Sequence record: PP261279.1 | Length of the DNA: 64,000 bases | Source: Escherichia phage ECP2303 | Direction: 5' to 3' (one strand) | In this document: piece by piece, positions 1-64,000 of the stretch | Position numbering within the stretch: the stretch's first letter is position 1 | How the letters are laid out: the number at the start of each line of letters is the position of its first letter | The notes under the pieces: model-generated | The model's input: the letters and a program-made list of their open reading frames with translations, nothing else | What the model was told of the DNA's origin: nothing | Databases searched by the model: none | Program-made: the position numbers and the translations under genes

Positions 1-45
1 CACGTGCTTCTTTACGAGTTTTGAAATGTTCGTAGATGAAAATCA
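1..45 (-). CDS. 5' end of a gene running off the left edge of the window (partial)
   Basis: Minus strand reads AGGAGACCAAG-ATG-ATT-TTC... with the ATG at 45-43 and an SD-like GGAGA upstream; it lies directly downstream of the rIIA-like gene. Only about 15 codons are visible. Confidence 0.3.
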
Positions 46-56
46 TCTTGGTCTCC

Positions 57-2039
57 TTATTTGATGTTATTCTTTGTATCAATCAGTTCACGGTATTCAA
101 TCATAGCAGGAGTGTCCCAATATTTCAAGCCTACATGCTTCAAAAGTGGATATTTCTTTTCCAATCTTGCAATATAGGCCTTCCCGCACTTAACCCGGTT
201 GGCGATTAAGATTTTGGCACGATGATTTAGCTCACCGTACTTCCACGTGGTGCTACCTTCCCACTTGTGAAAATGTGGCCGATAACTTCCAAAATCCTGC
301 ATGGGGATAATTTTACCTAACTGTCTGTACAGGCTGTCATATGAAGTTTCATTTGCTGCGCGAGTTAGTAAGAATTTCCAAGCATCCTCTTTCAACAAAT
401 GTTCCACATTCTTCTCTGTAACATATTGGCAATCAGGATCAGTCCAAAGCAGACGAGATTCCGACACCAGGTACAGATCTTCCCCTTCAGGAATCTGGAG
501 TGCCGCACGCACACGGTCATAATCTTGCTGGTAGATGTTGCTCATCTGCCCTAGCCAACAACTTCCGCGTTGGATATCCCCCTCATACGGTATGCAGTGC
601 TTAATCTTCCTGAACTCTGCCTTAGTAATACGCTCACGCCGGAAGTAACCATCCTTCTCAAGTTTTTTAACCCAATAGCCTGGTTCGTAACGGGTTTTGG
701 TTTCACCTTTCTTCGTAGGTCGGCGTGGAAGCTCCGATAACAATTTGACCGTATCTGCAAAAAACGGATGGTGTGCCGCCTCTTTAAACTCTTTCACCAG
801 ATCCGTGTTACGGCAATAGAAAACGTTGCGTCCGGTAATCTCGCTTAAGTAGTTACACTTATTCCGGTTATATTTGCCGTCTCCGTCGTTAAATACTAAA
901 TAAACTCCCCGTAAGAATTCTACCTTTCCGTAGCAGGCGTAACCTATGCGGCCTTTATTTAAGCCGCCAGCGAAGATCTCGCAGTCCCCCAAATTTCCTA
1001 GCCCTGTTTCTTCCCAGCGGTCATACATAAAATTCTTACCGAAGATGTGCCCGAACACTCCACTGTTCTTCATCATCTCGCGTGCTTCTGAGGATGTTTT
1101 TGCTGTCTCCAGTTCTGCAACAACTTCTGCTCCACGAAGGCGAATGCCTTCTTTGACAAAAGCTTCCAAACGCTCTTGGAATCCACCATCGTCGTGACCT
1201 TCTATGGTCCATTCACGCCCTGGGTTAATATTGCAATCTCCGATAGGGATCTCTACACAAATTGCAGGATAATCTATTAGTGTCTCCAGGAACTTAGAAC
1301 GGTAAGGTTGGTGACCCATTACCACACGACTCTCGTCAGAGCTGGTATAACCCTTCAGGATGGTCATTTTCCAACCATCCTTCTCGTAGTGATACTGCGC
1401 CTCAACCTTGTCACCTTCCAGCATCTTACTGGTCATAGGGTCGGTAACGGTAAACGGAAACTTTGCATAGCGTAGGCATGACGCAATAGCAGTGCGATAT
1501 TTCAGGACATGCTCTTTCTTAACATGGAACTGAACTTTTACCCCGTTGTGCTCTTCAGTCTTCCGCTCGCGGATCTTGGTAACGTTTGGGATACCCTGAT
1601 CCAAGAACAATAGATATGTGCTTTCAACACCATTGTGCACACTGATAACATCGAAAGTGTCCACCATGCTGAACGGAGCCTTTGAACCAACACCTTTATT
1701 ACCTACCAGAGCGTTGCTGTTGCGCTTGGTTGACTCCCCGAGGTTCATGAAAGTGTTGCGGACCATCTCTTCTGACATGCCCAATCCAACGTCCTGCACA
1801 AAGAAGTATGGTTCAAGGTCTGTAGGGGAGTGAATGATGATCGGTACATCACCCCGTCCAGACTCAACATGAGAGTCCACAGCATTGAAGATTGGTTCAC
1901 GGCAGCTTGCCAGCACCTTATCTTCGTAAATCCCTTTAATGATTAGCCCAAAAGTCTCTTTGTTCAGAGAAATTGAGCCCCTGGTGACCTCCATATTTCC
2001 GGTTAGTACTGCTTTAGTTTCATTACTGTTTACAATCAT
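57..2039 (-). CDS. GHKL-type ATPase domain protein, rIIA-like
   Basis: 660-aa ORF. N-terminal Bergerat-fold motifs are visible: E-x3-N-x2-D (EPIFNAVD), DxGxG (QDVGLGMS) and a Gly-rich G2 box (GNKGVGSK). Its stop region overlaps the start of the next gene (ATGA). T4 rIIA is known to carry an N-terminal GHKL domain. Confidence 0.6.
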   Translation of the reverse strand: MIVNSNETKAVLTGNMEVTRGSISLNKETFGLIIKGIYEDKVLASCREPIFNAVDSHVESGRGDVPIIIHSPTDLEPYFFVQDVGLGMSEEMVRNTFMNLGESTKRNSNALVGNKGVGSKAPFSMVDTFDVISVHNGVESTYLLFLDQGIPNVTKIRERKTEEHNGVKVQFHVKKEHVLKYRTAIASCLRYAKFPFTVTDPMTSKMLEGDKVEAQYHYEKDGWKMTILKGYTSSDESRVVMGHQPYRSKFLETLIDYPAICVEIPIGDCNINPGREWTIEGHDDGGFQERLEAFVKEGIRLRGAEVVAELETAKTSSEAREMMKNSGVFGHIFGKNFMYDRWEETGLGNLGDCEIFAGGLNKGRIGYACYGKVEFLRGVYLVFNDGDGKYNRNKCNYLSEITGRNVFYCRNTDLVKEFKEAAHHPFFADTVKLLSELPRRPTKKGETKTRYEPGYWVKKLEKDGYFRRERITKAEFRKIKHCIPYEGDIQRGSCWLGQMSNIYQQDYDRVRAALQIPEGEDLYLVSESRLLWTDPDCQYVTEKNVEHLLKEDAWKFLLTRAANETSYDSLYRQLGKIIPMQDFGSYRPHFHKWEGSTTWKYGELNHRAKILIANRVKCGKAYIARLEKKYPLLKHVGLKYWDTPAMIEYRELIDTKNNIK

Positions 2040-2536
2040 TTATTGCGCTCCTTGTAGTAGATATGACTCCCGAACTGAGCTGTCCTCTGCATCTTTTTTG
2101 CCCATTTCGGTCGTACTTTGGTTGTATGGTAGTGTGTTGCTCCACCTGTTATGTCCATAGCCATGTATGCAACATGGTTGTTATTATAGACCTTTAGAAG
2201 CATCTTTGCAAGACTTTTAGCGTGATCCCATGAATCTTTTTCTGTCACCTTAAAAGTTTTGCCGTGGTTTGTCCACGAAAACTGGTTAGGTTGGTAGACA
2301 ATCTTTCTTATGGTGTCTGGGTATTTGGGGTGAGATTTCCTGTTTAGGGTGGCAAACCCAGATGCCAGCATACCCATCGTGCCATCCCCTCTAGCTTCCC
2401 TGTAGATATTGCATGCTAGAATGTTTTCCTTAGTATCTGATGGCTTGCAAGTATGGTATACTTTTTGTTTTGGTGCTGCAACAACAGGCAGCGATAAAAA
2501 TGCGCTCAAAATAATAGCAAAGATCTTAATTTTCAC
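2036..2536 (-). CDS. Secreted cell-wall hydrolase, SleB/Hydrolase_2-like, with N-terminal signal peptide
   Basis: 166 aa. N-terminus MKIKIFAIILSAFLSLPVVAAP is a typical signal peptide. The motifs NIYREARGDG...ATLNRKSHPKYPDTIRKIVYQPNQFSW match the SleB-type cell-wall hydrolase signature. Confidence 0.6.
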   Translation of the reverse strand: MKIKIFAIILSAFLSLPVVAAPKQKVYHTCKPSDTKENILACNIYREARGDGTMGMLASGFATLNRKSHPKYPDTIRKIVYQPNQFSWTNHGKTFKVTEKDSWDHAKSLAKMLLKVYNNNHVAYMAMDITGGATHYHTTKVRPKWAKKMQRTAQFGSHIYYKERNK

Positions 2537-2585
2537 AATAACTCCAAATAGAAAATCCCCGCCGAAGCGGGGGAGGTCTTAGAAA

Positions 2586-2966
2586 TTAATCGTAGTGTGC
2601 CAAAATCTCTCCATCGTTGCAAGTTCCCTCTACAAAGTTATGAAGATTCATGCACTCATCTTGATAGAAGAATTTACCGCTTTTCAGCCGTAAGCCAAAC
2701 AACTCCGCATCTCCACGATGGCAAGCCTCTACAAGTTCATAGATTTCATACGGCAACTCTCCGTCGTCATGGAAGAACCCAGCCTTATCGTTGACATAGA
2801 TGAAGAAATAATCACTGCTGTCGCAAGCGTCCAATATTTTAAACCAGATTTCATCTACATCTTTTTCTCGGATATCGATCACGCAAGTGGAGCTGCATTC
2901 GTACTCCTTCTCCGGCTCCTCGGTCAATACCACCAGGTAGTTTCCCCGCTTACCTACTTTAGCCAT
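2586..2966 (-). CDS. Hypothetical protein (126 aa)
   Basis: ORF co-oriented with its neighbours and followed on the minus strand by a UUCG-tetraloop terminator at 2557-2574. Confidence 0.55.
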   Translation of the reverse strand: MAKVGKRGNYLVVLTEEPEKEYECSSTCVIDIREKDVDEIWFKILDACDSSDYFFIYVNDKAGFFHDDGELPYEIYELVEACHRGDAELFGLRLKSGKFFYQDECMNLHNFVEGTCNDGEILAHYD

Positions 2967-2975
2967 ACAACCTCC

Positions 2976-4160
2976 TTAAGCTTTAGCCAAAATGGCGCTA
3001 AACTCTTCACCAAACTCTTTTACAATCTTCATCAGGTTTGGGTATGCTTTGATCAGCTGAGCAACGATCTTGTCACGACCTTTACCGATAAGCAAGGCAT
3101 TTCCTAAGGCATTAGGTTTCATCATCGCCATAAAGACTGAAAATACAAAATCTCGGTTCTCGTCCTTGAAGTTTTCCCAAAGGAAATCGAGAAAGTTTGC
3201 CACACAGCTAACAAGATCTTCGTCGGAGATACTTGCATTTTCCATCATATTACGAATAGCGATGCAACCTTCAGATCCAAGAATCCACAAGATGTCTGGC
3301 TGTTTAGGACCTACGTATTCTTTGCAACCTCCTGCCATAATCCGACCGATTTCCGGTAAGTTGCGTTTCTTGGTGTGGTAAGTCCAGATCTCTACCGCTG
3401 CAGTGTGACCAATAGCACCTTGCAGAAGAACACGGGCCATAGCGTCAGAAATAATACCGCTGTCAAAATCGTGCAAGATATCAGATGCAGCAACCCAAGA
3501 TCGCGGTGTGGCAAAAGATGGACAATTAATCTCAGCCATGGCCTCATAATTATCGATAGCTGATGGAACTCTTTTCAGATATCCAATTACAGAGGAGTGC
3601 ACCCCATTAAGGAATGCGTAGTCCTCAATAAACACCTCTGCATTGCTTGTAACCTCTACAATGATAAAACGGTTAGCCAGAGGGGCTTCGAGCGCCGAAA
3701 GAACCGCACCATCTGTAGAACGGTTACCAGCAGCCACAAAAACAGACCCCTTAGGGAATGCATAAGTACCGCACTTGTGGTCAAGCATAATTTGCATTGC
3801 AACCTTTTGTAGGTAGTTATCTGCATGAGTGAGCTCATCCAGAAAGATAATTCCGCTCCAGTCAGGATCCGCAGGCCAAAATTCTGGAATTGCAAACACT
3901 GTACGTGTAGTTCCATCCGCTTCTACAGGGATAGGTAGCCCAGATAAGTCGGCAGGATCTTTATCTGACAGCCGCACGTCAACAAGGTTGTCATCTCGCT
4001 CACCGAACATATTATCAGCGATCTGCTTCATCACCTGGCTTTTACCTACACCCATTGGTCCCAAAATTAGGACAGATCGGCTATGACGTTGGGCAAACTG
4101 AATAATAGCTGGCAACTCACGGACAGTGATTTGACCACTTTCGAATACGTTTCTTGACAT
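2976..4160 (-). CDS. MoxR-like AAA+ ATPase
   Basis: 394 aa. Walker A LILGPMGVGKSQ and Walker B IIFLDELTHA in a single AAA domain followed by a C-terminal extension, which is the MoxR/AAA_5 architecture. Confidence 0.8.
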   Translation of the reverse strand: MSRNVFESGQITVRELPAIIQFAQRHSRSVLILGPMGVGKSQVMKQIADNMFGERDDNLVDVRLSDKDPADLSGLPIPVEADGTTRTVFAIPEFWPADPDWSGIIFLDELTHADNYLQKVAMQIMLDHKCGTYAFPKGSVFVAAGNRSTDGAVLSALEAPLANRFIIVEVTSNAEVFIEDYAFLNGVHSSVIGYLKRVPSAIDNYEAMAEINCPSFATPRSWVAASDILHDFDSGIISDAMARVLLQGAIGHTAAVEIWTYHTKKRNLPEIGRIMAGGCKEYVGPKQPDILWILGSEGCIAIRNMMENASISDEDLVSCVANFLDFLWENFKDENRDFVFSVFMAMMKPNALGNALLIGKGRDKIVAQLIKAYPNLMKIVKEFGEEFSAILAKA

Positions 4161-4429
4161 TAGTAAAAGTCCTCTACTTGTGTGTAAGTGTTTTCAAAGT
4201 TTTCCAAAACAGATATCACATCGGATCTGTCAATATCATACGTGACTCTCCAGTTGTACGCAACCCTTTCTGCTGTTGCCTCTTCTGGCGCTAGTCGTCT
4301 GCTGGCATAAAAGAGTGTTGGAGTACACTTTCTTGCTTGCCCTCTAACTTTCCCATAATAATATCTGTGAATATCTTTGTCAAAATTTAACTCTTTTTCT
4401 GCACGAAGTTCATATTGCTGGTATAACAT
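4160..4429 (-). CDS. Hypothetical protein (89 aa)
   Basis: Tightly packed, co-oriented ORF whose stop overlaps the next start. Confidence 0.45.
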   Translation of the reverse strand: MLYQQYELRAEKELNFDKDIHRYYYGKVRGQARKCTPTLFYASRRLAPEEATAERVAYNWRVTYDIDRSDVISVLENFENTYTQVEDFY

Positions 4430-4473
4430 CTCTACTACTCCTTAAGCAGCATCCTTGCCGCCATTCCTGCCCA

Positions 4474-4854
4474 CTAAAATGCAGTCCGAATCCAGACAAG
4501 GTTCTTATCTGCCCAATCATAGAGGCAAGTCATTGCACTATTGAATTGCTCACACGGAGGATAATCTTCTTCCATCTGACGCATAGCAGAGCCTTGTGGG
4601 TAAAGCTCCCGTGCTGCAAACCACGCGTCGTAGTCATCAACGGTGTCGAAGTAGTATACAACATCCTCCAACTCAGGATCGAACTTTGAACTATCAGGAT
4701 CCAGTTGTTCAGGGAACTTGGAGCGTAACTTGCCAGCCACAATACTTGCCAACTCGCTAACATGCTTATTGTCCCACTCCATTAGCTTCCCGTCTTCAGT
4801 GATGCGTCCTAACCACTGATCATGAAGGTCAACTGTTGTCTTCCACCGGGCCAT
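4474..4854 (-). CDS. Hypothetical acidic protein (126 aa)
   Basis: Co-oriented ORF in the early operon; no motif recognised. Confidence 0.5.
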   Translation of the reverse strand: MARWKTTVDLHDQWLGRITEDGKLMEWDNKHVSELASIVAGKLRSKFPEQLDPDSSKFDPELEDVVYYFDTVDDYDAWFAARELYPQGSAMRQMEEDYPPCEQFNSAMTCLYDWADKNLVWIRTAF

Positions 4855-4856
4855 TA

Positions 4857-5114
4857 TCAGTCCACCTCTTCTTCTCGTTGTAGTTCAAGATACCCGTAGG
4901 TCTGGACATCTTCAAGGGTGTGGAACTCCCCATCTGCCGCTAATGCACGAACAACTTGGCACAAAACCTTATGAGGAACTTCATCCAGACCAAGATTCAG
5001 TGCAGGGAACACCTTATCTAAGTCAACAAAATAAATGAACTGTAGCTCACCAGCTTCAAAAGGTGTATCTTCAATAAACATCTTCTCGGCATTAGTCAAG
5101 ATCTGCACTTTCAT
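4857..5114 (-). CDS. Hypothetical protein (85 aa)
   Basis: Co-oriented ORF separated from its neighbours by 0-3 nt. Confidence 0.45.
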   Translation of the reverse strand: MKVQILTNAEKMFIEDTPFEAGELQFIYFVDLDKVFPALNLGLDEVPHKVLCQVVRALAADGEFHTLEDVQTYGYLELQREEEVD

Positions 5115-5491
5115 TATTCTACCTCCTCTTCTTTTTCTTCGGCATTAGTTTCATGGCTACCCCACTCTGGAGTTTCCACCTCGATAGTAAACTCACGCAC
5201 TACACGGTAATTGCCCATGAAGCGCTCCACTTCGTCAAGGCTTATGGAGAGGCCATTGGCAACCAGGTCTGCAGCACCCTCTTCTACCAGGTAGTCCAGA
5301 TTGGCTTCCAGAGCTTCAGGTTCAAACCCTGTCAATGCAATCAGATAACCTTTCCCTTCATCAGGGAGGACAATACATCCCAACTGATTTTCTTTAAAAA
5401 GGCAGTGACCATCATTATTGATTGGGTGTTCATTGCAGTAAATAGCTGCACGATAAGTAACTTTAGACATCGGCAAGGTCTCCTTAGGCAA
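5114..5491 (-). CDS. Hypothetical protein (125 aa) with acidic C-terminus
   Basis: Co-oriented ORF; stop/start overlap with its neighbour. Confidence 0.5.
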   Translation of the reverse strand: MPKETLPMSKVTYRAAIYCNEHPINNDGHCLFKENQLGCIVLPDEGKGYLIALTGFEPEALEANLDYLVEEGAADLVANGLSISLDEVERFMGNYRVVREFTIEVETPEWGSHETNAEEKEEEVE

Positions 5492-5762
5492 TTGTCATTT
5501 TACATTCTTGAAATTTTAACACAAGACGGTGATTGTGTCTAGTGTCTAAAAAGATTTTTTCAACCATCAGGCACACGGTATAACCGTCCATCTTGTTGAC
5601 AACAAAATCTCCAGGGTAAGGGAGAGTGTCCCCTGGGCTGGGAAAGCATAACCCGCTCAGAAAGGCATCATCGGTGGTGGACTTAATGGATTTCCACACA
5701 CTATCTGCCTGAACATTCTCACCAACATAATATACACTACCACATGACTTCATCATAGTCAA
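5484..5762 (-). CDS. Hypothetical protein (92 aa)
   Basis: Co-oriented ORF overlapping both neighbours by a few codons; the true start is uncertain. Confidence 0.4.
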   Translation of the reverse strand: MTMMKSCGSVYYVGENVQADSVWKSIKSTTDDAFLSGLCFPSPGDTLPYPGDFVVNKMDGYTVCLMVEKIFLDTRHNHRLVLKFQECKMTIA

Positions 5763-6657
5763 TCTCCGCGTAAATTAAACTGGAATCAGTATACTTCTTT
5801 AATGGGTAAATATCCTGTCCATAGATGCAATCATTAAACACCTCATCTACCCAAAGGCTACGCTTATATCCCATCATTTCTAAAACACTCATCTCTTCTT
5901 CGGTAAACTTATCACCACTCTTGCAAGATGTCAATACCTCATTTTGAACTCTTGCTACCTCGAATCGGTTATTGGCAATATCGCTATTGGCGATCAAATA
6001 CTCACCTAGAGGGTGTGCGGCATTAAAGATGCACAGTGGACGGCTGACGTAATAGTCTCCGGGTGTATAAAAATTGTTGAGGTCTTTCACTAGAACATTC
6101 TTATCAGTCACTTCATTTATAACATCATGCATATCGCACATCTTTATATGTTTGAGGATTCCATCTCCCATCACAAAATAAAAACTTGCTGAGACACTTT
6201 CGGCATAGATCTTACTAGATCCGTTGTAGTTGTATTTTACTCGGATGCTAACGGGGGTTTTTCCTGTCGCGTTAGCCATCATCCAAAGAAATGGCAGCTC
6301 ATACTTCTCCTCTGAGGAAACAAAAGGTGAGGTAGCCAGAGATCGAAAACCTCCAGAGAAGTTGAAAGTTACAGAACCGCTCCGGCGGTATGATACCGCG
6401 TATTCTACTTTTATATCGACGTACCCATTGGAATAGGTGTGTCCTTCATTATCTAAATATGTCCACTTATCAGACCCAGATACCAATCTACGCTCAATAA
6501 CCTTCATCACTACAGGAATTAGTGGGTTGGTACAAACCGCTTTTGAAGTAGCTTTATCATCTAAAGCCTCGTAAATTGCAGAAAGGATGTCCCCAGCTGA
6601 AAGATTGGTTGTTATGTCCTGTTTCCACCGCGTACTAAAACTGTTAAGATTTGCCAT
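5737..6657 (-). CDS. Hypothetical protein (306 aa); first gene of the leftward early operon
   Basis: ATG at 6657 is preceded by AGGAG on the minus strand and lies just downstream of the TTGACT-N17-TATAGT promoter. Confidence 0.65.
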   Translation of the reverse strand: MANLNSFSTRWKQDITTNLSAGDILSAIYEALDDKATSKAVCTNPLIPVVMKVIERRLVSGSDKWTYLDNEGHTYSNGYVDIKVEYAVSYRRSGSVTFNFSGGFRSLATSPFVSSEEKYELPFLWMMANATGKTPVSIRVKYNYNGSSKIYAESVSASFYFVMGDGILKHIKMCDMHDVINEVTDKNVLVKDLNNFYTPGDYYVSRPLCIFNAAHPLGEYLIANSDIANNRFEVARVQNEVLTSCKSGDKFTEEEMSVLEMMGYKRSLWVDEVFNDCIYGQDIYPLKKYTDSSLIYAEIDYDEVMW

Positions 6658-6697
6658 AAGTAAGTGCTCCTATGTTAGTTTTCTTTCGAATGGGTGC

Positions 6698-6726
6698 ACT
6701 ATATTGTGGAGTTAGAGTAAAGTCAA
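6698..6726 (-). promoter_or_regulatory. Sigma70-like promoter for the leftward early operon
   Basis: Minus strand reads TTGACT (6726-6721), a 17-nt spacer, then TATAGT (6703-6698). An AGGAG-ATG follows about 40 nt downstream. Confidence 0.6.
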
Positions 6727-6733
6727 CACGTTT

Positions 6734-7777
6734 TTGATGTTGACATCTGTTGAGACAATTGATACGATTTCTTCACTTACAGAGCACGAGAGACGACGCA
6801 TGAATCTTGAAAAATATTATACACCAGAAGAGTTAGAGCGCTTGCTCAAAAAATATAGACGCAAACAGAATAACGCACGGAAACGAGATATAGAGTTCGA
6901 CCTGTCATGGGAAGAATACCTCCTATTTGGTAAAAAACTTTTAGGAGATGGAGTATGCGACTATACCCTTATACCTTTTGACATGCACACAGATGAAAAC
7001 GGGCTGGGGAATCCTTTCTACCCATCTTTGGAGCGTATAGATGATGAAGGTCCTTACGCAATTGACAATTGTTGTGTGGTAGGGTTGAGGTGCAATGCTC
7101 TGAAAGACTGTCTGGTAGATAAAAAGACTGCAATCCTGATTAAAGACAAAACTGATCGAAAAATTGTCCAGCAGATGATGCTCCACCTGAGTGAAGAGCG
7201 TATGGAGAAGTTGAAAGGTGATTATACTTTTGAAGATTTCATCTTGCAATACGGGACAGAAGAAGATAAACTAGCACTATTTGACGAAGAGGAAGAAGAT
7301 ATGTCACCGATGCAGGATTTTAAAAATTTCATGGCTGATCGTGCAGCCAACAAACACATTTCAGACATCGTAAACGAGACTGTGACAGAAGAAATTGAAG
7401 AACAGACATCTGAAGAGGAAAAAGAGCCTCAGGTGGTTGAAGAGGAGATTGCAGAAGAGGTTCCTGCACTGCCTGATGATGTTGAGATTGCTAAGGCTTA
7501 CACTTTCTATTGTCAAACGTTCTACGATGCAGGTATGAAAGTTGACCTGTCGTTCAGCCAATTTAAGAGTTCGTATATTCGCAAATGCTGTGCTTTAACT
7601 GGTGAACGTCTCGGAGCTGGACTTAAACCACTGTTGGTGACCGACTGGAATAAAGGTTTCACTAAAGGAAACTTTATGGTAGTATCTCCAATTATGGAGA
7701 AAGCTATGACAGATCTTATGAAGACCACCCGCATGACAATGACCGAGTTGGCAGGTATTTTCAAACACGTTAAATAA
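6734..7777 (+). CDS. Hypothetical protein with acidic Glu-rich region; probable true start at 6800
   Basis: The ORF-track start at 6734 sits inside the promoter -35 box. The first ATG downstream of the predicted transcription start is at 6800 (MNLEKYYTPEEL...). A Glu-rich low-complexity stretch is present. Confidence 0.65.
   Translation: MMLTSVETIDTISSLTEHERRRMNLEKYYTPEELERLLKKYRRKQNNARKRDIEFDLSWEEYLLFGKKLLGDGVCDYTLIPFDMHTDENGLGNPFYPSLERIDDEGPYAIDNCCVVGLRCNALKDCLVDKKTAILIKDKTDRKIVQQMMLHLSEERMEKLKGDYTFEDFILQYGTEEDKLALFDEEEEDMSPMQDFKNFMADRAANKHISDIVNETVTEEIEEQTSEEEKEPQVVEEEIAEEVPALPDDVEIAKAYTFYCQTFYDAGMKVDLSFSQFKSSYIRKCCALTGERLGAGLKPLLVTDWNKGFTKGNFMVVSPIMEKAMTDLMKTTRMTMTELAGIFKHVK
6739..6767 (+). 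promoter_or_regulatory. Sigma70-like promoter for the rightward early operon
   Basis: TTGACA (6739-6744), a 17-nt spacer, then TACGAT (6762-6767). Its -35 box and that of the divergent promoter lie in the two arms of a 7-bp inverted repeat GTCAACA(6722-6728)/TGTTGAC(6738-6744). Confidence 0.55.
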
Positions 7778-7783
7778 TGACAG

Positions 7784-7798
7784 GGGCCATTGGCCCCT
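7784..7798 (+). terminator. Weak hairpin or attenuator between the acidic-protein gene and the VWA gene
   Basis: GGGGCCATTGGCCCC hairpin followed by a short interrupted T-tract. The probable VWA start (ATG 7811, GGAG 7 nt upstream) follows immediately. Confidence 0.3.
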
Positions 7799-9271
7799 TC
7801 TGGAGTTTTAATGGATAGCAGAAGTTCAGAAATCATTGCCTCACAGAAAGATGATGCCCTGAGAATGTTGCAGGCTGCACGTATGTATCTCCTTGAAAAG
7901 CTGCCGTTTTATGGCACACTGCTGTCAGGATTGCAGTTCGTAGAAAACCACACATGGTGCTCCACCATGGCAACCGACCATAAACGCATCTATTACAGCC
8001 CTGAGTTCATTATGGGATTGGCTGATGAACGCAAGGTTATTCTTAAGGCTTCTCTAACTGACGAACAGTTTGAGATGGCTGAGGTTTTCTATTCCCTCAA
8101 ATCTGTGAAAGAGGTGGCTTTTCTTCTGTCACACGAGGTGGGGCATATTATCTGTGATCACCTGGTCCGTGGTAAAAGCTTCGAGCCGGAACTGTTTAAT
8201 ATTGCTTGTGATCATGTTATCAACACAGGTCTTGTGGTTGACTTTAGCAAGCCTCCCTGTGTTTTCTTCCCGAAGGGGAAAAGCACTACGTTCGTGAAAG
8301 GTAAGCCTTTTGGTTTCTTAGCCAGCTGCTACTGCGACATGAGGTTTCATGGATGGATTGCTGAGAACGTCTATGCGGTTCTTGATAAGCAAAGAGATCA
8401 GAATAACGGTAAAAGTAAGAGCGGTAAAGGTGAGAACTCTCAAGGGGATAAGCGACAAACCGATGATCACATGAGTGGGAACGGTGGCACCAGCGATGAT
8501 CTTGGAAAGGCTATGGGGTATGATCAGCCACAACCTGTAATCAGCCAATCTGATAAAGATCAGGCCATGCAAGACTCTGGTGACATGCTGGAAGCAGCAA
8601 TGCAAGCTTCCGGAGGTCGTTGCCCCGAGGCGGTGCGTGAGTTTGTCAAGAACAGAGGTAAGCCTGTAATCAACTATATAGACATCATTAAGCAACGCAT
8701 GTTGTCTAAACGAAAGGCCGAACTGACCTACAGAAAACCTGGTCGCCGATCTGGGTCTTTGACCAGCACAATGCGAAAAGTTGGGGCTATAAACAAGAAC
8801 CAGCACGTTATTGTTCCTGGTCGTAATCCGGAAAACACCATAGATATTGTGGTAGCTTTAGACGTTTCTGGCTCGATATCTCAAAGAACTTTAAAGAAAA
8901 TGTTCAATGAAATCACCGGATTGTGCAATCTGTATAAAGAGTTTAAGGTTACAATGTTCTGTTGGTCAACTGAAGTCGGAGAGGTTAAAGTATATACTCG
9001 CGGCAACATAGACGAAATGATCAACTATGAGGTCCACTCAACATGGGGCACAACAGCTGCTTGCGTGTTCGAGTATCTGGATGCCAACATACCAAATGCA
9101 AAAGATGTCATCGTCCTGACCGACCTATACTTTGAGCATAACTTTGAACAAAAGGCTGTTGACAACAAGTGGAAAAAGTACGATACTTTATGGGTTCTCA
9201 CCGAAGGGTATAATAAAAATTATATCCCTAGCTTTGGTAAAACTGTGGAATTAATCGAGTACGCTAAGTAA
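7790..9271 (+). CDS. Metallopeptidase-motif + von Willebrand factor A domain protein (DUF2201-like architecture); probable true start at 7811
   Basis: N-terminal half contains HExxH (SHEVGHIICDH). C-terminal half contains the VWA MIDAS motif DxSxS (VALDVSGSIS). Proteins of this architecture are typically partners of MoxR ATPases. Confidence 0.8.
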   Translation: MAPSGVLMDSRSSEIIASQKDDALRMLQAARMYLLEKLPFYGTLLSGLQFVENHTWCSTMATDHKRIYYSPEFIMGLADERKVILKASLTDEQFEMAEVFYSLKSVKEVAFLLSHEVGHIICDHLVRGKSFEPELFNIACDHVINTGLVVDFSKPPCVFFPKGKSTTFVKGKPFGFLASCYCDMRFHGWIAENVYAVLDKQRDQNNGKSKSGKGENSQGDKRQTDDHMSGNGGTSDDLGKAMGYDQPQPVISQSDKDQAMQDSGDMLEAAMQASGGRCPEAVREFVKNRGKPVINYIDIIKQRMLSKRKAELTYRKPGRRSGSLTSTMRKVGAINKNQHVIVPGRNPENTIDIVVALDVSGSISQRTLKKMFNEITGLCNLYKEFKVTMFCWSTEVGEVKVYTRGNIDEMINYEVHSTWGTTAACVFEYLDANIPNAKDVIVLTDLYFEHNFEQKAVDNKWKKYDTLWVLTEGYNKNYIPSFGKTVELIEYAK

Positions 9272-9277
9272 GAGAGG

Positions 9278-9544
9278 ATGTTATTTATGGCAACAGAGGT
9301 AGTAATTAAAGCTGAACGCCCAGTTAAAAAAGCTATCAACACGTTCCCTGTGGGGACCATTGTGAGCATGATCACAGAGTCAGGTCGTGTATCTACGCTG
9401 CTGATTGTGAAATCTGCATGTTCTTCTTGTGTGTGGGCTTACGATCTGGACGAGAAAGAACTAAAAGATTTTGTTGGGGAGCTGAAAGCAACCGAGCTCG
9501 ATGCTCGTATCGAAGTATTTGGTGAAACTATGGAGGAAGAGTAA
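9278..9544 (+). CDS. Hypothetical protein (88 aa)
   Basis: GAGAGG lies directly upstream of the ATG; co-oriented early ORF. Confidence 0.5.
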   Translation: MLFMATEVVIKAERPVKKAINTFPVGTIVSMITESGRVSTLLIVKSACSSCVWAYDLDEKELKDFVGELKATELDARIEVFGETMEEE

Positions 9545-9807
9545 TGACCACGAAAATCACTATTGCAGAACCGAAAGCTAACACGCAACCTATCGAAAAG
9601 TTTAAATGCGGCGAGGTGGTAACATTCACACCAGATAATGAAGATGCTAAGATTTTCGCAATGGTCACAGCTGAGTGGATGTGTGACAACACCACACAGG
9701 TTCTGCGTTTTGACACCTATCTTACCGATGAAATCAGGAACGACAAGATTGTGACTGGTGTGGATACTGAGATTGTTTTCTACAAGAGCTTTTTAGAGGG
9801 TTTCTGA
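9544..9807 (+). CDS. Hypothetical protein (87 aa)
   Basis: Start overlaps the upstream stop; co-oriented. Confidence 0.5.
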   Translation: MTTKITIAEPKANTQPIEKFKCGEVVTFTPDNEDAKIFAMVTAEWMCDNTTQVLRFDTYLTDEIRNDKIVTGVDTEIVFYKSFLEGF

Positions 9808-9808
9808 T

Positions 9809-10042
9809 ATGGCAAAAATTCGAAAATTATCTAGCAATCAGGTTGTGAAAGACTTCGAATCTGGAGAGATTCTTTATGTTCGTGATGCAGATGACGAAGG
9901 TGAAGATCTCGTTATGTTGGTGGGGCACGCTGAGGACGGATGCATCCAAGCTGTTTTTCTTGAAACAGCTATGGTGCACTGGATAGAGCTGGACTTGAAA
10001 GCACGAAAACCTAAAGCAGAAATCCTGATTTACGAAGATTAA
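9809..10042 (+). CDS. Hypothetical protein (77 aa)
   Basis: Tightly packed, co-oriented. Confidence 0.45.
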   Translation: MAKIRKLSSNQVVKDFESGEILYVRDADDEGEDLVMLVGHAEDGCIQAVFLETAMVHWIELDLKARKPKAEILIYED

Positions 10043-10058
10043 CAAAAAGGAGATAGCC

Positions 10059-10508
10059 GTGTTGAGCAAGCGTGAATGCGACAGCATTAGCCTGAATTCT
10101 TATAAGAAACAATGGTTTGGGGTAGAAGTTTGCCGACTGCGGCTAGGCTCCTACCTGAACTTCGTTTATTATGAGAGCGATAGTCGTATCGTTTCTTATG
10201 AAGTGTTCTACACTAAGAACACCTTCGAACTGCGCCGTAAAGTGGATGGCGGGAGAACTACCGCTCAGAATAATTGGGAAACTATCCTACCTACAGATGT
10301 TATAGGAAGTCCCCTGAATGTATCTGAAGATGAAAATCTTATGGTTCATGCTATGATGGGACTTGACAGCTTAGAGCTGGCAATCTATGATATGTCCATC
10401 GAAGCAGTTAAGCTGGACTACATCGAAAACACTTTAGAGGAAGGTATCAAGAAGTTTCTCAGTGAGAAATTAAAAGACCACTTTCATAAGGAGCTATACC
10501 TGTTATGA
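10059..10508 (+). CDS. Hypothetical protein (149 aa)
   Basis: AGGAG lies upstream; co-oriented. Confidence 0.55.
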   Translation: MLSKRECDSISLNSYKKQWFGVEVCRLRLGSYLNFVYYESDSRIVSYEVFYTKNTFELRRKVDGGRTTAQNNWETILPTDVIGSPLNVSEDENLMVHAMMGLDSLELAIYDMSIEAVKLDYIENTLEEGIKKFLSEKLKDHFHKELYLL

Positions 10509-10750
10509 AGACCCGTAAAGAACGTAACAAAATTTTACCTGGAGCTCTCGAACACCTGATGAAGTGCAGATCTATTTGGCACTCTGCCAAGGAAGGGCAG
10601 AAGGTGGTTGTGGTTAGTGACAATACCAACCCGTTTGGAGATTATACCACTATGATGGCCCCGTATGTCCGTGATGGTGTTGTGGAAGTGGTCCCTTACA
10701 ACGGTCTGCATGAACGGCACTTTGAAAGCACTTTGCTAGTGGAGCTATAG
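10505..10750 (+). CDS. Hypothetical protein (81 aa)
   Basis: ATGA overlap with the upstream gene. Confidence 0.5.
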   Translation: MKTRKERNKILPGALEHLMKCRSIWHSAKEGQKVVVVSDNTNPFGDYTTMMAPYVRDGVVEVVPYNGLHERHFESTLLVEL

Positions 10751-10752
10751 TC

Positions 10753-11319
10753 ATGGCGGTCAATGTGGCTTACAACACAGGAAAGCTTGACAGAGACATT
10801 GGGTGTCTTGTCCTTTCAGATACAGAAGAGTATTGGGGTTATGGGTTGCTGTCAGACCCACACCCGAGCAACCTTGTATCAACAGTGCTATACCGCTACG
10901 ACCCTGTGCCAACGGTACACGACAAAGACATTCACGACCTTCGGATCAAGTGTCTGGAAGATCTGCTGAACAATGGTTGCAATGATCTGAGGGTAGCCAA
11001 AGAGAAGCTTACAAACATTCACAAAGAGGAAGTGATGAGCACCCTCAGTAAGAGATCAGTGCACAAAAAGATGATGCTGAACTTTGCAATGGGTATCTAC
11101 ATGGACGGGTATAAGGGAGGTGATCCGATTCTCAAGCTTCGCTGCCCAACACTGTGGGAAAGGGTGGTTGACAGTAAGGACGGCACTGCCCTGCTTGAGC
11201 TTCACACTGCAGGTTGGATATGGCGGTATGTTGATGGATACCCTCTATGGGCATGTGGGCCTGGGGAATTTGTTGACAGGCCTAGTGCGGTGGTGGACCT
11301 GCTATTGCAGTTTGAATAA
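10753..11319 (+). CDS. Hypothetical protein (188 aa)
   Basis: Co-oriented, tightly packed ORF. Confidence 0.55.
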   Translation: MAVNVAYNTGKLDRDIGCLVLSDTEEYWGYGLLSDPHPSNLVSTVLYRYDPVPTVHDKDIHDLRIKCLEDLLNNGCNDLRVAKEKLTNIHKEEVMSTLSKRSVHKKMMLNFAMGIYMDGYKGGDPILKLRCPTLWERVVDSKDGTALLELHTAGWIWRYVDGYPLWACGPGEFVDRPSAVVDLLLQFE

Positions 11320-11374
11320 AAGTGAGATATAAGGTGTTCATGCACCTACTAACAATACAACAAGAGAGACTGAG

Positions 11375-11650
11375 ATGACGAAAGAAGAAGCTGACGTATT
11401 AGACTTTGCACTGGAGGCTACGCAAGAGGCTCTGGTGTTAGCTTGGAAAATGAACCAGCGTGCTGCAGAATGCAACCGCCGAATCAATGAGATCCTGGGC
11501 ATGTCTATGTATGATTTCACCATGCATGCTGGAGAGATTCCTGAATTAACTGCTGAGATGAATGATCTTGACGATAAAATTAATATCATTCTGAAGACAG
11601 CAGAAACAACTCACCAAACCGCCCGTAAATTTATCAACGAGAAGGTGTGA
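11375..11650 (+). CDS. Hypothetical protein (91 aa)
   Basis: GAGAG lies upstream; co-oriented. Confidence 0.5.
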   Translation: MTKEEADVLDFALEATQEALVLAWKMNQRAAECNRRINEILGMSMYDFTMHAGEIPELTAEMNDLDDKINIILKTAETTHQTARKFINEKV

Positions 11651-12117
11651 ATATGGACTACAGCTACTGCGGGGAAGAGGTCCCTTTTAACTACAGCAAT
11701 CTTACCACAAGCAATCCATATGAGACACGCCACGGCACACACATCATTGCCATTGACTTTGATGGAACATTTAATGCGAGTCCTTTCATCTTCTCCCGCC
11801 TGATCAGGGACCTGAAGAAGGAGAGGTGGACAGTATACCTTGTGACTTTCCGATTCATTACTCAAGACAATGTGGACATTGAGTATTGGCGCAAGGAGCT
11901 TGATGTTGGTGTGTTTTATACTGGAGGTATTCAGAAGGCAGCCTATCTGGCGCAGTTTGATATCTACCCAGATATTTGGATTGATGATTCTCCGGCATGT
12001 ATTCCGGCTAAAAATCAGTTAGAGTTTGCAATGAAGGAGATCGAGTATAAGTCTGAGGCTAAGCGGAACGGATGGCCTTTTATTATTGAAGATTACCCAG
12101 ATCCTGAACCGGAGTAA
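11647..12117 (+). CDS. HAD-superfamily hydrolase-like protein (possible nucleotidase/phosphatase)
   Basis: HAD motif I DxDGT is present (HIIAIDFDGTF). Small size (156 aa) and an acidic tail. Confidence 0.55.
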   Translation: MNMDYSYCGEEVPFNYSNLTTSNPYETRHGTHIIAIDFDGTFNASPFIFSRLIRDLKKERWTVYLVTFRFITQDNVDIEYWRKELDVGVFYTGGIQKAAYLAQFDIYPDIWIDDSPACIPAKNQLEFAMKEIEYKSEAKRNGWPFIIEDYPDPEPE

Positions 12118-12323
12118 GAGCCATGAGGCGAAGATATCATTACCTGATGTGGAAGTTATATCATGGTGCTGCTAAAGCTTACCGCACCGTGTTTAGTAAT
12201 GACAATCACTGCATTATGTTACGCCTTGCCGCCATTGGACATCACAATGAGTGGATTCGTGCAATCGTAATAGGTGACAAAGATTTTAAGTAAAGTATTG
12301 CTTTCTAGATGGAGACTGATTAA

Positions 12324-12704
12324 ATGTGCAAGTGTAAATCCTATAATTGGAAAGTGAAAGGTGCCAAGCATCAAAATGTTATCGTTGATGTGCCTAAAAA
12401 GCTCCGTGACGGCAAAAAACGTGTGTGCCTTGATAAGTGCATGGCTAAGCCTATCATGAGTCTATGGGCGGCAGGATTGAAAACTCTAAACTGCTGCTGT
12501 GGTCATAACAAAGATGTTCCAAGTATCATTATCCCAGAAGATGCAGACCCTAAAGCTTATGCAAAAATACTGACCCGCTACCCCAGCACCTTCCTGATCG
12601 GAAAATGGTGTCACGATGAACTTCAATGGTGGGTAGCATACGGTAGTATAGGTACTGCTTTTGGCTTTCCAGCCCTGTCAGAGCGCTACGTAAAAGTGTC
12701 ATAA
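12324..12704 (+). CDS. Cys-rich hypothetical protein (126 aa)
   Basis: Multiple Cys clusters (CKCK, CLDKC, NCCCGH, WCHDE) suggest metal binding. Confidence 0.5.
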   Translation: MCKCKSYNWKVKGAKHQNVIVDVPKKLRDGKKRVCLDKCMAKPIMSLWAAGLKTLNCCCGHNKDVPSIIIPEDADPKAYAKILTRYPSTFLIGKWCHDELQWWVAYGSIGTAFGFPALSERYVKVS

Positions 12705-12758
12705 TCGATTTTAAGGCCTCAAACGAGGCCTGTGCCTTCATAAATTGTCCTACCCTAT

Positions 12759-13277
12759 GTGATTACCCACCCTGAACAAAATACCTCTCCAAAATCGTTT
12801 AAAATTAAGCTTGACCCCAACATCAGATCTATGTATGATTACCTCACCAACCAAACAGAGGAGATCGTCATGAACAATCTTGCAGATGTAAATGTCGAAA
12901 TTGTTAAACTAAAGTTCTTGGGCTTTCGAGACCCTTATTCTTTAACAGCTATACTAATGGACACTCACTTCACACCAGGTAAAGAGTACACAGCCTTCCG
13001 TTATATTTGTGGAGATCACGAATCAGCTTATAGTGTGAATACAAACCTCGGCGAGGGATATTTCATCAGAGATATCACAGATCACTTATGGGGAATGTGG
13101 GAGTTGGTGGAAGAAGAGAATAAATCCCTTCCTAAAGAGATTTGGGTGCACACCTTCCACACAGGTAAGTTTGGAGGTACGGAACATAAGTCTATCCACT
13201 ATGATGAAGAAAGTGCCATCAAACAACAAGCTGTGCTTGGTGGATCTGTAGAAAAATTTTTTAAATGCGAGGACTGA
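12759..13277 (+). CDS. Hypothetical protein (172 aa; start uncertain)
   Basis: Co-oriented ORF with several candidate internal Met starts. Confidence 0.5.
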   Translation: MITHPEQNTSPKSFKIKLDPNIRSMYDYLTNQTEEIVMNNLADVNVEIVKLKFLGFRDPYSLTAILMDTHFTPGKEYTAFRYICGDHESAYSVNTNLGEGYFIRDITDHLWGMWELVEEENKSLPKEIWVHTFHTGKFGGTEHKSIHYDEESAIKQQAVLGGSVEKFFKCED

Positions 13278-13280
13278 GAA

Positions 13281-13481
13281 ATGGCTGATTTTTGTAAAGA
13301 TTGCTCTGAAGAGTTGTTTGGCTTTGACTGCAAAGATTTGGAAGGTCTGATCACTGAGGATCAGTGGAAGGAAGGCTATGCAGCACCTGTTATTTGTGAA
13401 GGTTGTGGCTATACCTATGTTGACCATAAAGGTAAGCGCGTCAAGCCGTCTGAAGATGGGGCATGTTGGGAGTATTACTAA
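13281..13481 (+). CDS. Small zinc-ribbon-like protein (66 aa)
   Basis: CxxC...CxxC pattern (CKDC...CEGC). Last gene before the bidirectional terminator. Confidence 0.45.
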   Translation: MADFCKDCSEELFGFDCKDLEGLITEDQWKEGYAAPVICEGCGYTYVDHKGKRVKPSEDGACWEYY

Positions 13482-13485
13482 CTAT

Positions 13486-13520
13486 AAAAAGAAAGGGGCC
13501 GTTTGGCCCCTTTTTATTTA
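13486..13520. terminator. Bidirectional intrinsic terminator between the convergent early (+) and late (-) operons
   Basis: GGGGCCGTTTGGCCCC hairpin (13495-13510) flanked by an A-tract upstream and a T-tract downstream, so it is functional in both orientations. Confidence 0.7.
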
Positions 13521-13527
13521 CCCCTTG

Positions 13528-16500
13528 TTAACGAGAAAAGGTTGCGTAGGCTTCTAGACGATACTGCTGGTCACCAGGGAACATAACACCTATAGAGGCT
13601 GTCCCTAGAATCCTGCCTTCCCTTCCAGACTCCATTCTGAACCCTACCCATCCTGAACTCCTTGCAGCCTCGATGTTGTCGCTATACCCGAAAGTGGCAA
13701 GATCGTCAACACCAGCCCCAAACAGCAACTGAAGCTGACTTCTCGGAAGCCCTATAATTTCAGGAATATACGCACCAAAGTACACCATCTGCCCTACCTT
13801 AGGACCGCTGCCGTACTCCATCGGTTTGCTTGTAGAGAAAGTCTTCATACCAGAAGTACCTGCCGGATTAGGGTATGCCCCGTTTGTTGCTGTACCTATC
13901 CACATTCTCCACTGTGGTGCCATCTGTTTAACAGTAAAAGATGTTGAGGACGTTTTGCGGCCTGCATCATCTGTAACTACAAACTTTATGGTGACATTCC
14001 CAGTAGCTTTAAATGTTACCAGTCCTGTGGTAGCATCCACTGTTGCAATGTTGGTATTGCTACTTTCCCAAGTCTTTCTAATCCCAGATACGTTGGAAGG
14101 GGTAATAGAAGGTTCCTGCATCTGCAGTTTACCGCCCACAATCCCTATGCCGTTGCCAGGATTATACAGTGCACCAACCTCGTCTATAATGTTCCCTGCT
14201 TTGAGACTATACTTCCTTGAGAAATTGTAGGTTCCGTTATAAGTGTGTGTCCCTGAGAAGGTGACATCTGCCTTCCCGTAAGAGATGCAAACCAACGCAT
14301 ACTTCCTGTCAGGCAACGTTTCTCCAGTCTCTGGGTGAGTTTTACCTACCTGGAACACACTCGGGTCAGTAGAGTCGTGACTATCACTAACGGAGCTTGG
14401 ACCGCCCATCAACTGTGACAAACAATTCCTTACCCATGTCCAGTTATTATCGCTGGAGAAGTCCACAGTCAAATCAAACACAACCCACTCATTTGGCTTC
14501 CACACAGGTGTTGTAATGGACTTGCCTACACCACCTCCTTGGAGTGTTGCCGACTGTTCAGTGATCAGGGCCGCATAGGCCAGAGTTCCTAAACTCAGAG
14601 TCTGGCTTGCTGTCCTCACTACCTTAGAATCAGCATCTGTGAAGTTGTTGATGATTTGGAATGTGCCATAAGTGTTTTTACAGGTAATTCTGGCGTTCAG
14701 TGTGTCAATCTTCCTCACATCTGCCATAGCAGTGTTAGACACAGAGAAGTCAGAAGCTTTAGCTGAGTTTGCCGCAACAGCAGGATCAACGTTAAGAGTT
14801 GCGTTGAACTGACAAGCAGGAGTAACCAGTAGCTTGTTATCACCTATTTGCTTCCATGAAACACTTTGAACAGGGAGATTCCATTTAATACCTGAGAAAA
14901 CCTTAGCAACCCTTGGCCCCAAAGCTCCAGTCCTGTTGTCTTTACAGCACATAGACATGGTGATCGTTGACGGAGTGGCCTGACCAAATAATTGCTGTGC
15001 TTTTGCAGAGGACATAGTGTAGAAATTGTCCTTAACAAACTCATCAGCAGCTAAAGATCCATCAGCTCTCCACCACTGAACCTGATACCCTGTTTTGTCC
15101 CAACCACCGACCTGCTTCAAGTCCTCCCAGGAGATTTCCAGATCCCCGGTGGTAGGATTGATTGCAGCAGTTCCTGGTGTTCCAGATGACCATATTGGAA
15201 TATCGAACCACGCTGGTTTAACCGACTGCACTGCGCTGGGACCTATTGCGGCAGCAAGTTGCTGGCCCATCAATACGCGAGCATCTTTCACCAGACCCCA
15301 CTCAATCATAGACCCAGAGTAACCTTCTTTCTTGTAGGCTGAGGATCCGTTCAAATGGATGAGTCGGCTTGTGCCAAAGTTATGTGCTCCACCACCGTTG
15401 TCGTCTGCAAAATTGGTTATGATTCTGTCCCTGATATTTTTCCATGCCCTGCCTCCAATCTCGTAGTCATGGTCATAACATCTTTGCAGTGTTGTCCAGC
15501 AAATGATCGCCATCCTTCTACCATTGCTGAAGCCAAAGGCCTGATCGTTAAGCTCTCTCCACAAGTAGCAGTTGGTGGTCCACATGGCCCTATGAATGTT
15601 AAACCAGTTTATAGATTTGGCTGAGTTGTTCCACTGAGTCCCAGGTAATTCAGGCCATACTGCATTAACCAGCATGTCTTCTGTTCCTGCATCAACCAAG
15701 AACCCTCTCACCTTCTTACCCATGCCTACCCTATCTTTTGCAATCCAACTGCCAAACAATCTCAGTTTTGGACCGTAGACAACATCTTCCGGATGCTCAA
15801 AAGAAATATATTTTAGGTATATTGTAGGGTCACCATAGGTGCCATCACAAACAGCTTTGTGCATGTTCTCACCAAGGTCTAGACGAAGTCCTGTTACAAC
15901 TCTAGACGTGTCGGTGAATTTGTCTGTTAAATCAAACTCATACCACCACCAACCTGCACCCAACAATACTTTCTTACAACGCTGTGCATCTGTATCAGAT
16001 ATTCTCTTATCGCCTGCAAAAGGTGAGTCAGCAAACTGATAGTGCAGAGCAACCTCAAAAGGATGTGTGGATGTCCCGTTTTCTGCAAGAACTTGTTTAC
16101 CTATCAGGTCGCACTTAATGATCATCACAACACGTTTGTATCCGTTTGTTACCGGAATTTGCATGGACATGGATGTCCCATCCATGTTTGATCTCAGTGC
16201 AGTCATGATGATATAAGGGTCAACGGCATTGCCCAAAGTCTCAGGACCGGGGATTATCTTATACTTCTTGACCTGCCCCATGATGTAGTCACTTGCGTAA
16301 GTTGCCTCATTCAAGCAAGATCCTCCACCAGGTAACTCACCAGGTCCCCAGAAAAATGCGCCGTAACAGTTGTAGAACCACTTGTTAGGATCGTATTTAT
16401 TCTTGAAGGTCTGAACCTCGTTGGCCTGTTTTGTCAAGAAAACCTGCGTGTCTGTGAAGATTGCAGGGTTTACTCTCGCCTGTCTTGGAGGGTAACCTGT

Positions 16501-19164
16501 AGTTTGGTTAAACCACAAATTACAAGAGTAATCCCTCATATAGTCATAATCAGAGTATTTGTTTACATCTTCGTTCCAACACATGTTTAGGTTGGTACCG
16601 CCCATGCATACAATATATTCTGCGACATACTTATCACTTCTGGTAGGAATACCTATGAACCATCTGTTAACAGGCTCATCCCAAGCTGTGCGCTCATCTT
16701 TAACGCAGATAGCAATCCAGTCATGTGTTCCTGTTTTCTTGCACACATCTCGCTTCATACCATAGTAGAACTCTTTAGTATTCGGCTCAGGTGCATTTAT
16801 CAGGTAACTCCATGCCTGATTTGCATAAGTTCCATTGGTGCGTGGATCATGATCAAAGGCATACATGATGATCCTTTCCCCACCAAGATGTTCGCCAAGA
16901 GTAACTTTGACATTCACATCGCCGTAACCATTGCGAACAACATCCATATTGTCAATAGAGATGCCTCTGGGAGTGTAGGCAATCTTCAGCGAGTTATCCT
17001 CACTAGTGCCACCAAGTGTAATCCCTATGTTGTTTGTTGTCCCGTCGGCATATCTTACTGTGGCTTCCCAGCGTATTCCGAAATATCCTGCATCATGGCT
17101 AACAATTTTCAGTGTACGAGCACCAGAGTTAGGTTTTCCAGGATCAGGCCAAGGATTTGGATGTTCATGGACAGTCAACGATGTCCCGTTTTGCTCGTTG
17201 ACCTGCAACATTTTACCGCCTCTGCCGTTAGGGTTGAACTCCCACAAGGCTTGTGTTTTCACAATATTGTCATACGTGGTACGTCTCTGATCGTAGATCT
17301 CCTGAGTCACATCGTAGGTTACAGACCCGGCATCCATTCTATGGAGTCGTACTATATACGATGTATCGCCTTCTACAGCAGGTTGAGCTGCGTTAAGCCC
17401 GAAGTATACAGTATCGTTGACATGGAACTGTTTGTTTCTACCGACAGTATGCCACTTGCCGTTGGACGGGTACGCTGGGACGATAGTGTTCCAGTTCAAA
17501 GTCCTTGTTGTGTGGGTTCTGCCTGTGCCATGTTTGTCATGATAGGTTATTTTTACAGAGTACAGTCCACGTCTGTTAACATTTCTGTTATATTGGGTAA
17601 CAACAACTTCGTTGGCCCCGCCGTGGTTCCAGTTGGTGGAGAATTGGTAATTTGCATCTGTAACAACCGTGCCTGCAGCATTTACCAGTTCAATCTTGTC
17701 AATAATGAACGTAGCCCCCTCTGGCTGAGGCTTCAATTTCATCTTGACCGTGTCACCAATGTAAATATTGCTAACGCTGCTAACACCGTTAACTTCGAAA
17801 ATATCATCAACACCCCAACTGTCTACTGGGACATTTTTATACCAATTCTCAGGAACCTCTGTGAACCCCTGGCTATTAAGTCTGCCGCCAAACAGGTTGT
17901 TAGATCCTGCAAAACTTCCCCTTGGGATGCCTGACCACCAAAGTTTACCATTAACAACAGTAAAGGTTCCTAAGAAACCTTCTCTGTGGATGCCTTGGAA
18001 ATAAACACTCTCTGTCCAGCTAACTGGCAGGCGTTGCTCAACATATTTAGCTGTAGCAAGAGCTTGATAGTGGATAAAATTAGCCCTAGGGCTATTGTTT
18101 GCAGATTGTGCACCAATATCATTACACAAGTTGCGAGAGAATCCACGATACTGTTTAGTGCCATTATTGAAGAAAATGCCACTTGTGCCATATCCACGAG
18201 CCATTATCACCTCATGGGTGTAGGTGATATTTAAGGAACGCCATGTGTCATCTCCCCAGACGTCTTGCCCGTAGAATACGTTAACAAGCTGCTGGTCATT
18301 GGGTTTGTGCATCCTCTGTGTGGCAATTATTGCCCCGTTAGGGCCACACATAAACCCTTTCCACTCCTCATCTGCAGGAATGCCCCTCAAATCGTTACGA
18401 GTAATCTGCACAGGGGGCCAAACAAGGTCGTTTCTACTGTTATTTCTCAGAAAGTCGTATCCAGCAATCCAGAAACCCCTAGGACCACCGAAAATAACAG
18501 AATTGTCATGCACCTCGCAGTTGATGCTTGGGTTTTTCCAAGGTCCTGTTTCAGGATTTTCCGATGTCTCACCAATCTTCACAGGGGTTGCATGCTGATT
18601 TTTATCTACATGTAAAGATCCGTAGGTGTTGTTACCAGATCCATACAGGTTAAGTATGCCAGTACCTTCTGCCTCTGCAATAACCCAGACAGTGTTGTTA
18701 ATACCGCCCATCACCTCAATAAGGCGTTCTGGGTGGGTGTCAAGGTGCAATCCTTTAACAATCTGCTCTGGGAGTGGTGTCCACTCGTTTACGCAAACAT
18801 CATTACCGCCTGCAGCAGTGGATCCGATAAGACCTGCAGTGCAGCCGATGTAGAAAAACTGGTTATCAAAAGTCCGGATCACAAACGCGCGGTCTGCTCT
18901 CCACACATGATCAACATTCCAGGCTGTTTCGCTCGGATAGTTTATAGGGCTACGATCCCCAGTGCGGCACTCTCCGAACTTGTTATAGCCGGTAATATTA
19001 AGCTGACCATCATCAAAAAGTATAGCTAAGCTATTTACATAGGATACTGTGTTGCTTGTACCATCACTGTTGTCTATTGGGTATGACAGAACAGCAAGTT
19101 CCTTAATTCCACCCCTCTTATCGAGGAAATGACGACCAAGTTTTAGCAAAGGGATTGGAAGCAT
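13528..19164 (-). CDS. Giant virion-associated protein (1878 aa), fibre/adhesin-like, with a C-terminal Ig-like domain
   Basis: Single uninterrupted ORF at the end of the late fibre block. Gly/Asn/Thr-rich beta-type composition and a Big_2-like Ig motif near the C-terminus (NIATVDATTGLVTFKATGNVTIKFVVTDDAG). Confidence 0.75.
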   Translation of the reverse strand: MLPIPLLKLGRHFLDKRGGIKELAVLSYPIDNSDGTSNTVSYVNSLAILFDDGQLNITGYNKFGECRTGDRSPINYPSETAWNVDHVWRADRAFVIRTFDNQFFYIGCTAGLIGSTAAGGNDVCVNEWTPLPEQIVKGLHLDTHPERLIEVMGGINNTVWVIAEAEGTGILNLYGSGNNTYGSLHVDKNQHATPVKIGETSENPETGPWKNPSINCEVHDNSVIFGGPRGFWIAGYDFLRNNSRNDLVWPPVQITRNDLRGIPADEEWKGFMCGPNGAIIATQRMHKPNDQQLVNVFYGQDVWGDDTWRSLNITYTHEVIMARGYGTSGIFFNNGTKQYRGFSRNLCNDIGAQSANNSPRANFIHYQALATAKYVEQRLPVSWTESVYFQGIHREGFLGTFTVVNGKLWWSGIPRGSFAGSNNLFGGRLNSQGFTEVPENWYKNVPVDSWGVDDIFEVNGVSSVSNIYIGDTVKMKLKPQPEGATFIIDKIELVNAAGTVVTDANYQFSTNWNHGGANEVVVTQYNRNVNRRGLYSVKITYHDKHGTGRTHTTRTLNWNTIVPAYPSNGKWHTVGRNKQFHVNDTVYFGLNAAQPAVEGDTSYIVRLHRMDAGSVTYDVTQEIYDQRRTTYDNIVKTQALWEFNPNGRGGKMLQVNEQNGTSLTVHEHPNPWPDPGKPNSGARTLKIVSHDAGYFGIRWEATVRYADGTTNNIGITLGGTSEDNSLKIAYTPRGISIDNMDVVRNGYGDVNVKVTLGEHLGGERIIMYAFDHDPRTNGTYANQAWSYLINAPEPNTKEFYYGMKRDVCKKTGTHDWIAICVKDERTAWDEPVNRWFIGIPTRSDKYVAEYIVCMGGTNLNMCWNEDVNKYSDYDYMRDYSCNLWFNQTTGYPPRQARVNPAIFTDTQVFLTKQANEVQTFKNKYDPNKWFYNCYGAFFWGPGELPGGGSCLNEATYASDYIMGQVKKYKIIPGPETLGNAVDPYIIMTALRSNMDGTSMSMQIPVTNGYKRVVMIIKCDLIGKQVLAENGTSTHPFEVALHYQFADSPFAGDKRISDTDAQRCKKVLLGAGWWWYEFDLTDKFTDTSRVVTGLRLDLGENMHKAVCDGTYGDPTIYLKYISFEHPEDVVYGPKLRLFGSWIAKDRVGMGKKVRGFLVDAGTEDMLVNAVWPELPGTQWNNSAKSINWFNIHRAMWTTNCYLWRELNDQAFGFSNGRRMAIICWTTLQRCYDHDYEIGGRAWKNIRDRIITNFADDNGGGAHNFGTSRLIHLNGSSAYKKEGYSGSMIEWGLVKDARVLMGQQLAAAIGPSAVQSVKPAWFDIPIWSSGTPGTAAINPTTGDLEISWEDLKQVGGWDKTGYQVQWWRADGSLAADEFVKDNFYTMSSAKAQQLFGQATPSTITMSMCCKDNRTGALGPRVAKVFSGIKWNLPVQSVSWKQIGDNKLLVTPACQFNATLNVDPAVAANSAKASDFSVSNTAMADVRKIDTLNARITCKNTYGTFQIINNFTDADSKVVRTASQTLSLGTLAYAALITEQSATLQGGGVGKSITTPVWKPNEWVVFDLTVDFSSDNNWTWVRNCLSQLMGGPSSVSDSHDSTDPSVFQVGKTHPETGETLPDRKYALVCISYGKADVTFSGTHTYNGTYNFSRKYSLKAGNIIDEVGALYNPGNGIGIVGGKLQMQEPSITPSNVSGIRKTWESSNTNIATVDATTGLVTFKATGNVTIKFVVTDDAGRKTSSTSFTVKQMAPQWRMWIGTATNGAYPNPAGTSGMKTFSTSKPMEYGSGPKVGQMVYFGAYIPEIIGLPRSQLQLLFGAGVDDLATFGYSDNIEAARSSGWVGFRMESGREGRILGTASIGVMFPGDQQYRLEAYATFSR

Positions 19165-19212
19165 TGTGTTCTCCAGATAAGAAAACCGCCCCGTCAGGAG
19201 CGGTTAGATATA

Positions 19213-20958
19213 TTAACGTTGTGCAATTACTACGTCTACGATATCACCAACACCACAATACGTTAATTGCAGCAAGGTAACACTGTTAGCCTTGTTGTTA
19301 ATAACAGGTGTTGCCGACAGGATAGCATACTTATCGTGCAAAGTCACGTTGTGACCTACAGCATCCTGAATTACATAGATAACCGCAGTGAATGGATAAG
19401 GTTTATCTTCCGCTGATGTCCCAGGCCACTGTCCTATTGTAAAATCCCCTTTCGCGTGAACAACATACATACTGGCCTGCCCGTTAGGTGTCCATGTCCC
19501 ACTGGACGCGTCAACCTCCTCTAAATCAAAATCTACCTTTCCTGCGTGGAAAGTAGGGGCAGTAATGGTTTTACCCGCCTCAATTTCTTGAGAGGTGGTT
19601 ATCTTGCCACTGGAGTTAATGCCATTACAGACAAAGTTGACATTAGAGAAGTCAGGCAACCACCCAGTCACCGTGCCGGATATTTCAAGGTTGTGAACAG
19701 AGGTGGTGCCAGTCCCTGCTGCGTTTAAACTGACATCTCCATTTACCTGCAAGTTGCGGGTAACGTTGCAGTTTTCAGAGTTTGCAGTTGTTGCAGTTAA
19801 AGTGGTTGTTGTCAGCTCGGTAATTACACCTTTGTTGGCTGTAAGCCCTTCTCCTTCAAAAGTTGCACGCTCATTGACTCTTAAGGTATTCAGAGCTATG
19901 TTTTGGATAGAGGCCGTACCTCGAATAACTACAGACCCGCCAATCTCCAAATCGCCATTTATCAATGCATCACCAGTGCTTTCAATATAGCTAGGATAGA
20001 TCATGGTGCCATCGACAGAGTATGTTATCCCTGTAACGGTACCTGTCACCTCAAGGTTCTTAACCCTGGTGGTCCCATCGACCTGCAATGTCGGTTCGGT
20101 TGCTGCCTTCATGGCATTACCACGAATGTACACGTAGTCAAAAAAGTTATTACCCAGACCATCAAAATGCACATCGTTATTATTAGCCACTGGTTTCCCA
20201 GAAGTTATAGTGTCAGCTATAACCCTGTGGGTGGACACTTCATGAGGTTGCAGCTCTGTACTTCTCCAGTCTGCATGCTTAGGATCGCTCCACGCAAAAG
20301 TAAGTGTAGAAGTATTTGCCGTGAGGATTAGATTCCTAAAGCGTGCAGTAGAATCTGCCCCATTAACAGGTCCATGTAAGGTAAGGGTGCCACCAACTAT
20401 AGTGTTAGCGAGTTCTGTAAGACCTTTTACCACCAAAGATCCTACAGTAACTTTCATCCCCTCCATGGCTTTAAATATGCTATCAACATAGTCAACAACA
20501 AACTCTGTGTTTGCTATGGACTCTGACTTATCGTCCATTGGAGGTGTAGGTACTCGCGGGTCACCTTCGAACCTTGGGCTGTTAAGTTTTGCGTAGTATT
20601 TTGCCATTACTGCAGAGTCGGTGTATAATCTCCAGTTTGGAGATTGTGAAGGATCTGCTGGCATTCTAACCGGGTTAGATTTTGATGCTGCTGGGGCGTA
20701 CCACCACTGAGTGCCTGTATCCCCTTTAAACTCATACAACTGGTTAAAAACTGTTGTGGATGCACCATACGCCCAAGGGATTGGTGGCGTTTTAAAATAA
20801 AGGGTGTCAAGCATGGCTTTTCGTACCGTAGGGATAGTGGTCCCATCCTCTACGACAACTTCATCCACAGCGTTACCGTTGACAATCAAGTGCAAACGTT
20901 CAGAATCAACAATTACTTGATCTACCGCCTGCTCGAAGCTTGTCATGTCTTGCGCCAT
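19213..20958 (-). CDS. Tail fibre / tailspike-like protein (581 aa)
   Basis: Thr/Asn/Gly-rich repetitive beta-strand composition typical of fibres; located inside the fibre cluster. Confidence 0.6.
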   Translation of the reverse strand: MAQDMTSFEQAVDQVIVDSERLHLIVNGNAVDEVVVEDGTTIPTVRKAMLDTLYFKTPPIPWAYGASTTVFNQLYEFKGDTGTQWWYAPAASKSNPVRMPADPSQSPNWRLYTDSAVMAKYYAKLNSPRFEGDPRVPTPPMDDKSESIANTEFVVDYVDSIFKAMEGMKVTVGSLVVKGLTELANTIVGGTLTLHGPVNGADSTARFRNLILTANTSTLTFAWSDPKHADWRSTELQPHEVSTHRVIADTITSGKPVANNNDVHFDGLGNNFFDYVYIRGNAMKAATEPTLQVDGTTRVKNLEVTGTVTGITYSVDGTMIYPSYIESTGDALINGDLEIGGSVVIRGTASIQNIALNTLRVNERATFEGEGLTANKGVITELTTTTLTATTANSENCNVTRNLQVNGDVSLNAAGTGTTSVHNLEISGTVTGWLPDFSNVNFVCNGINSSGKITTSQEIEAGKTITAPTFHAGKVDFDLEEVDASSGTWTPNGQASMYVVHAKGDFTIGQWPGTSAEDKPYPFTAVIYVIQDAVGHNVTLHDKYAILSATPVINNKANSVTLLQLTYCGVGDIVDVVIAQR

Positions 20959-20967
20959 GATTTCTCC

Positions 20968-21234
20968 TTAAGCTTTTTGCTCTTCGTTTTTAACGTGGTC
21001 AGGGTGCTGGCAACCCCACCGGAGCGAGATGAATTTGCTAATAAGCTGGGGGCAGGCTACTGAAGGTGCATATATCCACGCATACCATTCAGGAAGCGTA
21101 TCATTATACCCCATATGAATAAACACCCCAGTCATCACCGCCATGCCTATGTTCGACCATAGCTTAGATTGGGATACTTTCGTAGGGTCATCAGATGCCG
21201 CAACCAGTCCCCATAAAAACTGAGTTAGTTTCAT
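20968..21234 (-). CDS. Small membrane protein, holin-like (88 aa)
   Basis: One or two predicted transmembrane segments (WSNIGMAVMTGVFIHMGY, WYAWIYAPSVA...) and a charged C-terminus (HVKNEEQKA). Confidence 0.4.
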   Translation of the reverse strand: MKLTQFLWGLVAASDDPTKVSQSKLWSNIGMAVMTGVFIHMGYNDTLPEWYAWIYAPSVACPQLISKFISLRWGCQHPDHVKNEEQKA

Positions 21235-21245
21235 TTACCCTCTTT

Positions 21246-22292
21246 TTAAGCATAAGATATAGTGATCCATTGACCGTTTACAAGTTTTTGGATAGCACCT
21301 GTCCAGTAATCACCTTGATAAGGGTGTTTATAAGCGTAGTTACCAGAGCACATCACATGTCCAGGGTAGACTCTTGACTCTCTGTAGGTGGTTTTGAAAC
21401 GGTTTGCTATCCTTACATCGTCAACCCCTCTACTGGGCATAGGGACAGTAAGGTTACCACTACCGTCTGCGCTGTTACCGTTTACCCTGCGGACCACGTT
21501 TCTTCCACCAACGGTTGCATATTGGCCTCTAACGGTTTCATCGTTACAATCAACTCTTCCACCTATTTGAGCGCTTCCGCAGGATTGTTGTCCGTTAACA
21601 GTGGCTCTTGGTATCGTGACCGCATTGGCATTTGCAGAGGAACTTTTTGCATCGTTGCATTCAAGATTTCCTTGGATAGCCAGTCTTGCACGGTTGGCAG
21701 TTATAGCATTGAGCTTCATAGCCGAAAACACAGGCTGCCCACCAGAAGGTTGAAATCTCCAACGGAACCCGTCTATTTGGTGAGAAGGATCATCAAGGTC
21801 TGTGCCGTCAGCACCACCGATGTTGTCCATAATCCAGAAATCCATCGTCGTCTTGTCTGGCGTTATGGTGGTATATATTGCCGCACTGTCTGTTGACGCA
21901 GATGCAAACTCGATTCTTTGGAGACCTAAAGTTTGAGTCTGAGTCATTATGTCTCCAGACTTGTCAACATATAGATCGTCCATTTCTTCAGGTGAGTATA
22001 CATTGAGAACTTGACGTGCAGCAGCTTTGTCTGGAACGTCTGCTAGATTATTAGTGACCCTTAAGAATCTATTATCCCATCCTGGGACAACATCTTCTGT
22101 TAAATGCTTCAACCACGCAGAAAGCATGTGAAGTTCAAAGTTAACAACTTCACATGCCATTCTTTGTGTCATATCCCAACCTTTCAATCTCTCTTCTTTT
22201 TTTGGTTGAGACTTATTCAACTCTCCCGTATTTTCAAGCACAACATCCTGATTGGCCCAAATATCAAGAGGGATAACTGGTTTAGTCATCAC
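21246..22292 (-). CDS. Tail fibre protein with P2 gpH-like C-terminal tip (paralogue B)
   Basis: C-terminus ...AIQKLVNGQWITISYA resembles the P2 gpH C-terminus (...IQKYINGTWYNVAQV, quoted from memory). N-terminus is shared with the 23304-24344 paralogue. Confidence 0.7.
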   Translation of the reverse strand: MMTKPVIPLDIWANQDVVLENTGELNKSQPKKEERLKGWDMTQRMACEVVNFELHMLSAWLKHLTEDVVPGWDNRFLRVTNNLADVPDKAAARQVLNVYSPEEMDDLYVDKSGDIMTQTQTLGLQRIEFASASTDSAAIYTTITPDKTTMDFWIMDNIGGADGTDLDDPSHQIDGFRWRFQPSGGQPVFSAMKLNAITANRARLAIQGNLECNDAKSSSANANAVTIPRATVNGQQSCGSAQIGGRVDCNDETVRGQYATVGGRNVVRRVNGNSADGSGNLTVPMPSRGVDDVRIANRFKTTYRESRVYPGHVMCSGNYAYKHPYQGDYWTGAIQKLVNGQWITISYA

Positions 22293-22378
22293 GTTCTCCT
22301 GAGAAAATTCCTTAGGACTATTTTAACACTTTAGAGAACAAAATGCAAGAACGGAGTCCTTTCCGTTCTGACCTTTGT

Positions 22379-22693
22379 TTACCTTTTACTATGCTCTACG
22401 AGCATGTGCAAAATCTTTTGTACATCAGCTCGGATGCCGGAGACATCTGTCCTGACATCCTGCTTAAGGTCGTTAATATCGGCCTCTAGCTTGCTTAACC
22501 GGGTCTCGATAACGGAATCAAGTCTATCTTTTGTAACCATACTGTTTTTCACTAAGATGAGGTCTTTCTCCAGTTCATCCAACCTCTGGGAAATGCCTTT
22601 CCATTTGGTGTGCCACTGGTTGAAAGCCCATACACAGATCGGGACAACGGTACCCATACAGATACCGTACAATGCCGCCAAATCCAACTCCAC
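22379..22693 (-). CDS. Membrane-anchored coiled-coil protein (104 aa)
   Basis: N-terminal transmembrane segment (LAALYGICMGTVVPICVWAF) followed by a heptad-like charged helix; lies between Tfa and fibre B. Confidence 0.45.
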   Translation of the reverse strand: MELDLAALYGICMGTVVPICVWAFNQWHTKWKGISQRLDELEKDLILVKNSMVTKDRLDSVIETRLSKLEADINDLKQDVRTDVSGIRADVQKILHMLVEHSKR

Positions 22694-22704
22694 AACACCT
22701 CCTC

Positions 22705-23289
22705 TTAGAGGGTAGGTCGCTCCGGGAAGAAAATGTCAGGGGCTTTAGATGTATCTATTTCAAGAAGTTTTACCCTGTACATTTTCAAATCTCTGATGTT
22801 ACGTTTCTGGTCATCAGTAAGATCATATTCAAGGTCAATCATGTCTTGATAGGCACCAATTCTAGCAGTAGCCCAAGCAAGTTCTGTCTCTATGACACCC
22901 TCTGCCTGTTGAACAAAGAATTCATTGTCTGTGACAAATTCATCACCAACTAAACGCAAAGCGTCGTGGTGAAGCATAATGTTTTCTGGTACCTCTTCTT
23001 TTTTGGCGATAACCACACGAAGACCTGGAGCAGGCCATAAGGCATCAGGTTCTTCTGTAGATGTCTTAAGAATTCCCTTCTCGTCAACAAGTAGGAAGAT
23101 ACAACCTGGATTTTCTTGTCGCAATGTTCGTGACTGCACATACCAATCGCCATCATCATTACGTAAAAAATACCCAGTGTATGCGGTGTAATCCTCAACC
23201 TCTTGAGGGGTCAGCTCCTTGGTTTCCTTGTTGGCGTGGTATTCGCCAGATCCCGGTTGGTAAAGTTTAAACTCTTGAAGTATTTTCAT
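22705..23289 (-). CDS. Tail fibre assembly chaperone (Tfa-like)
   Basis: C-terminus KMYRVKLLEIDTSKAPDIFFPERP closely matches the lambda Tfa C-terminus (...[21 protein letters not shown]..., quoted from memory). Sits immediately downstream of fibre A. Confidence 0.7.
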   Translation of the reverse strand: MKILQEFKLYQPGSGEYHANKETKELTPQEVEDYTAYTGYFLRNDDGDWYVQSRTLRQENPGCIFLLVDEKGILKTSTEEPDALWPAPGLRVVIAKKEEVPENIMLHHDALRLVGDEFVTDNEFFVQQAEGVIETELAWATARIGAYQDMIDLEYDLTDDQKRNIRDLKMYRVKLLEIDTSKAPDIFFPERPTL

Positions 23290-23303
23290 GCTAGTCCTCC
23301 GAT

Positions 23304-24344
23304 CTATGCATAATTAACAGTGATCCATTGACCGTTTACAAGTTTTTGTAAAGGTCCTGCCCAGTAAGTTGAACCACGCATCTCTTTTTTGTCACCGAAA
23401 TGCCAGCCTGTGACAACGTAGCCGTTGCGGATTGGAGATTCAGAAACGCCGTCCACAAGTCTTGCACCGATTCTGATGTCTTGCACACCTGTCTGCGGGA
23501 TAGTGATCGTTACATCACCGTTACCGTTAGCCGTCACTCCGTTCACAGAGCGAACCACATTTCTGTTACCGACAACACAGTGCTGGCTTCTTACAACCAT
23601 ACTGTCACAACTTGCACCACCATTAACATATACTGACCCAGCCGTCAATTGACTAGCCACATTGCAGTTGGTGAATGTTGCTGTATTACTGATAGTAAGG
23701 TTATTACACCTCATGTTATCGACAACTTCAACATTGCCTACCACTTTCAACAGCGCACGGTTAGCCGTGATCGCGTTAAGGTACATCAAAGTGAACTCTG
23801 GATTAATATCCGGCTGAGTTGGCTGGAATCTCCAACGAAACGCATCTACTGTAGATGTACCGCCATCATCAAACGACCCGGTATTATCACTTAACCCAAA
23901 GTCGAGAGTTGTCTTATCTGGGCCAATAGTCGTCTCTATCCAAGCCTTATCTGTCTCGGCAGCTTTAAAGTTGATACGTTGCAAACCCAAGGGGCCTGTC
24001 ATTGTATCACCTGTAACTTTTACATACCTGGCGTCTGCCTCTTCCTTGGTAATAATCCCAAGGTTTCTACGGGCAACAGGGATGTTCAAAAGATCACTCA
24101 AGTTATTATCACGTACCAGATAACGGCCTTCTTGAGCGGGGATCTGCTCGTCAGCAATATATTTTGCCCAAGTTCCGAGCATATTGAAAATATAGTTAAG
24201 TTCTTCACATGAGGGCTTTTGACCAAGATCCCAACCTTTTCTCCACAAATCATCAATCGGGCGTAGCCTGTTCTGTCTGTGGGTGTTAGGCAGAACCTGA
24301 TCCTCCTCTGCCCAAATCTCTAATGGAAAACTAGGTTTTGACAT
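23304..24344 (-). CDS. Tail fibre protein with P2 gpH-like C-terminal tip (paralogue A)
   Basis: C-terminus ...PLQKLVNGQWITVNYA. Conserved N-terminus (P.EIWA..D.VLPNT...KGWD) and a divergent central region relative to paralogue B. Confidence 0.7.
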   Translation of the reverse strand: MSKPSFPLEIWAEEDQVLPNTHRQNRLRPIDDLWRKGWDLGQKPSCEELNYIFNMLGTWAKYIADEQIPAQEGRYLVRDNNLSDLLNIPVARRNLGIITKEEADARYVKVTGDTMTGPLGLQRINFKAAETDKAWIETTIGPDKTTLDFGLSDNTGSFDDGGTSTVDAFRWRFQPTQPDINPEFTLMYLNAITANRALLKVVGNVEVVDNMRCNNLTISNTATFTNCNVASQLTAGSVYVNGGASCDSMVVRSQHCVVGNRNVVRSVNGVTANGNGDVTITIPQTGVQDIRIGARLVDGVSESPIRNGYVVTGWHFGDKKEMRGSTYWAGPLQKLVNGQWITVNYA

Positions 24345-24356
24345 TTTATCTCCTGA

Positions 24357-26429
24357 TTATGAGAAGTCTGGCGGGACAACATCTTCTACATACCCTTTCA
24401 GAGCAACCTGCCCCATATGAAGCACGGTAGAATCTCTAGCGGTAACAGTGATGCTGTCAGACATTACTTGCGGGTATGCCCACACATACTGTTTTACCTC
24501 AGGGTATCTATACTCTATAGTTGCCATGTTTCCGCAAATACATCTCCATAAAAATTCTTGGTAATTCCTAGTTGGGTCATAGCCATATACCGGAGCAAGC
24601 TCTTTACTAGGAACGAACCCTGCAAGGTATTGTATTTCAGACGGTTGCCAACCTAACCTAACGATAGGTATGTTTACAGACTCTTTTGCCTTTTCAATAC
24701 CTCCCTGCATCACCCAATCGTAGCACTCGGTGCAGAAGAAATCAAGAGCACCTGCTTCCTTTTTATATTGGTCAGCAAGGTTCAGCTTTTGTGTAAGCTC
24801 GGTTTCCATAATGGTTGGGAAAAACAGCAAAGCTGTCATCTGAGCTGATGCAGCGTGTGCCTTTACTGCCTTTGAAATAGCCGCAATACGAGCGCCAAGC
24901 TTACCACGACAAAATGCCACATACTTGTCGTAAACACCGCCAGTTTTAGGATCGTCAATAGTCCCAATATCTAATGCATACTCACCTGTCTCATCATAAA
25001 ACGCCTGCTTTGTAGGGTAATCATAAATACAAGGCCTACGAGTATCGGTATTGTACCACCACCACGGTTCACCAACCTGCATAATCACTGGCAGGTTGTT
25101 TCTCATAGCGGCTGATGCAAAATTCTTAAATACTGCAGTAAGGAAATTCATACCCTCTTCAATGGTTGGAGATAGGAGGTAGCTACAAGGTGTATACCCT
25201 GTTTTAGCGTAGTTATCGTTCCAGTCTCTTTGGGTCCATTCCAACGGGCAGGCATCGCTGAAAAGCTCAAAACTTACAGATTGCATAACGTCGAAGTTAT
25301 GTCGTTTGGCATTGTACATAAAATCATCATGCCATTTATAAGCTGCAGCGTTTAGCGCTCCTGTTCTGTTTATAGACCATTGGGTTCCGGACCATGTGTA
25401 GTCATAATAATGACTCATACCAACATAATGGTTTATGGTTCCGGTATATCCCAGACGCTTGATATTGTTCAACACCCTTAAAGGAGAGACGTTCCACATA
25501 TCGTCATATGCGGTGCAGATCCCAACGTCGTGCTCTCTCACCTGAATATTATTAAGTTGCATCATTTTCCAGCCTGTGTCTGGCTGAAGCAAATCTAGGC
25601 GCAACTCACACTCTACATTTTCCGTTCTCGGGTCTGTGCTATTACTTACCCAGTCTTTAGGCATGAGTGGTATTAAAATCCTTCTCACCTGCCGAGGATC
25701 AACACCCATCATGTTGTTGTTCTGGTCCATCCCGACGCAGTCCTCGAAATCAATATGAATTTCTGCAACATTCTTATCCTCTGAGATGCTGACAGCATAT
25801 TGAGCTAAAGGAACATAGATGATTGTGCCATCAACAAGGTCTACAGTCATAATCATCTTTTCAGGAGTGGAGAAGTTGCTGGCGTTGGTTATTGACATTC
25901 TGAACCAAAGTTTGGTGTTTCTCATCTCATAGTGATCATCAAACCCAATACCGAAATGGTCATACTTGTCAACTGTTTCCCAAATGCATCCAGCCATACC
26001 CCCATATGTTCTTGACACTAAACGGTTAATACAACAGTTGTTATCTGCAACAATACAGGTACTTTCAGTCTGCTGAGTAGTTGTAACCCAATATCTTGGG
26101 TGGAACATTCTCTCCTCGACAGTATCCCAAGATATCCTGTCAAGATTCTCATCTGAAACTATTGTACATTTCGCCCTTTGTGTCCCGATCATCACCCCTT
26201 GAGATTTTGATGAAAACTCCATAAAGAAGCTTCTTGGCAACCTGTTGGGTAATTTGTCAACAATTTCCACCGGAATCTCAATACTGGTTGCCCCGACTGG
26301 GATAGTTACATCGCCCTCAACATGATCATAATCCCTACCAGGAACGGCAGTATCCTGAACTGTGCGGTAATGAAACTGCGCAGCCATTGTAGAGTAATCA
26401 CGGTAAGGTTTAAAAACAGCTGTTGCCAT
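24357..26429 (-). CDS. Structural protein with N-terminal Calx-beta-like motif; possible fibre proximal part or carbohydrate-active domain
   Basis: Calx-beta-like motif near the N-terminus (VPGRDYDHVEGDVTIPVGATSIEIPVEIVD). Trp/Tyr-rich C-terminal domain. Position is equivalent to the proximal part of an H-like fibre. Confidence 0.55.
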   Translation of the reverse strand: MATAVFKPYRDYSTMAAQFHYRTVQDTAVPGRDYDHVEGDVTIPVGATSIEIPVEIVDKLPNRLPRSFFMEFSSKSQGVMIGTQRAKCTIVSDENLDRISWDTVEERMFHPRYWVTTTQQTESTCIVADNNCCINRLVSRTYGGMAGCIWETVDKYDHFGIGFDDHYEMRNTKLWFRMSITNASNFSTPEKMIMTVDLVDGTIIYVPLAQYAVSISEDKNVAEIHIDFEDCVGMDQNNNMMGVDPRQVRRILIPLMPKDWVSNSTDPRTENVECELRLDLLQPDTGWKMMQLNNIQVREHDVGICTAYDDMWNVSPLRVLNNIKRLGYTGTINHYVGMSHYYDYTWSGTQWSINRTGALNAAAYKWHDDFMYNAKRHNFDVMQSVSFELFSDACPLEWTQRDWNDNYAKTGYTPCSYLLSPTIEEGMNFLTAVFKNFASAAMRNNLPVIMQVGEPWWWYNTDTRRPCIYDYPTKQAFYDETGEYALDIGTIDDPKTGGVYDKYVAFCRGKLGARIAAISKAVKAHAASAQMTALLFFPTIMETELTQKLNLADQYKKEAGALDFFCTECYDWVMQGGIEKAKESVNIPIVRLGWQPSEIQYLAGFVPSKELAPVYGYDPTRNYQEFLWRCICGNMATIEYRYPEVKQYVWAYPQVMSDSITVTARDSTVLHMGQVALKGYVEDVVPPDFS

Positions 26430-27115
26430 TAACCCTCCTGTCTAGTTGCGTTTACTGTAATACTTTCACAATAAATGGTTGTGGTGTCCCAATCAGGTCT
26501 TACGTCAGGAACATACAGCAAAGTAGCCAGCCCACCAACTCCGAATTGGTTTTCTTCCCACACTGATCCGAAGCCAAGAGCTGTATGGTCCCCTTCAAAA
26601 CCAAAAGCTTGCCCTTGCGATTCTGTAAGACGCAAATGACAAGGCAATGGTAGCATGTCTAAGATCTGATCGATAGACTGCAATATGTCAAAGCAAGTTT
26701 TTCTAATATTTATGTCAAATCTGAAGTTGTCTCCTTTCCACGTATCGAAATTGTCCCTTCCGAACAATTGTCGCAAGGTGGAGATGACATCTTCGCGAGT
26801 CCCACCCCTTGATGCTGCGGCCTGCTGAATAATCAGCGTGGCACGAAAATCAGCATCTGAAAGTCCATTCCTAAGAATACCAAGTTGATTACCAACTTCG
26901 TCAAGGTATCTTCCGCTAGCATTGTTAAGCAATCTTCCTTCAGCCAAACCTACCAGCATCTTATCAACATCCTCCAACCTTTTAAGGTACACGGTTAAGA
27001 ATGTGACCAAATTAACCTTCTCAGCCAGAAAATCTCCAGGCAGGTAGTCAAGACCTCCCTGAACAAAATCTGGCAGAGTGTGGATGTGGTTAACATCCGA
27101 CTTAATCTCTGCCAT
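26429..27115 (-). CDS. Baseplate-associated protein (P2 gpI-position equivalent)
   Basis: Immediately downstream of the baseplate J-like gene with a stop/start overlap; function assigned from gene order only. Confidence 0.45.
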   Translation of the reverse strand: MAEIKSDVNHIHTLPDFVQGGLDYLPGDFLAEKVNLVTFLTVYLKRLEDVDKMLVGLAEGRLLNNASGRYLDEVGNQLGILRNGLSDADFRATLIIQQAAASRGGTREDVISTLRQLFGRDNFDTWKGDNFRFDINIRKTCFDILQSIDQILDMLPLPCHLRLTESQGQAFGFEGDHTALGFGSVWEENQFGVGGLATLLYVPDVRPDWDTTTIYCESITVNATRQEG

Positions 27116-27126
27116 ATCTCGCCGCC

Positions 27127-28617
27127 TTAAATAGTTTGTTGGAAAGTTATATTACTTTCGTCGAGGTCAAACACCTCGGTCATGTTCGCAACAATATCGT
27201 TTGTAGTGTAAGCTTCATCAGAAGCTCCTACTGGTTTAACTTGAATTACCAGTCTATTAAATCTGCCTATTGACACAGCAGCAGATGCAGCACCGACCAA
27301 TTGGATATTATACAACGTATCTGCAACATCCAGTCCGTTAACAACCTGTAAAAGAGCCTCTACAATGGCATCTTTTTCGGTTGTGGAAAGCGCAGCACCA
27401 GAGTAGGTAATTCTTACATCCAGGCGGTAGGTATTTGCCTTGGAGTAATAAATTCTTTCAGTTTGACCGTCAGATGTAGTGACATCGTAGAAAATATTAC
27501 CATAAGTCCTGTTCGTACAGGCTATAGTTTGGTAAAGTGCTTGGCAAATGTCCTCCGTTGCACCACCAAACACAACCACTTGGAACTTGTAAGGAGGTAT
27601 ACCTTTAGCATCAGTTTTATCGGTGTTGTTGGAGAACACTCTCACTTTCTCAACACCTTTCACCTCGCTTACAGCGCTAAGGATTGCAGGACGGGTAGCC
27701 TTAGATGTTAACTGTTTTGTGCTGGAAGCTCTTAAGCGATACTCTGAGTCTTTCTCAACATCTCTGCCCTCATTGAATCTTTCTCGGTTGGTAAGTTTGA
27801 TAAATCCACTAGGGGTAGGTGACATTGTTGTCACGGTTTCTGCCTCTCTTGACAGCTCACCAGCCTCGTTAGCGATAACATCCAGGGTGATAGTTCTTTC
27901 TCCTACAATCGGGGATACTCTGAAATCTACCCTGCTATTAAGTCCAACTTGATCAAGATTCGAATTGTACCCTATCCACAACGTTCCTGTCAACATATCG
28001 ATCTGAATCAAATCGTCGTTCAACAGGGTTGTATTATCGACAATGAACTGCTTAATCTCTCCGTAAAAGCTTGGCAGATCAGAGGAGTCCAGAGCCTTAT
28101 CTGTTAAAACCAGACTTTTTGTTTTGATACTTCCGTCTGTCTGGTTGGTAATTTGAAAGTTGTATTTCCCAATTCTTAGGTCTGGAGCGTTTATTCTGTG
28201 AGCAATAAGATTTCCAGCCACCTGCACATCGTTGCTAAGAACAAAGTTGCCACTGTCCAGCGTATAAGTTTTGGAATCATAAATCATATTGTACGGCACA
28301 GTTGTGTTGATTGTCAACTGGCAGGTACCTGATGATTTAGAACGGCCTCTTCGGTAAATACCCTGCCTTCCAAGAAGCTCATCCAGGTAAATACCTTCTG
28401 CCCCATACAGCGTCTGTGATGCGTATACAGATGCTGCCATAAGAATAAGTTGATATTCTCGCTCGTTGAAAATAGTGGTCAGCTTATCTGCAACTGAGTT
28501 ACTCTGTACGTTGAAGTTTTCGCCAAAAGCACGGATCAGGCTTTGCTTAGTTTCAACGATTAGGTCATTTAGGGTTGGTATAACGAAACCAGCCTCTGTC
28601 AATCCATACTTAGCCAC
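27127..28617 (-). CDS. Baseplate J-like wedge protein
   Basis: 496 aa. N-terminal pattern (LTEAGFVIPTLNDLIVE...AFGENF) and size fit the baseplate J/gp6 family. Sits in a V-(W)-J-I-H-G-like order. Confidence 0.55.
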   Translation of the reverse strand: MAKYGLTEAGFVIPTLNDLIVETKQSLIRAFGENFNVQSNSVADKLTTIFNEREYQLILMAASVYASQTLYGAEGIYLDELLGRQGIYRRGRSKSSGTCQLTINTTVPYNMIYDSKTYTLDSGNFVLSNDVQVAGNLIAHRINAPDLRIGKYNFQITNQTDGSIKTKSLVLTDKALDSSDLPSFYGEIKQFIVDNTTLLNDDLIQIDMLTGTLWIGYNSNLDQVGLNSRVDFRVSPIVGERTITLDVIANEAGELSREAETVTTMSPTPSGFIKLTNRERFNEGRDVEKDSEYRLRASSTKQLTSKATRPAILSAVSEVKGVEKVRVFSNNTDKTDAKGIPPYKFQVVVFGGATEDICQALYQTIACTNRTYGNIFYDVTTSDGQTERIYYSKANTYRLDVRITYSGAALSTTEKDAIVEALLQVVNGLDVADTLYNIQLVGAASAAVSIGRFNRLVIQVKPVGASDEAYTTNDIVANMTEVFDLDESNITFQQTI

Positions 28618-28697
28618 GTCACTCCTCCGGTATGAAAATCTCTACAAGGTATTTTACCAAATTTTGTAACAATAGTCAATCTGAGCATAAAAATAAA

Positions 28698-28713
28698 CCC
28701 CGCCGAAGCGGGG
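28698..28713 (-). terminator. Intrinsic terminator (UUCG tetraloop hairpin + U-tract) downstream of the J-like gene
   Basis: Minus strand reads AGCCCCGC-UUCG-GCGGGGUU followed by UAUUUUUAU. Confidence 0.7.
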
Positions 28714-28722
28714 CTTTAAAGG

Positions 28723-31700
28723 TTAGTCGTGAGACTCGTTCCAAGGTCCTTGGAAACTAGAGTTAGAACGGCTTACCACAACAGTAGGACAGGATATTGC
28801 GACCCCTGTTACAGAAGACGTTGACCATGGTGTGTAGATTTCAACAACAATATCTATGGTTTGTTCACCAAGACCCGTTATCCCTACTGCACACATACCG
28901 TTGTTGTCGTTTCCGTACTTCTTACCTGCAAGGATTTGATGTCCGGCTATCCAAACGTTAAGCTGGGAGCCAGACAAGGTTCCGTTTAGTTTAAAGAAGA
29001 ATGTTACGTTCTTACCTTGTCCTGAAACGTTGTCCACATATCTCCACCTCCAACGGCAAACCCTCTGCTGTGAGTTATATACTGGAGGACAGTCACCGTA
29101 GGTTCTGTGTGCAACTATTGCACCTTCGAACTGGTTAGCACGGATAACAGAAGCTTCTACACGCCCACGAAAGGTACCTCCGGTTGCATCTATGGTGCCC
29201 CTAAAGCTACCATTATTGGCATAAACATCCCCACGGAAGGTACCACTAGTGGCGTTAACTGCCCCTGTGAAGTTACCAGAACTGGCGTTGATGTTGCCTT
29301 TCACCCACACATCCATAAATTGGGCGTGCCCGTTCTTGTTAATATACCAACCGTATTTATGGTACCCGTTGCCATCGTAGTTGTTTGACGAAATTTCTTG
29401 TGCGATCTTGGCAGATGAAATCGTCCCGTTCTCTATAAAAGCATCTTTCAAGAACGCTTGGTTGTTCTTGATTGCGAAAGCAAGGGTTGCTGTTCCATTT
29501 CCAGGGTTGTATACCGCAAAATTGTTTGCACTAACCATGAAGTAGGATTGAACTTGGCCTCCAGACCCTTCCATCCCCAACTGGATACCTGCAACATATT
29601 TATTCCCTGCGGAGTCTACCTGTATTTTTGTGCCCCATTGAGCATTTACTTTACCCTCTAAGTCGGTTACAGCCTTAGATGTTGTAGCTACTGCAGCCCT
29701 GATCTCGGACACATCCCCAACATCATCAATGATCTCCTGCTTAGCAACAGCAAGTTCTTGACGAATAGCTGACGCTGTGCCGTTGATAAGGTCCACAGTA
29801 GCTTTGTTGGTATCGGAAATTGTAGCATCCAGCGCTGTTTTTGTGGAAGTCAGTTTTCCATCCAAAGCATCAATCGCCTGCTTGTTGGTAGAAATCTCCC
29901 CACGTGCAGAAGTTATCTGCTCTGACAGTGCAGATGTTTTCTGATTCAACAAGTCAGTGGTGGCCTTGTTGGTATTGGCAATCAAGGTGTTGAGGTCAGT
30001 TTTTGCGGTGGTTATCTTGCCATCCAGGGTGGTATAGTTTTTAGATACCGTCGCGTTTGTCTGACTGATCTTTTGATCCAGAGTTTCAGATGTCCTGTTC
30101 AAAAGATCCACAGTTGCCTGGTTAGTGCTCAAGATGCTTGCGTCAAGTTCTGTTCTCTGAGTATTGATCTTACCATCCAGAGTTTTATCTCCGGCTAAAT
30201 ACCCGCTCTCAACTCCCTCTATCTGCTCTACCAGCTCACCTTTGGCGGCAACCAATTTCTCATCTAAAGCCTCTGTCTTTTTGTTCAGAAGATCAGTAGT
30301 TGCTTTATTGGTTGTCTCGATCAGAGATGCCAGTCTGCCACTTTCAGTGTTCAGATCGTTGGTGAATTTGTTCTGTGCAGCAACAAGTTTCCTATCCAGC
30401 GCTGTAATGTTACCATTGACATCTTCAAACTTCTGAGTTGTTTCTGTAACTACCGCACCTATTCTGTCCCCAAGTTGTTGGAACGCTTCATCTACCCTAC
30501 CATCCATGTACCTGTTAAGTTCTGTGACACGATTTTCAACCTCTTCAATAGAGGAATCCAAAGTGCTCATCAACTCTTTATAAGTTTCTGTCTTTTTGAA
30601 TTCAGCATCTATCTGAGGCATCAAATCCTCAATAGAGGTATAGCAGCGTGCAGCGCATTCTACAAACTGAGAGCTACCAAAAGCGTTTGTGGTTCGAATA
30701 TACCAATAATAAACCTTATCGTTCTGCAGACCTTCAGATGTCCAAGTCGAACCAACACCCATACGGGTGGCTTCTGAAGTAACGGTTGCATCACTAGTGT
30801 CTGGCAACCTTGTCATACCAGATGTCCAAAAGTCATACTGGGTGCTTACACTTGCTAAATCCCTGCTGTGTGGAATCAAGGTGATAGCAAAGTATCCTTG
30901 CTTAACCTCTACAGAAACAGGAGCTTCAGGTGCCTGAATGTTAAACTCGCAGTACGCTTCTGGAGATACACCACCTTTATAAGATGTTGCAACCACGGTT
31001 GCTGTGTATGACCCTTTGGTCAAGCCTTCTACTCTGACAAACTGCTCAACTGTCTGTGCTGTCCAAACAATCTCTCCGTTCTTTCTTACCTGCACAATAT
31101 TTTGAGCGTAAGTTCCAACGTTGTCCCAAGCCAAAACACCGTGAGTTACTTCCCCAGCTTGGAGAACGGAGTATCTGAAGTTTTGCGGTTGAGCTACACC
31201 GGATGGGGATATCGGAATATCTACATCGCCGGAATCCGGAAGTTGCCCTGTGGCATCATTCCACTCTTTAGCATCTTGACGAAGTTTTACCTTGACACCG
31301 CCCTTTTTGGTGAACTCCCATTCAAGAACCCTCATTTCTTGGCCCACTATACCAATACTTGGGAGATTCATTGTAACGTAACGGCCAGGTTTAAATTTAA
31401 AACCTCGCATATTGCAGGTGACTTCAATAATCCTGCCAGCTCTAGCACGTCTTAAAAATATTGCAGAAACACGCTGAGCTTGATAAGGGCTGGTAACAAA
31501 GCGGTAGTCTATATCGATTATCTTTCTTTCTCCATCCTTCTCTATCCACTCTGGGACAAACACTGATGGAAAATCTGTTTCAGAATACCCTTTGGTCGGA
31601 CTGGTGAATCTGCCAGTTATTGTGTTGGATCTTTTGTCAAACGAGGCTTCCGGATAGATCTTAACCTCACCACAGACACAGTCCTCACTCAGTGTCATTG

Positions 31701-32562
31701 TTGCCGGACCATAATATGCACCTACCAGCAGTCCATACTTACCAGCTACATAGCTGAGATCTGCACCACAAGCTTTCAGCATTTCTGCCATAATACTTGC
31801 TGGGGCCTCATCCATATCGAACTCGCCATTAATGGTGTAACGGCGCTCACTAGTTCCGTCCGCGTTTCTTACCGCCTCATCGCATATGTTAGCAGCCTCC
31901 TTGAAGGACTCCCAGTTGATGGTTTCGTCAGGACATTTAAGGTACGTTCTTAAATAGTCTAGAATCACCAAGGCCGCGTTATTGGTATACACCTCTTTAC
32001 TGATACGAGGATCATAGCATTTTTTACCAACCTTGACGAGTGTAACGTTTGGCAACCCAAAAGGGAACTTGTTAGGGTCAAACCTGAAGCTGGCACGTAG
32101 CCAACTGATCCCTCTACCTATCATGTCTGGTGACCACGACGGGCAGTGTGTACCCATGAAAGGATCAGATGTTTTTCTGTCGTTATGTAGCTCCCACGAT
32201 ATCAAATCTCCATACGAGGAAATAGGATTACCGTCGATGAGTATATCTTCTATACCTTCCAGGGGATGATTGGCAAGAACAATAGCACAATGGAGGGTCC
32301 TGTCCCTGTCCTGCTCCAAAAACGCAAGTAATCCAGATGTGCGTGTCTTCCCATACACTACAGAGCAAGGTGCAGCAGAAGATCTGAGAAGCTTTTGTCT
32401 ATCTTGCTGACTTCTGTAAGATTTGTTGCCCTCAAAAATCTTATCCAGAGTTCTGGTGGTAACAGTGTTCAGGCTGTCAGCCAGAGCTGCCTTGGATGCG
32501 TTCCAGTCATAACTTGAAGATCTTGCAGAAGCAACGATGTTATCAATCATTGCAATTGGCAT
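28723..32562 (-). CDS. Lambda gpJ-like host-specificity / central tail fibre protein with internal coiled-coil repeats
   Basis: 1279 aa. Segments align with lambda J as recalled from memory: EFNIQAPEAPVSVEVKQGYFAITLIPHS, YYWYIRTTNAFGSSQFVECAARC, and a C-terminal NASSGNFTGAVNATSGTFRGDV region. An insert of four approximately 50-aa repeats (TNKATTDLLN...) lies between them. Confidence 0.75.
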   Translation of the reverse strand: MPIAMIDNIVASARSSSYDWNASKAALADSLNTVTTRTLDKIFEGNKSYRSQQDRQKLLRSSAAPCSVVYGKTRTSGLLAFLEQDRDRTLHCAIVLANHPLEGIEDILIDGNPISSYGDLISWELHNDRKTSDPFMGTHCPSWSPDMIGRGISWLRASFRFDPNKFPFGLPNVTLVKVGKKCYDPRISKEVYTNNAALVILDYLRTYLKCPDETINWESFKEAANICDEAVRNADGTSERRYTINGEFDMDEAPASIMAEMLKACGADLSYVAGKYGLLVGAYYGPATMTLSEDCVCGEVKIYPEASFDKRSNTITGRFTSPTKGYSETDFPSVFVPEWIEKDGERKIIDIDYRFVTSPYQAQRVSAIFLRRARAGRIIEVTCNMRGFKFKPGRYVTMNLPSIGIVGQEMRVLEWEFTKKGGVKVKLRQDAKEWNDATGQLPDSGDVDIPISPSGVAQPQNFRYSVLQAGEVTHGVLAWDNVGTYAQNIVQVRKNGEIVWTAQTVEQFVRVEGLTKGSYTATVVATSYKGGVSPEAYCEFNIQAPEAPVSVEVKQGYFAITLIPHSRDLASVSTQYDFWTSGMTRLPDTSDATVTSEATRMGVGSTWTSEGLQNDKVYYWYIRTTNAFGSSQFVECAARCYTSIEDLMPQIDAEFKKTETYKELMSTLDSSIEEVENRVTELNRYMDGRVDEAFQQLGDRIGAVVTETTQKFEDVNGNITALDRKLVAAQNKFTNDLNTESGRLASLIETTNKATTDLLNKKTEALDEKLVAAKGELVEQIEGVESGYLAGDKTLDGKINTQRTELDASILSTNQATVDLLNRTSETLDQKISQTNATVSKNYTTLDGKITTAKTDLNTLIANTNKATTDLLNQKTSALSEQITSARGEISTNKQAIDALDGKLTSTKTALDATISDTNKATVDLINGTASAIRQELAVAKQEIIDDVGDVSEIRAAVATTSKAVTDLEGKVNAQWGTKIQVDSAGNKYVAGIQLGMEGSGGQVQSYFMVSANNFAVYNPGNGTATLAFAIKNNQAFLKDAFIENGTISSAKIAQEISSNNYDGNGYHKYGWYINKNGHAQFMDVWVKGNINASSGNFTGAVNATSGTFRGDVYANNGSFRGTIDATGGTFRGRVEASVIRANQFEGAIVAHRTYGDCPPVYNSQQRVCRWRWRYVDNVSGQGKNVTFFFKLNGTLSGSQLNVWIAGHQILAGKKYGNDNNGMCAVGITGLGEQTIDIVVEIYTPWSTSSVTGVAISCPTVVVSRSNSSFQGPWNESHD

Positions 32563-32999
32563 TAATACCTCCAGACATCAACAACAATAGAATCTTTCAT
32601 GTCGAACATAAAGACCCCTTTATCACCTTTCGCCCAAATCTGGTTGTTCCAGAACACACCCGCGGTGAGTCCGTTCAGTCCTTCGAAAATAACAATATCC
32701 CCACGCTGAACCTGTTTAGGAGTGTCCAGTCGAGTCATAAAGAAATCAAAAATAGTAGGCAGGTGTGTGGTTTTGAAATGAAGCATGCACCATCTCTTGC
32801 TTTCCAACTCTGTTTTATACGTTCCTTCGAAGTTAGAAAGAAAATCTGTTCCGTATTGGGCATCAACACACTTAGCCGCAAAGGTGCAACAATCGTGGAA
32901 TCCCCATTCAAAAGGTATGGTGGCCTCTTCGTCAAACACTTTCCACAACCTTTCTTGCCAGTCCACTAGACGAGGATGTGTGCTCATTAAACCTCCCAA
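32562..32999 (-). CDS. Hypothetical tail protein (145 aa) with HDCC motif
   Basis: Directly upstream of the J-like gene with a stop/start overlap. HDCCTF motif may indicate a Cys-peptidase-like fold (speculative). Confidence 0.45.
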   Translation of the reverse strand: MGGLMSTHPRLVDWQERLWKVFDEEATIPFEWGFHDCCTFAAKCVDAQYGTDFLSNFEGTYKTELESKRWCMLHFKTTHLPTIFDFFMTRLDTPKQVQRGDIVIFEGLNGLTAGVFWNNQIWAKGDKGVFMFDMKDSIVVDVWRY

Positions 33000-33553
33000 A
33001 TGATCGGGCGGCTCGCCACCTGATCCACATATTTAAAAAATCTGTCGTTATCGTTTCTTGAGCTGTGGCTTTCCTCCGTGTACCGATAAGGAAAACCTCT
33101 TAACCAGCTGTTGAAGATGGAAGAGATGGATATGGACAAAGCACTATTCTCTCCTGTCTGGATAGCCATATCTGTTATAAGGCCGTCAAACAAGCCATTA
33201 GTTGTGACAGGCAGACCATTCTCCATAGCGGTAATGTACAACGTGGCACGACAACCAGAATACTCCGTCTTCAGCAGATCACCCACATACTTAGGATCAA
33301 ACCCGTTCAATGTTGCTACCACAGATCCGAAGTTGGTGGCATCTTTCTCAGACACAGCGGTCAATGTTGCTGATCCGCCTATCCCTATAAAATGTTGACC
33401 CTCAATTACTACAACACCAGTGCCTGAGCACACCCTGACAGTGCCTGTCGGTAGCTCCAGCTTTGCAGCAATTAAGATCTCAACACCATCAAGCTCTAGC
33501 TTTTCAAGAAATAAATTATCTAATGGCGCTCTGATCATCTTAGAAATCCTCAA
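32987..33553 (-). CDS. Hypothetical tail protein (188 aa)
   Basis: Co-oriented, overlapping-start ORF in the tail-tip module. Confidence 0.45.
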   Translation of the reverse strand: MRISKMIRAPLDNLFLEKLELDGVEILIAAKLELPTGTVRVCSGTGVVVIEGQHFIGIGGSATLTAVSEKDATNFGSVVATLNGFDPKYVGDLLKTEYSGCRATLYITAMENGLPVTTNGLFDGLITDMAIQTGENSALSISISSIFNSWLRGFPYRYTEESHSSRNDNDRFFKYVDQVASRPIIWEV

Positions 33554-34130
33554 AGAAGTTGATAACTATATTATCACCTTTTTGCATAGCATCGACTTTT
33601 TGCTTAATTTTATAAATATCTCTGATATGGAACCTACCCTTCGGGGATTGAGTTATTATCTTCATAGTGTCCCCTGCGGCAATAGGTTTTCTAAGTCTTG
33701 GAGATATGCTTATAACAGCAGACCCAACACCATCACTACGCACTGGAGCTGTTACCACTTTCAATTCATCATTGACAGATATTTTATCCCCAGCTCTGGC
33801 TATGTCTCTGTTTGGCTCCCATCCGACCGTATTCAAAAAATCGTCGTTGCCAGTAGGCCCAAGGGCGATTGGCTCATTAGCTGTTACTGAGTGACCGTAA
33901 GTTTTAATGAGAAAGATGTTCCCATCTTTATACACCTGATCAACAAAGCTTTTAAGCTCTAGCAACTGTGACTCGCTGATATTGGAGACCGTCAAAGTGC
34001 CTTTCCAGTTAGGTGTGGCATAGGTTACTTTTTGCGTCTTACCTGTAAACGGACTTTTAAACGTAACAATATCTGCCAGCAGCTCCAATCTAATATCTGG
34101 AAGGTATCTAGGCCTTTCCCATAAAAACAT
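33540..34130 (-). CDS. Hypothetical tail protein (196 aa)
   Basis: Co-oriented ORF in the tail-tip module. Confidence 0.45.
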   Translation of the reverse strand: MFLWERPRYLPDIRLELLADIVTFKSPFTGKTQKVTYATPNWKGTLTVSNISESQLLELKSFVDQVYKDGNIFLIKTYGHSVTANEPIALGPTGNDDFLNTVGWEPNRDIARAGDKISVNDELKVVTAPVRSDGVGSAVISISPRLRKPIAAGDTMKIITQSPKGRFHIRDIYKIKQKVDAMQKGDNIVINFFEDF

Positions 34131-34202
34131 TGTGCCTCCAGGTTAAACAATCATGATAGTTATTTTACCAGATTTTGAGTTAATACGCAATACAAACAAA
34201 AA

Positions 34203-34222
34203 GCCCCCGCCGAAGCGAGGGC
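34203..34222 (-). terminator. Intrinsic terminator (UUCG tetraloop) downstream of the 1266-aa fibre gene
   Basis: Minus strand reads GCCCUCGC-UUCG-GCGGGGGC followed by UUUUUGUUUG. Confidence 0.65.
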
Positions 34223-34229
34223 AAAACAG

Positions 34230-37200
34230 TTACTTCAATTTCTCTTGCAATCCAGTAACAACCTCTGTCAATTTTTTAACCTGCTCCTCAAGGGCGGTTA
34301 TTTTATCGTCCTGTTCCCTGCAAACCTGGACAAGCAAGCCTGTTACAGCTGCGTAGTCAACGTTATAGAACCTTTCCTCAGTCATTAAAGGAATGCCGTC
34401 TTGAGTAGGACCTTCTATTTCCTTCCTTTTCACGAAAGATCCTACTGCCTCTGGCAATGCTTCCATAACCTCTTGAGCAATCACGCCTGCATAAGGCATA
34501 CCATTCTCTTTCAAGGTGTAGGTATAGCCTTTCATCTTTCTAATTGCTTCCAGAGCGTTAGGTATGACCTCTATGTTATCCTTCAGGTCCCTATCGGAAC
34601 TTTGACTAACAGTAGTACATTCTACCGTGCCGTTGACAGCAAAATATCTTGATTTAGCCTCATCTGCCTTAGCACCACAGTGGAATACCCAGCTGGCGAC
34701 TGTTGAGTTATCACTTATCTGAAACTCCAGCACATTCTTCCTATCTGCGCCATTACCCCAATAGTACAACCTACCTGTATTAGAAGGCATGTTGGAAGTG
34801 TTGGTAACATCCGCACCACCACCTGTGTGTATTGTGAACTCCGGTTCAAGATTGGATCCTTGAGTTTTTAAAGTGATACCTTTACCACCAAGCTGCTGCC
34901 AATGGCCCCATGTGAAAACACCACCTATCGTTGTTCCATAACGCAGGAATTTTTCTCCAAGATATGTCGTATATTCCTGTACGCAACTCTCTGGAACGTT
35001 GGCATAGTTTCTGTAGACAACGAGAGTACCTGCCTGGGAGCATGGGTAGTTTTTATCAAGTGCGGCCTGAGCATTAGCCTCCTGATGATAAAAACCCTCT
35101 CTATCCCCTTTGTAGTCGTTAAGGTCATTAGTCCCCAGCCCTTGACCACGGTGCTGAATAACTTTGTTCCATGCCCTATGGTTACCACCCTCGATAGATC
35201 TGGTGTATAGCTGATCAAGGCGACCAGCCATTTGGAAGGCATAGTTTCCAGAAAACGCCACAGACAGCCCACCAACAACCATCGAACCTTCAGGTCCGTT
35301 GACATTGCCTGCCATTATTTTAGAAGGGTTGTTAGGACCAAACTGGTTGTTCCAGTCTGCACCAGTATGGCATACAAAACCACCTGGAGCTGAGAAAGTA
35401 CCATCCTTGTTGAAGTTGTAGAATCTATGAGCTGTGCCTACAACATCGCGAACAATAACTTGACCAGCTTCCGGAGTAGATCTGAACTCTGCCTGGCCTT
35501 TGAGACCAGCACCATTACCGCATTTAGAGGTAAACGTACCGTTAGTCAGATCCTCTGTCCCATCAGATGCACACTGGAATCCTGCATTAGAGAATAACGC
35601 CTTTCTAGGACTGCCGTAGCACAAATAGTCAAGACCGTCTGCCCATAGCTCGACTTTTGGCATATTCATTTTGCTCATCACAGCATAGCGTTCAGCAGTG
35701 CCTATATAGTGCCACTGTGTGCCGCCGCCAGTGTAGAACCCTGAAGTACCTTTAAAATCAACAATAGGTCTGGTATTGGTGTTGTTATCTCCAAGAATGG
35801 CAAGATTCAAATCTGCTGACTGAAGAGGTGCAACGAACTTAACCCCATCCTGATTGTCTGTTACAGAGCCAACCTGGTAATCTTGCTCTCTGGTAAACAC
35901 TTCGACAACATTTCTACTTGCGTATATGCTGACAGGGAAAGCACGAGCCTCTACATAGAAAGCAACATACTCTTGTTTACCCCTTGTTGGAGCAACCATC
36001 CCAAGAAGTGCTTTTTCATTCTGGTAGAAATTTACTACCCCGTAGAAAGCGTCCCCTCTGTCTGTCCAACCACCAGTTCTATAGTGACACTGTAAGGTAG
36101 CACAGTTCATAGGGTCACCGCCGGATGACGATCTGGTAACTATGGTAATATCAGTGCCAGTTGCTGGAGCATAGTACGGATCTGTTCTAACGATAATTGG
36201 GTAGTATTTCCCATCTTCCATCCCTGCGGTTCTTGGCAGTGTTAAGAAGTCTTTTACACCTGCTGCTATAGGAACTTTGAACAGATTCTGAGCATCTGCT
36301 AAAGTTGTGGCTCCAGTACCACCTGCGGCGTGAGGTAAAGGTTCCCACTTGGCCTTCCGGTTGTTATAAACACCCCATTCCAAACTGCCGTTACCGGATT
36401 CGTCCATCCCGCCATCCCAGATAACCATCTTGGCGGCTTTCTTGGACCCCCAAAAGCCTCTTTCTGCTCCTGAACTACGGATCCACTCCCCAAGTCCCCA
36501 GTTTGTCAGCTGACCAGTAAGATCCCCAACCTGCATATATTTAGGACAGTCTAATACACCGTCCTCGCGGAAACCTAAATATCTATGAGTTTCAGATCCT
36601 TTTGCACCTTTGTGGAGGTGGATTGTCAACCAAGCCTTATTGTCGTTTCTTACCTCAGAATAGATCCTATAACCATGCTCAAGAATACCATCAGTATTAT
36701 ATTTATCTCCATGGAGAATACCTGAGGCCGATTTAACATCTCCAGAGTATTGAGCTAAGTAAAGGTGCCCGAAGGCTGGCGAGTTGTTTTTACCAAGGCC
36801 GATATGAGATCTGAAAGTATCATCGTTACGAGGTCTGACCATCGGCTGCCATGCAGTCCACTGGTTTGTGTTGGCCTGATAGGTTCTCAAATACCAAACA
36901 TCTACGTTAGAAAATGGATAGTATTCCTGACGACAACCTGTACCGCCGTTAGCATTGTTCTGCCAAACAATCAAGTGACCAGCACCAGAACCTGCAGGGT
37001 AACCATTTGCCTCAGTTGCATAAGCAGTCATCGGCTGGTAGTATACGCCATCCTGATTACCAGTCAAGTTATTGATATTGAAATTTGGCTCAAGGGCTGC
37101 ACGTTGCTTATAGAAAGCACCGATATTGATACGGACTCCAGCGGCATCTCTAGCCCCTGTGCCGCCTTGCTCTATAGCAAGAGGTTGCCACGAAGCTGTT

Positions 37201-38030
37201 TGTTGGTTCCACATACCCCAACGGCCTGTTGCATCAAGCTGCAAGTACCCTGCCGTATTTAAATCATCTCCAGCACGGATAACTGTTCTTGTTGGGTTGT
37301 TTGCCTCTAGGCGTTTAAATTCATCACGAAGTGCTATTCTTTTCGTTGTTGCTACACCGTTGGTTACTGCAATGGTGTACATGGCTCCGGTGGTAGCGCC
37401 ACGGAAAATACCATCAACAGTTGTAGTATCACGACGAGATACCACACCGTTCAGAAATTTTTCACCAGCTGCTACAGAAGGGTAGTTGGTAGTTCTTCCC
37501 TCTTCAATAACTGCAGGGCCAACAAAGTTATCGAGGTGAATAACATCGCCTACAGTGTGCACTGTACCAAAATCTACACGCTGTGCAAGTGCTTTGGCAT
37601 CGTTAGCTGTCTGAACAGTAACATCCATTACATCCTGGACAGACTGCCCTTCGGCTGTCATGATCATAGATGCGCCAATGGTAGATTCCAGCTCCTCCCT
37701 TAATGACGGATCTGTATATACCATCCATGCAGCGTCAGTAATCCCACCATCGGAGTACGGTGAAGACAGTGCAGGAACAGTGTGTGGAAATTCGCCTTTC
37801 CAACGTAGGTAGAGGTCTTCCTCTTCGAAGTAGGCAAAATCCATTGGGCCGTTTAACTTACCACCTTCCTTAAAGGAGATTACATGAGAAACAGTCCCAT
37901 CAACATGGACAACATCGCCAATTTTTACACGACGGGTCAGGTCTGGTTGTTGAACAACCAGGTAATCATCCTCTGTCACTGCGGTAGTGGCAGGAAGAGA
38001 TTCAATTCTGACAACTTTAATATCAGCCAT
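34230..38030 (-). CDS. Tail fibre / tailspike with C-terminal intramolecular chaperone (peptidase S74) domain
   Basis: 1266 aa. C-terminus (SDRDLKDNIEVIPNALEAIRKMKGYTYTLKE...GVIAQEVMEALPEAV...YNVDYAAVTGLLVQ...ALEEQVKKL) matches the self-cleaving chaperone domain of endosialidase-type fibres. N-terminal domain is shared with the 222-aa ORF at 40665. Confidence 0.8.
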   Translation of the reverse strand: MADIKVVRIESLPATTAVTEDDYLVVQQPDLTRRVKIGDVVHVDGTVSHVISFKEGGKLNGPMDFAYFEEEDLYLRWKGEFPHTVPALSSPYSDGGITDAAWMVYTDPSLREELESTIGASMIMTAEGQSVQDVMDVTVQTANDAKALAQRVDFGTVHTVGDVIHLDNFVGPAVIEEGRTTNYPSVAAGEKFLNGVVSRRDTTTVDGIFRGATTGAMYTIAVTNGVATTKRIALRDEFKRLEANNPTRTVIRAGDDLNTAGYLQLDATGRWGMWNQQTASWQPLAIEQGGTGARDAAGVRINIGAFYKQRAALEPNFNINNLTGNQDGVYYQPMTAYATEANGYPAGSGAGHLIVWQNNANGGTGCRQEYYPFSNVDVWYLRTYQANTNQWTAWQPMVRPRNDDTFRSHIGLGKNNSPAFGHLYLAQYSGDVKSASGILHGDKYNTDGILEHGYRIYSEVRNDNKAWLTIHLHKGAKGSETHRYLGFREDGVLDCPKYMQVGDLTGQLTNWGLGEWIRSSGAERGFWGSKKAAKMVIWDGGMDESGNGSLEWGVYNNRKAKWEPLPHAAGGTGATTLADAQNLFKVPIAAGVKDFLTLPRTAGMEDGKYYPIIVRTDPYYAPATGTDITIVTRSSSGGDPMNCATLQCHYRTGGWTDRGDAFYGVVNFYQNEKALLGMVAPTRGKQEYVAFYVEARAFPVSIYASRNVVEVFTREQDYQVGSVTDNQDGVKFVAPLQSADLNLAILGDNNTNTRPIVDFKGTSGFYTGGGTQWHYIGTAERYAVMSKMNMPKVELWADGLDYLCYGSPRKALFSNAGFQCASDGTEDLTNGTFTSKCGNGAGLKGQAEFRSTPEAGQVIVRDVVGTAHRFYNFNKDGTFSAPGGFVCHTGADWNNQFGPNNPSKIMAGNVNGPEGSMVVGGLSVAFSGNYAFQMAGRLDQLYTRSIEGGNHRAWNKVIQHRGQGLGTNDLNDYKGDREGFYHQEANAQAALDKNYPCSQAGTLVVYRNYANVPESCVQEYTTYLGEKFLRYGTTIGGVFTWGHWQQLGGKGITLKTQGSNLEPEFTIHTGGGADVTNTSNMPSNTGRLYYWGNGADRKNVLEFQISDNSTVASWVFHCGAKADEAKSRYFAVNGTVECTTVSQSSDRDLKDNIEVIPNALEAIRKMKGYTYTLKENGMPYAGVIAQEVMEALPEAVGSFVKRKEIEGPTQDGIPLMTEERFYNVDYAAVTGLLVQVCREQDDKITALEEQVKKLTEVVTGLQEKLK

Positions 38031-38065
38031 TCTTTCTCCTGAAAGGGGGCAAACAGCCCCCTATG

Positions 38066-40663
38066 TTAAAGGTACAATCCACGGTATTGAGCATAGAGGC
38101 CCAGACCGCGAAGGATTTCGCCAGAGTGATAGCCTACCGGATCAGAAACTGCCCAGCAGCCGTTTAAAACATTATCCCCATTAATGAAGTGGTGCTTTTG
38201 CAGTAGCTTCACACAGGCTTCTACAACAATGTCTATTTGAGGTATTGTCTCTGAATACCCACACAGACCTAGCCAGCAGCAACCTGCAAGCCATTCACCT
38301 ACCACCCACATCCTGTCTCCTCTGTCTTGATAAGAATATCCCCCAGAGGTGTTAAAGTCTGTAGGCAGATTTCCTGAATGAGATGACTGGAATCTGTTGA
38401 GGAACCATGCCCATTTCTGGCAGAACAGGAATAGTCTTTCATCAACAGGTTCTTTATGTTTCTTGAGCTCATATATTGTGCGGCACGCAGCAACAAAAGA
38501 TCTTGACTGGAGCTTAGAGTTATCTACCATCTCCCACCAACCAGTCAACCCTTCATTACCTCTTTGCCATACATAACGTGAGGCAACTGGACCCTCTGTC
38601 TTAAATGTATTATTATACCAGACTTGAGCGTCATACAGAAAGCCTATTGTATTTGACAATCTATGGCGATCTATGTTTTCTGCACCCATACAGTAGACTG
38701 CTGGGTATTGCATGCCAGGGTAGGGCCAATTTGGCCTTTCCTCTAAGAGATAGTTTTCCTTATCTATCACCTTTCCGGCAGGGAACACCCCTGGCGTGTG
38801 CCTGTATGCACCTTGCTTGTAGTTTCTGACATAGCAATCGCCAACCTTAGCGGTTGATTCTGTCTTGCTTGCCATCCATACGCTAAACCAGATTAGATAA
38901 GCATCCCTGTCTGCAATATAGAATTGCGGCAGCGTGTTGACGCAGTACAGATCAAACAAGCCATTACCTATCTGCCTGTCGCTTAGGCTGAAATCTACAG
39001 AGGTGAGCCCCTTAGGATTAGCAAAGAAAGGTTTAATCTCTTCTTCGGTGTGATGAGGTTGTGTCGGATCTAGTTTGAAATCTCCTAGAGTAAGAGTTTC
39101 TGTTATCCATTGTCCATTAGTGGCATATAGATCAGCATACCATAACCACCTGTCTTTGTCAAGAAATTTGACCCTTACCATCTCATCATCTGATCGATAA
39201 GTTACTGAGTTTAAAGAAATCTCTCTTCCAAAATTGAAAGTTACTTTACCTCTTGCTATATTACAACGGGTGAAGTTGTCAGAGTGGTTGTAAATGTCGG
39301 TATCATACTGCATACCAACACCAGCACCACCGCTTACGGCAATGTTTTCCTCTTTAGGTAAGAGATACGGATTACCGTCTTTACCAACCACCTCTACGAA
39401 ATCAGTAACCTTGGCAACTATTTCTGTTACCTCTGCACCTCCAAAAGGGACACCTATCCTGTACTGTTTTTTGTTATTGTTACCATCATTAAGGATGAAA
39501 TGCGGCTGGAACAGAACACCTTCTCCTCCGAAATTCATAACAATTTCAGCATCTCTACCTATTTTGTATGTAGTCCCTTTTTGAATTATTTCGCAAGGCT
39601 GGCGTGCGTTCATTCTAAAATTGATATACCCGTCACTGTCCCTGCTCATGACAGGAACTGTTCCTGCAACAAGACAAGCACCATCTGTGAACGGTGCCTT
39701 AATCAACGTGGTCTTTCTAAACAGCTTGTCGTAGGCGTTTATATCACTGAAATTAAGCAACTTGTTGTAAGACTGTTTAAACGCGGTGTAATACTTTTCC
39801 TCACCTGTCAAGGTGTAGAGTTGATAACAAGCGTCACACCACATTTCTTCCCCGTCCAACTCCGGGGCCTGATTATCTGCAACCACGTTTATAGGATTTA
39901 CAATTACAGGGGATCCTGCAGGTATCACCGATCCACCCTGCTCTTGAGGTAATCTTACACAATAGGTCACCTTGTGGCTGCCTGTAACACCCTTATCTTG
40001 TAATTGGATTGTGCCGAACTCTACAGATGTATGACCACTGTCGGCTATGCTACCGTTAGCCCAATAGCGGTTACCATCCCATGCTATATACCACTCAACC
40101 CACCAACTTAATCCGGATGTTGTCCAATCCGGGTTAGCATCTGTGCCGCCGTAAACATCAGAGTCTACAGTGTTTCTTCCTAACACACCGTTATACGCTT
40201 GGAATGCCTTGTCCAGGTATTCCCCCCATGTCGGAGATCCAGCTGGGATTTTTCCTCTACCATTGGTAAAAGACACCACCACATCTTTAAACCCACCATG
40301 TGATGGAACCCCGTCTGTGGATAGAGGGTAGTGGGACAATCTTTGCATTTTACTTTCTACAGCATATGCACCCAGAAGATGACTATTGTAAGCTTCCCAA
40401 GCATCTTTTGCCCTATCCAGATAGAAATCGCTTTTCGATGCCCTATATGCTTCAATGTATCCCAGAATCAACACAGCTTGGGACTCATGCATTGCCCAAT
40501 CATTATTTATCTTATTACCTGCCCACCCTGCAGCTATAAGACCATCAGGGTTTACTAGCTTATTTTGTGTAGGGGTGTTGGTAATACCTGTGTTGTTATC
40601 GAGGCACTTCCTGTGCCCCTCAATCATCTGAAATACGTTATCAATGTTGTGTTGAATACGCAT
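38066..40663 (-). CDS. Tailspike enzymatic module (putative glycosidase/depolymerase-like, 865 aa)
   Basis: Trp/Tyr/Asp-rich composition. Starts 1 nt after the stop of the 222-aa anchor ORF (TAAGATG) with AGGAG upstream. No fibre N-terminal domain of its own. Confidence 0.55.
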   Translation of the reverse strand: MRIQHNIDNVFQMIEGHRKCLDNNTGITNTPTQNKLVNPDGLIAAGWAGNKINNDWAMHESQAVLILGYIEAYRASKSDFYLDRAKDAWEAYNSHLLGAYAVESKMQRLSHYPLSTDGVPSHGGFKDVVVSFTNGRGKIPAGSPTWGEYLDKAFQAYNGVLGRNTVDSDVYGGTDANPDWTTSGLSWWVEWYIAWDGNRYWANGSIADSGHTSVEFGTIQLQDKGVTGSHKVTYCVRLPQEQGGSVIPAGSPVIVNPINVVADNQAPELDGEEMWCDACYQLYTLTGEEKYYTAFKQSYNKLLNFSDINAYDKLFRKTTLIKAPFTDGACLVAGTVPVMSRDSDGYINFRMNARQPCEIIQKGTTYKIGRDAEIVMNFGGEGVLFQPHFILNDGNNNKKQYRIGVPFGGAEVTEIVAKVTDFVEVVGKDGNPYLLPKEENIAVSGGAGVGMQYDTDIYNHSDNFTRCNIARGKVTFNFGREISLNSVTYRSDDEMVRVKFLDKDRWLWYADLYATNGQWITETLTLGDFKLDPTQPHHTEEEIKPFFANPKGLTSVDFSLSDRQIGNGLFDLYCVNTLPQFYIADRDAYLIWFSVWMASKTESTAKVGDCYVRNYKQGAYRHTPGVFPAGKVIDKENYLLEERPNWPYPGMQYPAVYCMGAENIDRHRLSNTIGFLYDAQVWYNNTFKTEGPVASRYVWQRGNEGLTGWWEMVDNSKLQSRSFVAACRTIYELKKHKEPVDERLFLFCQKWAWFLNRFQSSHSGNLPTDFNTSGGYSYQDRGDRMWVVGEWLAGCCWLGLCGYSETIPQIDIVVEACVKLLQKHHFINGDNVLNGCWAVSDPVGYHSGEILRGLGLYAQYRGLYL

Positions 40664-40664
40664 C

Positions 40665-41333
40665 TTAGATAGCTCCTGCGATAATCAGTGCCCCGTACCA
40701 AGTTAACCCGTTGTCGTAGGTTTCCAACTTGAAAATATCTGTTGCACCAGCTGTAAATGTTAGGATAGGATCTCTTCCGTAGGACCATTTAACATTGTCA
40801 GGCCAATAGACTTTGTTGCCGCCAGAGGTCTGAGTAATGCATACGGTTATAGTTCTCGCCACCCCTTCAAGACCTTCTGTTTGATTTTCAAAAGAGATTG
40901 TGGTATTTGAAGTTAGTCGAACTTTAAAGGTATCCGCAACTTCAAGATCCATATCAAGCTGACCACCGATAGATCCGTAATCAACTATTCTGCCATAAGA
41001 AGTTGCAGCAAGCTCACCAAAAACAGACCATGCATTTGCAGACACACCCCCAGCACCCTCTACAGTGGAGTCTGGGAGGATTATTTTAGGATAATCCCCG
41101 TTCCACGTGTAGTAGCGCTTAGTCTCTGGGTCATAAGCAAAGTCCTTCTTGCTCTTAAGATAGCCACCCTCTGTGAAATAGACTATCTTAGTAATGCTAA
41201 GATCGTTGACAACATCGTCAATCTTAGCCTTTCTTGTCCCATCAGTCTGGTTGACAACCAAGAAGTCATCACTCAGGACTGTTTCTGCATCTTCAAGATC
41301 TGGAATTGGTATTGTAGGATAAGCTACAGCCAT
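40665..41333 (-). CDS. Tail fibre N-terminal anchor/adaptor domain protein (222 aa)
   Basis: N-terminus is homologous to the N-terminus of the 1266-aa fibre (DD.LVV.Q.D.TR.KI.DVV...F.EGG.L...DFAY). Confidence 0.6.
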   Translation of the reverse strand: MAVAYPTIPIPDLEDAETVLSDDFLVVNQTDGTRKAKIDDVVNDLSITKIVYFTEGGYLKSKKDFAYDPETKRYYTWNGDYPKIILPDSTVEGAGGVSANAWSVFGELAATSYGRIVDYGSIGGQLDMDLEVADTFKVRLTSNTTISFENQTEGLEGVARTITVCITQTSGGNKVYWPDNVKWSYGRDPILTFTAGATDIFKLETYDNGLTWYGALIIAGAI

Positions 41334-41342
41334 GATTTCTCC

Positions 41343-42059
41343 TTAGTTAACATCAATAGCACGACCAGACTGGTTGGCAATGGCCTCATCATTGGAGGTA
41401 GCAATAACACCAGAGTATTCGCGCTCATCTGGAGCAAGCGTCCAGGTATTGCGGTTAATGGTTTGTTCTGCCTCAGTCATCAGCAGATCTTTATCCTGAG
41501 TCAACAGAGAGCCTACAGGGATCGGGTTTTCCATCTCAGGACCAGCATACTGGTTCCACCATGTGGCATCTCCGGTTCTAGGCAATCTGAAGTTGATCAG
41601 ATAGTACAGTTTATTAGCCCACTTAATCCAACCCTCATCATCACAGAGAGAGGTTGTCCCAGAATCAGGCTGTGGGTAGGTGAACTGATCAAGACCTACG
41701 AAAGCCAGCCTTACAATCTCGTTCTCTTTGGTAACAACCTCAAAGAACGCTTGGTATGTTCTCGATCTTCGATCCATGGTAGACTGGAAGTTTATGATGT
41801 TTAGCACATCCGGCTCTTGTCTTGCCACTTCCATAATCTTGTTATCAAGAACAGTCTTCATGACCTTCTTACTGAGAAAGTCCATATAAGGGAAGCCAAA
41901 CAACTCGTCAAAGTACCAGCTCCCCTTCCACGTATTAAACCTCATCCACAAGCGCTGGCGCAGACTTACTTGGTTTGAATCTATCAACTCAAGACCTTTG
42001 TCTATCGCCAAATCGCCTGTCTGTGGGTCCATCAATATATCACTATAAAGCGTAGCCAT
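41343..42059 (-). CDS. Baseplate protein (238 aa)
   Basis: Lies between the spike gene and the fibre genes; function from position only. Confidence 0.45.
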   Translation of the reverse strand: MATLYSDILMDPQTGDLAIDKGLELIDSNQVSLRQRLWMRFNTWKGSWYFDELFGFPYMDFLSKKVMKTVLDNKIMEVARQEPDVLNIINFQSTMDRRSRTYQAFFEVVTKENEIVRLAFVGLDQFTYPQPDSGTTSLCDDEGWIKWANKLYYLINFRLPRTGDATWWNQYAGPEMENPIPVGSLLTQDKDLLMTEAEQTINRNTWTLAPDEREYSGVIATSNDEAIANQSGRAIDVN

Positions 42060-42071
42060 GAAAGCCCTCTA

Positions 42072-42749
42072 TTAGTGCGGTCCACTTGTCTCGCCATCAG
42101 GGCAAGAGTGGGTATGACCTTTATATTCTGCATAGAATGAATCCAAATCCACACCAGCAGCAGTTATAATTCTACCAGATGGGTCTATTGTGGCACCATT
42201 CATTCTGATATTTCCATCCACAGCAGCTCGCAAATTGGCAGCCCCGTTAGTGAAAGAAAACTCCCCGCTACTGTCGCACCGTAATGTCCCACCAGGTGTT
42301 TGAAGCTCAAAATCGCCAGAAGGTGTCAGTTTAAAATAAACCATATCATTCCATAACTCTACGTTATCAGGATCGATCTGTAAAGCGTTTGAGTCTGAAT
42401 GAACAGAGGTGATTGCCCACCCTGGAAACAGGCCGTGAGTTTGTTGATCGTCGTTATTGTTTTCATTTCTCTCTGAAAACTGCAATCCTACAACATCCCC
42501 AGCCTTAATAGGAAGTGTTAACCTTGCCTTTCCGCTGTTTGCAGACATCACCTGAATTGGAACGTCATAGATAAGAGGGTATCTCTCCACATCCCCGTCA
42601 TCAAACGTGGTTTCAGCTATTGGCTGCACGGCTGCAGAAGGTATACTGTAGTCAACACTGACAACTCTGGCCCTGATACTGGTGTGATAGTCCCTCATTA
42701 TTTTTTCTATAAAGGATCTTACAGCAGCATCTTTCCTATTTATTGCCAT
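42072..42749 (-). CDS. Baseplate central spike (P2 gpV-like)
   Basis: 225 aa. C-terminal apex motif GHTHSCPDGETSGPH (His-x-His) as in gpV-type spikes; located in the hub region downstream of the tape measure. Confidence 0.6.
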   Translation of the reverse strand: MAINRKDAAVRSFIEKIMRDYHTSIRARVVSVDYSIPSAAVQPIAETTFDDGDVERYPLIYDVPIQVMSANSGKARLTLPIKAGDVVGLQFSERNENNNDDQQTHGLFPGWAITSVHSDSNALQIDPDNVELWNDMVYFKLTPSGDFELQTPGGTLRCDSSGEFSFTNGAANLRAAVDGNIRMNGATIDPSGRIITAAGVDLDSFYAEYKGHTHSCPDGETSGPH

Positions 42750-43747
42750 TATACCTCCTCAGTTTTGTCAACAACTCCACCCACTGTTTCCCCAAGGCCA
42801 AGCTCTGTAGTGTAATCACCGCCTTCTATGGTGCCCTTATGATGCACCGTGATCACCTTATAGAAGCCTGTATATTGCCTGCTTTTAAGATAAATAGTGG
42901 ACTCTGGGAGGATAGCTCCGTTAAGGCATGTGGTTACAGTAAGGCCAACATCCTCTCTCGGGTTTTTCTTTTTCTTACGTGTGCCACCTTTCGCAGCAGC
43001 TTTAGCTTTTCGCTTTTTAGCAGGTTCTGGGTTTTTAGGGGTAGGTGATCCGTGCATCCCAGACTCTGCACTTATTTCAAACACAGAGTCTTTAAACCTT
43101 TTTCCAACCTTAGTCCAATACAAAGCCCCATCCTGAACGCTAAATGTGGAGTTGGTCAGCCTTGCAAACCTGCGGAGGTTCTCTGCAGTGTTTCCAGAGA
43201 AAGCCATAGAGTATTGCAAAGTCTGGTTTCCAAAACCAACAACCCTACCTTTTGGCAAGTTCATATCCTTCAGCAGGTCATTAAGCACAGAGTTCAGAGG
43301 TGTACCTTTCTGATAAGATCTTGTGCTTTGGCACTTAATGATGTTCTCAGTGCCATCCCCAAAGATGAACTTAGTTTTTCTGGTCGGGCCTTCCCATCTG
43401 TCCTCAACAAACTCTACAGTTCCAGAGAATATCAACTGGTTCTCATTGTCATAGCCAGCCTCAAACATAACTGCAAGAGCATCAGCTTGATGCATATCCA
43501 GATAGTTAACTGTATCGTCAGACAGGTTGTAAACTGTCACATAGCCTTTGTTTGGCTCTTTGGTATTGTCCTTTTGTATGTCAAACTCTATATTGGCAGC
43601 ACCAGTGTCCGAGCTAATCTCATAAACTCCGGAATCACTCTCTCCTTTCTTTTCAACAGATTTTGGGATATTGGTTTTTGATTTACCGCCATGCTCTACA
43701 GGACGACCAAATAATAATCGCCATGTTCTACGTCTGTACTCTGCCAT
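42749..43747 (-). CDS. Baseplate hub-associated protein (332 aa) with Lys-rich segment
   Basis: Co-oriented in the baseplate module; contains KKRKAKAAAKGGTRKKKK. Confidence 0.45.
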   Translation of the reverse strand: MAEYRRRTWRLLFGRPVEHGGKSKTNIPKSVEKKGESDSGVYEISSDTGAANIEFDIQKDNTKEPNKGYVTVYNLSDDTVNYLDMHQADALAVMFEAGYDNENQLIFSGTVEFVEDRWEGPTRKTKFIFGDGTENIIKCQSTRSYQKGTPLNSVLNDLLKDMNLPKGRVVGFGNQTLQYSMAFSGNTAENLRRFARLTNSTFSVQDGALYWTKVGKRFKDSVFEISAESGMHGSPTPKNPEPAKKRKAKAAAKGGTRKKKKNPREDVGLTVTTCLNGAILPESTIYLKSRQYTGFYKVITVHHKGTIEGGDYTTELGLGETVGGVVDKTEEV

Positions 43748-44127
43748 TATTCTAACCCTTGCTGTTCCTTGTAAAGATCAACTGGGGTGCCGTATACAAG
43801 CTGTAGCTCGGATCTTGCTCCAAGGTTGTATCTTCCAACCCTGCCCCAATATTGATCATCTTTAAACGACAGCGCCATCAATCTACCTTTCGGTAAATCG
43901 TCTCTGTAATGCAGTCCGTCTAAGATATCTTGACAAGCTGTTACTTTTCTGGTTACTAAAGGGCTGTCACCTACCGGACCAAGGGATAACCACCAAGACT
44001 CATCCCTCTCATTCCATTGCATACGCATTTCATATGTTTCATTGTCTAAAACAACACGCATGGTTTGATCAGGAAAGCCGTCAATGTCCCACACAAAGGT
44101 GATTATGCACCAATCTTTAAGCTCCAT
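43747..44127 (-). CDS. Baseplate/tail protein (126 aa)
   Basis: Co-oriented with stop/start overlap. Confidence 0.45.
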   Translation of the reverse strand: MELKDWCIITFVWDIDGFPDQTMRVVLDNETYEMRMQWNERDESWWLSLGPVGDSPLVTRKVTACQDILDGLHYRDDLPKGRLMALSFKDDQYWGRVGRYNLGARSELQLVYGTPVDLYKEQQGLE

Positions 44128-44139
44128 TACACGCTCCCC

Positions 44140-45051
44140 TTATTTTCCGTTAACTTTGTTGTAGTTTCCCTGCTCAGATGGGACTATGGTAGAAGGTCTT
44201 CCATATTCCTGGTAATACCAATCCGCAGCAGATTGGGTAACACCGTTTTCATCTGTCCACATCATAGATTTGTATGGCTGCCACTCTTCTGCAGCATTTG
44301 TGGATGCAGTGTCTGCAAATGCCCCTGTGTCCCTCTTGTTACCTACGTTACTGCCATTCTTACAATCGTTGACAGCACCTTTTTGCTGGGTCTTGCCTAC
44401 TTTCTTAGGGTTGCTGTATACAGTTGCATTAACAACCTTGTTCAAGTAGAATGTGCGGAACTCTGTAAGTTCTACATCAAACACCATCGCAGCACCTTCA
44501 CCAACAGACTTGTTGGCAGAAAGACTGGTTATGATGTAGTTCTCAAGGAGCCTCTCCTCGGTAACCAAAGAAACCAACTGGCGCTTATTAATGATCTCAG
44601 TCAAAGCCTCCAGTGCAGCGCCTGGTCGCATAGATGCTGCAGGGTTTTTAGAGTCAGTATTCCTGTCAATGTAGTTTTGCTCATAGATTATGTGTGGTGA
44701 TGTATTTACCCTACCAGTAAAAGAAAATACACCATCTTTAATTACAGCGTGGTCTGACAGGGTAGATTTATCTTCCACCGCAAAATCAGTCTTATCAACA
44801 GAATGTTTGAAAGAGTAATTCTCAATCTGATCGAAGATGATGGCAAGATCGTTAGTAAAGTTTTTGCCCTTCATCTCCGTATTGCGACCACCATAGTTAA
44901 GACCGCTGACAAACATAGTGTACTTTACATCGCTTTCAGTTTGTTGCTCTGCCTTTTCAGCCTTTGGAGATTTAACCTCTTGAGGCTTGTACAGGTCTTT
45001 TTCATCAACTATATTGCTTGGCATAACCTCTCCAGGACACTCCGATACCAT
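44140..45051 (-). CDS. Tail protein downstream of tape measure (303 aa)
   Basis: First gene after the tape-measure terminator; function from position only. Confidence 0.5.
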   Translation of the reverse strand: MVSECPGEVMPSNIVDEKDLYKPQEVKSPKAEKAEQQTESDVKYTMFVSGLNYGGRNTEMKGKNFTNDLAIIFDQIENYSFKHSVDKTDFAVEDKSTLSDHAVIKDGVFSFTGRVNTSPHIIYEQNYIDRNTDSKNPAASMRPGAALEALTEIINKRQLVSLVTEERLLENYIITSLSANKSVGEGAAMVFDVELTEFRTFYLNKVVNATVYSNPKKVGKTQQKGAVNDCKNGSNVGNKRDTGAFADTASTNAAEEWQPYKSMMWTDENGVTQSAADWYYQEYGRPSTIVPSEQGNYNKVNGK

Positions 45052-45090
45052 CTAAATATTGTATCATAAAATAGCCGTTTTTACAACACC

Positions 45091-45117
45091 GATAAAATAA
45101 AGGGGGCCGGAGCCCCC
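45091..45117 (-). terminator. Intrinsic terminator downstream of the tape-measure gene
   Basis: Minus strand reads GGGGGCUCCGGCCCCC hairpin followed by UUUAUUUUAU. Confidence 0.6.
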
Positions 45118-45130
45118 TGTGTGCTGTTTA

Positions 45131-47470
45131 TTACCAAAGATCTGTTGACATAAAGTTAATATCCTTGTTGTTCTCCCACTCAAGTTTTGCATCAAGTATT
45201 TTGCTAAACTCCCCCTCATCTATTGAAATCGTGATTTTACCATCACTAATCTCTAAAGGGAGCATTTCCATAGTTCTTAATTGAGAAGCAAAACCAGGGC
45301 CACCGGGCAACGGAAGAGTCCCTCCCGGTAAGGTGTCCAAAGGATCAACAAACCCGTTACCTCCAGATATGATATCTTTGCGAATCATATCGCTGATAGT
45401 ATCCAGTTGCTGATTTCTCTCACTCAGTGGGTTGAAACGGTCATTAAATAACTCCCCGGCGCTTAATATTGTACCGATAATACCAAGCTTACCAAGCAGG
45501 CCAACTTTACCACCAGGTGTCTTGAGGCCACCTCCCCCTTTTCCTGCCGCACCACCACCAGATCCTTCTGTGGTAGCTGCACCTGCACCTGCTGCTCCAG
45601 CTGCACCTCTTATAGAACTAAGGAATTTGAAGGTTTTTACAAGCATAGATGCCATGACAAAACCTTTTGTCAGGGCGTTCACTACCAGCATAATGGCAGC
45701 AGCAAACCCTGCCCATTTAGCATAGCTAAAGGTGTCATTAAGCTCTTCAGAATATTCCTTCGTCTTAGCTGTTATGAGTCCCCATTTAATCCCCCATTCA
45801 AGGAAAAACATGCGGATCTTGACTATGGTATTGTTTAGTTCACCAACTACCCAGTTGAGACCTCTCACAAAACCACTAACAAAATCACCAGAGGCATCCC
45901 ACACAAATTGCAAAGTCTCACCAGTGCGAATCAGTGTATAATAGAACTCTGTTAGTTCATCAGCCCAACGGGTGAATAGTTTCTGACGAGACAGTTCAAT
46001 GAAGGTTTTCAGTCTGTTTTCTGCCAGTACGTTAGACTTCTGCATTCTTTCATAACCAGCTGCAGATGCCTCGTTCATGTACTTAGCCACATACTTCATG
46101 ATCTTGGCTGTCTTAACCTCACCTTTCTTCATCATGTCCATGAACTGATCCATGGATAGTTCAGAAAGACCAAAAGCCTCTTTGGTGGCTTTGATAAAAG
46201 GTTCGTATGCACCAGGCAATGCTTCAGCAAGTTGTTGCTTCAGTTCTTCGGACATTACCTGTCCTTTACCGAGCATTTGCTGGATTGCCATGATGCCACG
46301 CTGGTATTTTACCTCATCTGCACCGTAAGCAGCAGCATACTGTGAGTATGCAGAGAATAGCTCATGCACCTCTTGATTTGTCATCTGGTTTTTGGCGTTT
46401 ACCGCCATCTGGGCGTAACCTTGAAGACCAGATTTGAGATCAAAACCAAGACGCATAGCCTCTTGCTGGACAAACGCAACCTCACTGTTGGCTTTGTTTG
46501 GATCTCCAGTAACAGCAGTAAGAGCAGCACTTGCCCCCTCCATCATGTGACCAGATCTGTTCACAGCAGTAAATCCAGAGAAAGCCGTATACGCAGCTGT
46601 TGCATTAATAACAGACCTACGTAAGTCTCTCATGGCATCACCAAGTGTAAGCGTTTGGCTGGTGGCGCTTTTAAATCCAGACTGCAGAGCTGACAGGTGG
46701 GCGTTAAAGGTTGACTTTTTCATCTCTCCGCGAGCAAACCTGGACTCTAACTCTGAGTATCCTGGCAAGCTTCCACGGAATCCGGCCCCATACTTGGCAG
46801 AAAGTCTTATCGCAGAGTTGTAGAGGTGGGTTCTCCTTGCCTCACGATCCGACATAAGCTTATTATCCATACCAGCTTTACTGTCTCTTCTTAGCTGCCT
46901 ATGATAACGATTCATAGCGGCTGTCTGAGCTTTCACAAGGTTAGGGTCGGAAGCCACACCACCCATATTAGGGTTACCTGGGATATACTTGAAAGATTTG
47001 GCATTAGCCAAAACTCTTGCCTTAGGTGCCTTATAACCGCCGTAAGACACTGGTGCAGATTTGGTAGCCTTTTTGGCCTCTTTAGCTTGCTGCTGGTAGA
47101 ACTTACGCATCCTAGCCATTTCTGGATTTTTAGCGGTAAGATTACCCACAGCTTGTTTACGTCTCGCGTTCTCCCTACGTTCTATTGCAGCCCTTACTGC
47201 AGCCTCTTTCTTGGCCTGTGCTACGCTCTCCCTGTGCAGTTTAGCATTTGCCTGATATTGCTGTCTGGCAACCCGCTGCATTGTTTGCTGGGTTTTAACA
47301 GCCACTGCCTGCCATCTACTCATTGGGTTGGCTGAGTTAAAATCCTCGCCCAGTTTCCTGAACTCCCTCCCAATACTGCGAATTTTCTCTACAGCTTTTT
47401 TGTAGGAGGAGTTCTCTATCTCAAAGCCAATCTTGTTGACTGTTGTGGCAACTATTTTGTTTGTAGCCAT
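45131..47470 (-). CDS. Tail tape measure protein
   Basis: 779 aa. Ala/Gln/Lys-rich helical N-terminal part, internal hydrophobic segment, Gly-rich segment (GAAGAAGAGAATTEGSGGGAAGKGGGG). Downstream of the chaperone pair. Confidence 0.8.
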   Translation of the reverse strand: MATNKIVATTVNKIGFEIENSSYKKAVEKIRSIGREFRKLGEDFNSANPMSRWQAVAVKTQQTMQRVARQQYQANAKLHRESVAQAKKEAAVRAAIERRENARRKQAVGNLTAKNPEMARMRKFYQQQAKEAKKATKSAPVSYGGYKAPKARVLANAKSFKYIPGNPNMGGVASDPNLVKAQTAAMNRYHRQLRRDSKAGMDNKLMSDREARRTHLYNSAIRLSAKYGAGFRGSLPGYSELESRFARGEMKKSTFNAHLSALQSGFKSATSQTLTLGDAMRDLRRSVINATAAYTAFSGFTAVNRSGHMMEGASAALTAVTGDPNKANSEVAFVQQEAMRLGFDLKSGLQGYAQMAVNAKNQMTNQEVHELFSAYSQYAAAYGADEVKYQRGIMAIQQMLGKGQVMSEELKQQLAEALPGAYEPFIKATKEAFGLSELSMDQFMDMMKKGEVKTAKIMKYVAKYMNEASAAGYERMQKSNVLAENRLKTFIELSRQKLFTRWADELTEFYYTLIRTGETLQFVWDASGDFVSGFVRGLNWVVGELNNTIVKIRMFFLEWGIKWGLITAKTKEYSEELNDTFSYAKWAGFAAAIMLVVNALTKGFVMASMLVKTFKFLSSIRGAAGAAGAGAATTEGSGGGAAGKGGGGLKTPGGKVGLLGKLGIIGTILSAGELFNDRFNPLSERNQQLDTISDMIRKDIISGGNGFVDPLDTLPGGTLPLPGGPGFASQLRTMEMLPLEISDGKITISIDEGEFSKILDAKLEWENNKDINFMSTDLW

Positions 47471-47488
47471 GCTTTCCTCATAATAAAA

Positions 47489-47520
47489 AGGGCCAGATCC
47501 CAGAAAAGGAATCCGGCCCT
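47489..47520 (-). terminator. Hairpin + U-tract (possible attenuator) between the chaperone ORFs and the tape-measure gene
   Basis: Imperfect 9-bp stem (GGGCCGGAU / AUCUGGCCC) followed by UUUUUAUUAUG on the minus strand. Confidence 0.4.
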
Positions 47521-47524
47521 TAGA

Positions 47525-47773
47525 TTATCCTCTCCTGCGCTTAGCTTTCGCAGCAGCTGCGGCAGCCTTCTGCTCCCGCTCCATTTCCCTGTTTTGGACG
47601 GTATCTAGGAATTCTTCGATATCAAGATACTCACAGAGCTTCAGGAAATACGCCATATCTGCAAGATTTAGCGATTCAAAATTTTCCCCTTTGAAATTCT
47701 TGAGCACCCTGCACCAAAGAAAGTCGAACCAGTTAAGTGAACTGTTCTTAGCTGCCCACTCACTGGCCCTCAC
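47525..47773 (-). CDS. Second tail-chaperone ORF (possible -1 frameshift extension of upstream chaperone)
   Basis: 82-aa ORF in the -1 frame relative to 47785-48258, starting (GTG) 12 nt after its stop. Its frame stays open well upstream of the chaperone stop. Confidence 0.4.
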   Translation of the reverse strand: MRASEWAAKNSSLNWFDFLWCRVLKNFKGENFESLNLADMAYFLKLCEYLDIEEFLDTVQNREMEREQKAAAAAAKAKRRRG

Positions 47774-47784
47774 AACAACCTTGC

Positions 47785-48258
47785 TTATTCCTGCTCTTCC
47801 GGAGTCTGATCCAGATTGTTCACCTGCTGGATCATACCCATCTGCTGTAACATCTCCAGAAGGCTTCCTAAACCGTCTTGTGTGAAAAAACAGCCGTAGT
47901 TAACCTCCAGAACCTTACCTGCCAGCTTAATCATCTCCAGCAGATGCCCTGCAAACACAACATCAGGGTTAAGCTTATCCACACCATCCACGGTAATATC
48001 TTCGAACAAGATTTTAAATAACTCTTCAATAGAGTTATCATCAAGTTCTTGGAACAGGTAAGCTAGGGCTGTAGGAAGGACCTCTGCCATATTCTGACCG
48101 CCTGAGAGAATAGATCCACCGATAGCACCTAGCGGGACAGCCACAATCTTACCGATTTTAGGCATGTTTTTCATTGCTTTCATCGGTCCCCAGTGGGTGA
48201 TCACAAAGTTGTGCCCTGCTAAATCAATCTCTGTTGTAGGTCTAAAGTTTATAGCCAT
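47785..48258 (-). CDS. Tail assembly chaperone (gpG-like position)
   Basis: 157-aa acidic protein between the tube and tape-measure genes. Confidence 0.5.
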   Translation of the reverse strand: MAINFRPTTEIDLAGHNFVITHWGPMKAMKNMPKIGKIVAVPLGAIGGSILSGGQNMAEVLPTALAYLFQELDDNSIEELFKILFEDITVDGVDKLNPDVVFAGHLLEMIKLAGKVLEVNYGCFFTQDGLGSLLEMLQQMGMIQQVNNLDQTPEEQE

Positions 48259-48382
48259 TTTATAGCATCCTTATTAGTCATGTTGTGCACCATATTTGTG
48301 TATTTTACCATGATTACGGTGCATTGTCAATTTAACCTTTCAAGCAACTCAAGAACGTGTGTCAAAACCATAAAAGCAAAAA

Positions 48383-48403
48383 GCCCCACCCGAAGGTGAG
48401 GCC
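48383..48403 (-). terminator. Intrinsic terminator (UUCG tetraloop) downstream of the tube gene
   Basis: Minus strand reads GGCCUCACC-UUCG-GGUGGGGCU followed by UUUUGCUUUUAU. Confidence 0.6.
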
Positions 48404-48420
48404 TATGCTAAAGTGTGCCC

Positions 48421-48894
48421 TTAGATAATACCTGCAAGACCTGCGAGGCCAGTGAGAGCACCAGTGATGTTGTCACGGTTGAGCCATGCATCCAGAATAC
48501 CGATATCCCAGTCCAGCTGACCTACTTCGGTTCCGTAAGTTAGGTCAGGCTGTTTCTGGATCCAACCGATTGTAGCAATGCCAGGGCCCTGGCTACCTTC
48601 CAGCAGAACCGGGAAGAATACCAGACCAGTAATAGATGCCTGTTTCTGCCAGTCAGAAAGGTAAGCGTTCCATACAGAAGTGTTCTGCAAGGATACAGTC
48701 ATAACACCAGATTGGTTACGAGACAGAGCTGCAGACATTTCACCATCCACACCAACGTGAGGGTAGATGTTGTCTTCGTTTCTTGAAACAACGATCTTGG
48801 TGTCAGCAGCGAAGCCAGTGACACGCTGCTGCATCAGATACAGTTTGACCTTTTTAGGGTCATACGCATAAGGAGTTAAAATTTGAGTTTCCAT
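48421..48894 (-). CDS. Tail tube protein (putative)
   Basis: 157 aa, directly downstream of the sheath-sized gene and followed by a terminator. Confidence 0.55.
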   Translation of the reverse strand: METQILTPYAYDPKKVKLYLMQQRVTGFAADTKIVVSRNEDNIYPHVGVDGEMSAALSRNQSGVMTVSLQNTSVWNAYLSDWQKQASITGLVFFPVLLEGSQGPGIATIGWIQKQPDLTYGTEVGQLDWDIGILDAWLNRDNITGALTGLAGLAGII

Positions 48895-48904
48895 CTAGTC
48901 TTCC

Positions 48905-50281
48905 TTATTCAGTCATTGCAACAGCATTGGTGGATTTAGAACCAACTTTGTCCAGAAGGACGTTGATCCGGATACGAACGAAGTGCAGGGCGTTGTTATA
49001 CACCAGTTCTACTTTCACACCTTCCAGAACACGAGCAGCCAACTGATTGGTTGGGATTTCTGCACGTTTAGGAACTGTGATGATCGGGTCGTAGAATACA
49101 TTATTGTCTTCGTCAAAACCTGTCAGGATCGCACCATTTTTAATGCCAGTATTGATCGGGTTGTTCATCAGAACAGACTTGATAACCGGAAGATCATCAT
49201 CAGACATCTTCATGCTTAAGCCCATATTGGAGCGGCGATGCATGTACCCAAACATGGACTCTTCAGATCTGAACTTGATCCAGTGTGCAAAACGGATAGC
49301 GTCTGCATACTGACCTGAAGCACACTTACCTTCCCAGAAAGCGCCAACACCGTTAATCATTCTATAGAAGTTAACGTGGTTTTCCCAAATCGCCATACGC
49401 TGAGTTAAAGTCAGGGATGGTGCAATAACGCCCGGCATCTGTTTTAAATGCAAGCTGTCGCCGTAAGACGGATCGTTGGATGCCATAGCGCCTACGATAC
49501 CACCCTCTGGAAAATCTTTATCCGCACGAGGATCGTACATGCCGACACTATCATATTGTGCAGCCATCAGTTTGGTGGCGATGTTATTTTCTTTGCCAGT
49601 CACATCTTCTGCAGTAGAATAGACATGGAGCTTGTAGTTAGCCTGAGCCCACTTAGCACATGCTTCAATGTCGGTGTGGTCTTCATGGCACAGGAAGTAC
49701 CAATTATCACGCTCAGCATTGATCTTATCAACTACTGTAGAAGGTTTTTCAGAATTGGCGATATTTTTGATTGTATAGTTACCAGTATGATAACCAACAG
49801 TGCAGTCACCAGTGATGGTAATAACACCTTCAGAAGCCTCTACAGTGATATCGTTCAAGTTATCATCTGCTTCGATTTTAGTCTTCATTGATTCTGCAAT
49901 CTGAGTTGCACCTGTTCCACCAGAGATAGGTACTATCAGAGAAGTATTGTAGCCACCTTTTGCAATGGTCATTACGACATCGGTATCAGCTGCGGCAGCA
50001 ATACCTTTAAAATCTACAGTGGTTTTTTCTTTAGCCTGTCTGCCGATCATAACGTATTGTGGAGGGAATACACCGCCGAAAGCTTTTGCTGCAAACTCAT
50101 ACGCTGCAGAGCCTTGTGCGAAACCGTCTTCCACCATCTGGTCCAGCTCCGCATACACGCGAGCTCGCTCAGTAAAGTTGTTGTGGATAGCGATGAACAG
50201 CGGGGTTTCGAAACCTACAGTGTCAATAGGCTGGGTTCCGAGGTTAACTGTAACATCTACCACTTTATCTAAATATGGCAT
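48905..50281 (-). CDS. Tail sheath protein (putative)
   Basis: 458 aa, immediately upstream of the tube-sized gene, in the canonical sheath-tube-chaperone-tape-measure order. Confidence 0.55.
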   Translation of the reverse strand: MPYLDKVVDVTVNLGTQPIDTVGFETPLFIAIHNNFTERARVYAELDQMVEDGFAQGSAAYEFAAKAFGGVFPPQYVMIGRQAKEKTTVDFKGIAAAADTDVVMTIAKGGYNTSLIVPISGGTGATQIAESMKTKIEADDNLNDITVEASEGVITITGDCTVGYHTGNYTIKNIANSEKPSTVVDKINAERDNWYFLCHEDHTDIEACAKWAQANYKLHVYSTAEDVTGKENNIATKLMAAQYDSVGMYDPRADKDFPEGGIVGAMASNDPSYGDSLHLKQMPGVIAPSLTLTQRMAIWENHVNFYRMINGVGAFWEGKCASGQYADAIRFAHWIKFRSEESMFGYMHRRSNMGLSMKMSDDDLPVIKSVLMNNPINTGIKNGAILTGFDEDNNVFYDPIITVPKRAEIPTNQLAARVLEGVKVELVYNNALHFVRIRINVLLDKVGSKSTNAVAMTE

Positions 50282-50353
50282 TTGTTTCCTCTTAATATCT
50301 GTGCACGGATATCAAACACGCAGTGTAATCATTACACTACACAATTATAACGA

Positions 50354-50905
50354 TTACTGACCACTGTCTGTAACCGATTTATCAGAATTGGGTGAAGGGA
50401 AGTGCGTGGTTATTTCAGCCTTAATTCCCTGAAGATCCTCAAAAGCCCCAATGTCTGTCTCAACAAACCTTACGTTAAATGTCAGCATTACCGTGGCTCT
50501 ATTTTCATACGTCTGCTTATTCAACGGCACCCTTTGAGGGGAGATTGTTGAATTGTTAGAGTAAGCAAAGCACGACCCCAGAGGGAAATACTTGTCATAA
50601 AACATTGGAAGATTTATTGCTTGCAATACTCTGCTAAGTGCAGCATGTGCCCTGCCACGATAAGCTGTTAACAGATAGGTAACAGTGTAACTGTGTGTTA
50701 CGTAAGCATTACCCTCCGCATCTTGAAACTCATTATCTTCCCAAGTGGTTGGATTGATCGCCAAGGTTTGTAAAAGTACAAACTCACCTTCCGGCTTCGG
50801 TATGGTAGAGCTTTCTGCCAGAACTACAGTTCTTCCTGTGGCAACCTTGACAAGCTTAGCAATGGTTGTTTCAAGATCAGAAAAAACTTTTTCGAAAGCT
50901 TCCAT
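50354..50905 (-). CDS. Neck/tail completion protein (hypothetical)
   Basis: Position between the head and tail modules. Confidence 0.45.
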   Translation of the reverse strand: MEAFEKVFSDLETTIAKLVKVATGRTVVLAESSTIPKPEGEFVLLQTLAINPTTWEDNEFQDAEGNAYVTHSYTVTYLLTAYRGRAHAALSRVLQAINLPMFYDKYFPLGSCFAYSNNSTISPQRVPLNKQTYENRATVMLTFNVRFVETDIGAFEDLQGIKAEITTHFPSPNSDKSVTDSGQ

Positions 50906-51330
50906 CAGTCTTCTCCTTCAGGCTCTTCTACCACAAAAAATCTATATCTTCCACCACCAGACGTGACATATGCATCGCATTTTAAAACGGTAAACCATTT
51001 CAAGTCACCACGGATGTCAGGCAGCTGAATTTGATCAGCCATTGCATATGTTCCTTCATCTGGACTATACAACTTGGTTGAGGAGTAAACTGTAAAAGCC
51101 TCGTACTGTCTGTCACCTTCGGGATTTATTTGAGAGGAGTAATCTTTAGCTGCCCTTCCTGTCAACGGCTGCACAACACACTCTAAGACATCAAACTCTT
51201 CATACTCAAGTTCTAACCCCTCGTTAGCAAAAGGACCACCAACTGTTTTGTTATACACTCTGTGGCGACCTTTGAATGTTTTGCGGGGTATTAGCCTGTT
51301 CTTTCCTATCAGCTTATAACCTGCTGCCAC
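50905..51330 (-). CDS. Neck/head-tail joining protein (hypothetical)
   Basis: Position; ATGA overlap with its neighbour. Confidence 0.45.
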   Translation of the reverse strand: MAAGYKLIGKNRLIPRKTFKGRHRVYNKTVGGPFANEGLELEYEEFDVLECVVQPLTGRAAKDYSSQINPEGDRQYEAFTVYSSTKLYSPDEGTYAMADQIQLPDIRGDLKWFTVLKCDAYVTSGGGRYRFFVVEEPEGED

Positions 51331-51339
51331 TCAACCCCC

Positions 51340-51816
51340 TTATTTTTGCTGTCCAATTTTAAAGGTTGCAGATTCCAGCAGCACATCGTAATGCCGCATA
51401 GCCTCGTTGAAGCCCTTCTCTTGTGCCCACTGCTCACTAACAGTAGGGTTACTAAACTGCCCAGCCTCAATAACAAACTGGATAGCTTTGGCTCCTGTGT
51501 CCCCCATCTGCTTAAGAACAGCCTCTGCACTTGATCCTCTAGCCATAGCTCTCAACAATTTTTCTGTCAAGGTCTGCAGTTGCGTGCTGTGAAATGCAAA
51601 GGCCGTCTCCATGAAATTGCGAACAGGCAGCCCGTTCCAACCGAAGTTGTGAATAGCTGCCAATGTTGCCATATTTAAGCCTGACGGGTGAGGTTCATCA
51701 TAAAAGCCGTAGGTTATTGTTTTGCTTTCAAGTTTCACAAGGTCTTTATAAAAGCGATCTAAACGCTTTAAGTTGAACCTTGTTTGACATTTAACCTTTA
51801 GCATTATATTCCTCAC
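51340..51816 (-). CDS. Head-tail connector / virion morphogenesis protein (hypothetical)
   Basis: Position between the head and tail modules. Confidence 0.45.
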   Translation of the reverse strand: MRNIMLKVKCQTRFNLKRLDRFYKDLVKLESKTITYGFYDEPHPSGLNMATLAAIHNFGWNGLPVRNFMETAFAFHSTQLQTLTEKLLRAMARGSSAEAVLKQMGDTGAKAIQFVIEAGQFSNPTVSEQWAQEKGFNEAMRHYDVLLESATFKIGQQK

Positions 51817-51857
51817 TAATGTATTTTACCACAAAGATACATCAAAAGCAACAATTT

Positions 51858-52535
51858 TTAAAAACTGCGTTTGCGTCTTGGGTGGCGAGGAGGTTGATTA
51901 TTTAGACCACTGATAGGTGTAATCCCTTGGACATCGAAAGGGCCGTTACTGTTTTCATTAAATTTAACCCGAATTCCTTCGTCTACACGAACACCCCCAA
52001 TGATAATCATTCTGCTATAAGCATCTAACTCAGAGTCTACATAGTCAGGGTGTGCCAGCAGCCAATCAAGGAAATCTTTCCACTGGGCGTAGGAAGATCC
52101 ACCACGGATCTCTATGGTCTCATCACCTATCTTTTCCAGACGAGAAGTTATACTTGCATTACCGCTGGACACTTCCTGCATCATCAGCCACCGCACAAGC
52201 TGCACAAGCACATTGTACTTAAGCAGTGGTAGCTTATCAGGGTCTGCCGGATAATTTAGTTTCAGCTTCTCCATGTCAAGGAATGTTTTAATTACTCCGT
52301 CAGGGAGTGTTTCCTCATCAATATTGCCAAGCAATAACCTCATAATATCAATAAGAGGTTGGTCTGGATCAGGTTCCGGAGGTACAGGATCTTCTTTTGG
52401 TGGTTCTTCTGGGGTATCGACTACACCATCATGGTTAGGCGGGGACGGGATAATCTCTTCATCTTCATACCATGCCATTTGAAAATACCTCGTAAAAATA
52501 AAGCCCCATTCCTGATTTGGAAGGGGCCTTAACAA
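51858..52535 (-). CDS. Head-tail adaptor (hypothetical; start uncertain)
   Basis: Position; Pro/Glu/Asp-rich N-terminal segment. Confidence 0.45.
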   Translation of the reverse strand: MLRPLPNQEWGFIFTRYFQMAWYEDEEIIPSPPNHDGVVDTPEEPPKEDPVPPEPDPDQPLIDIMRLLLGNIDEETLPDGVIKTFLDMEKLKLNYPADPDKLPLLKYNVLVQLVRWLMMQEVSSGNASITSRLEKIGDETIEIRGGSSYAQWKDFLDWLLAHPDYVDSELDAYSRMIIIGGVRVDEGIRVKFNENSNGPFDVQGITPISGLNNQPPRHPRRKRSF

Positions 52536-52537
52536 AA

Positions 52538-53392
52538 TTATGCCAGTGCAGCCTCAAAATCTTTCATCATATTTTGGAAAGTTTTTGCCTTACTTAAGGT
52601 AACACCGTACTCTTTAGCAAAGGTTTGGAGTGCATCTTTTGAACCACTTTTGTCATCTTCGTTGTTAAGAGCTGCGGCTTGCTGCAGTATGGCATCAGTA
52701 TCACTGTGAGAAGATCTTGATTCTTGTGCCTGTTCAGGATCCTGCTCAGTACCTTCCGTACCTTCCGGTGCAGTCGGGCCTGGTGATTCCTCGCCGCCAC
52801 CACCAGGTTCAGTAGGGCCTACAGGTGGCTCCGGCTCAGGTTCAGGCTCTGGAGCCACTGTAGAAGTTAGCCCAAGATTTACAACCTGAGAACGTTTCTT
52901 AGGCCACTCAATAGTGAAAGTTTGGGTATCTTCTTCATAAACAATGCTGCATTGCTCATCGTTTATGGTCACTTTTTTAGGCATCCCTACAGGGTCCCAC
53001 AGATGTCCCTCTGCCACGGAAACTTTGAAAGCGGCATCTACCTCTTTAAACACTGACGGAGTGAGTGTGATATTGACATCTCCGCTTTGCAGTGTTAAAG
53101 TGCTTTCATCAAGGTTCTCTGTGAAGAACAGAAGAATAACACCCATACGGATAGTTGAAATACCGGTATCAATTGGCAGGCCTGTATGTTTTGCAATCTT
53201 CTCGAAGAAGTCTACAATAGTTCTGCATGGATAGTGAACACTGCCAATAACGAATTCTGTTGGTGGCAGCAAGGCTGATAAACCAACATTGATTTCTGGG
53301 TTATATTGTGCTAAAAATTGATAGAAACTTAACTGATTGTTGAAAACTCTTAATAGAGGATCATACTCAACTGGATATACGGCTCTCTTCAC
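52538..53392 (-). CDS. Head-associated structural protein with PEPEPEPEP linker (284 aa)
   Basis: First gene after the major-capsid terminator; contains a (PE)n repeat and a Gly/Glu/Thr-rich linker. Confidence 0.5.
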   Translation of the reverse strand: MKRAVYPVEYDPLLRVFNNQLSFYQFLAQYNPEINVGLSALLPPTEFVIGSVHYPCRTIVDFFEKIAKHTGLPIDTGISTIRMGVILLFFTENLDESTLTLQSGDVNITLTPSVFKEVDAAFKVSVAEGHLWDPVGMPKKVTINDEQCSIVYEEDTQTFTIEWPKKRSQVVNLGLTSTVAPEPEPEPEPPVGPTEPGGGGEESPGPTAPEGTEGTEQDPEQAQESRSSHSDTDAILQQAAALNNEDDKSGSKDALQTFAKEYGVTLSKAKTFQNMMKDFEAALA

Positions 53393-53413
53393 GGGACACT
53401 CCTGTTAAACCCT

Positions 53414-53448
53414 AATAAATAAAAAGGGGAGGGGAGAACCCCCTCCCC
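53414..53448 (-). terminator. Strong intrinsic terminator downstream of the major capsid gene
   Basis: Minus strand reads GGGGAGGGGGUUCUCCCCUCCCC hairpin followed by UUUUUAUUUAUU. Confidence 0.7.
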
Positions 53449-53472
53449 ATATGGGATGAATCACCTTAGTGA

Positions 53473-54483
53473 TTAGCCACCGTTTTTCAGAGTTACTTTA
53501 ACAACCAACTCTGGACGGGTGTTAACTGCCAGCATGGAAGTTTCAGATTCAATCTTCTCTTCACGCAGGTATGCAGAGTGTTTGTACCACATATACAGTT
53601 CCTGTGCTGGAGTGTTTGCTTCGTTAACATCATCTGCCGGAGCAAAGTGCAGCTGGAACATCTGATCAATACCCATCGGCAGAATGCGAGCTTCTTTCTT
53701 AGGAATATTGCCAGAGATATCTTCGATAAAGGTGATACCTTTATGTTCAAACACACGGTATACGCTGTCTTGACCGCCAGCACCAAGACGGCGACGCAGA
53801 GGTTCCTGAGCAGAGCCGTAATAGGTGTATGCCAGTTCTACCAGCGGGTGATGGGTAATAGCACTGAAGAACTCTGGTGAGCACAGAGCTACAATACGAT
53901 AGCCAGCTGCGTTATCACCAGCTTGCAGTGCGATGTGCAGACGAGCTTCTTCCAGAACCTCCATAGGATCCTGATCTGCTTTTGCAGGGTCAATCTCAAC
54001 AGATTTCTGTTCAACACCCCACAGAGTGTAGTAGTCATACTGACAGGTGGTGTCACCAGGTGCATAGGATTTACCCAGAATAGCCTGGAACAGCGCTTTC
54101 TCACGCAGTGCTTCATGAGAAACACGGATACGGCGAACAACGCGGGTTACTACGTCCTGAACAGTTTTCGGAGCATCAGGGGTGAAGTAACGACGGAAGT
54201 TCTGAACATCTGCGGCAGTGATGCCTTTGTCCAGAGGGAAGAACGGGATGTTCAGGTTTTTAACCTGGGCACGTTCACTACCAACGTAGTTACGCTCACC
54301 ACCACGACGGCGTGCCGGAATGTCGGTTACAACTTCATCAACACGCTCGATCTGAGCAATCGTTGAGGTGCCGAGACGGGTTTCGAACAGATCCATACCA
54401 GTAATCAGTCGGAATTGGCGCGGAACAAGTTCCAGAGTAGCACCTAAATCAACAATGCCAAATTCATCTTTACGAGTAATCAT
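53473..54483 (-). CDS. Major capsid protein
   Basis: 336 aa, downstream of the scaffold and a small head protein, followed by a strong terminator as is typical of highly expressed capsid genes. Assigned from size and synteny. Confidence 0.7.
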   Translation of the reverse strand: MITRKDEFGIVDLGATLELVPRQFRLITGMDLFETRLGTSTIAQIERVDEVVTDIPARRRGGERNYVGSERAQVKNLNIPFFPLDKGITAADVQNFRRYFTPDAPKTVQDVVTRVVRRIRVSHEALREKALFQAILGKSYAPGDTTCQYDYYTLWGVEQKSVEIDPAKADQDPMEVLEEARLHIALQAGDNAAGYRIVALCSPEFFSAITHHPLVELAYTYYGSAQEPLRRRLGAGGQDSVYRVFEHKGITFIEDISGNIPKKEARILPMGIDQMFQLHFAPADDVNEANTPAQELYMWYKHSAYLREEKIESETSMLAVNTRPELVVKVTLKNGG

Positions 54484-54530
54484 TTATTTCTCCAAAGTAA
54501 AACTTAAATATTTCCCGAACAATTTAGGGC

Positions 54531-54920
54531 TTACTCATCACCAAGGGTCTGGACTTGAACCTTGTTACCAAGGGCCTCAAGCTTGTCTAACACAGCCTGT
54601 GCTGCTTTAGCGCCACCAGTTGCCAGCAATTTATCCTTGGCAAAAGTAACACCACGTACAGCAACAACCAGTTTATATTTCTTTGTGCCAAGAGGTTCAG
54701 CGATATGCACTTTACCAGCAGAGTCTGGAATTAAAGCACGATCCACCAGAACGCCGTAAGCGTCTGAACCGTCCTGATTGGCAATGCTACCATCTTTGGT
54801 CACAACCGTGCCAGCGTGGTGATGCTCTGTCAGTGTAATTTCCATCTCTTTAAAATTGTAGCCAGCATCGCTAGAATCAACTTTGCCGAGCACGATATCA
54901 GAATATTGAGCGGTAATCAT
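54531..54920 (-). CDS. Small head protein (possible decoration/cement protein)
   Basis: 129 aa between the scaffold and major capsid genes. Confidence 0.4.
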   Translation of the reverse strand: MITAQYSDIVLGKVDSSDAGYNFKEMEITLTEHHHAGTVVTKDGSIANQDGSDAYGVLVDRALIPDSAGKVHIAEPLGTKKYKLVVAVRGVTFAKDKLLATGGAKAAQAVLDKLEALGNKVQVQTLGDE

Positions 54921-54940
54921 TTATTTCCCCCGTTAATGTC

Positions 54941-55918
54941 TTATTTGGTAGATTCTGCACGTGCACGAGCAAGTGCTTTTGCAACGTTTTCAGCAAGAAT
55001 TTCTTCTGCGGATTTTGCAATATCATCCACAACAGGTTCGCCATCATTACCATGTTCAGTGGTGGCAAACTCTTCTTTGGTTTTATGCACCTCTGCTTCC
55101 AGCTCTTTAATTTTGGCTTGAGCTTTCTCCAGCATAGCTACGATAGGTTCGTTAGCTTTTTCCAGCATGAAGTCAACCAGGGTTGCATGATCTTCTTCAC
55201 CAACAAAGCTTAAAGCTTGAGCTTTAGCCAGCATTTTAGCTTTTTCAACTTCAACCTGGGCCTTGATGATTTCTTCAGCTTTACTCTGGGTTGCTTTCAG
55301 CTCTTCTACTTGCTTCAGCAGATCCAGATACTCTTTAGTTTTGGTTACGTCCACCGGATTCTCCTCGGTATTTGCGGATTTTGCAACATCATCCACCTCG
55401 GTAGTTTTATCCACCTCAGTAGGTTCCTGTACCGCCTTGATCAGGTTCCCTTCTTTATCGAAGAGATCAGCGGTTACTTGTTCAAAAATCTGTTGTGTTT
55501 TTAACAGGCTGTACTGATCTACCACACTAAGCTGCTTGCCTTCTTTTGCAGCTTTATGAATGGTCACGTTATCACAACGCTCTTCCAGCCATGCAATGCA
55601 AGACTCTGCGTCAGCTTGCGCCCATTCCCAATCAGGATGCTCTTTAGCCCAAGCTTCCTCTTCAATCTCAAAACCAAGCATGTGTGCGAGTGCTTTGGCA
55701 TCGTCATACCACATATCGAAGAAACGACGCAGGTATTCTTCAAAACTCAGCTCCACAGTAACTTGGCGAAGTGCCTTAACAATATCGTCTGTTAACTGCT
55801 CAGGCTGAAGATCACTCTTCATCAAAAGAGATACAGGTCTGTTGTTAGCGCTATAGCCTTGAGCCTTATGGCACAGGGCAATCCCCTTCTCTTTAATAGT
55901 GATTGTTTTTTCAGACAT
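54941..55918 (-). CDS. Scaffold protein (putative)
   Basis: 325 aa, acidic, Ala/Glu/Lys-rich coiled-coil (KAQAKIKELEAEVHKTKEE), located between the protease-like and capsid genes. Confidence 0.6.
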   Translation of the reverse strand: MSEKTITIKEKGIALCHKAQGYSANNRPVSLLMKSDLQPEQLTDDIVKALRQVTVELSFEEYLRRFFDMWYDDAKALAHMLGFEIEEEAWAKEHPDWEWAQADAESCIAWLEERCDNVTIHKAAKEGKQLSVVDQYSLLKTQQIFEQVTADLFDKEGNLIKAVQEPTEVDKTTEVDDVAKSANTEENPVDVTKTKEYLDLLKQVEELKATQSKAEEIIKAQVEVEKAKMLAKAQALSFVGEEDHATLVDFMLEKANEPIVAMLEKAQAKIKELEAEVHKTKEEFATTEHGNDGEPVVDDIAKSAEEILAENVAKALARARAESTK

Positions 55919-56493
55919 TATTCATTGCCCTCTTCTACAACACTGATCCCGAAATTTACGTTGGTAATTTCGCCCGTCTCTTCATCAACATTGCCTGTTG
56001 CCTGAATGCTTAGGCCACCAACAATGCCAGCCTTCTTAGCTTCCCATAATTCAGGATTATTGTATTTAACTTTAGCAACCCAAGAGCCAGCCTTGATGAC
56101 CTGCTCAGTACCAATTACTACAACATCAAACTCTTCTTGAATCCACGTCTTTTCAATAGTGAAAGCATCTGTAGAGGTCAAGTGGAAAAGGTTTTCAGAA
56201 ACTAGGCCTGCGGCGTATGCTGCGTCCCAATTATCTTTAGCCTTTTTGATGGTGTCTTTACTCATCCACTCACCGTGAGCGTCTTTAGTGTCCGGTTCGT
56301 AGATGATTTCGTAGGAAATCATTTCTTCCTGTGGCATCTTATTCCCCATGTGGATTATTTTATCACGCCAAAGGAGGTTTTGCAACCCCCTGTGTTGATA
56401 ATTTTTAATTTTCCATGTTGGATATGGAATTATCTCTGGTTGATGACATCTTAGAAGTGCCGTTGCCAGTGGATCCTGCAGCCATACCATCAC
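55918..56493 (-). CDS. Prohead protease-like / head morphogenesis protein (true start probably internal, near 56337)
   Basis: Sits between portal and scaffold. The ORF-track N-terminus overlaps the portal by about 88 nt; the first Met after the portal stop with an SD-like GGGGA is at 56337. Confidence 0.45.
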   Translation of the reverse strand: MMVWLQDPLATALLRCHQPEIIPYPTWKIKNYQHRGLQNLLWRDKIIHMGNKMPQEEMISYEIIYEPDTKDAHGEWMSKDTIKKAKDNWDAAYAAGLVSENLFHLTSTDAFTIEKTWIQEEFDVVVIGTEQVIKAGSWVAKVKYNNPELWEAKKAGIVGGLSIQATGNVDEETGEITNVNFGISVVEEGNE

Positions 56494-57961
56494 CAGCCCT
56501 GCTGATATCCTGGCCCAAAAGCTTCATCAGCTCTTCTTGATCCATGTCTTCGTCAAATCTTTCATCAAACCCGCCTACTTCAAGAATCTTATTAATTACT
56601 GTAGGAGTTTTTGGCAAGTAACCTACAGCACCGATCCTCTGGACAAACTTGGAGAAGCTCTCCATGTCCACTTCTTCAATCAGACCAGGTTTCAGTTTAG
56701 GCATATCATCATCTTCAAGGATGATACCATTCAATGCCAGAAGCTGTGGAATAAGATCTTTATTGAAGGCCTCAGTGATAATATCTATATCACGCTGAAC
56801 AAAATGCCCATGGATGGATTGTTTTGACTCAGACAGAGAGAAGGACCCAACGTTATCGTTACCAAGGTTAATAAAGCCAGCACCGAAACGGTCAAGAATC
56901 GCCTTCTTACGGGCATCAATCAAATCTTTAGTGGAATACTGCTTACCCATACCATCAACCCCCTTCAGGGTCATGGAGTAAAGCTCTTTACCAGACTTAT
57001 CTCTATCAGACGGAAGTATAAAGAAACTTTGCTCCCCACTATGGGCGTTTGCTGCGTCCAACATAAGATCTGCAACCATTCTCCCTTCCATCGAATTCGG
57101 GTCAATGCTGGCCTTGTTCAAAATATTGGAAGGAATTTTCAGCTCAAGCACACCACCAAGGTCTTTGGAGCAGCCAACAACCTCAAGGTTTTCAATCAAA
57201 ACTTTCTCACGGAAAGATCTGTAGCAACCTATCATCGGTGACACACCTGCAGGATTAGATTCTGTTCCTGACAGAGTCATGAGCATAAGCTTTTTAGCAG
57301 GGATGAAAATTTCAGGCTCATTAAAGCCTTTTGAAGGCATTGCAGCAAGAGGACCAGCCCAGCGTGCATTCTGCGTGTTTAGAAATGCATTAGGTGATTG
57401 ATAAATACCTGTCAGTGTTCTACTATTCTTGTCAAAGACAAACGGCTCTGATCTGGACAAACTGGCCTGTGGTCGGAACGCAATCTTATCAATAAGAAGC
57501 ATCCCGGCGTATTTACCTTCTTTCTCTCTGCGGTATACTTTCTCAAACAGTGAAAAACCATACTCGTTAAAGGTAGCTGCGCTTCTTGCAATATCTCGAA
57601 GAGTTTGTTGGTTTGCCAAATTACGCAAAGAATACTCTACAAGCTCGGCAGCTTTCTTAGAGTCTTCACTTTTAACATTATAAAGTATCTTAAAATCATT
57701 AAATGCTTTCGTGATGAAAACATATTTTGTATCTAAGGCAGTAGCAACTGTGGAATCACATTTCATAGTTTCCACTGTAGCAATCAGCTGAGGCCAACGC
57801 AATTCCTCAACCATCATAGATTGTGATTCTGCCATAATTTGGGAAAGTGCGCCAGAACCGATCTCACTCATACGAACATTATGAGTTGGTGCGCCTGCGT
57901 TCCCAGATTTATTCACAGTTTTGGCTGTGGCGTTGTGTTTCCTGCGGTTCTTTTTGGACAC
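56405..57961 (-). CDS. Portal protein
   Basis: 518 aa, immediately downstream of the large terminase; acidic C-terminal tail; size and synteny. Confidence 0.7.
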   Translation of the reverse strand: MSKKNRRKHNATAKTVNKSGNAGAPTHNVRMSEIGSGALSQIMAESQSMMVEELRWPQLIATVETMKCDSTVATALDTKYVFITKAFNDFKILYNVKSEDSKKAAELVEYSLRNLANQQTLRDIARSAATFNEYGFSLFEKVYRREKEGKYAGMLLIDKIAFRPQASLSRSEPFVFDKNSRTLTGIYQSPNAFLNTQNARWAGPLAAMPSKGFNEPEIFIPAKKLMLMTLSGTESNPAGVSPMIGCYRSFREKVLIENLEVVGCSKDLGGVLELKIPSNILNKASIDPNSMEGRMVADLMLDAANAHSGEQSFFILPSDRDKSGKELYSMTLKGVDGMGKQYSTKDLIDARKKAILDRFGAGFINLGNDNVGSFSLSESKQSIHGHFVQRDIDIITEAFNKDLIPQLLALNGIILEDDDMPKLKPGLIEEVDMESFSKFVQRIGAVGYLPKTPTVINKILEVGGFDERFDEDMDQEELMKLLGQDISRAGDGMAAGSTGNGTSKMSSTRDNSISNMEN

Positions 57962-57993
57962 AAGCTTTACCCCTCAAAACAGTATAACAAAAT

Positions 57994-58013
57994 AGCCCTC
58001 GTGTCAGAGGGCT
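57994..58013 (-). terminator. Hairpin with weak U-tract between the terminase and portal genes (possible attenuator)
   Basis: Minus strand reads AGCCCUCUGACACGAGGGCU followed by AUUUUGUUAUACUGUUUU. Confidence 0.4.
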
Positions 58014-58063
58014 AGTATCTCCGATTACTCTATTCTACCACATCTAATTAAGATTGGCAACAC

Positions 58064-59611
58064 TTAGATAAAACGCTTGAACATAGAAGGTGATGAGATT
58101 GATGGAATCACACAAGGCAGCGCTACCTCCTCTTTCTCTAGGAAATTAATCGCAGAAGCTACACAGTCGGCCCAGTCGTCTTTTCTGTTAAATGTTGATC
58201 TTTCCCCGTTGAACTTTTCAAGTTCAGTCAGAAATGCTTCCAGAGTGTCAGGATGGAAACTGGATTTTACAATCCTCACCATTCCTTGTTGGGCAAGATT
58301 GGCAAAAGGTGAGAACCTTGTCAGTTTAGATTTGTTGGAAGGCATTGGATCTTCTTCAACCCTGAACCCTTCGGCGAGCAAGGATCTGGATGAGGTTAAG
58401 AACTCACTCTTACCTGCCTGGCCGGGGTCCACAGAAAATACGATTATGCAATCATCTCCATCAAACTGTGCCTGTTTCCTGATGATCACATCTCGTTCCC
58501 CAGCCTTTTTACAGAACTTGCCTTCCAGACCTGTGGAATACCTACCGTCATCCACGTTCTCAGGACAATAATCTCCGGACAGGTAATAAAAGCCGTCGCT
58601 ATCTTTACTTACCTTAACACTGGCGGTAAAGTCAGGAAATTTATTACCGGAAGTTCTCTCGGTCCCTGCCTTATCCCATGCCCTGCAAGATACTGATCCA
58701 AGAGGTACTCTATCGGCATCCCGAAGGAAAGATCTTTGGAAATAGTTTGCACCCTCAGGTTTGGCAAACCAGTTGCCATGAAGAAGCTGGGCTTTTTCAA
58801 GCTCTGGCAGACCTTCAAGGAAAGCAAGGTATTCTGGGTTGTCTCTCAAGCAGACAGGATTATCGAAAATTGTTGCGCCTATAAACGAGAATGACAACGG
58901 TCTTGGCTTGATCTCCACACCCAGTCCGTTAACCGTGGTGTATTTCTCTATTAACTCTTCTTTAGAGTCTCCCCAAATAAATTCACCGTCGCGTCGGATA
59001 AAATATCTTTTCTTACCACATTTCTCCGGATCTGGATACCCTTCATCGTCCAACCACCACCTAACCAGTTTGGCAAGCATGTGTTCTGAGTCGGGGTTAC
59101 AGCTGATAACCATTCTTGATGGATACTTTGACTGAGATCGCAGACGAGACATCAAATAGTCTATCTGCTCCCATTCGAATTGCGTGCCTTCATCGAAGCA
59201 AACCATGGTGTACTCAAGGCCTTGATGGTTAAGCTTATCTTGGACATACTCCATGTGGCAGTATTTTACAACGGCCCCCTTTTTGCTCCTATCCCACTTG
59301 CCAGTGCTCGGATCAAACCGTGGAAAAATAAACTTATGATCCTTCTCTCTGAACTTTGGTTTAATGTTTTCAGGCAGATCACTGTAAATAGCTACTGCTT
59401 TAGGCCATAGCCCACCCTCACCTTCCAACTGGGGAGTTGTTCTTCGGAACATAACCACAGAGCTGTGCGGGTCATCAATAATTTTAAGCGGCATTAGCTG
59501 CAAGAGGAACGACTTGCCAGACCCAGCTGCACCTCCGATCACCAAAATATCTGCATCGTTCTCTAGGATCATCTTCTGCTTTTCAGAACACGGTCCGTAA
59601 ATCTTAGACAT
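58064..59611 (-). CDS. Terminase large subunit
   Basis: 515 aa. Walker A GGAAGSGKS, Walker B MVCFDE, and a C-terminal nuclease-type acidic region (VFSVDPGQAGKSEF). Start overlaps the o-spanin stop. Confidence 0.9.
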   Translation of the reverse strand: MSKIYGPCSEKQKMILENDADILVIGGAAGSGKSFLLQLMPLKIIDDPHSSVVMFRRTTPQLEGEGGLWPKAVAIYSDLPENIKPKFREKDHKFIFPRFDPSTGKWDRSKKGAVVKYCHMEYVQDKLNHQGLEYTMVCFDEGTQFEWEQIDYLMSRLRSQSKYPSRMVISCNPDSEHMLAKLVRWWLDDEGYPDPEKCGKKRYFIRRDGEFIWGDSKEELIEKYTTVNGLGVEIKPRPLSFSFIGATIFDNPVCLRDNPEYLAFLEGLPELEKAQLLHGNWFAKPEGANYFQRSFLRDADRVPLGSVSCRAWDKAGTERTSGNKFPDFTASVKVSKDSDGFYYLSGDYCPENVDDGRYSTGLEGKFCKKAGERDVIIRKQAQFDGDDCIIVFSVDPGQAGKSEFLTSSRSLLAEGFRVEEDPMPSNKSKLTRFSPFANLAQQGMVRIVKSSFHPDTLEAFLTELEKFNGERSTFNRKDDWADCVASAINFLEKEEVALPCVIPSISSPSMFKRFI

Positions 59612-59898
59612 TAACCTCTCTCCTTTGGAAACAGTGTTCTTATATAGTCTTGCAAAATGATCAATTTAGCTCTATCATTACTACAAGACAGGTTATTATC
59701 CCTCATAATGCCAGAATTCACCGCATCTGGCGCACCTTTCTTCAAAGGGATAGCTTTAGCAGGTGGTTTCATAGCACCCTCGGGAGGTTTAACAATCAAC
59801 CTTCCTACATTCGGAGGGTCAATCTTGTATTCTCTCTCAACGCTGGTTGCACACCCACACAATAACAAGCACAAAACAACCAGTGCAGTAACTCTCAT
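59611..59898 (-). CDS. o-spanin (outer-membrane lipoprotein, Rz1-like)
   Basis: Signal peptide with lipobox (LLLCGC); Pro-rich mature part (PPNVGRLIVKPPEGAMKPPAKAIP); 95 aa; immediately downstream of the i-spanin. Confidence 0.65.
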   Translation of the reverse strand: MRVTALVVLCLLLCGCATSVEREYKIDPPNVGRLIVKPPEGAMKPPAKAIPLKKGAPDAVNSGIMRDNNLSCSNDRAKLIILQDYIRTLFPKERG

Positions 59899-60293
59899 CG
59901 AACCTCCTGATTGATACTCTCATTATAAATATCTATTAGCTGATCAGGAAGTGTTGACTTCTTACCTTCAGGAGATTGGAGGTAGATAATCTGCTTTTCT
60001 TTACCTGCCTTCTCAGCCATATTTAATTTATCCTGTAGATCAGAAAGAGATTTTTCAAGGTTTTTAACCTCCTCTGCGTGGCCCATTTTAATTTTGTCGG
60101 CCTGCTTTTGTTGTTGGTCAAGGATCCGTTCCCACTTTAACTCTGTTGCTGACACACCTTCTTGATAAGCATCATTGAGCTTAGAGTTAAACCAATACAC
60201 GGCCCCAAGATAAGCCATGCCTATAGCCGCTGCAAAAACTAAACCTTTTATGATCCCTCTGTGTTTACTCATCAATGTTAAAACTGAAATCAT
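59895..60293 (-). CDS. i-spanin (Rz-like)
   Basis: N-terminal transmembrane segment (GLVFAAAIGMAYLGAVYWF) followed by a long charged coiled-coil; ATGA overlap with the o-spanin gene. Confidence 0.6.
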   Translation of the reverse strand: MISVLTLMSKHRGIIKGLVFAAAIGMAYLGAVYWFNSKLNDAYQEGVSATELKWERILDQQQKQADKIKMGHAEEVKNLEKSLSDLQDKLNMAEKAGKEKQIIYLQSPEGKKSTLPDQLIDIYNESINQEVR

Positions 60294-60312
60294 TTTTAAG
60301 GCTCCAGAAACG

Positions 60313-60347
60313 AAAAAACCCCGCAGCTATACAGCTAACGGGGCGGG
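60313..60347 (-). terminator. Intrinsic terminator upstream of the spanin genes
   Basis: Minus strand reads CCCCG...CGGGG hairpin (with a nested AGCUGUAUAGCU palindrome) followed by UUUUUUCG. Confidence 0.5.
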
Positions 60348-60399
60348 TTAAAATTGAGTAACCTAAATAGATCGAAACTAACTAAAAGGAGACTAATAC

Positions 60400-60669
60400 T
60401 TATCGAGGCACTCGGTGGATGATTCTGACAGTAACCGCATTCTCATTCATCAAGTAAGCATCCACATCTCTGTAAATATAAAACTTCTGCTCGCTATCAA
60501 CAACACAAGCTACTGCCCCTTCAGAGTTGTCTTCAAAGAAGACCACAACTGCATCGCAGCTTAGTTCATGATACGACTCTCGAAGATTTACAGCAAGAGG
60601 GTTGAAATCGTCACGAAGATCTAAAGTATGGGTTGGATTTACACGTTCTACAATTTTAAGTGTATACAT
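60400..60669 (-). CDS. Hypothetical protein (89 aa)
   Basis: ORF between the tRNA cluster and the spanin genes; co-oriented. Confidence 0.5.
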   Translation of the reverse strand: MYTLKIVERVNPTHTLDLRDDFNPLAVNLRESYHELSCDAVVVFFEDNSEGAVACVVDSEQKFYIYRDVDAYLMNENAVTVRIIHRVPR

Positions 60670-60715
60670 TTTAAAGGTTCCTTTTGTGTGTATATATTTA
60701 AAGTATAACTAAAGG

Positions 60716-60792
60716 TGGTCTCCACGGAGTGATTCGAACACTCGACCTCCTGATCCCAAATCAGGCGCTCTACCAAGCTGAGCTACGCGGAG
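60716..60792 (-). tRNA. tRNA-Pro (anticodon UGG)
   Basis: 77-nt cloverleaf folded by hand: 7-bp acceptor stem (one G-U), D-arm GCTC/GAGC, anticodon loop UUUGGGA, T-loop TTCGAAT, encoded CCA. Confidence 0.8.
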
Positions 60793-60803
60793 TATTTATT
60801 ATT

Positions 60804-60878
60804 TGGTGGCCCTGGGTGGAATTGAACCACCGTCTGGCGATTATGAGTCGCTTGCTTGAACCTTCCAGCTACAGGGCC
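60804..60878 (-). tRNA. tRNA-Met or Ile2 (anticodon CAU)
   Basis: 75 nt. Perfect acceptor stem GGCCCTG/CAGGGCC, T-arm GGTGG-TTCAATT-CCACC, anticodon loop CUCAUAA, CCA encoded. D-arm and the 27-43 pair are imperfect. Confidence 0.6.
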
Positions 60879-60879
60879 A

Positions 60880-60955
60880 TGGTGCTGATGGCAGGACTTG
60901 AACCTGCAACCTATTGATTACAAATCAATTGCACTGACAATTGTGCTACATCAGC
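60880..60955 (-). tRNA. tRNA-Thr (anticodon UGU)
   Basis: 76 nt. Acceptor GCTGATG/CATCAGC, D-arm GCAC/GTGC, anticodon loop UUUGUAA, T-arm GCAGG-TTCAAGT-CCTGC, CCA encoded. Confidence 0.8.
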
Positions 60956-60959
60956 AAAA

Positions 60960-61058
60960 GGTGCTAGGTGATGGAATCGAACCACCTATGTATTCAACGA
61001 CTACCTCGTCTATTTTCAGGATTAAAAATCCTCGCCCTTGCCAAAGGGCTTACCTAGC
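60960..61058 (-). tRNA. Atypical tRNA-like element (possible tRNA-Lys UUU with oversized variable region, or pseudo-tRNA)
   Basis: About 99 nt. Perfect 7-bp acceptor stem GCTAGGT/ACCTAGC, D-arm GCCC/GGGC and T-arm GGTGG-TTCGATT-CCATC. The central 46 nt holds a perfect hairpin AGGATT-TTT-AATCCT (readable as a loop UUUUUAA) plus a further 28 nt. Confidence 0.4.
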
Positions 61059-61156
61059 GCAATATGTTGACCATGTGGCTAGTCGGCGATGACGACTGTA
61101 ACATTTGATAATCCGGTTCTGCTTCCGGCTTTCGCTTAATTACAAGGTCAACAATG

Positions 61157-61247
61157 TGGCGGAGAGTAATGGAATCGAACCATCATCGAGTTATCCTCAA
61201 CGGGACGGTTTTCAAGACCGCTTGAGCACCATTGCTCCCTACCCTCC
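61157..61247 (-). tRNA. tRNA-Ser (anticodon UGA), class II
   Basis: About 91 nt. Acceptor GGAGGGT/ACTCTCC (one G-U), anticodon loop CUUGAAA, long variable arm, T-loop TTCGATT, CCA encoded. Confidence 0.65.
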
Positions 61248-61361
61248 TTTATAAATTACACTGATAATGACACTGATTTTCGAGCAGTTAGTGACTAGTA
61301 TAAACGACGATAAATATCAATGTCATTATCTGTATGATTTATGCATTTAAAAATATAAATT

Positions 61362-61448
61362 TGGTGGGGAGTGGTGGAGTCGAACCACCCGAGTCGCAAT
61401 GACAATAGATTTACAGTCTACACCGCTACCTCTACGGGATAACTCCCC
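61362..61448 (-). tRNA. tRNA-Tyr (anticodon GUA), class II
   Basis: About 87 nt. Acceptor GGGGAGT/ACTCCCC, anticodon loop CUGUAAA, long variable arm, T-arm GGTGG-TTCGACT-CCACC, CCA encoded. Confidence 0.65.
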
Positions 61449-61452
61449 AATT

Positions 61453-61527
61453 TGGCACCCCGTACTGGACTCGAACCAGTGTCAACGGCTTAGAAGGCCG
61501 CTGCTTTATCCACTAAGCTAACAGGGC
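61453..61527 (-). tRNA. tRNA-Arg (anticodon UCU)
   Basis: 75 nt. Acceptor GCCCTGT/ACGGGGT (two G-U), D-arm GCTT/AAGC, anticodon loop CUUCUAA, T-arm ACTGG-TTCGAGT-CCAGT, CCA encoded. Confidence 0.8.
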
Positions 61528-61623
61528 ACTGGGTGGCTTTCTTTTACACCTGAGCCGCCAGAAAAGGTGGGAGACCATGTTTATAATATTACACTGTTAG
61601 GCAAAGTTTGTCAAGAAAATATT

Positions 61624-62082
61624 TTAACTATTGCCAACAGGCTGTATTTCTGTGGTAAATGGCATAAAAGGTGCTGGTTTTTCAGCCTCTTCTACTACCA
61701 CCTCTTCCTCTTCACCAAACATCTCATCATATTCTTCCTGCATTCGGTCTGCCTTATCAAGAACATACTCTGCAATGCTTTGACGAATATTTTGTTTGGT
61801 TTTCGGGTCCAACATCAGCTCTCTTAAAACTTTGTGAGCTTCTGGAACCATCGCTATAAAAGATTCCTTCATATCAAGGATGTTCTTCTCTAGCTGAATG
61901 GCGTTGGACTCCTCTTTCAGAGGTCTGCCTCTACGGCGACGCTTTTTAGTTGTATCCGCCATGTTTCCTCCATTATCACGTGATAGGTGGATTTTATCAC
62001 GGCAAATACTGATTGTCAAGTTCGCCGCAGGGTGGTATTCCCTGCGACTTGCCCAGCGTCCTGGACCAGCAAGACCCAACAA
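61624..62082 (-). CDS. Small basic/acidic protein, possible DNA-binding (candidate small terminase or regulator); probable true start at 61962
   Basis: Internal ATG at 61962 is preceded by GGAGG and by a consensus promoter. The product starts MADTTKKRRRRGRP (basic, AT-hook-like) and ends in an acidic tail. Confidence 0.5.
   Translation of the reverse strand: MLGLAGPGRWASRREYHPAANLTISICRDKIHLSRDNGGNMADTTKKRRRRGRPLKEESNAIQLEKNILDMKESFIAMVPEAHKVLRELMLDPKTKQNIRQSIAEYVLDKADRMQEEYDEMFGEEEEVVVEEAEKPAPFMPFTTEIQPVGNS
61991..62019 (-). promoter_or_regulatory. Strong sigma70-like promoter with adjacent palindromic operator-like site
   Basis: Minus strand reads TTGACA (62019-62014), 17-nt spacer, TAAAAT (61996-61991). 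A perfect 10-bp palindrome ATCACGTGAT (61974-61983) overlaps the predicted transcription start, with GGAGG-ATG downstream. Confidence 0.6.
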
Positions 62083-62307
62083 GTGGGTTACCAGATACCC
62101 ATTACCGCGCTCTGGCTCGACCTTATTACAGGTTGGCTGGGGTCACATCGTCATGTGCTGGCTGCCCCTACCATTTTAAGTGTGGTGCACTATCAAGCCC
62201 TCTAAGGGGAACTCAGACTTCTCCGAACCCTGTTTCAAAGCATCCGGAGATAAAGCCATCAAACTCATCTTTAAATTGGATATTCATCATGATACACGAA
62301 AACAACC

Positions 62308-62550
62308 TCATTGTAAAGCACAAATAAATAAAACATACTTAATTTGTTTGTTATCGGGCTCAGGGTAGAAGTAGAAGATCTTGCTATCACCAATCTGCAC
62401 ACCACCATCCCAACAACATAAACCATAACCCGTATTCATACAAGCTAAGTCGTTTGCAAAATCTATTGCATCATCTAGTGCACGAAATTCACCTTCATCT
62501 TCTAAATAATCCTCATTCATGGAACGGAAAACGAGCTTAACCTTAAACAT
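62308..62550 (-). CDS. Hypothetical protein (80 aa)
   Basis: Co-oriented small ORF. Confidence 0.4.
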   Translation of the reverse strand: MFKVKLVFRSMNEDYLEDEGEFRALDDAIDFANDLACMNTGYGLCCWDGGVQIGDSKIFYFYPEPDNKQIKYVLFICALQ

Positions 62551-62626
62551 AGCATTACCTGTAGACCTCGTAAGTTAAAATTGTATCACATCATATTGCA
62601 GATCTTATCAGGTAACATTATTTTTG

Positions 62627-62815
62627 TCAACAGATTCCGGCCTTATCCCTCCTGTCTGCGTATTCTTTAATCGCAACCTCACCTGCATTGGTAACCAGAT
62701 CTTCAAAGTAATTCTCAAGCTCCTCGTCAATGTCCGGTGACCAGCTCTTTTTCCTGTCAGTGTGAATTGCAGACTTGTTGAACTTATTACAATTCTTTGC
62801 TACCGGATTGTTCAT
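62627..62815 (-). CDS. Hypothetical protein (62 aa)
   Basis: Co-oriented small ORF; stop abuts the next gene's start. Confidence 0.35.
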   Translation of the reverse strand: MNNPVAKNCNKFNKSAIHTDRKKSWSPDIDEELENYFEDLVTNAGEVAIKEYADRRDKAGIC

Positions 62816-62825
62816 TAAGCTCTCC

Positions 62826-63404
62826 TCAACGTTCGTAGTAAATCTTATTCAACATTACCTCATCGTTTGCAGAAAGGATATCAAGATATGCATCACCAAA
62901 TCTGCCTGCAACAACCTCTGCATGATACATCACTTCGTTAACATCGTCAAGAGTGATAACCGGATGACCATATCTTTCTGAATATTGTCTCAGTGTGCGA
63001 TGTAACGAGTCGTCATCATATGCAGACTTTTTAATATCACAAACACGACGAATGGCCTTGATGTCGAAAAAACCTGTGCGATACCACCCAAGAAAAAAGT
63101 TCCGTGTAGTGTCAACATCTACATCAATACCATTAAGAACCTTATCTACAAGATAGCTGTCATCCTTTGGACTAGCGTCCTTAGTGCGAATGTAGTTGCC
63201 ATCTTTTCCAGGTGATAGCTCCTTCTCATCACCAACTTGCATGCCATCATTTGGCGGTGTTAGCCACTTATCAGGATGCTTACGATCACGAGCGTTAGAA
63301 TGATTACGCTGGAAACCTGGCTTCCACTTGAAAGTTTTCTCCATCTGTTCTTCATTCTGATAACGTTTTGCAATCTTTTCACTGGCATCTTTGCGTGAAC
63401 TCAT
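62826..63404 (-). CDS. Hypothetical protein (192 aa)
   Basis: GAGGAG lies 6-8 nt upstream of the ATG at 63404; co-oriented. Confidence 0.55.
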   Translation of the reverse strand: MSSRKDASEKIAKRYQNEEQMEKTFKWKPGFQRNHSNARDRKHPDKWLTPPNDGMQVGDEKELSPGKDGNYIRTKDASPKDDSYLVDKVLNGIDVDVDTTRNFFLGWYRTGFFDIKAIRRVCDIKKSAYDDDSLHRTLRQYSERYGHPVITLDDVNEVMYHAEVVAGRFGDAYLDILSANDEVMLNKIYYER

Positions 63405-63780
63405 AGCAGACTCCTCTTCAAGTTATAGAAAAACTCACTGTATCGCTTTGTAACGAGCTTTTCTATCAAACTGGTGCGATTGCCTTACTTGGTATAGTTT
63501 ATATAGCTGTGGAGCGATTTAGGGGCCTTCTTGTCAGTTTCCACACATAAACTTTATCCGAACTCGCGCGGGAGGCTCTCAACCGACTCCTTCCGGCGCT
63601 GGCAAGCTTTCGTCGGTGGTACACATTAGTGCTCGGCCTTTGGCCTGCGCTATCGCTTCGCTCCCACACATGTTAACAGTCCTGCATGTATGCACTTCTG
63701 TTATTGTGTGCACTATGGAGGCCCGGCATCTCGCCCCTCGTAGGCGAGTGCCAATGAAGGGCCGACACTACCCATAATAA

Positions 63781-63900
63781 GTAATAAATTTAAAACATGG
63801 TACTTAGGATCTAGTATATTCTACATAAGTTAAGTATATGTACTTTAGTACCATAAGTACTAGATCTTTTATTTTTATTATTTAGTTATTTTAGTTATAT
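63781..63900. repeat. AT-rich region with multiple short inverted repeats
   Basis: GGATCTAGTA (63807-63816) pairs with TACTAGATCT (63858-63867); palindrome GTACTTTAGTAC; direct TTATTTTAG-like repeats. No ORF. Confidence 0.6.
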
Positions 63901-63907
63901 TCTTTAT

Positions 63908-63990
63908 GTGTCCGTATCACGGACAGTTAGTGTCCGTATTACGGGCAGATGTGTCCGCGTGACGGACAGTAGTGTCCGTATCACGGACAG
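63908..63990. repeat. Array of four tandem palindromic 19-bp repeats (GTGTCCGTATCACGGACAG) at 21-22 bp spacing
   Basis: Units at 63908-63926, 63931-63948 (degenerate), 63951-63969 and 63972-63990. Each is an inverted repeat TGTCCGT-N3-ACGGACA. The array runs to the window edge and may continue. Confidence 0.8.
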
Positions 63991-64000
63991 TTACTAACCT

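Follow-up and report, generated by a model that had tools for sequence, protein, structure and literature searches.

Does the SleB-like cell wall hydrolase encoded in the rII region of this phage serve as its endolysin? The question arises from the 64,000-nucleotide stretch of DNA that was analysed here (the window), in which the initial annotation, having seen no canonical endolysin next to the spanin genes, proposed that the distant hydrolase gene could encode a secreted endolysin transcribed from an early promoter or, alternatively, a hydrolase with a non-lysis role. The window belongs to an rV5-like Vequintavirus and is essentially Escherichia phage ECP2309. On balance, the hydrolase is probably not the canonical endolysin but an accessory enzyme that weakens the wall, namely a lytic transglycosylase that reaches the periplasm through Sec, independently of a holin, and is made at a low level. 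The gene and the main features of its product are as follows:

2036..2536, minus strand: CDS of the SleB-like (Hydrolase_2) cell wall hydrolase, 166 aa (ORF list, Pfam, annotation, AF2 and Foldseek)
2477..2536, minus strand: predicted Sec signal peptide MKIKIFAIILSAFLSLPVVA, codons 1-20, with predicted signal peptidase I cleavage VVA/AP, the slash marking the cleavage point (sequence heuristic and homologues)
2396..2398, minus strand: codon of Glu47, the predicted catalytic glutamate, in the motif YREARG (alignment to SleB and conservation among homologues)

The gene itself is already known. It is annotated as rV5 gene 2 (WXX18306.1 in ECP2309) and has been called "cell wall hydrolase" since 2013, and the signal peptide of the rV5 gene 2 product and its conservation across the Vequintavirinae were in print in 2020; its detection here, though correct, repeats what had been annotated before. 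With copies of at least 95% identity in about 115 phage records, it cannot be an accidental reading frame.

The product is a small, very basic, single-domain protein. The Pfam family Hydrolase_2 (PF07486) matches its residues 51-161 over profile positions 2-100 of 100 (E = 2.1e-19; 70.4 bits vs. a gathering cutoff of 27), and PHROG 938, labelled 'endolysin', matches it with E = 1.7e-27. The AlphaFold2 model has a mean pLDDT of 95.1, with residues 21-37 forming a short strand and a linker, and its only Foldseek matches in the PDB are 4F55 and 4FET (target TM-score 0.75-0.79, rmsd 2.7 Å), namely: the catalytic domains of SleB from B. cereus and B. anthracis. In the alignment with these domains, YREARGD lies over YGESRGE, so that Glu47 falls on the Glu of the SleB motif and fits the family pattern (Y/F)xE(A/S)RG. 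The profile match, the SleB-like model and the invariance of Glu47 bear out the SleB-type motifs reported in the initial annotation. We infer from this homology that the hydrolase is a peptidoglycan lytic transglycosylase of the Hydrolase_2 (SleB catalytic domain) family.

That the protein is instead a catalytically inactive, wall-binding pseudo-enzyme would agree with two observations. It does not reach the SleB equivalog TIGR02869 of NCBIfam, scoring far under the threshold (48.3 bits vs. a cutoff of 236.5) and covering profile positions 83-201 only, and the cysteine pair typical of the family, found 8 residues before and 30 residues after the catalytic Glu, is replaced in this lineage by Cys30 and Cys42. 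The co-occurrence of these two cysteines is what suggests a Cys30-Cys42 disulfide. However, Glu47 and Arg66 are invariant in an alignment of 86 homologues, Tyr45, Arg49, Asn65, the QFS motif, His158 and Tyr161 are nearly so, and the model is confident and SleB-like, which makes a dead enzyme very improbable.

The N-terminus of the hydrolase reads MKIK-IFAIILSAFLSLPVV-A/APK and has the tripartite form of a Sec signal peptide: a basic n-region, a strongly hydrophobic h-region of about 15 residues (IFAIILSAFLSLPVV), of which roughly one third are small, and a Pro at -6 with V-V-A at -3 to -1. The signal peptide was called with a hand-made heuristic, not with SignalP. The V-V-A/A ending of the h-region favours a cleaved signal peptide, and the segment may alternatively be an uncleaved signal anchor. 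Equivalent signals are found in the diverged homologues of Seunavirus, Certrevirus, T5-like and phAPEC8-like phages, and 129 of 146 close relatives begin with a hydrophobic segment. The pattern is kept despite sequence divergence, as in P0002 (81% identity), which has MKKFILAILLGILVSLPSFA directly before the A at the corresponding cleavage point. A signal peptide was also reported for the Certrevirus homologue CB7_83 (PMC7344957). The claim of a classical signal peptide thus holds, and the protein has the make-up of a Sec-exported lysin of the kind represented by fOg44 Lys44 and ASG01 Cwh, in which a muralytic domain follows a three-part signal peptide ending in a signal peptidase I site.

Such a signal also bears on a role in the virion. 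Large myoviruses often carry virion-associated lysins that pierce the wall, and the "baseplate central spike and tail lysozyme" annotated at 42072-42749 was rejected as a muralytic protein, having only the hub N-terminal domain and no lysozyme domain; the position of a lysin acting at DNA injection is therefore apparently vacant. The hydrolase hardly qualifies for it. A cleavable export signal is incompatible with virion assembly in the cytoplasm, the gene lies outside the structural module, and none of the six tryptic peptides of gp2 that were sought appears in the mass spectrometry table of rV5 virions (supplement), the virion proteome being the place where the initial annotation had suggested looking. 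Since gp2 peptides are missing from that table and the signal peptide does not fit cytoplasmic assembly, we conclude that the hydrolase is not a virion protein; the chance that it is one seems negligible.

The case for a secreted endolysin had been built on the surroundings of the spanin genes, which are:

59611..60293, minus strand: o-spanin (59611-59898, lipobox LLLCGC) and i-spanin (59895-60293, N-terminal TMD) (ORFs and sequence features)

These genes adjoin the gene for the large terminase subunit and are 57 kb from the hydrolase gene. Neither the annotation nor a Pfam search of the neighbours revealed a muralytic gene beside them, and the 89-aa ORF that adjoins them has no domain and no TMD. 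The observation on this neighbourhood is thus correct, but the conclusion that no other endolysin is present is not. A lambda-R-type lysozyme of 156 aa is encoded at record positions 102813-103283 of the complete genome PP464953.1, about 6.3 kb beyond the end of the window, and the apparent lack of an endolysin is an artefact, because the window boundary leaves this gene out. Pfam and NCBIfam gave no match for it; its identity was set by a PDB sequence search, in which it matches lambda lysozyme (PDB 1AM7) with E = 3e-56, and by the literature. It has no hydrophobic N-terminus and shows 97% identity to rV5 gp89, the 'obvious lysin' in the words of the rV5 authors. Another rV5-like phage encodes LysECP26, an endolysin of 156 aa with about 98% identity to that of rV5, and the purified enzyme lysed 29 of 29 Gram-negative strains (PMC9728275). 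A different endolysin elsewhere in the genome was what the initial annotation had named as refuting its proposal, which is therefore borne out only in part. All Vequintavirus genomes examined keep the lambda-R-type endolysin, and a putative holin with two TMDs is encoded elsewhere in the genome (record 125502-125729).

The hydrolase differs from a canonical endolysin of this type, which has no export signal, in carrying an N-terminal signal peptide. Its gene is not part of a lysis cassette either: the neighbours encode a 126-aa hypothetical protein and rIIA, and both the spanins and the putative holin are distant.

A word-index search for homologues of the hydrolase returned only 10 proteins; the extent of the family emerged from an exhaustive HMMER search, with 11,334 cluster representatives. 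The SleB-like gene is a core gene, present in all genera of the Vequintavirinae (45-53% identical in genera other than Vequintavirus), whereas the canonical endolysin varies by genus: it is of the lambda-R type here, an M15C peptidase in Septuagintavirus, the modular gp146 in PVP-SE1, and a T5-type peptidase or a lysozyme-like enzyme in Certrevirus. Conserved presence beside an exchangeable partner is what one might expect if the hydrolase were the principal endolysin, exported early through Sec and activated when the membrane is de-energised, as for Lys44 of fOg44, with the lambda-R-type lysozyme being secondary. In Certrevirus, moreover, a 62-aa holin-like gene with two TMDs overlaps the 3' end of the homologue; in some phages, for instance Nankokuvirus CHA_P1 and ASG01, the homologue is the only annotated endolysin; and expression of homologues has been lytic or toxic (PMC10975977, PMC7344957). 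Nevertheless, we regard this as unlikely. The lambda-R-type endolysin of Vequintavirus is lytic by experiment, and a canonical endolysin appears to be needed because each genus keeps one. No holin gene adjoins the hydrolase gene in Vequintavirus; a conserved holin partner is seen only in Certrevirus, and the downstream genes of T5-like and phAPEC8-like phages, VivaForever and Nankokuvirus encode no TMDs. The context of the gene also speaks against a principal lysin, given the terminator in front of it, the GTG start, the lack of a late-promoter motif and the location in the replication/rII block. The features around it are:

2534..2545, minus strand: translation start, with a GGAG Shine-Dalgarno sequence at 2542-2545, a 5-nt spacer and GTG at 2534-2536 (sequence)
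2547..2572, minus strand: intrinsic-terminator-like hairpin CCCCGC-TTCG-GCGGGG followed by ATTTTCTATT, rV5 t003 (terminator scan, rV5 Table S4)
57..2039, minus strand: rIIA homologue (ORF coordinates, annotation, HATPase_c_3 domain)
6698..6726, minus strand: sigma-70-type promoter TTGACT-17-TATAGT, rV5 P010 (promoter scan, rV5 Table S4)

The hydrolase gene is located in a non-structural block of the replication or early type, in the rII region. P010 is the nearest sigma-70 promoter and heads the minus-strand transcription unit that holds the gene, and the late-type motif of rV5 (TGGTAAAATA), which a late-promoter search found enriched in the structural module, is absent near it. Transcription from an early promoter, as first proposed, is plausible but too simple a picture, given the GTG start and the nine genes and the terminator t003 that separate P010 from the hydrolase gene. 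A literature search for a Vequintavirinae transcriptome gave a single match, which dealt with a T5-like phage.

The hairpin t003 stands between the hydrolase gene and the upstream gene for the 126-aa protein (2586-2966), and its stability is -16 kcal/mol in rV5 Table S4 and -17.5 kcal/mol by RNA folding (z = -2.4). A hairpin of unlike sequence occupies the same place in Seunavirus. It may be a leaky terminator or an RNA-stability element. Masking of the ribosome site, in the manner of T4 gene e, was considered and not adopted, as the weak lower stem in which GGAG meets UUUC in the minimum free energy fold is not conserved in Seunavirus. Start codons other than ATG are used by 19 of the 215 annotated CDS in the genome (9%), and by the hydrolase gene in four of seven sampled lineages, which go back to no more than about two or three separate events. 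Downstream, the ATG of rIIA overlaps the stop codon of the hydrolase gene (ATGA), and the two genes are therefore probably translationally coupled. Together, these indirect signals suggest that the hydrolase is made in small amounts. A further signal of this kind is that T5-like phages carry a homologue in their early region and have a separate lysozyme and holin besides.

The same context fits a non-lytic function, in which the hydrolase would remodel periplasmic peptidoglycan, whether to hinder superinfecting phages, to block division or enlarge the cell, or to work with the envelope-related rIIA and rIIB proteins. The position directly upstream of rIIA-rIIB-helicase is kept in Vequintavirus and Seunavirus, with the ATGA overlap here; the context is of the early type in Vequintavirinae, T5-like and phAPEC8-like phages; sigma-70-like promoters lie immediately upstream of the homologue in three lineages; and a full canonical lysis set coexists. 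On the other hand, homologues lyse or kill cells when expressed (PMC10975977, PMC7344957), and the link to rII is not obligatory, because Certrevirus keeps the hydrolase without rIIA and rIIB. We consider remodelling a possible, if rather unlikely, explanation.

A more speculative extension, which we think improbable, casts the hydrolase not as a redundant lysin but as the partner of rIIA/rIIB in a conserved envelope module that acts before the late stage. Under-expressed because of the upstream terminator, its weak start codon and its coupling to rIIA in translation, it would be pre-loaded in the periplasm and stay harmless while the rII 'membrane integrity protector' proteins help keep the membrane energised; collapse of the membrane potential, whether by the holin or by an abortive-infection system, would then bring immediate wall failure. 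If true, the rII proteins would have a definite partner, and large virulent phages a fuse for lysis that works without a holin.

Returning to the accessory wall-weakening enzyme, which is the reading that we favour, we propose the following course. The primary product would be a precursor bearing a classical Sec signal peptide, made in apparently small amounts given the terminator upstream at the end of a sigma-70-driven unit, the GTG start and the coupling to rIIA. It would be exported to the periplasm without a holin, probably cleaved after Ala20, and would cut glycan strands there through Glu47, as homology suggests. The role of canonical endolysin would fall to the cytoplasmic, holin-needing lambda-R-type lysozyme, with the hydrolase, as a Vequintavirinae core gene product, supplying a second, accessory wall-degrading activity. 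The sacculus may thereby be pre-weakened or remodelled during infection, and final lysis sped up or backed up. Among the points that weigh against this proposal, an active muralytic enzyme freely exported ahead of the late stage ought to endanger the cell that makes it, and the hydrolase and the lysozyme would both be lytic transglycosylases.

The matter reaches beyond this phage. Hundreds of large virulent phages (among them Vequintavirinae, T5-like and phAPEC8-like phages) pair a signal-peptide-bearing Hydrolase_2 protein, encoded in an early-type block, with a full canonical lysis set. Knowing what the extra enzyme does, and how the cell tolerates an exported wall cutter until infection ends, would sharpen the model of how phages lyse Gram-negative hosts, and enzybiotic developers would learn which of the two "endolysins" in such phages matters.

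Among known systems, the closest is rV5 gp2, an orthologue of identical product length (166 aa) encoded at the same place upstream of rIIA. Certrevirus CB7_83 and CR3_087 of a Cronobacter phage ('cell wall hydrolase SleB') are also orthologues, and CB7_83 of the Pectobacterium phage was stated to be toxic when expressed, data not being shown in the paper (PMC7344957). The differences from the gene studied here are slight: the Certrevirus gene has an ATG start and its own promoter-like site, and is followed by the holin-like protein with two TMDs rather than by rIIA/rIIB.

A more distant relative, Cwh of Aeromonas phage ASG01, combines Hydrolase_2 with a 23-aa signal peptide. Its expression lysed E. 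coli in the absence of a holin, and experiments showed that its cysteines are important (PMC10975977). The precedent is imperfect, since the pLysS-type host makes T7 lysozyme and the Glu-to-Ala mutant was partly active. Both proteins have a single Hydrolase_2 domain after the signal peptide, but Cwh has the family-typical cysteine pair instead of Cys30/Cys42 and is the only annotated lysin of its phage, whereas a canonical endolysin coexists here. T5.083 of T5 and the phAPEC8-like 'cell wall hydrolase SleB' proteins (34-40% identical to the hydrolase) are likewise signal-peptide-bearing Hydrolase_2 proteins from early-type regions of phages with a separate canonical endolysin and holin; the T5 homologue differs in having the family-typical cysteine pair and no rII neighbours.

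The SleB spore-cortex lytic transglycosylases of Bacillus (4F55, 4FET) share the fold of the catalytic domain and the catalytic Glu motif. Unlike them, the hydrolase lacks an N-terminal peptidoglycan-binding domain, Hydrolase_2 being its only Pfam match, and its host does not sporulate. SleB recognises muramic-delta-lactam in the spore cortex, which E. coli murein does not contain, and the substrate must be ordinary E. coli murein. Finally, the Sec system brings some other muralytic enzymes to the wall without a holin hole, namely Lys44 of Oenococcus phage fOg44 and the like, and the SAR endolysins (P1 Lyz, phage 21 R). They are the sole endolysins of their phages and are encoded within lysis cassettes, and SAR domains are uncleaved and rich in Gly, Ala and Ser. 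The hydrolase differs from them in its short, strongly hydrophobic h-region with a V-x-A site, and in a gene that lies away from the other lysis genes.

The hydrolase gene encodes, as the initial annotation held, a SleB-like protein with a signal peptide.

2036-2536, minus strand: hydrolase ORF, 166 aa, with a GTG start preceded, at 5 nt, by a GGAG ribosome-binding site
Hydrolase residues 1-20: predicted signal peptide, MKIK / IFAIILSAFLSLPVV / A, from a sequence heuristic

The protein matches Pfam Hydrolase_2 with 70.4 bits (E=2e-19; cutoff 27), and its YREARGD aligns over YGESRGE in the catalytic domains of the B. cereus and B. anthracis SleB proteins. An 86-sequence alignment was built from the 11,334 cluster representatives found by an exhaustive HMMER search (E<=1e-3). 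In this alignment Glu47 and Arg66 are invariant, while Tyr45, Arg49, Gly55, Asn65, Gln85-Phe86-Ser87, Pro143, Trp145, His158 and Tyr161 are near-invariant; that the hydrolase is a pseudo-enzyme is hardly credible. AlphaFold2 models the protein with very high confidence (mean pLDDT 95.1, pTM 0.85), and the model's only PDB matches are two SleB catalytic-domain structures (target TM-score 0.75-0.79). The NCBIfam SleB equivalog score is 48 bits against a 236.5-bit cutoff, and a Pfam search finds no N-terminal peptidoglycan-binding domain of SleB; together these rule out a true SleB (spore-enzyme) orthologue. The hydrolase is a Hydrolase_2 family member.

By our own heuristic, residues 1-20 form a tripartite signal: the n-region is basic, the hydrophobic core spans ~15 residues, and Pro stands at -6, with V-V-A ahead of A-P-K. 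Predicted cleavage after Ala20 agrees with the -3/-1 rule; a cut shifted downstream by one residue would leave Pro at +1, where signal peptidase I does not tolerate it. The pattern is retained despite sequence drift among homologues, and an N-terminal hydrophobic segment occurs in 129 of the 146 close relatives, i.e. those with the catalytic motif.

P0002 (homologue, 81% identical): MKKFILAILLGILVSLPSFA, then A
Seunavirus SPLA5a: ending in KIKAIILATACAFSLTTTPVLA, then KE; start cut off in the deposited annotation
Certrevirus P7_Pc: MKKSTAALFAASALSFASVPALA, then KD
T5-like DT57C, T5.083: MKAALLLVAALTFSFSSQA, then SH
phAPEC8-like: ending in LLSLTAFTFTPVVAKA, then E

The full ORF of Salmonella phage SPLA5a (OR413583.1; L006:4001-4531) starts with TTG at 4001 behind GGAG. 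The 'endolysin' CDS as deposited begins at a Met codon inside this ORF, at 4148, and so lacks both the signal peptide and the stretch leading up to the catalytic Glu. The database proteins P0003 and P0025 are comparable 111-aa truncated versions. The mature hydrolase has two cysteines, Cys30 and Cys42, which stand in for the family-typical pair (at -8 and +30 relative to the catalytic Glu) and are found together in the Vequintavirinae/phAPEC8-like lineage; this co-occurrence suggests a periplasmic disulfide.

Over its first 8 kb the window is essentially 100% identical to the rV5-like Vequintavirus Escherichia phage ECP2309 (PP464953.1), and it matches >100 further rV5-like genomes there at 90-99%. 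Across the whole window, the sole differences from PP464953.1 are a single-nucleotide deletion near 5762 and substitutions at 42343 and 46302; record positions convert to window positions by subtracting 32459 before the indel and 32460 after it. The deletion lies within 5757-5765 (GTCAATCTCC in the window, GTCAAATCTCC in PP464953.1) and alters the 3' end of a 'putative 1-3 fucosyltransferase' ORF (306 aa, 5737-6657, in the window; 299 aa in PP464953.1). In the tRNA cluster at 60716-61527 (minus strand), ARAGORN makes seven predictions: six are Pro, Met, Thr, Ser, Tyr and Arg, and the other is an odd 'tRNA-???' (60960-61058) of 99 nt with a four-base anticodon. The rV5 paper lists six tRNAs only.

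The proposal that the hydrolase is the endolysin rested on the apparent lack of any other, and the record supplies one beyond the window.

Record 102813-103283: lambda-R-type endolysin, 156 aa, ~6.3 kb past the window's right end
Record 125502-125729 (outside the window): putative holin, 75 aa, two predicted TMDs, charged C-terminus YYKNIRKESRDGDRT

The 156-aa lysozyme hits PDB 1AM7, lambda lysozyme R, with E=3e-56, has no hydrophobic N-terminus, and is 97.4% identical to rV5 gp89, the "obvious lysin" of the rV5 authors. LysECP26, from another rV5-like phage, is likewise 156 aa and shares 62% identity with lambda R and ~98% with the rV5 endolysin; the purified enzyme lysed 29/29 Gram-negative strains (PMC9728275). 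The hydrolase itself matches PHROG 938 "endolysin"; with the lambda-R-type enzyme encoded as well, it is quite unlikely to be the main endolysin. The putative holin lies 22 kb from the endolysin and resembles rV5 gp129, which the rV5 paper proposed as a putative holin. In CB7, rV5 and PVP-SE1 the spanin genes neighbour the terminase gene and form no part of a lysis cassette (PMC7344957). With endolysin, holin candidate and spanins all in the genome, the canonical set is therefore complete, only dispersed, and the idea of the hydrolase standing in for an absent endolysin arises only from where the window ends.

Directly downstream of the endolysin, a 68-aa ORF (L005:11347-11553; record 103347-103553, outside the window) has a hydrophobic N-terminus, FLLAILFMAACFACGVVFAG, that could be a signal peptide, a lipoprotein signal or a single TMD. 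A Pfam search of this ORF gave no match; it is possibly an unrecognised lysis accessory protein. For the product of 42072-42749 (minus strand), named 'baseplate central spike and tail lysozyme' in the annotation, a domain search returned only the phage hub N-terminal domain (PF18352) and no lysozyme domain, so 'lysozyme' seems to have been carried over in annotation. Hydrolase peptides are absent from the rV5 virion MS table, and a virion lysin is a very remote prospect.

The early promoter put forward initially is plausible but too simple.

6698-6726, minus strand: sigma-70 promoter rV5 P010, TTGACT-17-TATAGT, member of a divergent pair
2547-2572, minus strand: terminator-like hairpin rV5 t003, CCCCGC-TTCG-GCGGGG then ATTTTCTATT, dG -16 kcal/mol

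The gene does belong to the minus-strand unit headed by P010, but nine genes and the strong t003 hairpin intervene. GGAG and GTG follow t003 directly, leaving no space for a promoter. In the minimum-free-energy fold of 2534-2590 (minus strand), this GGAG pairs with UUUC just past the upstream stop codon, as a weak lower stem under the hairpin; this pairing is not conserved in Seunavirus. Seunavirus has a hairpin of other sequence (AGCCCC-TTTCTT-GGGGCT-TTTTT) at the equivalent site, and a TTG start. GTG or TTG starts occur in 4 of 7 sampled lineages (Vequintavirus, Seunavirus, phAPEC8-like, VivaForever), representing only two or three independent events; 19 of the 215 CDS of ECP2309 have non-ATG starts. 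Certrevirus, phAPEC8-like and VivaForever phages carry a sigma-70-like site 25-35 nt upstream of the homologue. The T4-late-like (rV5 late-type) motif TGGTAAAATA has 18 matches against 5.9 expected (<=1 mismatch), enriched in the structural module; none was found near the hydrolase gene. Its copies, nearly all on the minus strand within that module (15435-59271), fit the late promoters proposed for rV5. The start of rIIA overlaps the hydrolase stop codon (ATGA). Promoter, hairpin, start codon, lack of a nearby late motif and rIIA overlap combined suggest host-polymerase-dependent, pre-late, low-level expression. No transcriptome for Vequintavirinae was found in the literature.

Homologues occur in 1,336 phage records (tblastn), and the order hydrolase-rIIA-rIIB-helicase is common to Vequintavirus and Seunavirus. 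A non-lytic remodelling or rII-linked role is, in our estimate, unlikely. The canonical endolysin is exchangeable across Vequintavirinae: it is of lambda-R type in this phage, while Septuagintavirus has an M15C peptidase, Certrevirus a T5-type peptidase or lysozyme-like enzyme, and PVP-SE1 the modular gp146. Since the SleB-like gene stays constant throughout, its function is arguably not simply redundant with the endolysin. The gene is real and was rightly described initially, yet its annotation and discussion in the literature go back years: in rV5 Table S3 the entry for gene 2, immediately before rIIA, reads "cell wall hydrolase, 166 aa, PF07486", several papers remark on "two endolysins" in such phages, and SleB-like proteins with a signal peptide are reported in all Vequintavirinae genera (PMC7344957).

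Taken together, an exported accessory lytic transglycosylase that weakens the wall appears the most likely mechanism, if by a modest preference. The protein is very probably exported by Sec and processed by signal peptidase I to a holin-independent lytic transglycosylase of the periplasm; the enzyme may plausibly be produced sparingly ahead of lysis and act as an accessory. This raises the questions of why, in so many large virulent phages, an early-type gene block supplies a second wall-cutting enzyme for export, and how the phages survive this.

Experimental support for this mechanism is drawn from homologues only. ASG01 Cwh lysed E. coli without a holin and lost activity on mutation of conserved residues, in a test host with a pLysS-type plasmid and with the Glu mutant only partly defective (PMC10975977). 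Expressing CB7_83 proved toxic to E. coli (data not shown; PMC7344957). Bacillus SleB shares the catalytic domain with the hydrolase, whereas the N-terminal peptidoglycan-binding domain belongs to SleB only. Certrevirus lacks rII, and a 62-aa two-TMD holin-like gene overlaps the hydrolase gene instead. In T5-like phages the homologue lies in the early region and comes on top of their own lysozyme and holin, and in phAPEC8-like phages it is a second lytic protein.

Follow-up and report, generated by a model that had tools for sequence, protein, structure and literature searches.

Four UUCG hairpins and the genes around them

The DNA analysed here (the window) is a stretch of 64,000 nucleotides from Escherichia phage ECP2303 (PP261279.1). 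It corresponds to the late (structural) arm of the genome of an E. coli phage of the rV5 type (Vequintavirus) that is near-identical to phage ECP2309. Four hairpins with a UUCG loop lie in this arm, each just after a minus-strand gene, and three of them are followed by a predicted promoter. The features are listed below, with hairpin sequences given as RNA of the minus strand, read directly from the window.

2546..2572, minus strand: T1, predicted intrinsic terminator; hairpin CCCCGC-UUCG-GCGGGG (2572 to 2557), then the interrupted U-tract AUUUUCUAUUU (2546-2556)
28651..28679, minus strand: promoter P036, directly 3' of T2; TTGACT-17-TAAAAT with late motif TGGTAAAATA; listed for rV5 in Table S4
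28687..28716, minus strand: T2, predicted intrinsic terminator; hairpin AAGCCCCGC-UUCG-GCGGGGUUU (28716 to 28695), then AUUUUUAU
34161..34190, minus strand: late promoter P040, directly 3' of T3; TTGCGT-17-TAAAAT, with TGGTAAAATA at 34161-34170
34193..34222, minus strand: T3, predicted intrinsic terminator; hairpin GCCCUCGC-UUCG-GCGGGGGC (34222 to 34203), then UUUUUGUUUG
48302..48330, minus strand: promoter P051, 3' of T4; TTGACA-17-TAAAAT, with TGGTAAAATA at 48301-48310
48371..48404, minus strand: T4, predicted intrinsic terminator; hairpin AGGCCUCACC-UUCG-GGUGGGGCUU (48404 to 48381), then UUUGCUUUUA

The distance from stop codon to hairpin is short throughout (6-16 nt). T1 begins 13 nt 3' of the stop codon of the gene at 2586-2966, at a site flanked by gene 003 (hypothetical, 126 aa) and a gene for a SleB-type endolysin. 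T2 and T3 follow two lateral tail fibre genes, gp037 (28723-32562) and gp041 (34230-38030), at distances of 6 and 7 nt respectively, and T4 lies 16 nt beyond the tail-tube gene (48421-48894). Transcription is predicted to resume shortly after three of these sites: beyond T2, T3 and T4 there is in each case a promoter bearing TGGTAAAATA within about 35-75 nt. P036 is predicted to drive the baseplate wedge gene (27127-28617), P040 gene 040 (33540-34130) and P051 the tail assembly chaperone gene (47785-48258). T1 is separated from the endolysin start codon by 20 nt, and there is no promoter in this gap.

All four elements have the anatomy of an intrinsic terminator, namely a G+C-rich stem-loop and a U-rich tract placed after a gene on its sense strand. 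The stems of T1, T2, T3 and T4 comprise 6, 9, 8 and 10 pairs, of which 6-7 are G-C, and the 4-nt loop is closed as C-UUCG-G in every case, as in tetraloops of the UNCG class. For the U-tracts, the best 8-nt frame at the 3' end of the stem contains 5-7 U, and at least five of the first 8 nt after the stem are U. Energy evaluation of the stem-loops alone gave -12.0 to -16.4 kcal/mol, predicted folds recovered all four hairpins (with a z-score of -4.5 for T4), and a simple terminator scan placed all of them among its top-ranked sites. The first-pass annotation had described four near-identical UUCG hairpins with a U-tract. Indeed, all four exist and T1-T3 are near-identical, T3 having a single mismatch to the 16-mer of T1 and T2 that turns one pair into a U.G wobble. 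The stem of T4, however, is different, and what it has in common with the others is limited to CUUCGG and a G-rich 3' arm.

Most of these hairpins are ordinary, already known elements that were predicted before for rV5. The terminator table of that phage lists t003, t041 and t052, which are T1, T3 and T4 (Kropinski et al, 2013, Virol J 10:76, Table S4; PMC3606486); they are identical or nearly identical in sequence and occupy the same gene junctions, at coordinates 25-67 nt below those in the window. Two further UUCG terminators are among the 20 listed, and the same paper describes the late motif TggTAaAAtA, including its occurrence at P036, P040 and P051, but leaves the repeated use of the UUCG loop without remark (PMC3606486). 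T2, after gp037, is absent from the table even though P036 downstream of it is listed, so that T2 may be an addition to the terminator annotation of Vequintavirus. In the record of phage Alma, T2 and T3 appear as 'Terminator_10' and 'Terminator_09', and terminator features are annotated in a 2-kb stretch around T4 in phage Murica and around T1 in phage HdK5. An Rfam scan of the window gave no match at the hairpins, the gathering threshold being reached by the tRNAs at 60.7-61.5 kb only, and a search of the literature found no Vequintavirus transcriptome or transcript 3'-end data.

Recurrence and conservation of the loop

The recurrence of these hairpins far exceeds chance. The window holds two exact copies of the 16-mer CCCCGCCGAAGCGGGG and a third copy with one mismatch, compared with 0.09 expected occurrences. 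When hairpins were counted by structure, as C(UUCG)G on a stem of five or more pairs followed by a T-rich tail, the window contained four, against a mean of 0.037 and a maximum of 1 in 300 dinucleotide-preserving shuffles. The plain pattern SSSSCGAASSSS, in contrast to this structure-aware count, was not significantly enriched in the window (2 matches; 0.33 expected). Across the whole genome (136.9 kb), UUCG hairpins that precede a T-rich tail number six, and all lie on the transcribed strand of their own arm. UUCG is also the commonest tetraloop among the terminator-like hairpins of the genome (5 of 25; binomial P of about 4e-8), accounting for some 20-25% of tetraloop terminators here and for a higher share in related genera; in four of these it is likewise the commonest.

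This design has precedents. Tuerk and colleagues reportedly found C(UUCG)G hairpins in intercistronic regions of phage T4, and d'Aubenton Carafa and colleagues are said to have found the same tetraloops in E. coli terminators. The window hairpins resemble these in having a C-G-closed UUCG on a G+C-rich stem, a U-tract, and an intergenic position on the sense strand, and in the over-representation of the loop among terminator loops; we see no essential difference beyond their occurrence in another phage lineage. A passage of PMC3972237, citing Tuerk (1988) and d'Aubenton Carafa (1990), likewise names UUCG and GAAA as tetraloops used in rho-independent terminators.

Comparison with relatives indicates that the hairpins are maintained. 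Genomes with 92-98% identity in the surrounding sequence carry them unaltered, and T1 is identical in rV5, FV3, YP-6 and JohannBauhin (Bas53). The T2 16-mer is intact in a sister lineage in which the protein of the neighbouring gene is 80% identical; the -35 element and TGGTAAAATA of P036 are also kept there, and the sequence upstream of T2 is unrelated. Relatives were also collected from IMG/VR, where a search with one protein gave 3 loci and a six-genus profile 38. At the T2 position a hairpin is kept across the genera of Vequintavirinae, about 75-115 nt upstream of the baseplate wedge gene in ten distinct lineages, with a loop that is often UUCG or UCCG. The stems at this site are quite different (they include GCCCCGC, GGGGC, CCCGC, CCACCC, GGGACCC and GAGGCCC), yet the loop-closing C-G pair is invariant in all ten lineages. 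Six of the eight pairs have changed on both sides and 96% of the cells are paired, a percentage that is partly circular because the hairpins were picked for their pairing. T4, by contrast, is genus-specific, the same site in other genera having a weaker hairpin or a GAAA-loop terminator. Since a relative that is 99% identical has UUAG at T2 and UCCG at T3, the UUCG loop is not strictly required. The UUAG variant occurs naturally in IMGVR_UViG_3300010279_000001.

The same sequence is also widespread outside this group. In IMG/VR, CCYCGCUUCGGCGGGG was found at no fewer than 124 sites among the first 120 matching stretches, in sequences of 33-68% G+C with unrelated flanks, and the U.G-wobble form of T3 was among them. 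A T-tract lay on the UUCG strand at 100 of the 124 listed sites (81%), compared with 29 on the opposite strand. For the same stem with other loops, the corresponding numbers on the loop strand and the opposite strand were 45 and 65 for AUCA and 69 and 39 for GAAA; as all three scans count listed matches only, they can be compared in the orientation of the T-tract but not in loop abundance.

Probable transcription termination and a possible role in mRNA stability

These results make it very probable that T1-T4 are Rho-independent terminators of late transcription units, and that they recur as a selected stable design and not as a copied cassette. The terminator assignment made from the window alone thus holds as a prediction, given the anatomy of the hairpins, their position and strand, their conservation and the earlier predictions for rV5. 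Selection for one particular stable tetraloop, also put forward at that stage, is supported by the prevalence of UUCG here and in four related genera, and by the persistence of a hairpin at the T2 site with changed stems. We infer termination, and its efficiency, from these features. In the model we envisage, host RNA polymerase would transcribe the minus strand, the emerging RNA would fold into a G+C-rich stem with a very stable C(UUCG)G cap, and the U-rich tract just 3' of the stem would then release the transcript. T2, T3 and T4 would close units that end in abundant or large virion proteins (the two lateral fibres and the tail tube), and the TGGTAAAATA late promoter after each would allow transcription to restart. 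The bearing on basic biology is small: the findings add a further phage group to those with the textbook design of terminator, and support the map of transcription units proposed for rV5.

T1 is the weak point for the terminator reading, with a stem of 6 pairs and the tail AUUUUCUAUUU. Since no promoter lies between T1 and the endolysin gene, a complete stop at T1 would silence the endolysin and rIIA genes. T1, which combines the shortest stem with a broken U-tract and leaves too little space for a promoter ahead of the endolysin start codon, is probably a leaky attenuator. The T1 hairpin might also protect the 3' end of the upstream mRNA.

In an alternative reading, the hairpins would act mainly after transcription, as a block to 3' exonucleases or a processing mark that sets mRNA half-life, with termination playing a minor part. 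C(UUCG)G hairpins have exceptional stability; the example cited in a passage of PMC3972237 is a block to reverse transcription on a phage T4 mRNA. Moreover, expression of the endolysin needs read-through of T1. A pure stability element, however, needs no U-rich tail, whereas one is present on all four hairpins and at 81% of the listed sites elsewhere, and the promoters directly after T2-T4 make sense if transcription halts there. We therefore think it unlikely that stability is the main role. The two functions are in any case compatible.

Fibre modules and the origin of the repeat

It had also been suggested that the shared hairpin sequence might act as a recombination hotspot between fibre modules. 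We compared the flanks across related phages, and some module boundaries do coincide with hairpins. In about one third of some 120 Vequintavirus records, homology to the window ends at 34227, the 5' edge of T3; these records have another fibre tip upstream and an extra gene of 110 aa, for which no Pfam match was found. In alignment A2, homology begins at 'UU GCCCUCGC' of T3. Similarly, the sister lineage is divergent up to the 5' edge of T2 and homologous from there. As the hairpin is widespread enough in phages to offer microhomology, conserved hairpins might serve as anchors or hotspots for the exchange of receptor-binding (fibre) modules between phages.

Several observations argue against this. 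Because the hairpin follows the stop codon after only 6-7 nt at T2 and T3, any swap of a whole gene end must finish there, whatever its mechanism, and the position of the junction is thus set by layout. In a second class of alleles the break falls 430 nt within the fibre gene, away from T3, and hardly any record of the genus shows a break at T1 or T2. The sole break near T4 is an insertion in phage JEP1, where an extra gene lies in the spacer between T4 and the next promoter and not at the hairpin. No external source of the alternative fibre-tip and chaperone module at T3, with the same hairpin alongside, was found; the search returned only DNA matches of 70-74% inside siphovirus fibre genes, and none for the small gene or the 3' flank. 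In addition, sixteen to twenty bases are short for homologous recombination. Finally, T2 and T3 are direct repeats, so that a crossover between them would delete essential genes, and the relatives compared gave no indication of exchange between the two. What stands of the hotspot proposal is the coincidence of boundaries, with T3 within the genus and with T2 between genera; nothing beyond coincidence emerged, and we consider a hotspot quite improbable.

In a broader version, hairpins such as CCYCGC-UUCG-GCGGGG would act as universal 'landing pads' of microhomology, setting where horizontally acquired receptor-binding modules end on their downstream side. They could in principle serve in this way, since they are common to very many unrelated phages, and this would account for the onset of fibre-tip divergence precisely at T3 in Vequintavirus and, in comparisons between genera, at T2; we nevertheless rate it as highly improbable. 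Mosaic phage genomes are reportedly built of modules or 'morons' with definable boundaries, as discussed by Hendrix and colleagues. The present case is similar in that variable genes abut conserved intergenic signals (fibre-tip alleles at T3, the JEP1 gene after T4), but differs in that the terminators belong to the conserved backbone and are not carried with the inserted gene. The practical value is modest. Insertions are naturally tolerated in the spacers between terminator and promoter, such as that after T4, and the 5' edges of T2 and T3 offer natural boundaries for engineered fibre (host-range) module swaps.

It had also been proposed that the repeat spread by recombination, which would make T1-T3 copies of one ancestral cassette, perhaps a terminator with its late promoter, duplicated within the genome. 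T1 and T2 share the exact 16-mer, from which T3 differs by one base, and the sequences downstream of T2 and T3 align with a score of 30, compared with a shuffle mean of 14 and reached in none of 2000 shuffles. This match, CAAAAT(U/C)UGGUAAAAUA, contains just the late promoter motif, which also marks late promoters placed after other terminators or after no terminator at all. Beyond hairpin, U-tract and this motif the flanks are dissimilar, so that homology does not extend past the functional core, and the fibre proteins encoded upstream of T2 and T3 are unrelated (E = 0.71). Moreover, the 16-mer serves as a terminator at 100 or more of the sites in unrelated viral contigs, including the T3-type wobble form, and the T3 core also occurs downstream of the tape measure gene in phage nieznany, which belongs to a different subfamily. 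Indeed, nearly all-G-C stems leave few alternatives, so that recurrence of identical stems is expected. Spread of a cassette is thus not supported, given the unrelated flanks, the unrelated fibre genes and the commonplace nature of the 16-mer, and is very unlikely; we attribute the recurrence to a UUCG terminator design that is common in phages.

A duplicated gene end, with gp037 and gp041 as paralogues, was considered as a source of T2 and T3 and is ruled out, the two proteins being unrelated. Finally, T1-T4 resemble REP/BIME and other dispersed intergenic repeats in being short G+C-rich palindromes that recur between genes. They differ, however, in that their flanks have nothing in common, they are not clustered, and outside a generic stem they carry no family-specific sequence; their U-tract and strand bias fit terminators instead.

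Four UUCG-loop hairpins and their setting

In a megablast search, positions 26000-36000 of the window matched 122 phage records, all rV5-like (genus Vequintavirus), and Escherichia phage ECP2309 was 100% identical over this stretch. The window corresponds to about positions 32,460-96,460 of the ECP2309 record, with small differences in 3 of 16 4-kb blocks, and genome-wide counts were made on the whole ECP2309 genome (136.9 kb). Within the span of the hairpins, nearly every gene is a late, structural one encoded by the minus strand. Read directly from the sequence, the four hairpins claimed in the first-pass annotation are all present where it had placed them; the genes before T2-T4 are named from the fuller annotation of a relative, JohannBauhin (Bas53):

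T1, 2557-2572, minus strand: UUCG-loop hairpin flanked by a small hypothetical gene and a SleB-type endolysin gene
T2, 28695-28716, minus strand: UUCG-loop hairpin after a lateral tail fibre gene (28723-32562, gp037)
T3, 34203-34222, minus strand: UUCG-loop hairpin after another lateral tail fibre gene (34230-38030, gp041)
T4, 48381-48404, minus strand: UUCG-loop hairpin after the tail tube gene

Their description as near-identical holds for T1 and T2, which have exactly the same 16-mer (CCCCGCUUCGGCGGGG), and for T3, in which a single base change replaces a C-G pair by U.G, but not for T4, whose stem (GGCCUCACC/GGUGGGGCU) is longer and unlike the others. The 16-mer occurs three times in the window at up to 3 mismatches, against 0.09 expected, and there are four C(UUCG)G hairpins with at least 5 pairs and a T-rich tail, compared with 0.037 in dinucleotide-preserving shuffles. 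Folding recovered the expected stem-loops, which in isolation have energies of -12.0 to -16.4 kcal/mol. All four hairpins begin 6-16 nt after a stop codon, and at the 3' end of the stem the best 8-nt frame contains 5-7 U. A genome-wide motif search, as the annotation had proposed, found six UUCG hairpins with a T-rich tail, all on the transcribed strand (four minus in the minus-transcribed arm and two plus in the plus-transcribed arm). UUCG is the commonest loop among terminator-like hairpins with 4-nt loops (5/25; binomial P ~4e-8 against a composition-based expectation of 0.4% per loop).

These hairpins are already known elements. The rV5 genome paper (Kropinski et al, 2013; PMC3606486) predicted 20 Rho-independent terminators, and its Table S4 lists T1, T3 and T4, with the same sequences, as t003, t041 and t052, together with t109 and t122, two more terminators that have a UUCG loop, in the opposite arm. 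T2 is absent from the table, in which P036, the promoter directly after it, is present. Public records carry 'terminator' features at T2 and T3 (phage Alma), in the 2-kb stretch around T4 (Murica) and in that around T1 (HdK5).

Predicted termination and late promoters

Stems with U-rich tails after stop codons, the rV5 predictions and the features in public records all support the reading of the hairpins as terminators, with ordinary intrinsic termination by the host RNA polymerase as the best-supported mechanism. A UUCG cap makes hairpin formation faster and the hairpin more stable; the capped RNA hairpin would form and the polymerase would terminate at the predicted sites T1-T4. PMC3972237, citing Tuerk (1988) and d'Aubenton Carafa (1990), gives UUCG and GAAA as tetraloops used in rho-independent terminators, and a review describes a chimeric riboswitch, built on a terminator, that was improved by adding a UUCG loop to that terminator. 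The literature searched gave no transcript-end data for the genus Vequintavirus.

The late-promoter motif TggTAaAAtA, described in the 2013 rV5 paper, is found 35-75 nt downstream of T2, T3 and T4, which puts these three hairpins at terminator-then-promoter junctions between late units:

28650-28659: late-promoter motif after T2 (P036)
34161-34170: late-promoter motif after T3 (P040)
48301-48310: late-promoter motif after T4 (P051)

T2-T4 would thus divide late units, each restarted from its own late promoter, and separate restarts would allow fibres, tube, chaperones and baseplate proteins to be expressed at different levels. The weakest hairpin is T1, 20 nt ahead of the endolysin start codon with just a ribosome-binding site between. 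It is probably leaky, so that some transcripts continue into the endolysin and rIIA genes. A likely second role of the hairpins is to protect mRNA 3' ends.

At 57993-58040 (minus strand) the order is opposite to that at T2-T4: a motif resembling the late promoter, TGGTAGAATA (58031-58040; rV5 P064), lies upstream of a terminator-like hairpin (57993-58014; rV5 t064), which would stand at the very start of transcripts made from this motif. A bidirectional terminator at 13490-13515 (GGGGCC-AAAC/GUUU-GGCCCC; rV5 t026/t027), with U-tracts on both strands, sits where a plus-strand gene block and the late arm converge.

Copied cassette or convergent design

The first-pass annotation offered two origins for the repeated hairpin, spread of a cassette by recombination and selection for one stable tetraloop. 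Aligned over about 80 nt on each side, the four sites showed no similarity beyond the hairpin, U-tract and promoter motif. The downstream stretches of T2 and T3 do align above shuffled controls; their common part, CAAAAUNUGGUAAAAUA, amounts to the late promoter extended slightly upstream, and its core recurs in other late promoters. The fibre proteins encoded before T2 and T3 showed no relationship (E = 0.71). Furthermore, CCYCGCUUCGGCGGGG occurs at at least 124 sites in at least 120 IMG/VR stretches, with unrelated flanks and a contig G+C of 33-68%. Among the sites listed, at least 94 have the C-G form and at least 30 the T3-like U.G form, and a T-tract lies 3' on the UUCG strand at 100 of 124, versus 29 on the opposite strand. 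The T3 core also follows the tape measure gene of phage nieznany (another subfamily), and the structural arms of Seunavirus, Henunavirus, phage A5-4 and Phapecoctavirus have UUCG loops at a frequency no lower than here.

At the T2-orthologous position, a terminator-like hairpin was present in 22 of 23 loci, in relatives down to 50% protein identity, 75-115 nt ahead of the baseplate wedge gene. The stems differ (GCCCCGC, GGGGC, CCCGC, CCACCC, GGGACCC, GGGAGCC, GGCCAGCU and GAGGCCC among others), and the loops vary too, with UUCG (on four of the stems), UCCG, UUAG, GCAA, AUAA and UCU among them. In an alignment of ten different versions with a tetraloop, 96% of cells are paired and 6/8 pairs differ on both sides, the loop-closing C-G being invariant; since the hairpins were chosen for pairing, the informative result is stem turnover at a fixed position.

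Taken together, the flanks, fibre proteins, IMG/VR matches, stem turnover and UUCG frequency in relatives lead us to favour convergence over a copied cassette, and indicate that the hairpin is a generic solution, selected repeatedly. Selection for a stable tetraloop is thus supported, and spread of a cassette is not. Identical stems are expected to recur because they consist almost only of G-C pairs. Nor are repeated terminator sequences peculiar to the UUCG set, since rV5 t213 and t232 have a common stem and form a near-identical pair:

ECP2309 record 16745-16766 and 26902-26927, outside the window: GAAA-loop terminators GCCCUGCCC-GAAA-GGGUGGGGC

Apart from A/G at the outermost T4 pair, T1-T4 are the same in rV5, FV3, YP-6 and JohannBauhin, where the surrounding DNA is 92-98% identical. 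In a sister lineage, with protein identity down to 80%, the T2 16-mer is kept along with the -35 box and TGGTAAAATA, the intervening spacer and all upstream sequence having diverged. The UUCG loop is not inviolable: a metagenomic relative with 99% identity shows UUAG at T2 and UCCG at T3, and the terminator that follows the tape measure gene has UCUG in FV3 versus UCCG in rV5. T4 is specific to the genus: of the other Vequintavirinae, the three lineages compared (Seunavirus, Henunavirus and phage A5-4) have a shorter spacer at this site and a weaker hairpin with no clear U-tract, and nieznany has a GAAA-loop terminator there.

In two unrelated viral contigs from IMG/VR, the CCCCGCUUCGGCGGGG hairpin recurs within about 1 kb with no T-tract, three times (L082, 10360-11384) and twice (L129, 8290-8980). 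These copies may represent another type of repeat using the same hairpin.

Hairpins and the edges of fibre modules

The annotation also suggested that the shared sequence could act as a recombination hotspot between fibre modules. We compared 2-kb queries centred on each hairpin with about 120 Vequintavirus records, counting a region as contiguous when one place in the record matched 80% or more of the query. T1, T2 and T4 were mostly contiguous (113/120, 114/117 and 111/135), whereas the T3 query reached this coverage in just 26/120. The T3 breaks reflect alternative fibre alleles:

34227-34660: 3' end of the lateral fibre gene before T3, which has three or more allele classes in the genus
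Class 1: full-length, like the window
Class 2: match ends 430 nt inside the gene, the last ~143 codons alone in common
Class 3, about 1/3 of records: match ends at 34227, the 5' edge of the hairpin
L016 7030-11798 and L017 7029-8512 (sequences from other records): alternative fibre-tip stretches

In class 3 (e.g. EmilHeitz and Alma), the terminator is adjoined by a longer fibre whose tip differs and by an extra 110-aa gene, which had no Pfam match, and homology to the window begins at 'UU GCCCUCGC'; this module was found in 36 records. Variable receptor-binding modules thus do have their downstream edge at T3 and, between genera, at T2. However, gene layout accounts for this coincidence, since just 6-7 nt separate stop codon and hairpin and any replacement of the 3' end of the fibre gene must stop there. 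Moreover, no donor of the alternative module carrying the same hairpin was found, the records compared gave no sign of exchange between T2 and T3, and in phage JEP1 (L416 1834-3456; about window 48335-48360) an extra 540-aa gene lies between T4 and P051, not at the hairpin. A hotspot is therefore hypothetical, and of low probability.

The JEP1 gene has its own promoter-like sequence and ribosome site, and its sole Pfam match is a sub-threshold DUF4379. Eighteen 'Campylobacter phage' entries (MG0656xx; host Campylobacter jejuni) resemble E. coli rV5-like phages over the tail region, those listed being mostly ~95% identical, which looks like mislabelling or contamination. In OY979426.1 (Klebsiella phage vB_Kpl_K54lambda1.1.1; L012), the annotation is shifted out of register against the sequence, so that the baseplate wedge homologue falls under features named thymidylate synthase and 'unknown function'. 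Finally, a cluster of seven tRNA genes lies at window 60716-61527 (minus strand), one of which is a 99-nt call (60960-61058) with a putative four-base anticodon and an Rfam tRNA match of 35.5 bits.

Follow-up and report, generated by a model that had tools for sequence, protein, structure and literature searches.

The window, the whole 64,000-nucleotide stretch of Escherichia phage ECP2303 DNA analyzed here (PP261279.1), is the genome of a Vequintavirus (rV5-like) and is 100% identical to phage ECP2309. Two of its genes, encoding a MoxR-class AAA+ ATPase and a protein with zincin-like and VWA domains, lie on opposite strands in divergent arms with 3.6 kb between them (Table 1); the positions and strands of the ORFs bear out the sequence-only reading, which had described the two genes as non-adjacent and located on divergent arms. 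The ATPase gene matches PHROG 1297 at E 2e-110, and the gene order in the window is ATPase, hypothetical protein, hydrolase, rIIA, rIIB, and helicase. The longest ORF of the zincin/VWA gene spans 7790–9271 (+; 493 aa), while the start given in GenBank is the ATG at 7811, which is preceded by GGAG. PHROG 1314, to which this protein belongs, is labeled “HNH endonuclease,” a label that is wrong.

Table 1. Coordinates of the ATPase and zincin/VWA genes, their conserved motifs, and the region between the two arms.
Feature	Position	Strand	Remarks
MoxR-class AAA+ ATPase	2976–4160	−	394 aa; ATG start; homologue of N4 gp24; PHROG 1297
P219-R220, candidate sensor-2 arginine in lid domain	3501–3506	−	Invariant in 57/57; putative role
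N163-R164 (“NRF” motif), arginine-finger candidate	3669–3674	−	Corresponds to NRF in the midasin AAA alignment; identical in all covering homologues; putative role
Sensor-1 N146, R147	3720–3725	−	Identical in 56/56; putative role, from its place after the β4 strand in the model
Walker B LDE (D108, E109)	3834–3842	−	Identical in 56/56 covering homologues
Walker A GPMGVGKS (G34–S41)	4038–4061	−	G34, G37, G39, K40, and S41 identical in 56/56 covering homologues
Divergent intergenic region between arms	6658–6799		One sigma70-like site per strand
Sigma70-like site TTGACT-17-TATAGT	6698–6726	−	10/12 consensus matches
Sigma70-like site TTGACA-17-TACGAT	6740–6768	+	10/12 consensus matches; annotated rV5 promoter P11
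Zincin-like (DUF2201_N) + VWA (DUF2201) protein	7811–9271	+	486 aa; homologue of N4 gp25; PHROG 1314
HEVGHIICDH	8132–8161	+	HExxH (H108, E109, H112; HEVGH at 8132–8146) plus H117; predicted helix 99–118; 61/61
NIACDHVIN	8198–8224	+	N130, D134, N138 invariant in 61/61; next helix (126–144)
Compact VWA domain, residues ~344–486	8840–9268	+	
MIDAS DxSxS, DVSGS (D351, S353, S355)	8861–8875	+	Invariant in 61/61
Other MIDAS residues: T414; D438	9050–9052; 9122–9124	+	Invariant in 61/61

The sigma70-like sites between the arms are consensus matches only, and their count over the whole region is not above that in shuffled sequences (18 versus 13.5±3.4). The two arms are probably expressed early, and the consensus promoters together with the analogy to phage N4 suggest that the timing in this phage would be pre-late. 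The annotation of rV5 places a separate promoter, P4, directly 5′ of the ATPase gene.

The 2976–4160 product had been read from the sequence as bearing a MoxR-type AAA+ signature. That signature is not directly visible: all Pfam AAA models fell below cut-off on the window ATPase (AAA_5 at 16.7 bits versus 22, over the P-loop region only), and searches of NCBIfam and PADLOC gave nothing useful. In PADLOC, a library of defence proteins rather than anti-defence proteins, the ATPase had only P-loop-level matches (E > 1e-3) and the zincin/VWA protein none. The class assignment itself stands, however, established indirectly from the domains of the protein's relatives, its family profile, and its predicted fold, and the product is a divergent MoxR-class AAA+ ATPase. 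A phmmer search reached, at E ∼1e-44, relatives of 360 aa in which AAA_3/AAA_5 is present; AAA_5 and AAA_3 were matched in 12 of 34 relatives (∼31–33% identity; best E 2.4e-9 and 1.2e-8), and a plasmid homologue passed the AAA_5 cut-off over the whole model (25.7 versus 22). When compared with the PDB, the family profile matched the AAA domain of midasin (E 5.9e-10). With the AlphaFold model (pLDDT 82.6) as query, Foldseek placed CbbQ2 (6l1q) and NorQ (9qh4–9qhg) at ranks 1–16 of the PDB matches (E 1e-8 to 5e-7), and its list also holds the MoxR-family protein 2r44 and cso-CbbQ (5c3c).

The ATPase consists of an AAA+ module (∼residues 1–270) followed by an extra C-terminal helical domain of ∼125 aa, which has no counterpart in the best-matching CbbQ/NorQ chains (∼250–270 residues). 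The model contains a β-hairpin at 74–89, after the Walker A helix and before the Walker B strand, and the sensor-1 strand is preceded by short strands at 127–133; these are candidates for the helix-2-insert and pre-sensor-1 β-hairpins of the MoxR class (secondary structure only; model numbering is the true residue minus 1). Conservation was scored over 57 distinct sequences, one of which is truncated, leaving 56 that cover most motif positions.

The product of 7811–9271 had been credited with both an HExxH and a DxSxS motif, and this description is upheld by family models as well as by conservation. Pfam DUF2201_N (E 5.6e-28, 98.7 bits versus 23.2; residues 105–321 of the 493-aa ORF) and the “VWA-like” DUF2201 (E 3.5e-11, 43.7 versus 26.4; residues 353–488 of the same ORF) follow one another from N to C terminus, both above their gathering scores, and the two motifs are invariant among 61 distinct homologues of 22–98% identity; in a 25-sequence alignment, one distant member carries HAxxH. 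The HMM check proposed earlier gave significant DUF2201_N and DUF2201 hits for this protein, whereas for the ATPase AAA_5 was below threshold directly and was recovered, with AAA_3, in relatives. The third metal ligand is likely to be D134 or H117. In the VWA domain, the MIDAS lines up with DGSGS of the integrin alpha-X I-domain, and NorD and BchD are among the closest solved folds. The predicted structure has a pLDDT of 78 overall and above 90 for residues 1–110, with a low-scoring insertion rich in Gly, Ser, Lys, and Asp at residues ∼200–228. VWA matches fill the fold-match lists for this protein, and no zincin structure is among the matches listed; the N-terminal domain is a putative peptidase by virtue of its Pfam match and the invariance of its motif.

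Are the two genes partners, even though they lie apart in this genome? The ATPase was present in 77 of 80 viral loci taken around the VWA gene, or 77 of 78 informative ones; two of the three exceptions are truncated on the upstream side, and the remaining one has an upstream arm that extends past the stored 10 kb. Reciprocally, the VWA gene was present in 71 of 80 loci taken around the ATPase and in all 71 that were informative, the sequence of the nine exceptions ending 0–107 bases (8 loci) or 1,067 bases (1 locus) after the ATPase. Across 50,697 phage records, the counts of the two genes per host genus are nearly equal (820 versus 722 records), and pairwise identities in the one protein track those in the other (correlation r = 0.95). 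The ATPase and zincin/VWA genes are an obligately co-inherited pair: co-occurrence in related phages, proposed earlier as a check on the partnership, is near-obligate in both directions, so that the alternative of genes that never co-occur is ruled out.

Outside the rV5-like lineage, the ATPase always lies upstream of the VWA gene on the same strand, with a median gap of 78 bp. Certrevirus-like relatives and all distant viral loci have the two genes side by side, and the ATPase is immediately upstream in distant metagenomic and genomic homologues too. By tblastn, the window proteins match jumbo phages PBECO4, phAPEC6, Serratia BF, and the Pseudomonas 30-2 type, in which the genes are likewise adjacent. 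The split arrangement, on opposite strands and 3.4–5.1 kb apart, is found in the window and 17 related loci; these 17 loci and 114 GenBank records (those covering at least 80% of the region) keep both genes with every catalytic residue. Since the genes are adjacent and co-directional in all viral lineages but the rV5-like one, the split into divergent operons is a derived rearrangement in which the partnership was kept, and the suggestion that the two are functional partners despite their separation is supported by both their co-occurrence and their neighborhood elsewhere. No neighboring gene family, and no conserved third “client” gene, is common to the rV5-like and distant viral loci.

Homologous pairs are also found on conjugative plasmids of Burkholderiales and on Rhodovastum plasmids, with the same order and strand (ATPase homologue E 1e-42; DUF2201 protein E 1e-53 to 1e-67). 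The plasmid clusters differ in having a third conserved gene between the two, and neither the window nor the viral loci contain a homologue of its ∼300-aa product. Their neighbors include type IV secretion, toprim, or ParB-like genes. This occurrence keeps a host-directed role alive, and beside type IV secretion genes an assembly role could equally be at work.

Direct homologues are known in N4: its gp24 (AAA ATPase) and gp25 (vWFA) belong to the set of 14 core genes in N4-like phages (Schitoviridae) and are expressed as middle transcripts (PMC4193335). Both match the family profiles (E 5e-59 and 3.5e-59) with BLASTP identities of 27% and 22%; HExxH and DxSxS recur in gp25, and the gene order gp24-gp25-dCTP deaminase ... 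rIIA-rIIB-helicase shares with the window a block leading to rIIA-rIIB-helicase. In N4, however, the two genes stand side by side on one strand and their products, of 352 and 380 aa, are shorter; the window VWA protein carries the insertion at ∼200–228 and the window ATPase a longer C-terminal helical domain. A MoxR AAA+/metallopeptidase-vWA pair of the same architecture was described in group 2.2 jumbo phages (Iyer et al. 2021, PMC7824862); the passages of that account devoted to the pair concern jumbo phages and a role in virion assembly, and do not take in the rV5-like split, the link to N4, or the plasmid homologues.

Among cellular systems, the bacterial MoxR-VWA remodeling pairs NorQ/NorD and CbbQ/CbbO share only 16–20% sequence identity with the window proteins. 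NorD and CbbO lack the zincin domain, and the phage ATPase has its additional C-terminal domain. Cryo-EM of NorQ-NorD showed the VWA domain docked on the MoxR ring with force applied to the linker (PMC13036017); NorD has a finger-like VWA extension, whereas no long finger is obvious in the compact phage model, suggesting that the docking mode may differ. The eukaryotic midasin/Rea1 joins an AAA_5 ring to a C-terminal MIDAS domain in one giant polypeptide with six AAA modules, but it lacks a protease and acts in ribosome biogenesis. The Acidianus two-tailed virus encodes a MoxR-type ATPase and a VWA cochaperone that its tail requires in order to develop (Scheele et al. 2011, cited by PMC7824862 and PMC7159879); it is an archaeal virus whose tail grows extracellularly, and its pair lacks a peptidase domain. 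The MoxR-vWA ternary conflict system (Kaur et al. 2020, PMC7159879) was considered and rejected as a counterpart: such a system has a conserved third component (VMAP or other) and variable effector domains, and no neighboring gene family is common to the rV5-like and distant viral loci; matches to bpMoxR were weak and confined to 5 of 34 ATPase relatives (best E 9.6e-6).

We propose, with a probability of roughly 0.45, that the two proteins form a two-component machine, a MoxR-class ATPase with a zincin/VWA adaptor, that serves a core pre-late function rather than acting as an anti-defence accessory. By analogy with NorQ-NorD, CbbQ-CbbO, and midasin, an ATPase hexamer would dock the VWA domain of its partner, whose MIDAS site would capture an acidic residue of the target protein. 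ATP hydrolysis could then pull or twist through the VWA domain and linker to remodel the target and hand it to the N-terminal zincin domain, which would cleave it; alternatively, the zincin domain itself might be activated. The term “core” reflects conservation: almost universal retention in several phage families, with catalytic residues that do not vary, points to a core function and fits poorly with an anti-defence accessory. The context is compatible with this, as the N4 genes are middle genes and the rII/helicase block is shared, and the machine would probably act before late expression from within a replication and nucleotide-metabolism gene block. We found no experiments on any member of the phage pair family in the literature.

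A different view is that the pair is a chaperone and processing protease for the virion, folding or assembling structural proteins and trimming them, as the treatment of group 2.2 jumbo phages in PMC7824862 proposes. The tail-development pair of the Acidianus virus lends support by analogy, MoxR systems are described in PMC7159879 as generally maturing large complexes, a 578-kb phage contig carries the pair amid HSP20, ClpS, and ClpP genes, and on plasmids the pair often adjoins genes for type IV secretion (mating-pair), likewise a large assembly. We nevertheless regard this role as unlikely: the pair is common to podoviruses (N4-like), myoviruses (rV5-like, jumbo), and virion-less plasmids, a spread that makes a structure-specific client unlikely; the N4 genes are middle, not late (PMC4193335); and both here and in N4 the pair lies in a block of rII, helicase, and nucleotide-metabolism genes, far from the structural genes. 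An early effector that degrades or disables a host protein with an immune or housekeeping role, in anti-defence or host takeover, would suit the sigma70-like promoters of the arms and the many small ORFs around them. It would also suit the methyltransferase, ParB-like, toprim, and addiction-toxin genes near the pair on some plasmids, and the fact that lytic phages and conjugative plasmids share only the need to establish themselves in a new cell. Anti-defence genes, however, are typically patchy and fast-evolving, whereas this pair is near-universal in whole phage families and a core gene set in N4-like phages (PMC4193335) with fully invariant catalytic residues, and we judge such an accessory role improbable.

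A system without proteolysis, that is, a chaperone or metal-insertion system like NorQ/NorD, CobS/CobT, or BchI/BchD in which HExxH merely binds metal, would be consistent with the closest folds (NorQ and CbbQ for the ATPase, NorD and BchD for the VWA domain) and with the thymidylate synthase and dCTP deaminase genes that neighbor the pair in N4 and metagenomic loci. It is quite unlikely, as all 61 of 61 homologues keep the catalytic Glu of HExxH, which is expected for a hydrolase and not for a mere metal site, and the pair has no constant client gene across lineages. Finally, separate transcription units and the P4 promoter of the rV5 annotators might suggest that the two genes have been functionally independent in rV5-like phages since their separation, but every split-lineage locus examined keeps the catalytic residues of both and the divergence of the two proteins is still correlated, making independence very improbable.

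The existence of the pair is already known, from its N4 core-gene status (PMC4193335), from the description of jumbo phages in PMC7824862, and from GenBank, where rV5 ORF4 is a “MoxR ATPase” and its partner a “putative metallopeptidase” or “VWA-like domain containing protein”; the present results do not overturn current annotation. They link the phage genes to plasmid homologues, indicate that the rV5-like split does not imply independence of the two genes, and provide precise residues for mutation (K40 and E109 of the ATPase; E109 and D351 of the zincin/VWA protein). More speculatively, and with considerable doubt on our part, the pair may be an ATP-driven, MIDAS-targeted protease used throughout mobile elements soon after entry. 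This “establishment” function would be essential in N4-like, rV5-like, and Rak2/PBECO4-like jumbo phages and in AR9, would also be used by conjugative plasmids, and would be directed at a conserved host factor or at the machinery by which the element itself is replicated or transcribed. All rV5-like and many jumbo phages carry the pair, and few other gene sets with neither a structural nor a replication role are conserved across such different large lytic phages.

Among 80 viral loci fetched by the VWA protein, the ATPase lies within 10 kb in 77, and among 80 loci fetched by the ATPase the VWA gene is found in 71, which bears out the suggestion of the sequence-only reading that the two genes form a pair. 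Two of the three VWA-gene loci without an ATPase are truncated upstream. The third, L013, was considered as a counter-example with no ATPase within 10 kb but is uninformative, as its upstream, plus-strand arm outruns the stored flank. In the nine ATPase loci without a VWA gene the sequence stops shortly after the ATPase, 0–107 bases past it in eight of them and 1,067 bases past it in the other. The ATPase is upstream of the VWA gene in every locus; outside the rV5-like (Vequintavirus-type) phages the pair is co-directional with a median gap of 78 bp, and the ATPase directly precedes the VWA gene in distant pairs on a 578-kb phage contig and an NCBI genome contig, and likewise on marine phage contigs. 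Pairwise identities of the two proteins across loci are correlated (r = 0.95), as expected of co-inherited genes, with no sign of partner swapping. Among GenBank phage records the two proteins match 820 and 722, numbers that are nearly equal within each host genus; a comparison of neighbouring genes of the viral loci revealed no third gene conserved with the pair across lineages. As far as genomics can show, the ATPase and the VWA protein are partners.

Features of the ATPase–VWA region (window coordinates)
Position	Strand	Feature	Details
2976-4160	-	ATPase gene	394 aa, MoxR-class AAA+
4160-4429		ORF	89 aa
~4206-4233		position of rV5 annotated promoter P4	just upstream of ATPase
4355-4383	-	sigma70-like site	TTGACA-17-TATTAT, 11/12, region's best; inside ORF 4160-4429
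5737-6657	-	gene labelled 'putative alpha 1-3 fucosyltransferase' in many records
6658-6799	one per strand	sigma70-like sites	10/12 positions matched each
6800-7777	+	Srd-like gene	325 aa
7782-7798		perfect GC-rich hairpin	AGGGGCC-ATT-GGCCCCT, then TCTGGAGTTTT
7811-9271	+	VWA protein gene	486 aa; longest ORF from TTG 7790, annotated start ATG 7811 with GGAG six bases upstream
8132-8146		HExxH motif	HEVGH
8861-8875		DxSxS motif	DVSGS

ORF calling reproduced both genes as they had been read from sequence alone. The MoxR assignment of the ATPase held through its family profile, relatives and predicted fold, but not through direct scans, and the protein is more divergent than had been implied. Each Pfam AAA model stayed below threshold against the window protein and aligned over the P-loop region only, and NCBIfam, PADLOC and a single-sequence PDB search did no better; the direct scans yielded nothing beyond P-loop matches below threshold, to proteins such as Clp and p97, and the assignment therefore needed a family profile and a structure model. 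A phmmer search returned thousands of relatives, which from ~35% identity down include 360-aa proteins with AAA_3 (the MoxR model) and AAA_5, and a 34-sequence profile matched the AAA module of midasin (E = 5.9e-10) over a span from Walker A to the NRF motif. The best 16 PDB matches of the predicted model (pLDDT 82.6) were the MoxR-class proteins CbbQ2 and NorQ (E ~1e-8, target-normalised TM 0.62–0.67); CbbQ/NorQ chains (~250–270 residues) lack a counterpart of the extra helical domain predicted for the C-terminal ~125 residues of the ATPase. Walker A (GPMGVGKS), Walker B (D108/E109), N146/R147, R164 and P219/R220 are identical in all covering homologues (56–57 of 57 distinct sequences); the alignment and model cover residues 2–394, and positions within them are numbered one below the true residue number.

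Two Pfam models matched the VWA protein at scores well above their curated cut-offs, DUF2201_N ('putative metallopeptidase domain', E = 5.6e-28) and DUF2201 ('VWA-like domain', E = 3.5e-11), and the HExxH and DxSxS motifs recognised earlier fall at conserved family positions. Across 61 distinct homologues from viral metagenome loci, H108, E109, H112, H117, N130, D134 and N138 are invariant, as is the full MIDAS set of D351, S353, S355, T414 and D438; the DxSxS motif aligns to the MIDAS of the integrin alpha-X I-domain. In the fold searches VWA matches filled both lists, and among the matches listed there was no solved zincin for the N-terminal domain; its designation as a putative peptidase rests on the Pfam match and the invariance of the motif. 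At the level of sequence, these comparisons show two obligately linked protein families in which strong purifying selection has kept the catalytic and MIDAS residues intact. Residues ~200–228 of the rV5-like VWA proteins form a Gly/Ser/Lys/Asp-rich low-complexity insertion of low model confidence, which is absent from the shorter homologues of phage N4 (gp25) and marine phages. A basic segment ahead of the VWA domain (residues ~300–316, '...TYRKPGRRSGS...') is conserved as 'YR(K/R)PxRRS' and lies within a stretch (~284–341) that the model predicts with low confidence.

By analogy with NorQ-NorD (PMC13036017), CbbQ-CbbO and midasin, the ATPase would form a ring onto which the VWA domain docks, the MIDAS would bind an acidic residue of the target, and force from ATP hydrolysis would be passed on via the VWA domain and linker. 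Invariance of the catalytic Glu in HExxH suggests a coupling of this remodelling to target cleavage or peptidase activation. Speculatively, the ring could act on the basic segment that lies between the two domains.

The pair lies on opposite strands, 3.4–5.1 kb apart, only where the VWA protein shares at least 39% identity with that of the window, that is, in Vequintavirus and the most closely related Vequintavirinae-like loci; in the next relatives (Certrevirus-like, 34–36% identity, e.g. Salmonella phage SSBI34) the genes are adjacent on one arm. Judged by gene order, the split is a derived rearrangement. The two genes are non-adjacent in the window, as had been noted, and by co-occurrence their pairing remains obligate.

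In all 17 split-lineage loci the Srd-like gene stands directly upstream of the VWA gene, in the place held by the ATPase in other lineages. Its product, labelled 'anti-sigma factor' or 'anti-termination protein', has two Cys-containing regions with an acidic low-complexity stretch between them; it had no Pfam match, and its PHROG matches are HNH endonuclease, endonuclease VII, 'decoy of host sigma70' and Srd anti-sigma factor. Because some GenBank records list two 'ATPase' genes, it was tried as the true ATPase partner and rejected, having no P-loop and PHROGs of the Srd, anti-sigma or HNH-like kind.

The sigma70-like sites are consensus matches whose whole-region count is not above that of shuffles; the plus-strand site in the intergenic region between the divergent arms occupies the position of promoter P11 annotated in rV5. 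The minus-strand site predicted ~200 nt upstream of the ATPase start is distinct from rV5 P4; each of the two would allow the ATPase to be transcribed from a start of its own. Our search found no transcript data for any rV5-like phage. The hairpin, which follows the stop codon of the Srd-like gene and precedes the VWA gene's ribosome-binding site, may act as a weak terminator, attenuator or RNA-stability element modulating VWA gene expression.

The two proteins are homologous to gp24 and gp25 of phage N4, which the ATPase and VWA profiles matched with E-values of 5e-59 and 3.5e-59 (BLASTP identity 27% and 22%). These belong to the only 14 core genes of N4-like phages and are transcribed in the middle class (PMC4193335, PMC2784036). 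The N4 order gp24-gp25-dCTP deaminase ... rIIA-rIIB-helicase is similar to that of the window's minus strand, ATPase-hypothetical-cell wall hydrolase-rIIA-rIIB-helicase. Literature searches found nothing on the function or essentiality of N4 gp24/gp25 or the rV5 genes, and no functional study under the term 'DUF2201'; the accessible text on CRISPRi-ART genome-wide screens covers T4, T5, SUSP1 (138 CDS) and PTXU04 and mentions N4 for its rII genes alone.

On the 578-kb metagenomic phage contig (L088) the pair lies amid HSP20, ClpS and ClpP genes and a T4-type RNA ligase, a proteostasis-flavoured neighbourhood, and the family profile aligns to two separated parts of its 465-aa ATPase, as would fit an insertion. 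The pair on the GCA_045600625.1 contig (L087) has a different context, possibly that of a cell or giant virus: a 1,076-aa SNF2/ResIII helicase flanks it upstream, and downstream are a protein whose Peptidase_M50 match is sub-threshold (25.7 bits versus a cut-off of 27.2) and further genes that match LRR, metallophosphatase and protein-kinase families.

Homologues of the VWA protein also occur on 64 plasmids, 28 of them typed as conjugative, mainly from Burkholderia, Paraburkholderia, Cupriavidus, Ralstonia and Variovorax. An annotated AAA/ATP-binding gene lies upstream on the same strand in four of the five loci examined, and its homology to the ATPase was confirmed in both loci tested (E ~1e-42); the fifth (L094) lists no ATPase and has a gap at its place, the plasmid gene table being incomplete. 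Three of the four show the order ATPase, ~300-aa protein, DUF2201 protein, and in one several small genes intervene. The plasmids with the three-gene cluster are from Burkholderiales and Rhodovastum (L092, L094, L095, L096). The middle gene had no Pfam hit and no homologue in the window or viral loci. Clusters often lie directly upstream of type IV secretion genes (VirB11-like, TrbC/VirB2, VirB3, VirB4), or else have toprim, ParB-like, methyltransferase or addiction-toxin genes nearby; a 506-aa conserved hypothetical protein precedes the cluster, as does a DUF3717 protein in two of these loci.

Escherichia phage ECP2309 matches the region 2900-9300 at 100% identity, and 120 other GenBank records, almost all Vequintavirus (rV5-like myoviruses, ~137 kb), match it at 90–98%. 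Because matching records label the ATPase gene 'MoxR ATPase' or 'ATPase' and the VWA gene 'putative metallopeptidase' or 'VWA-like domain containing protein', both were already deposited and largely already named. Some records wrongly call the VWA gene 'HNH endonuclease' or 'anti-sigma factor'; PHROG 1314, the DUF2201 zincin-VWA family, itself bears the label 'HNH endonuclease', which is now in dozens of N4-like and rV5-like records, and PHROG 13164, the 89-aa ORF, is labelled 'ATPase'. The fucosyltransferase label derives from the rV5 record, where a weak similarity is mentioned; the gene's product had no match in Pfam, NCBIfam or PADLOC, and its PHROG is an unknown-function group. In rV5 itself (DQ832317) the VWA gene is given as two overlapping CDS (ORF12 7756-9081 and ORF13 8972-9217) and matches by tblastn in two pieces, probably a frameshift error in the old sequence. 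Sixteen 'Campylobacter phage' records (host C. jejuni; e.g. MG065661, MG065677) are at least 90% identical to the E. coli Vequintavirus region, with 99% protein identity in the two listed records, and look like mislabelled or contaminant genomes. CP057073.1, a 137,565-bp record filed as an Escherichia coli 'plasmid', encodes the VWA gene (98.4% identity) and most likely represents a Vequintavirus genome that was assembled along with a bacterial isolate.

We tentatively favor a core pre-late function for the pair, at a probability of roughly 0.45, given its near-universal conservation, its place among the N4-like core genes, its middle-class timing in N4 and its location in an rII, helicase and nucleotide-metabolism block. 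A role in virion morphogenesis appears unlikely. For group 2.2 jumbo phages, the accessible text of Iyer et al. 2021 describes the same pair, as 'MoxR AAA+ - vWA with N-terminal metallopeptidase', and proposes that it serves virion assembly and processing, as an analogue of the MoxR-VWA pair in Acidianus two-tailed virus (PMC7824862); against this, the pair is found in phages of unrelated morphology and on plasmids. Those plasmid homologues keep alive the reading of an accessory anti-defence or host-takeover module, which the conservation pattern nevertheless weakens and which we hold to be just as improbable as morphogenesis. Chaperone action or metal insertion without proteolysis is more doubtful still, and it is very improbable that the partnership was lost after the split.

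The finding made from sequence alone is real and its protein families were read correctly, although the pair is already annotated and has been described as a pair in related phages. Our analysis shows in addition that the rV5 genes, though not adjacent, have stayed an obligate pair; it also contributes evidence for the split as a derived rearrangement, an explicit link to N4 gp24/gp25, the plasmid homologues, and a set of invariant residues usable for mutagenesis. Because of the plasmid homologues, the module is one of mobile elements generally and not of phages alone.
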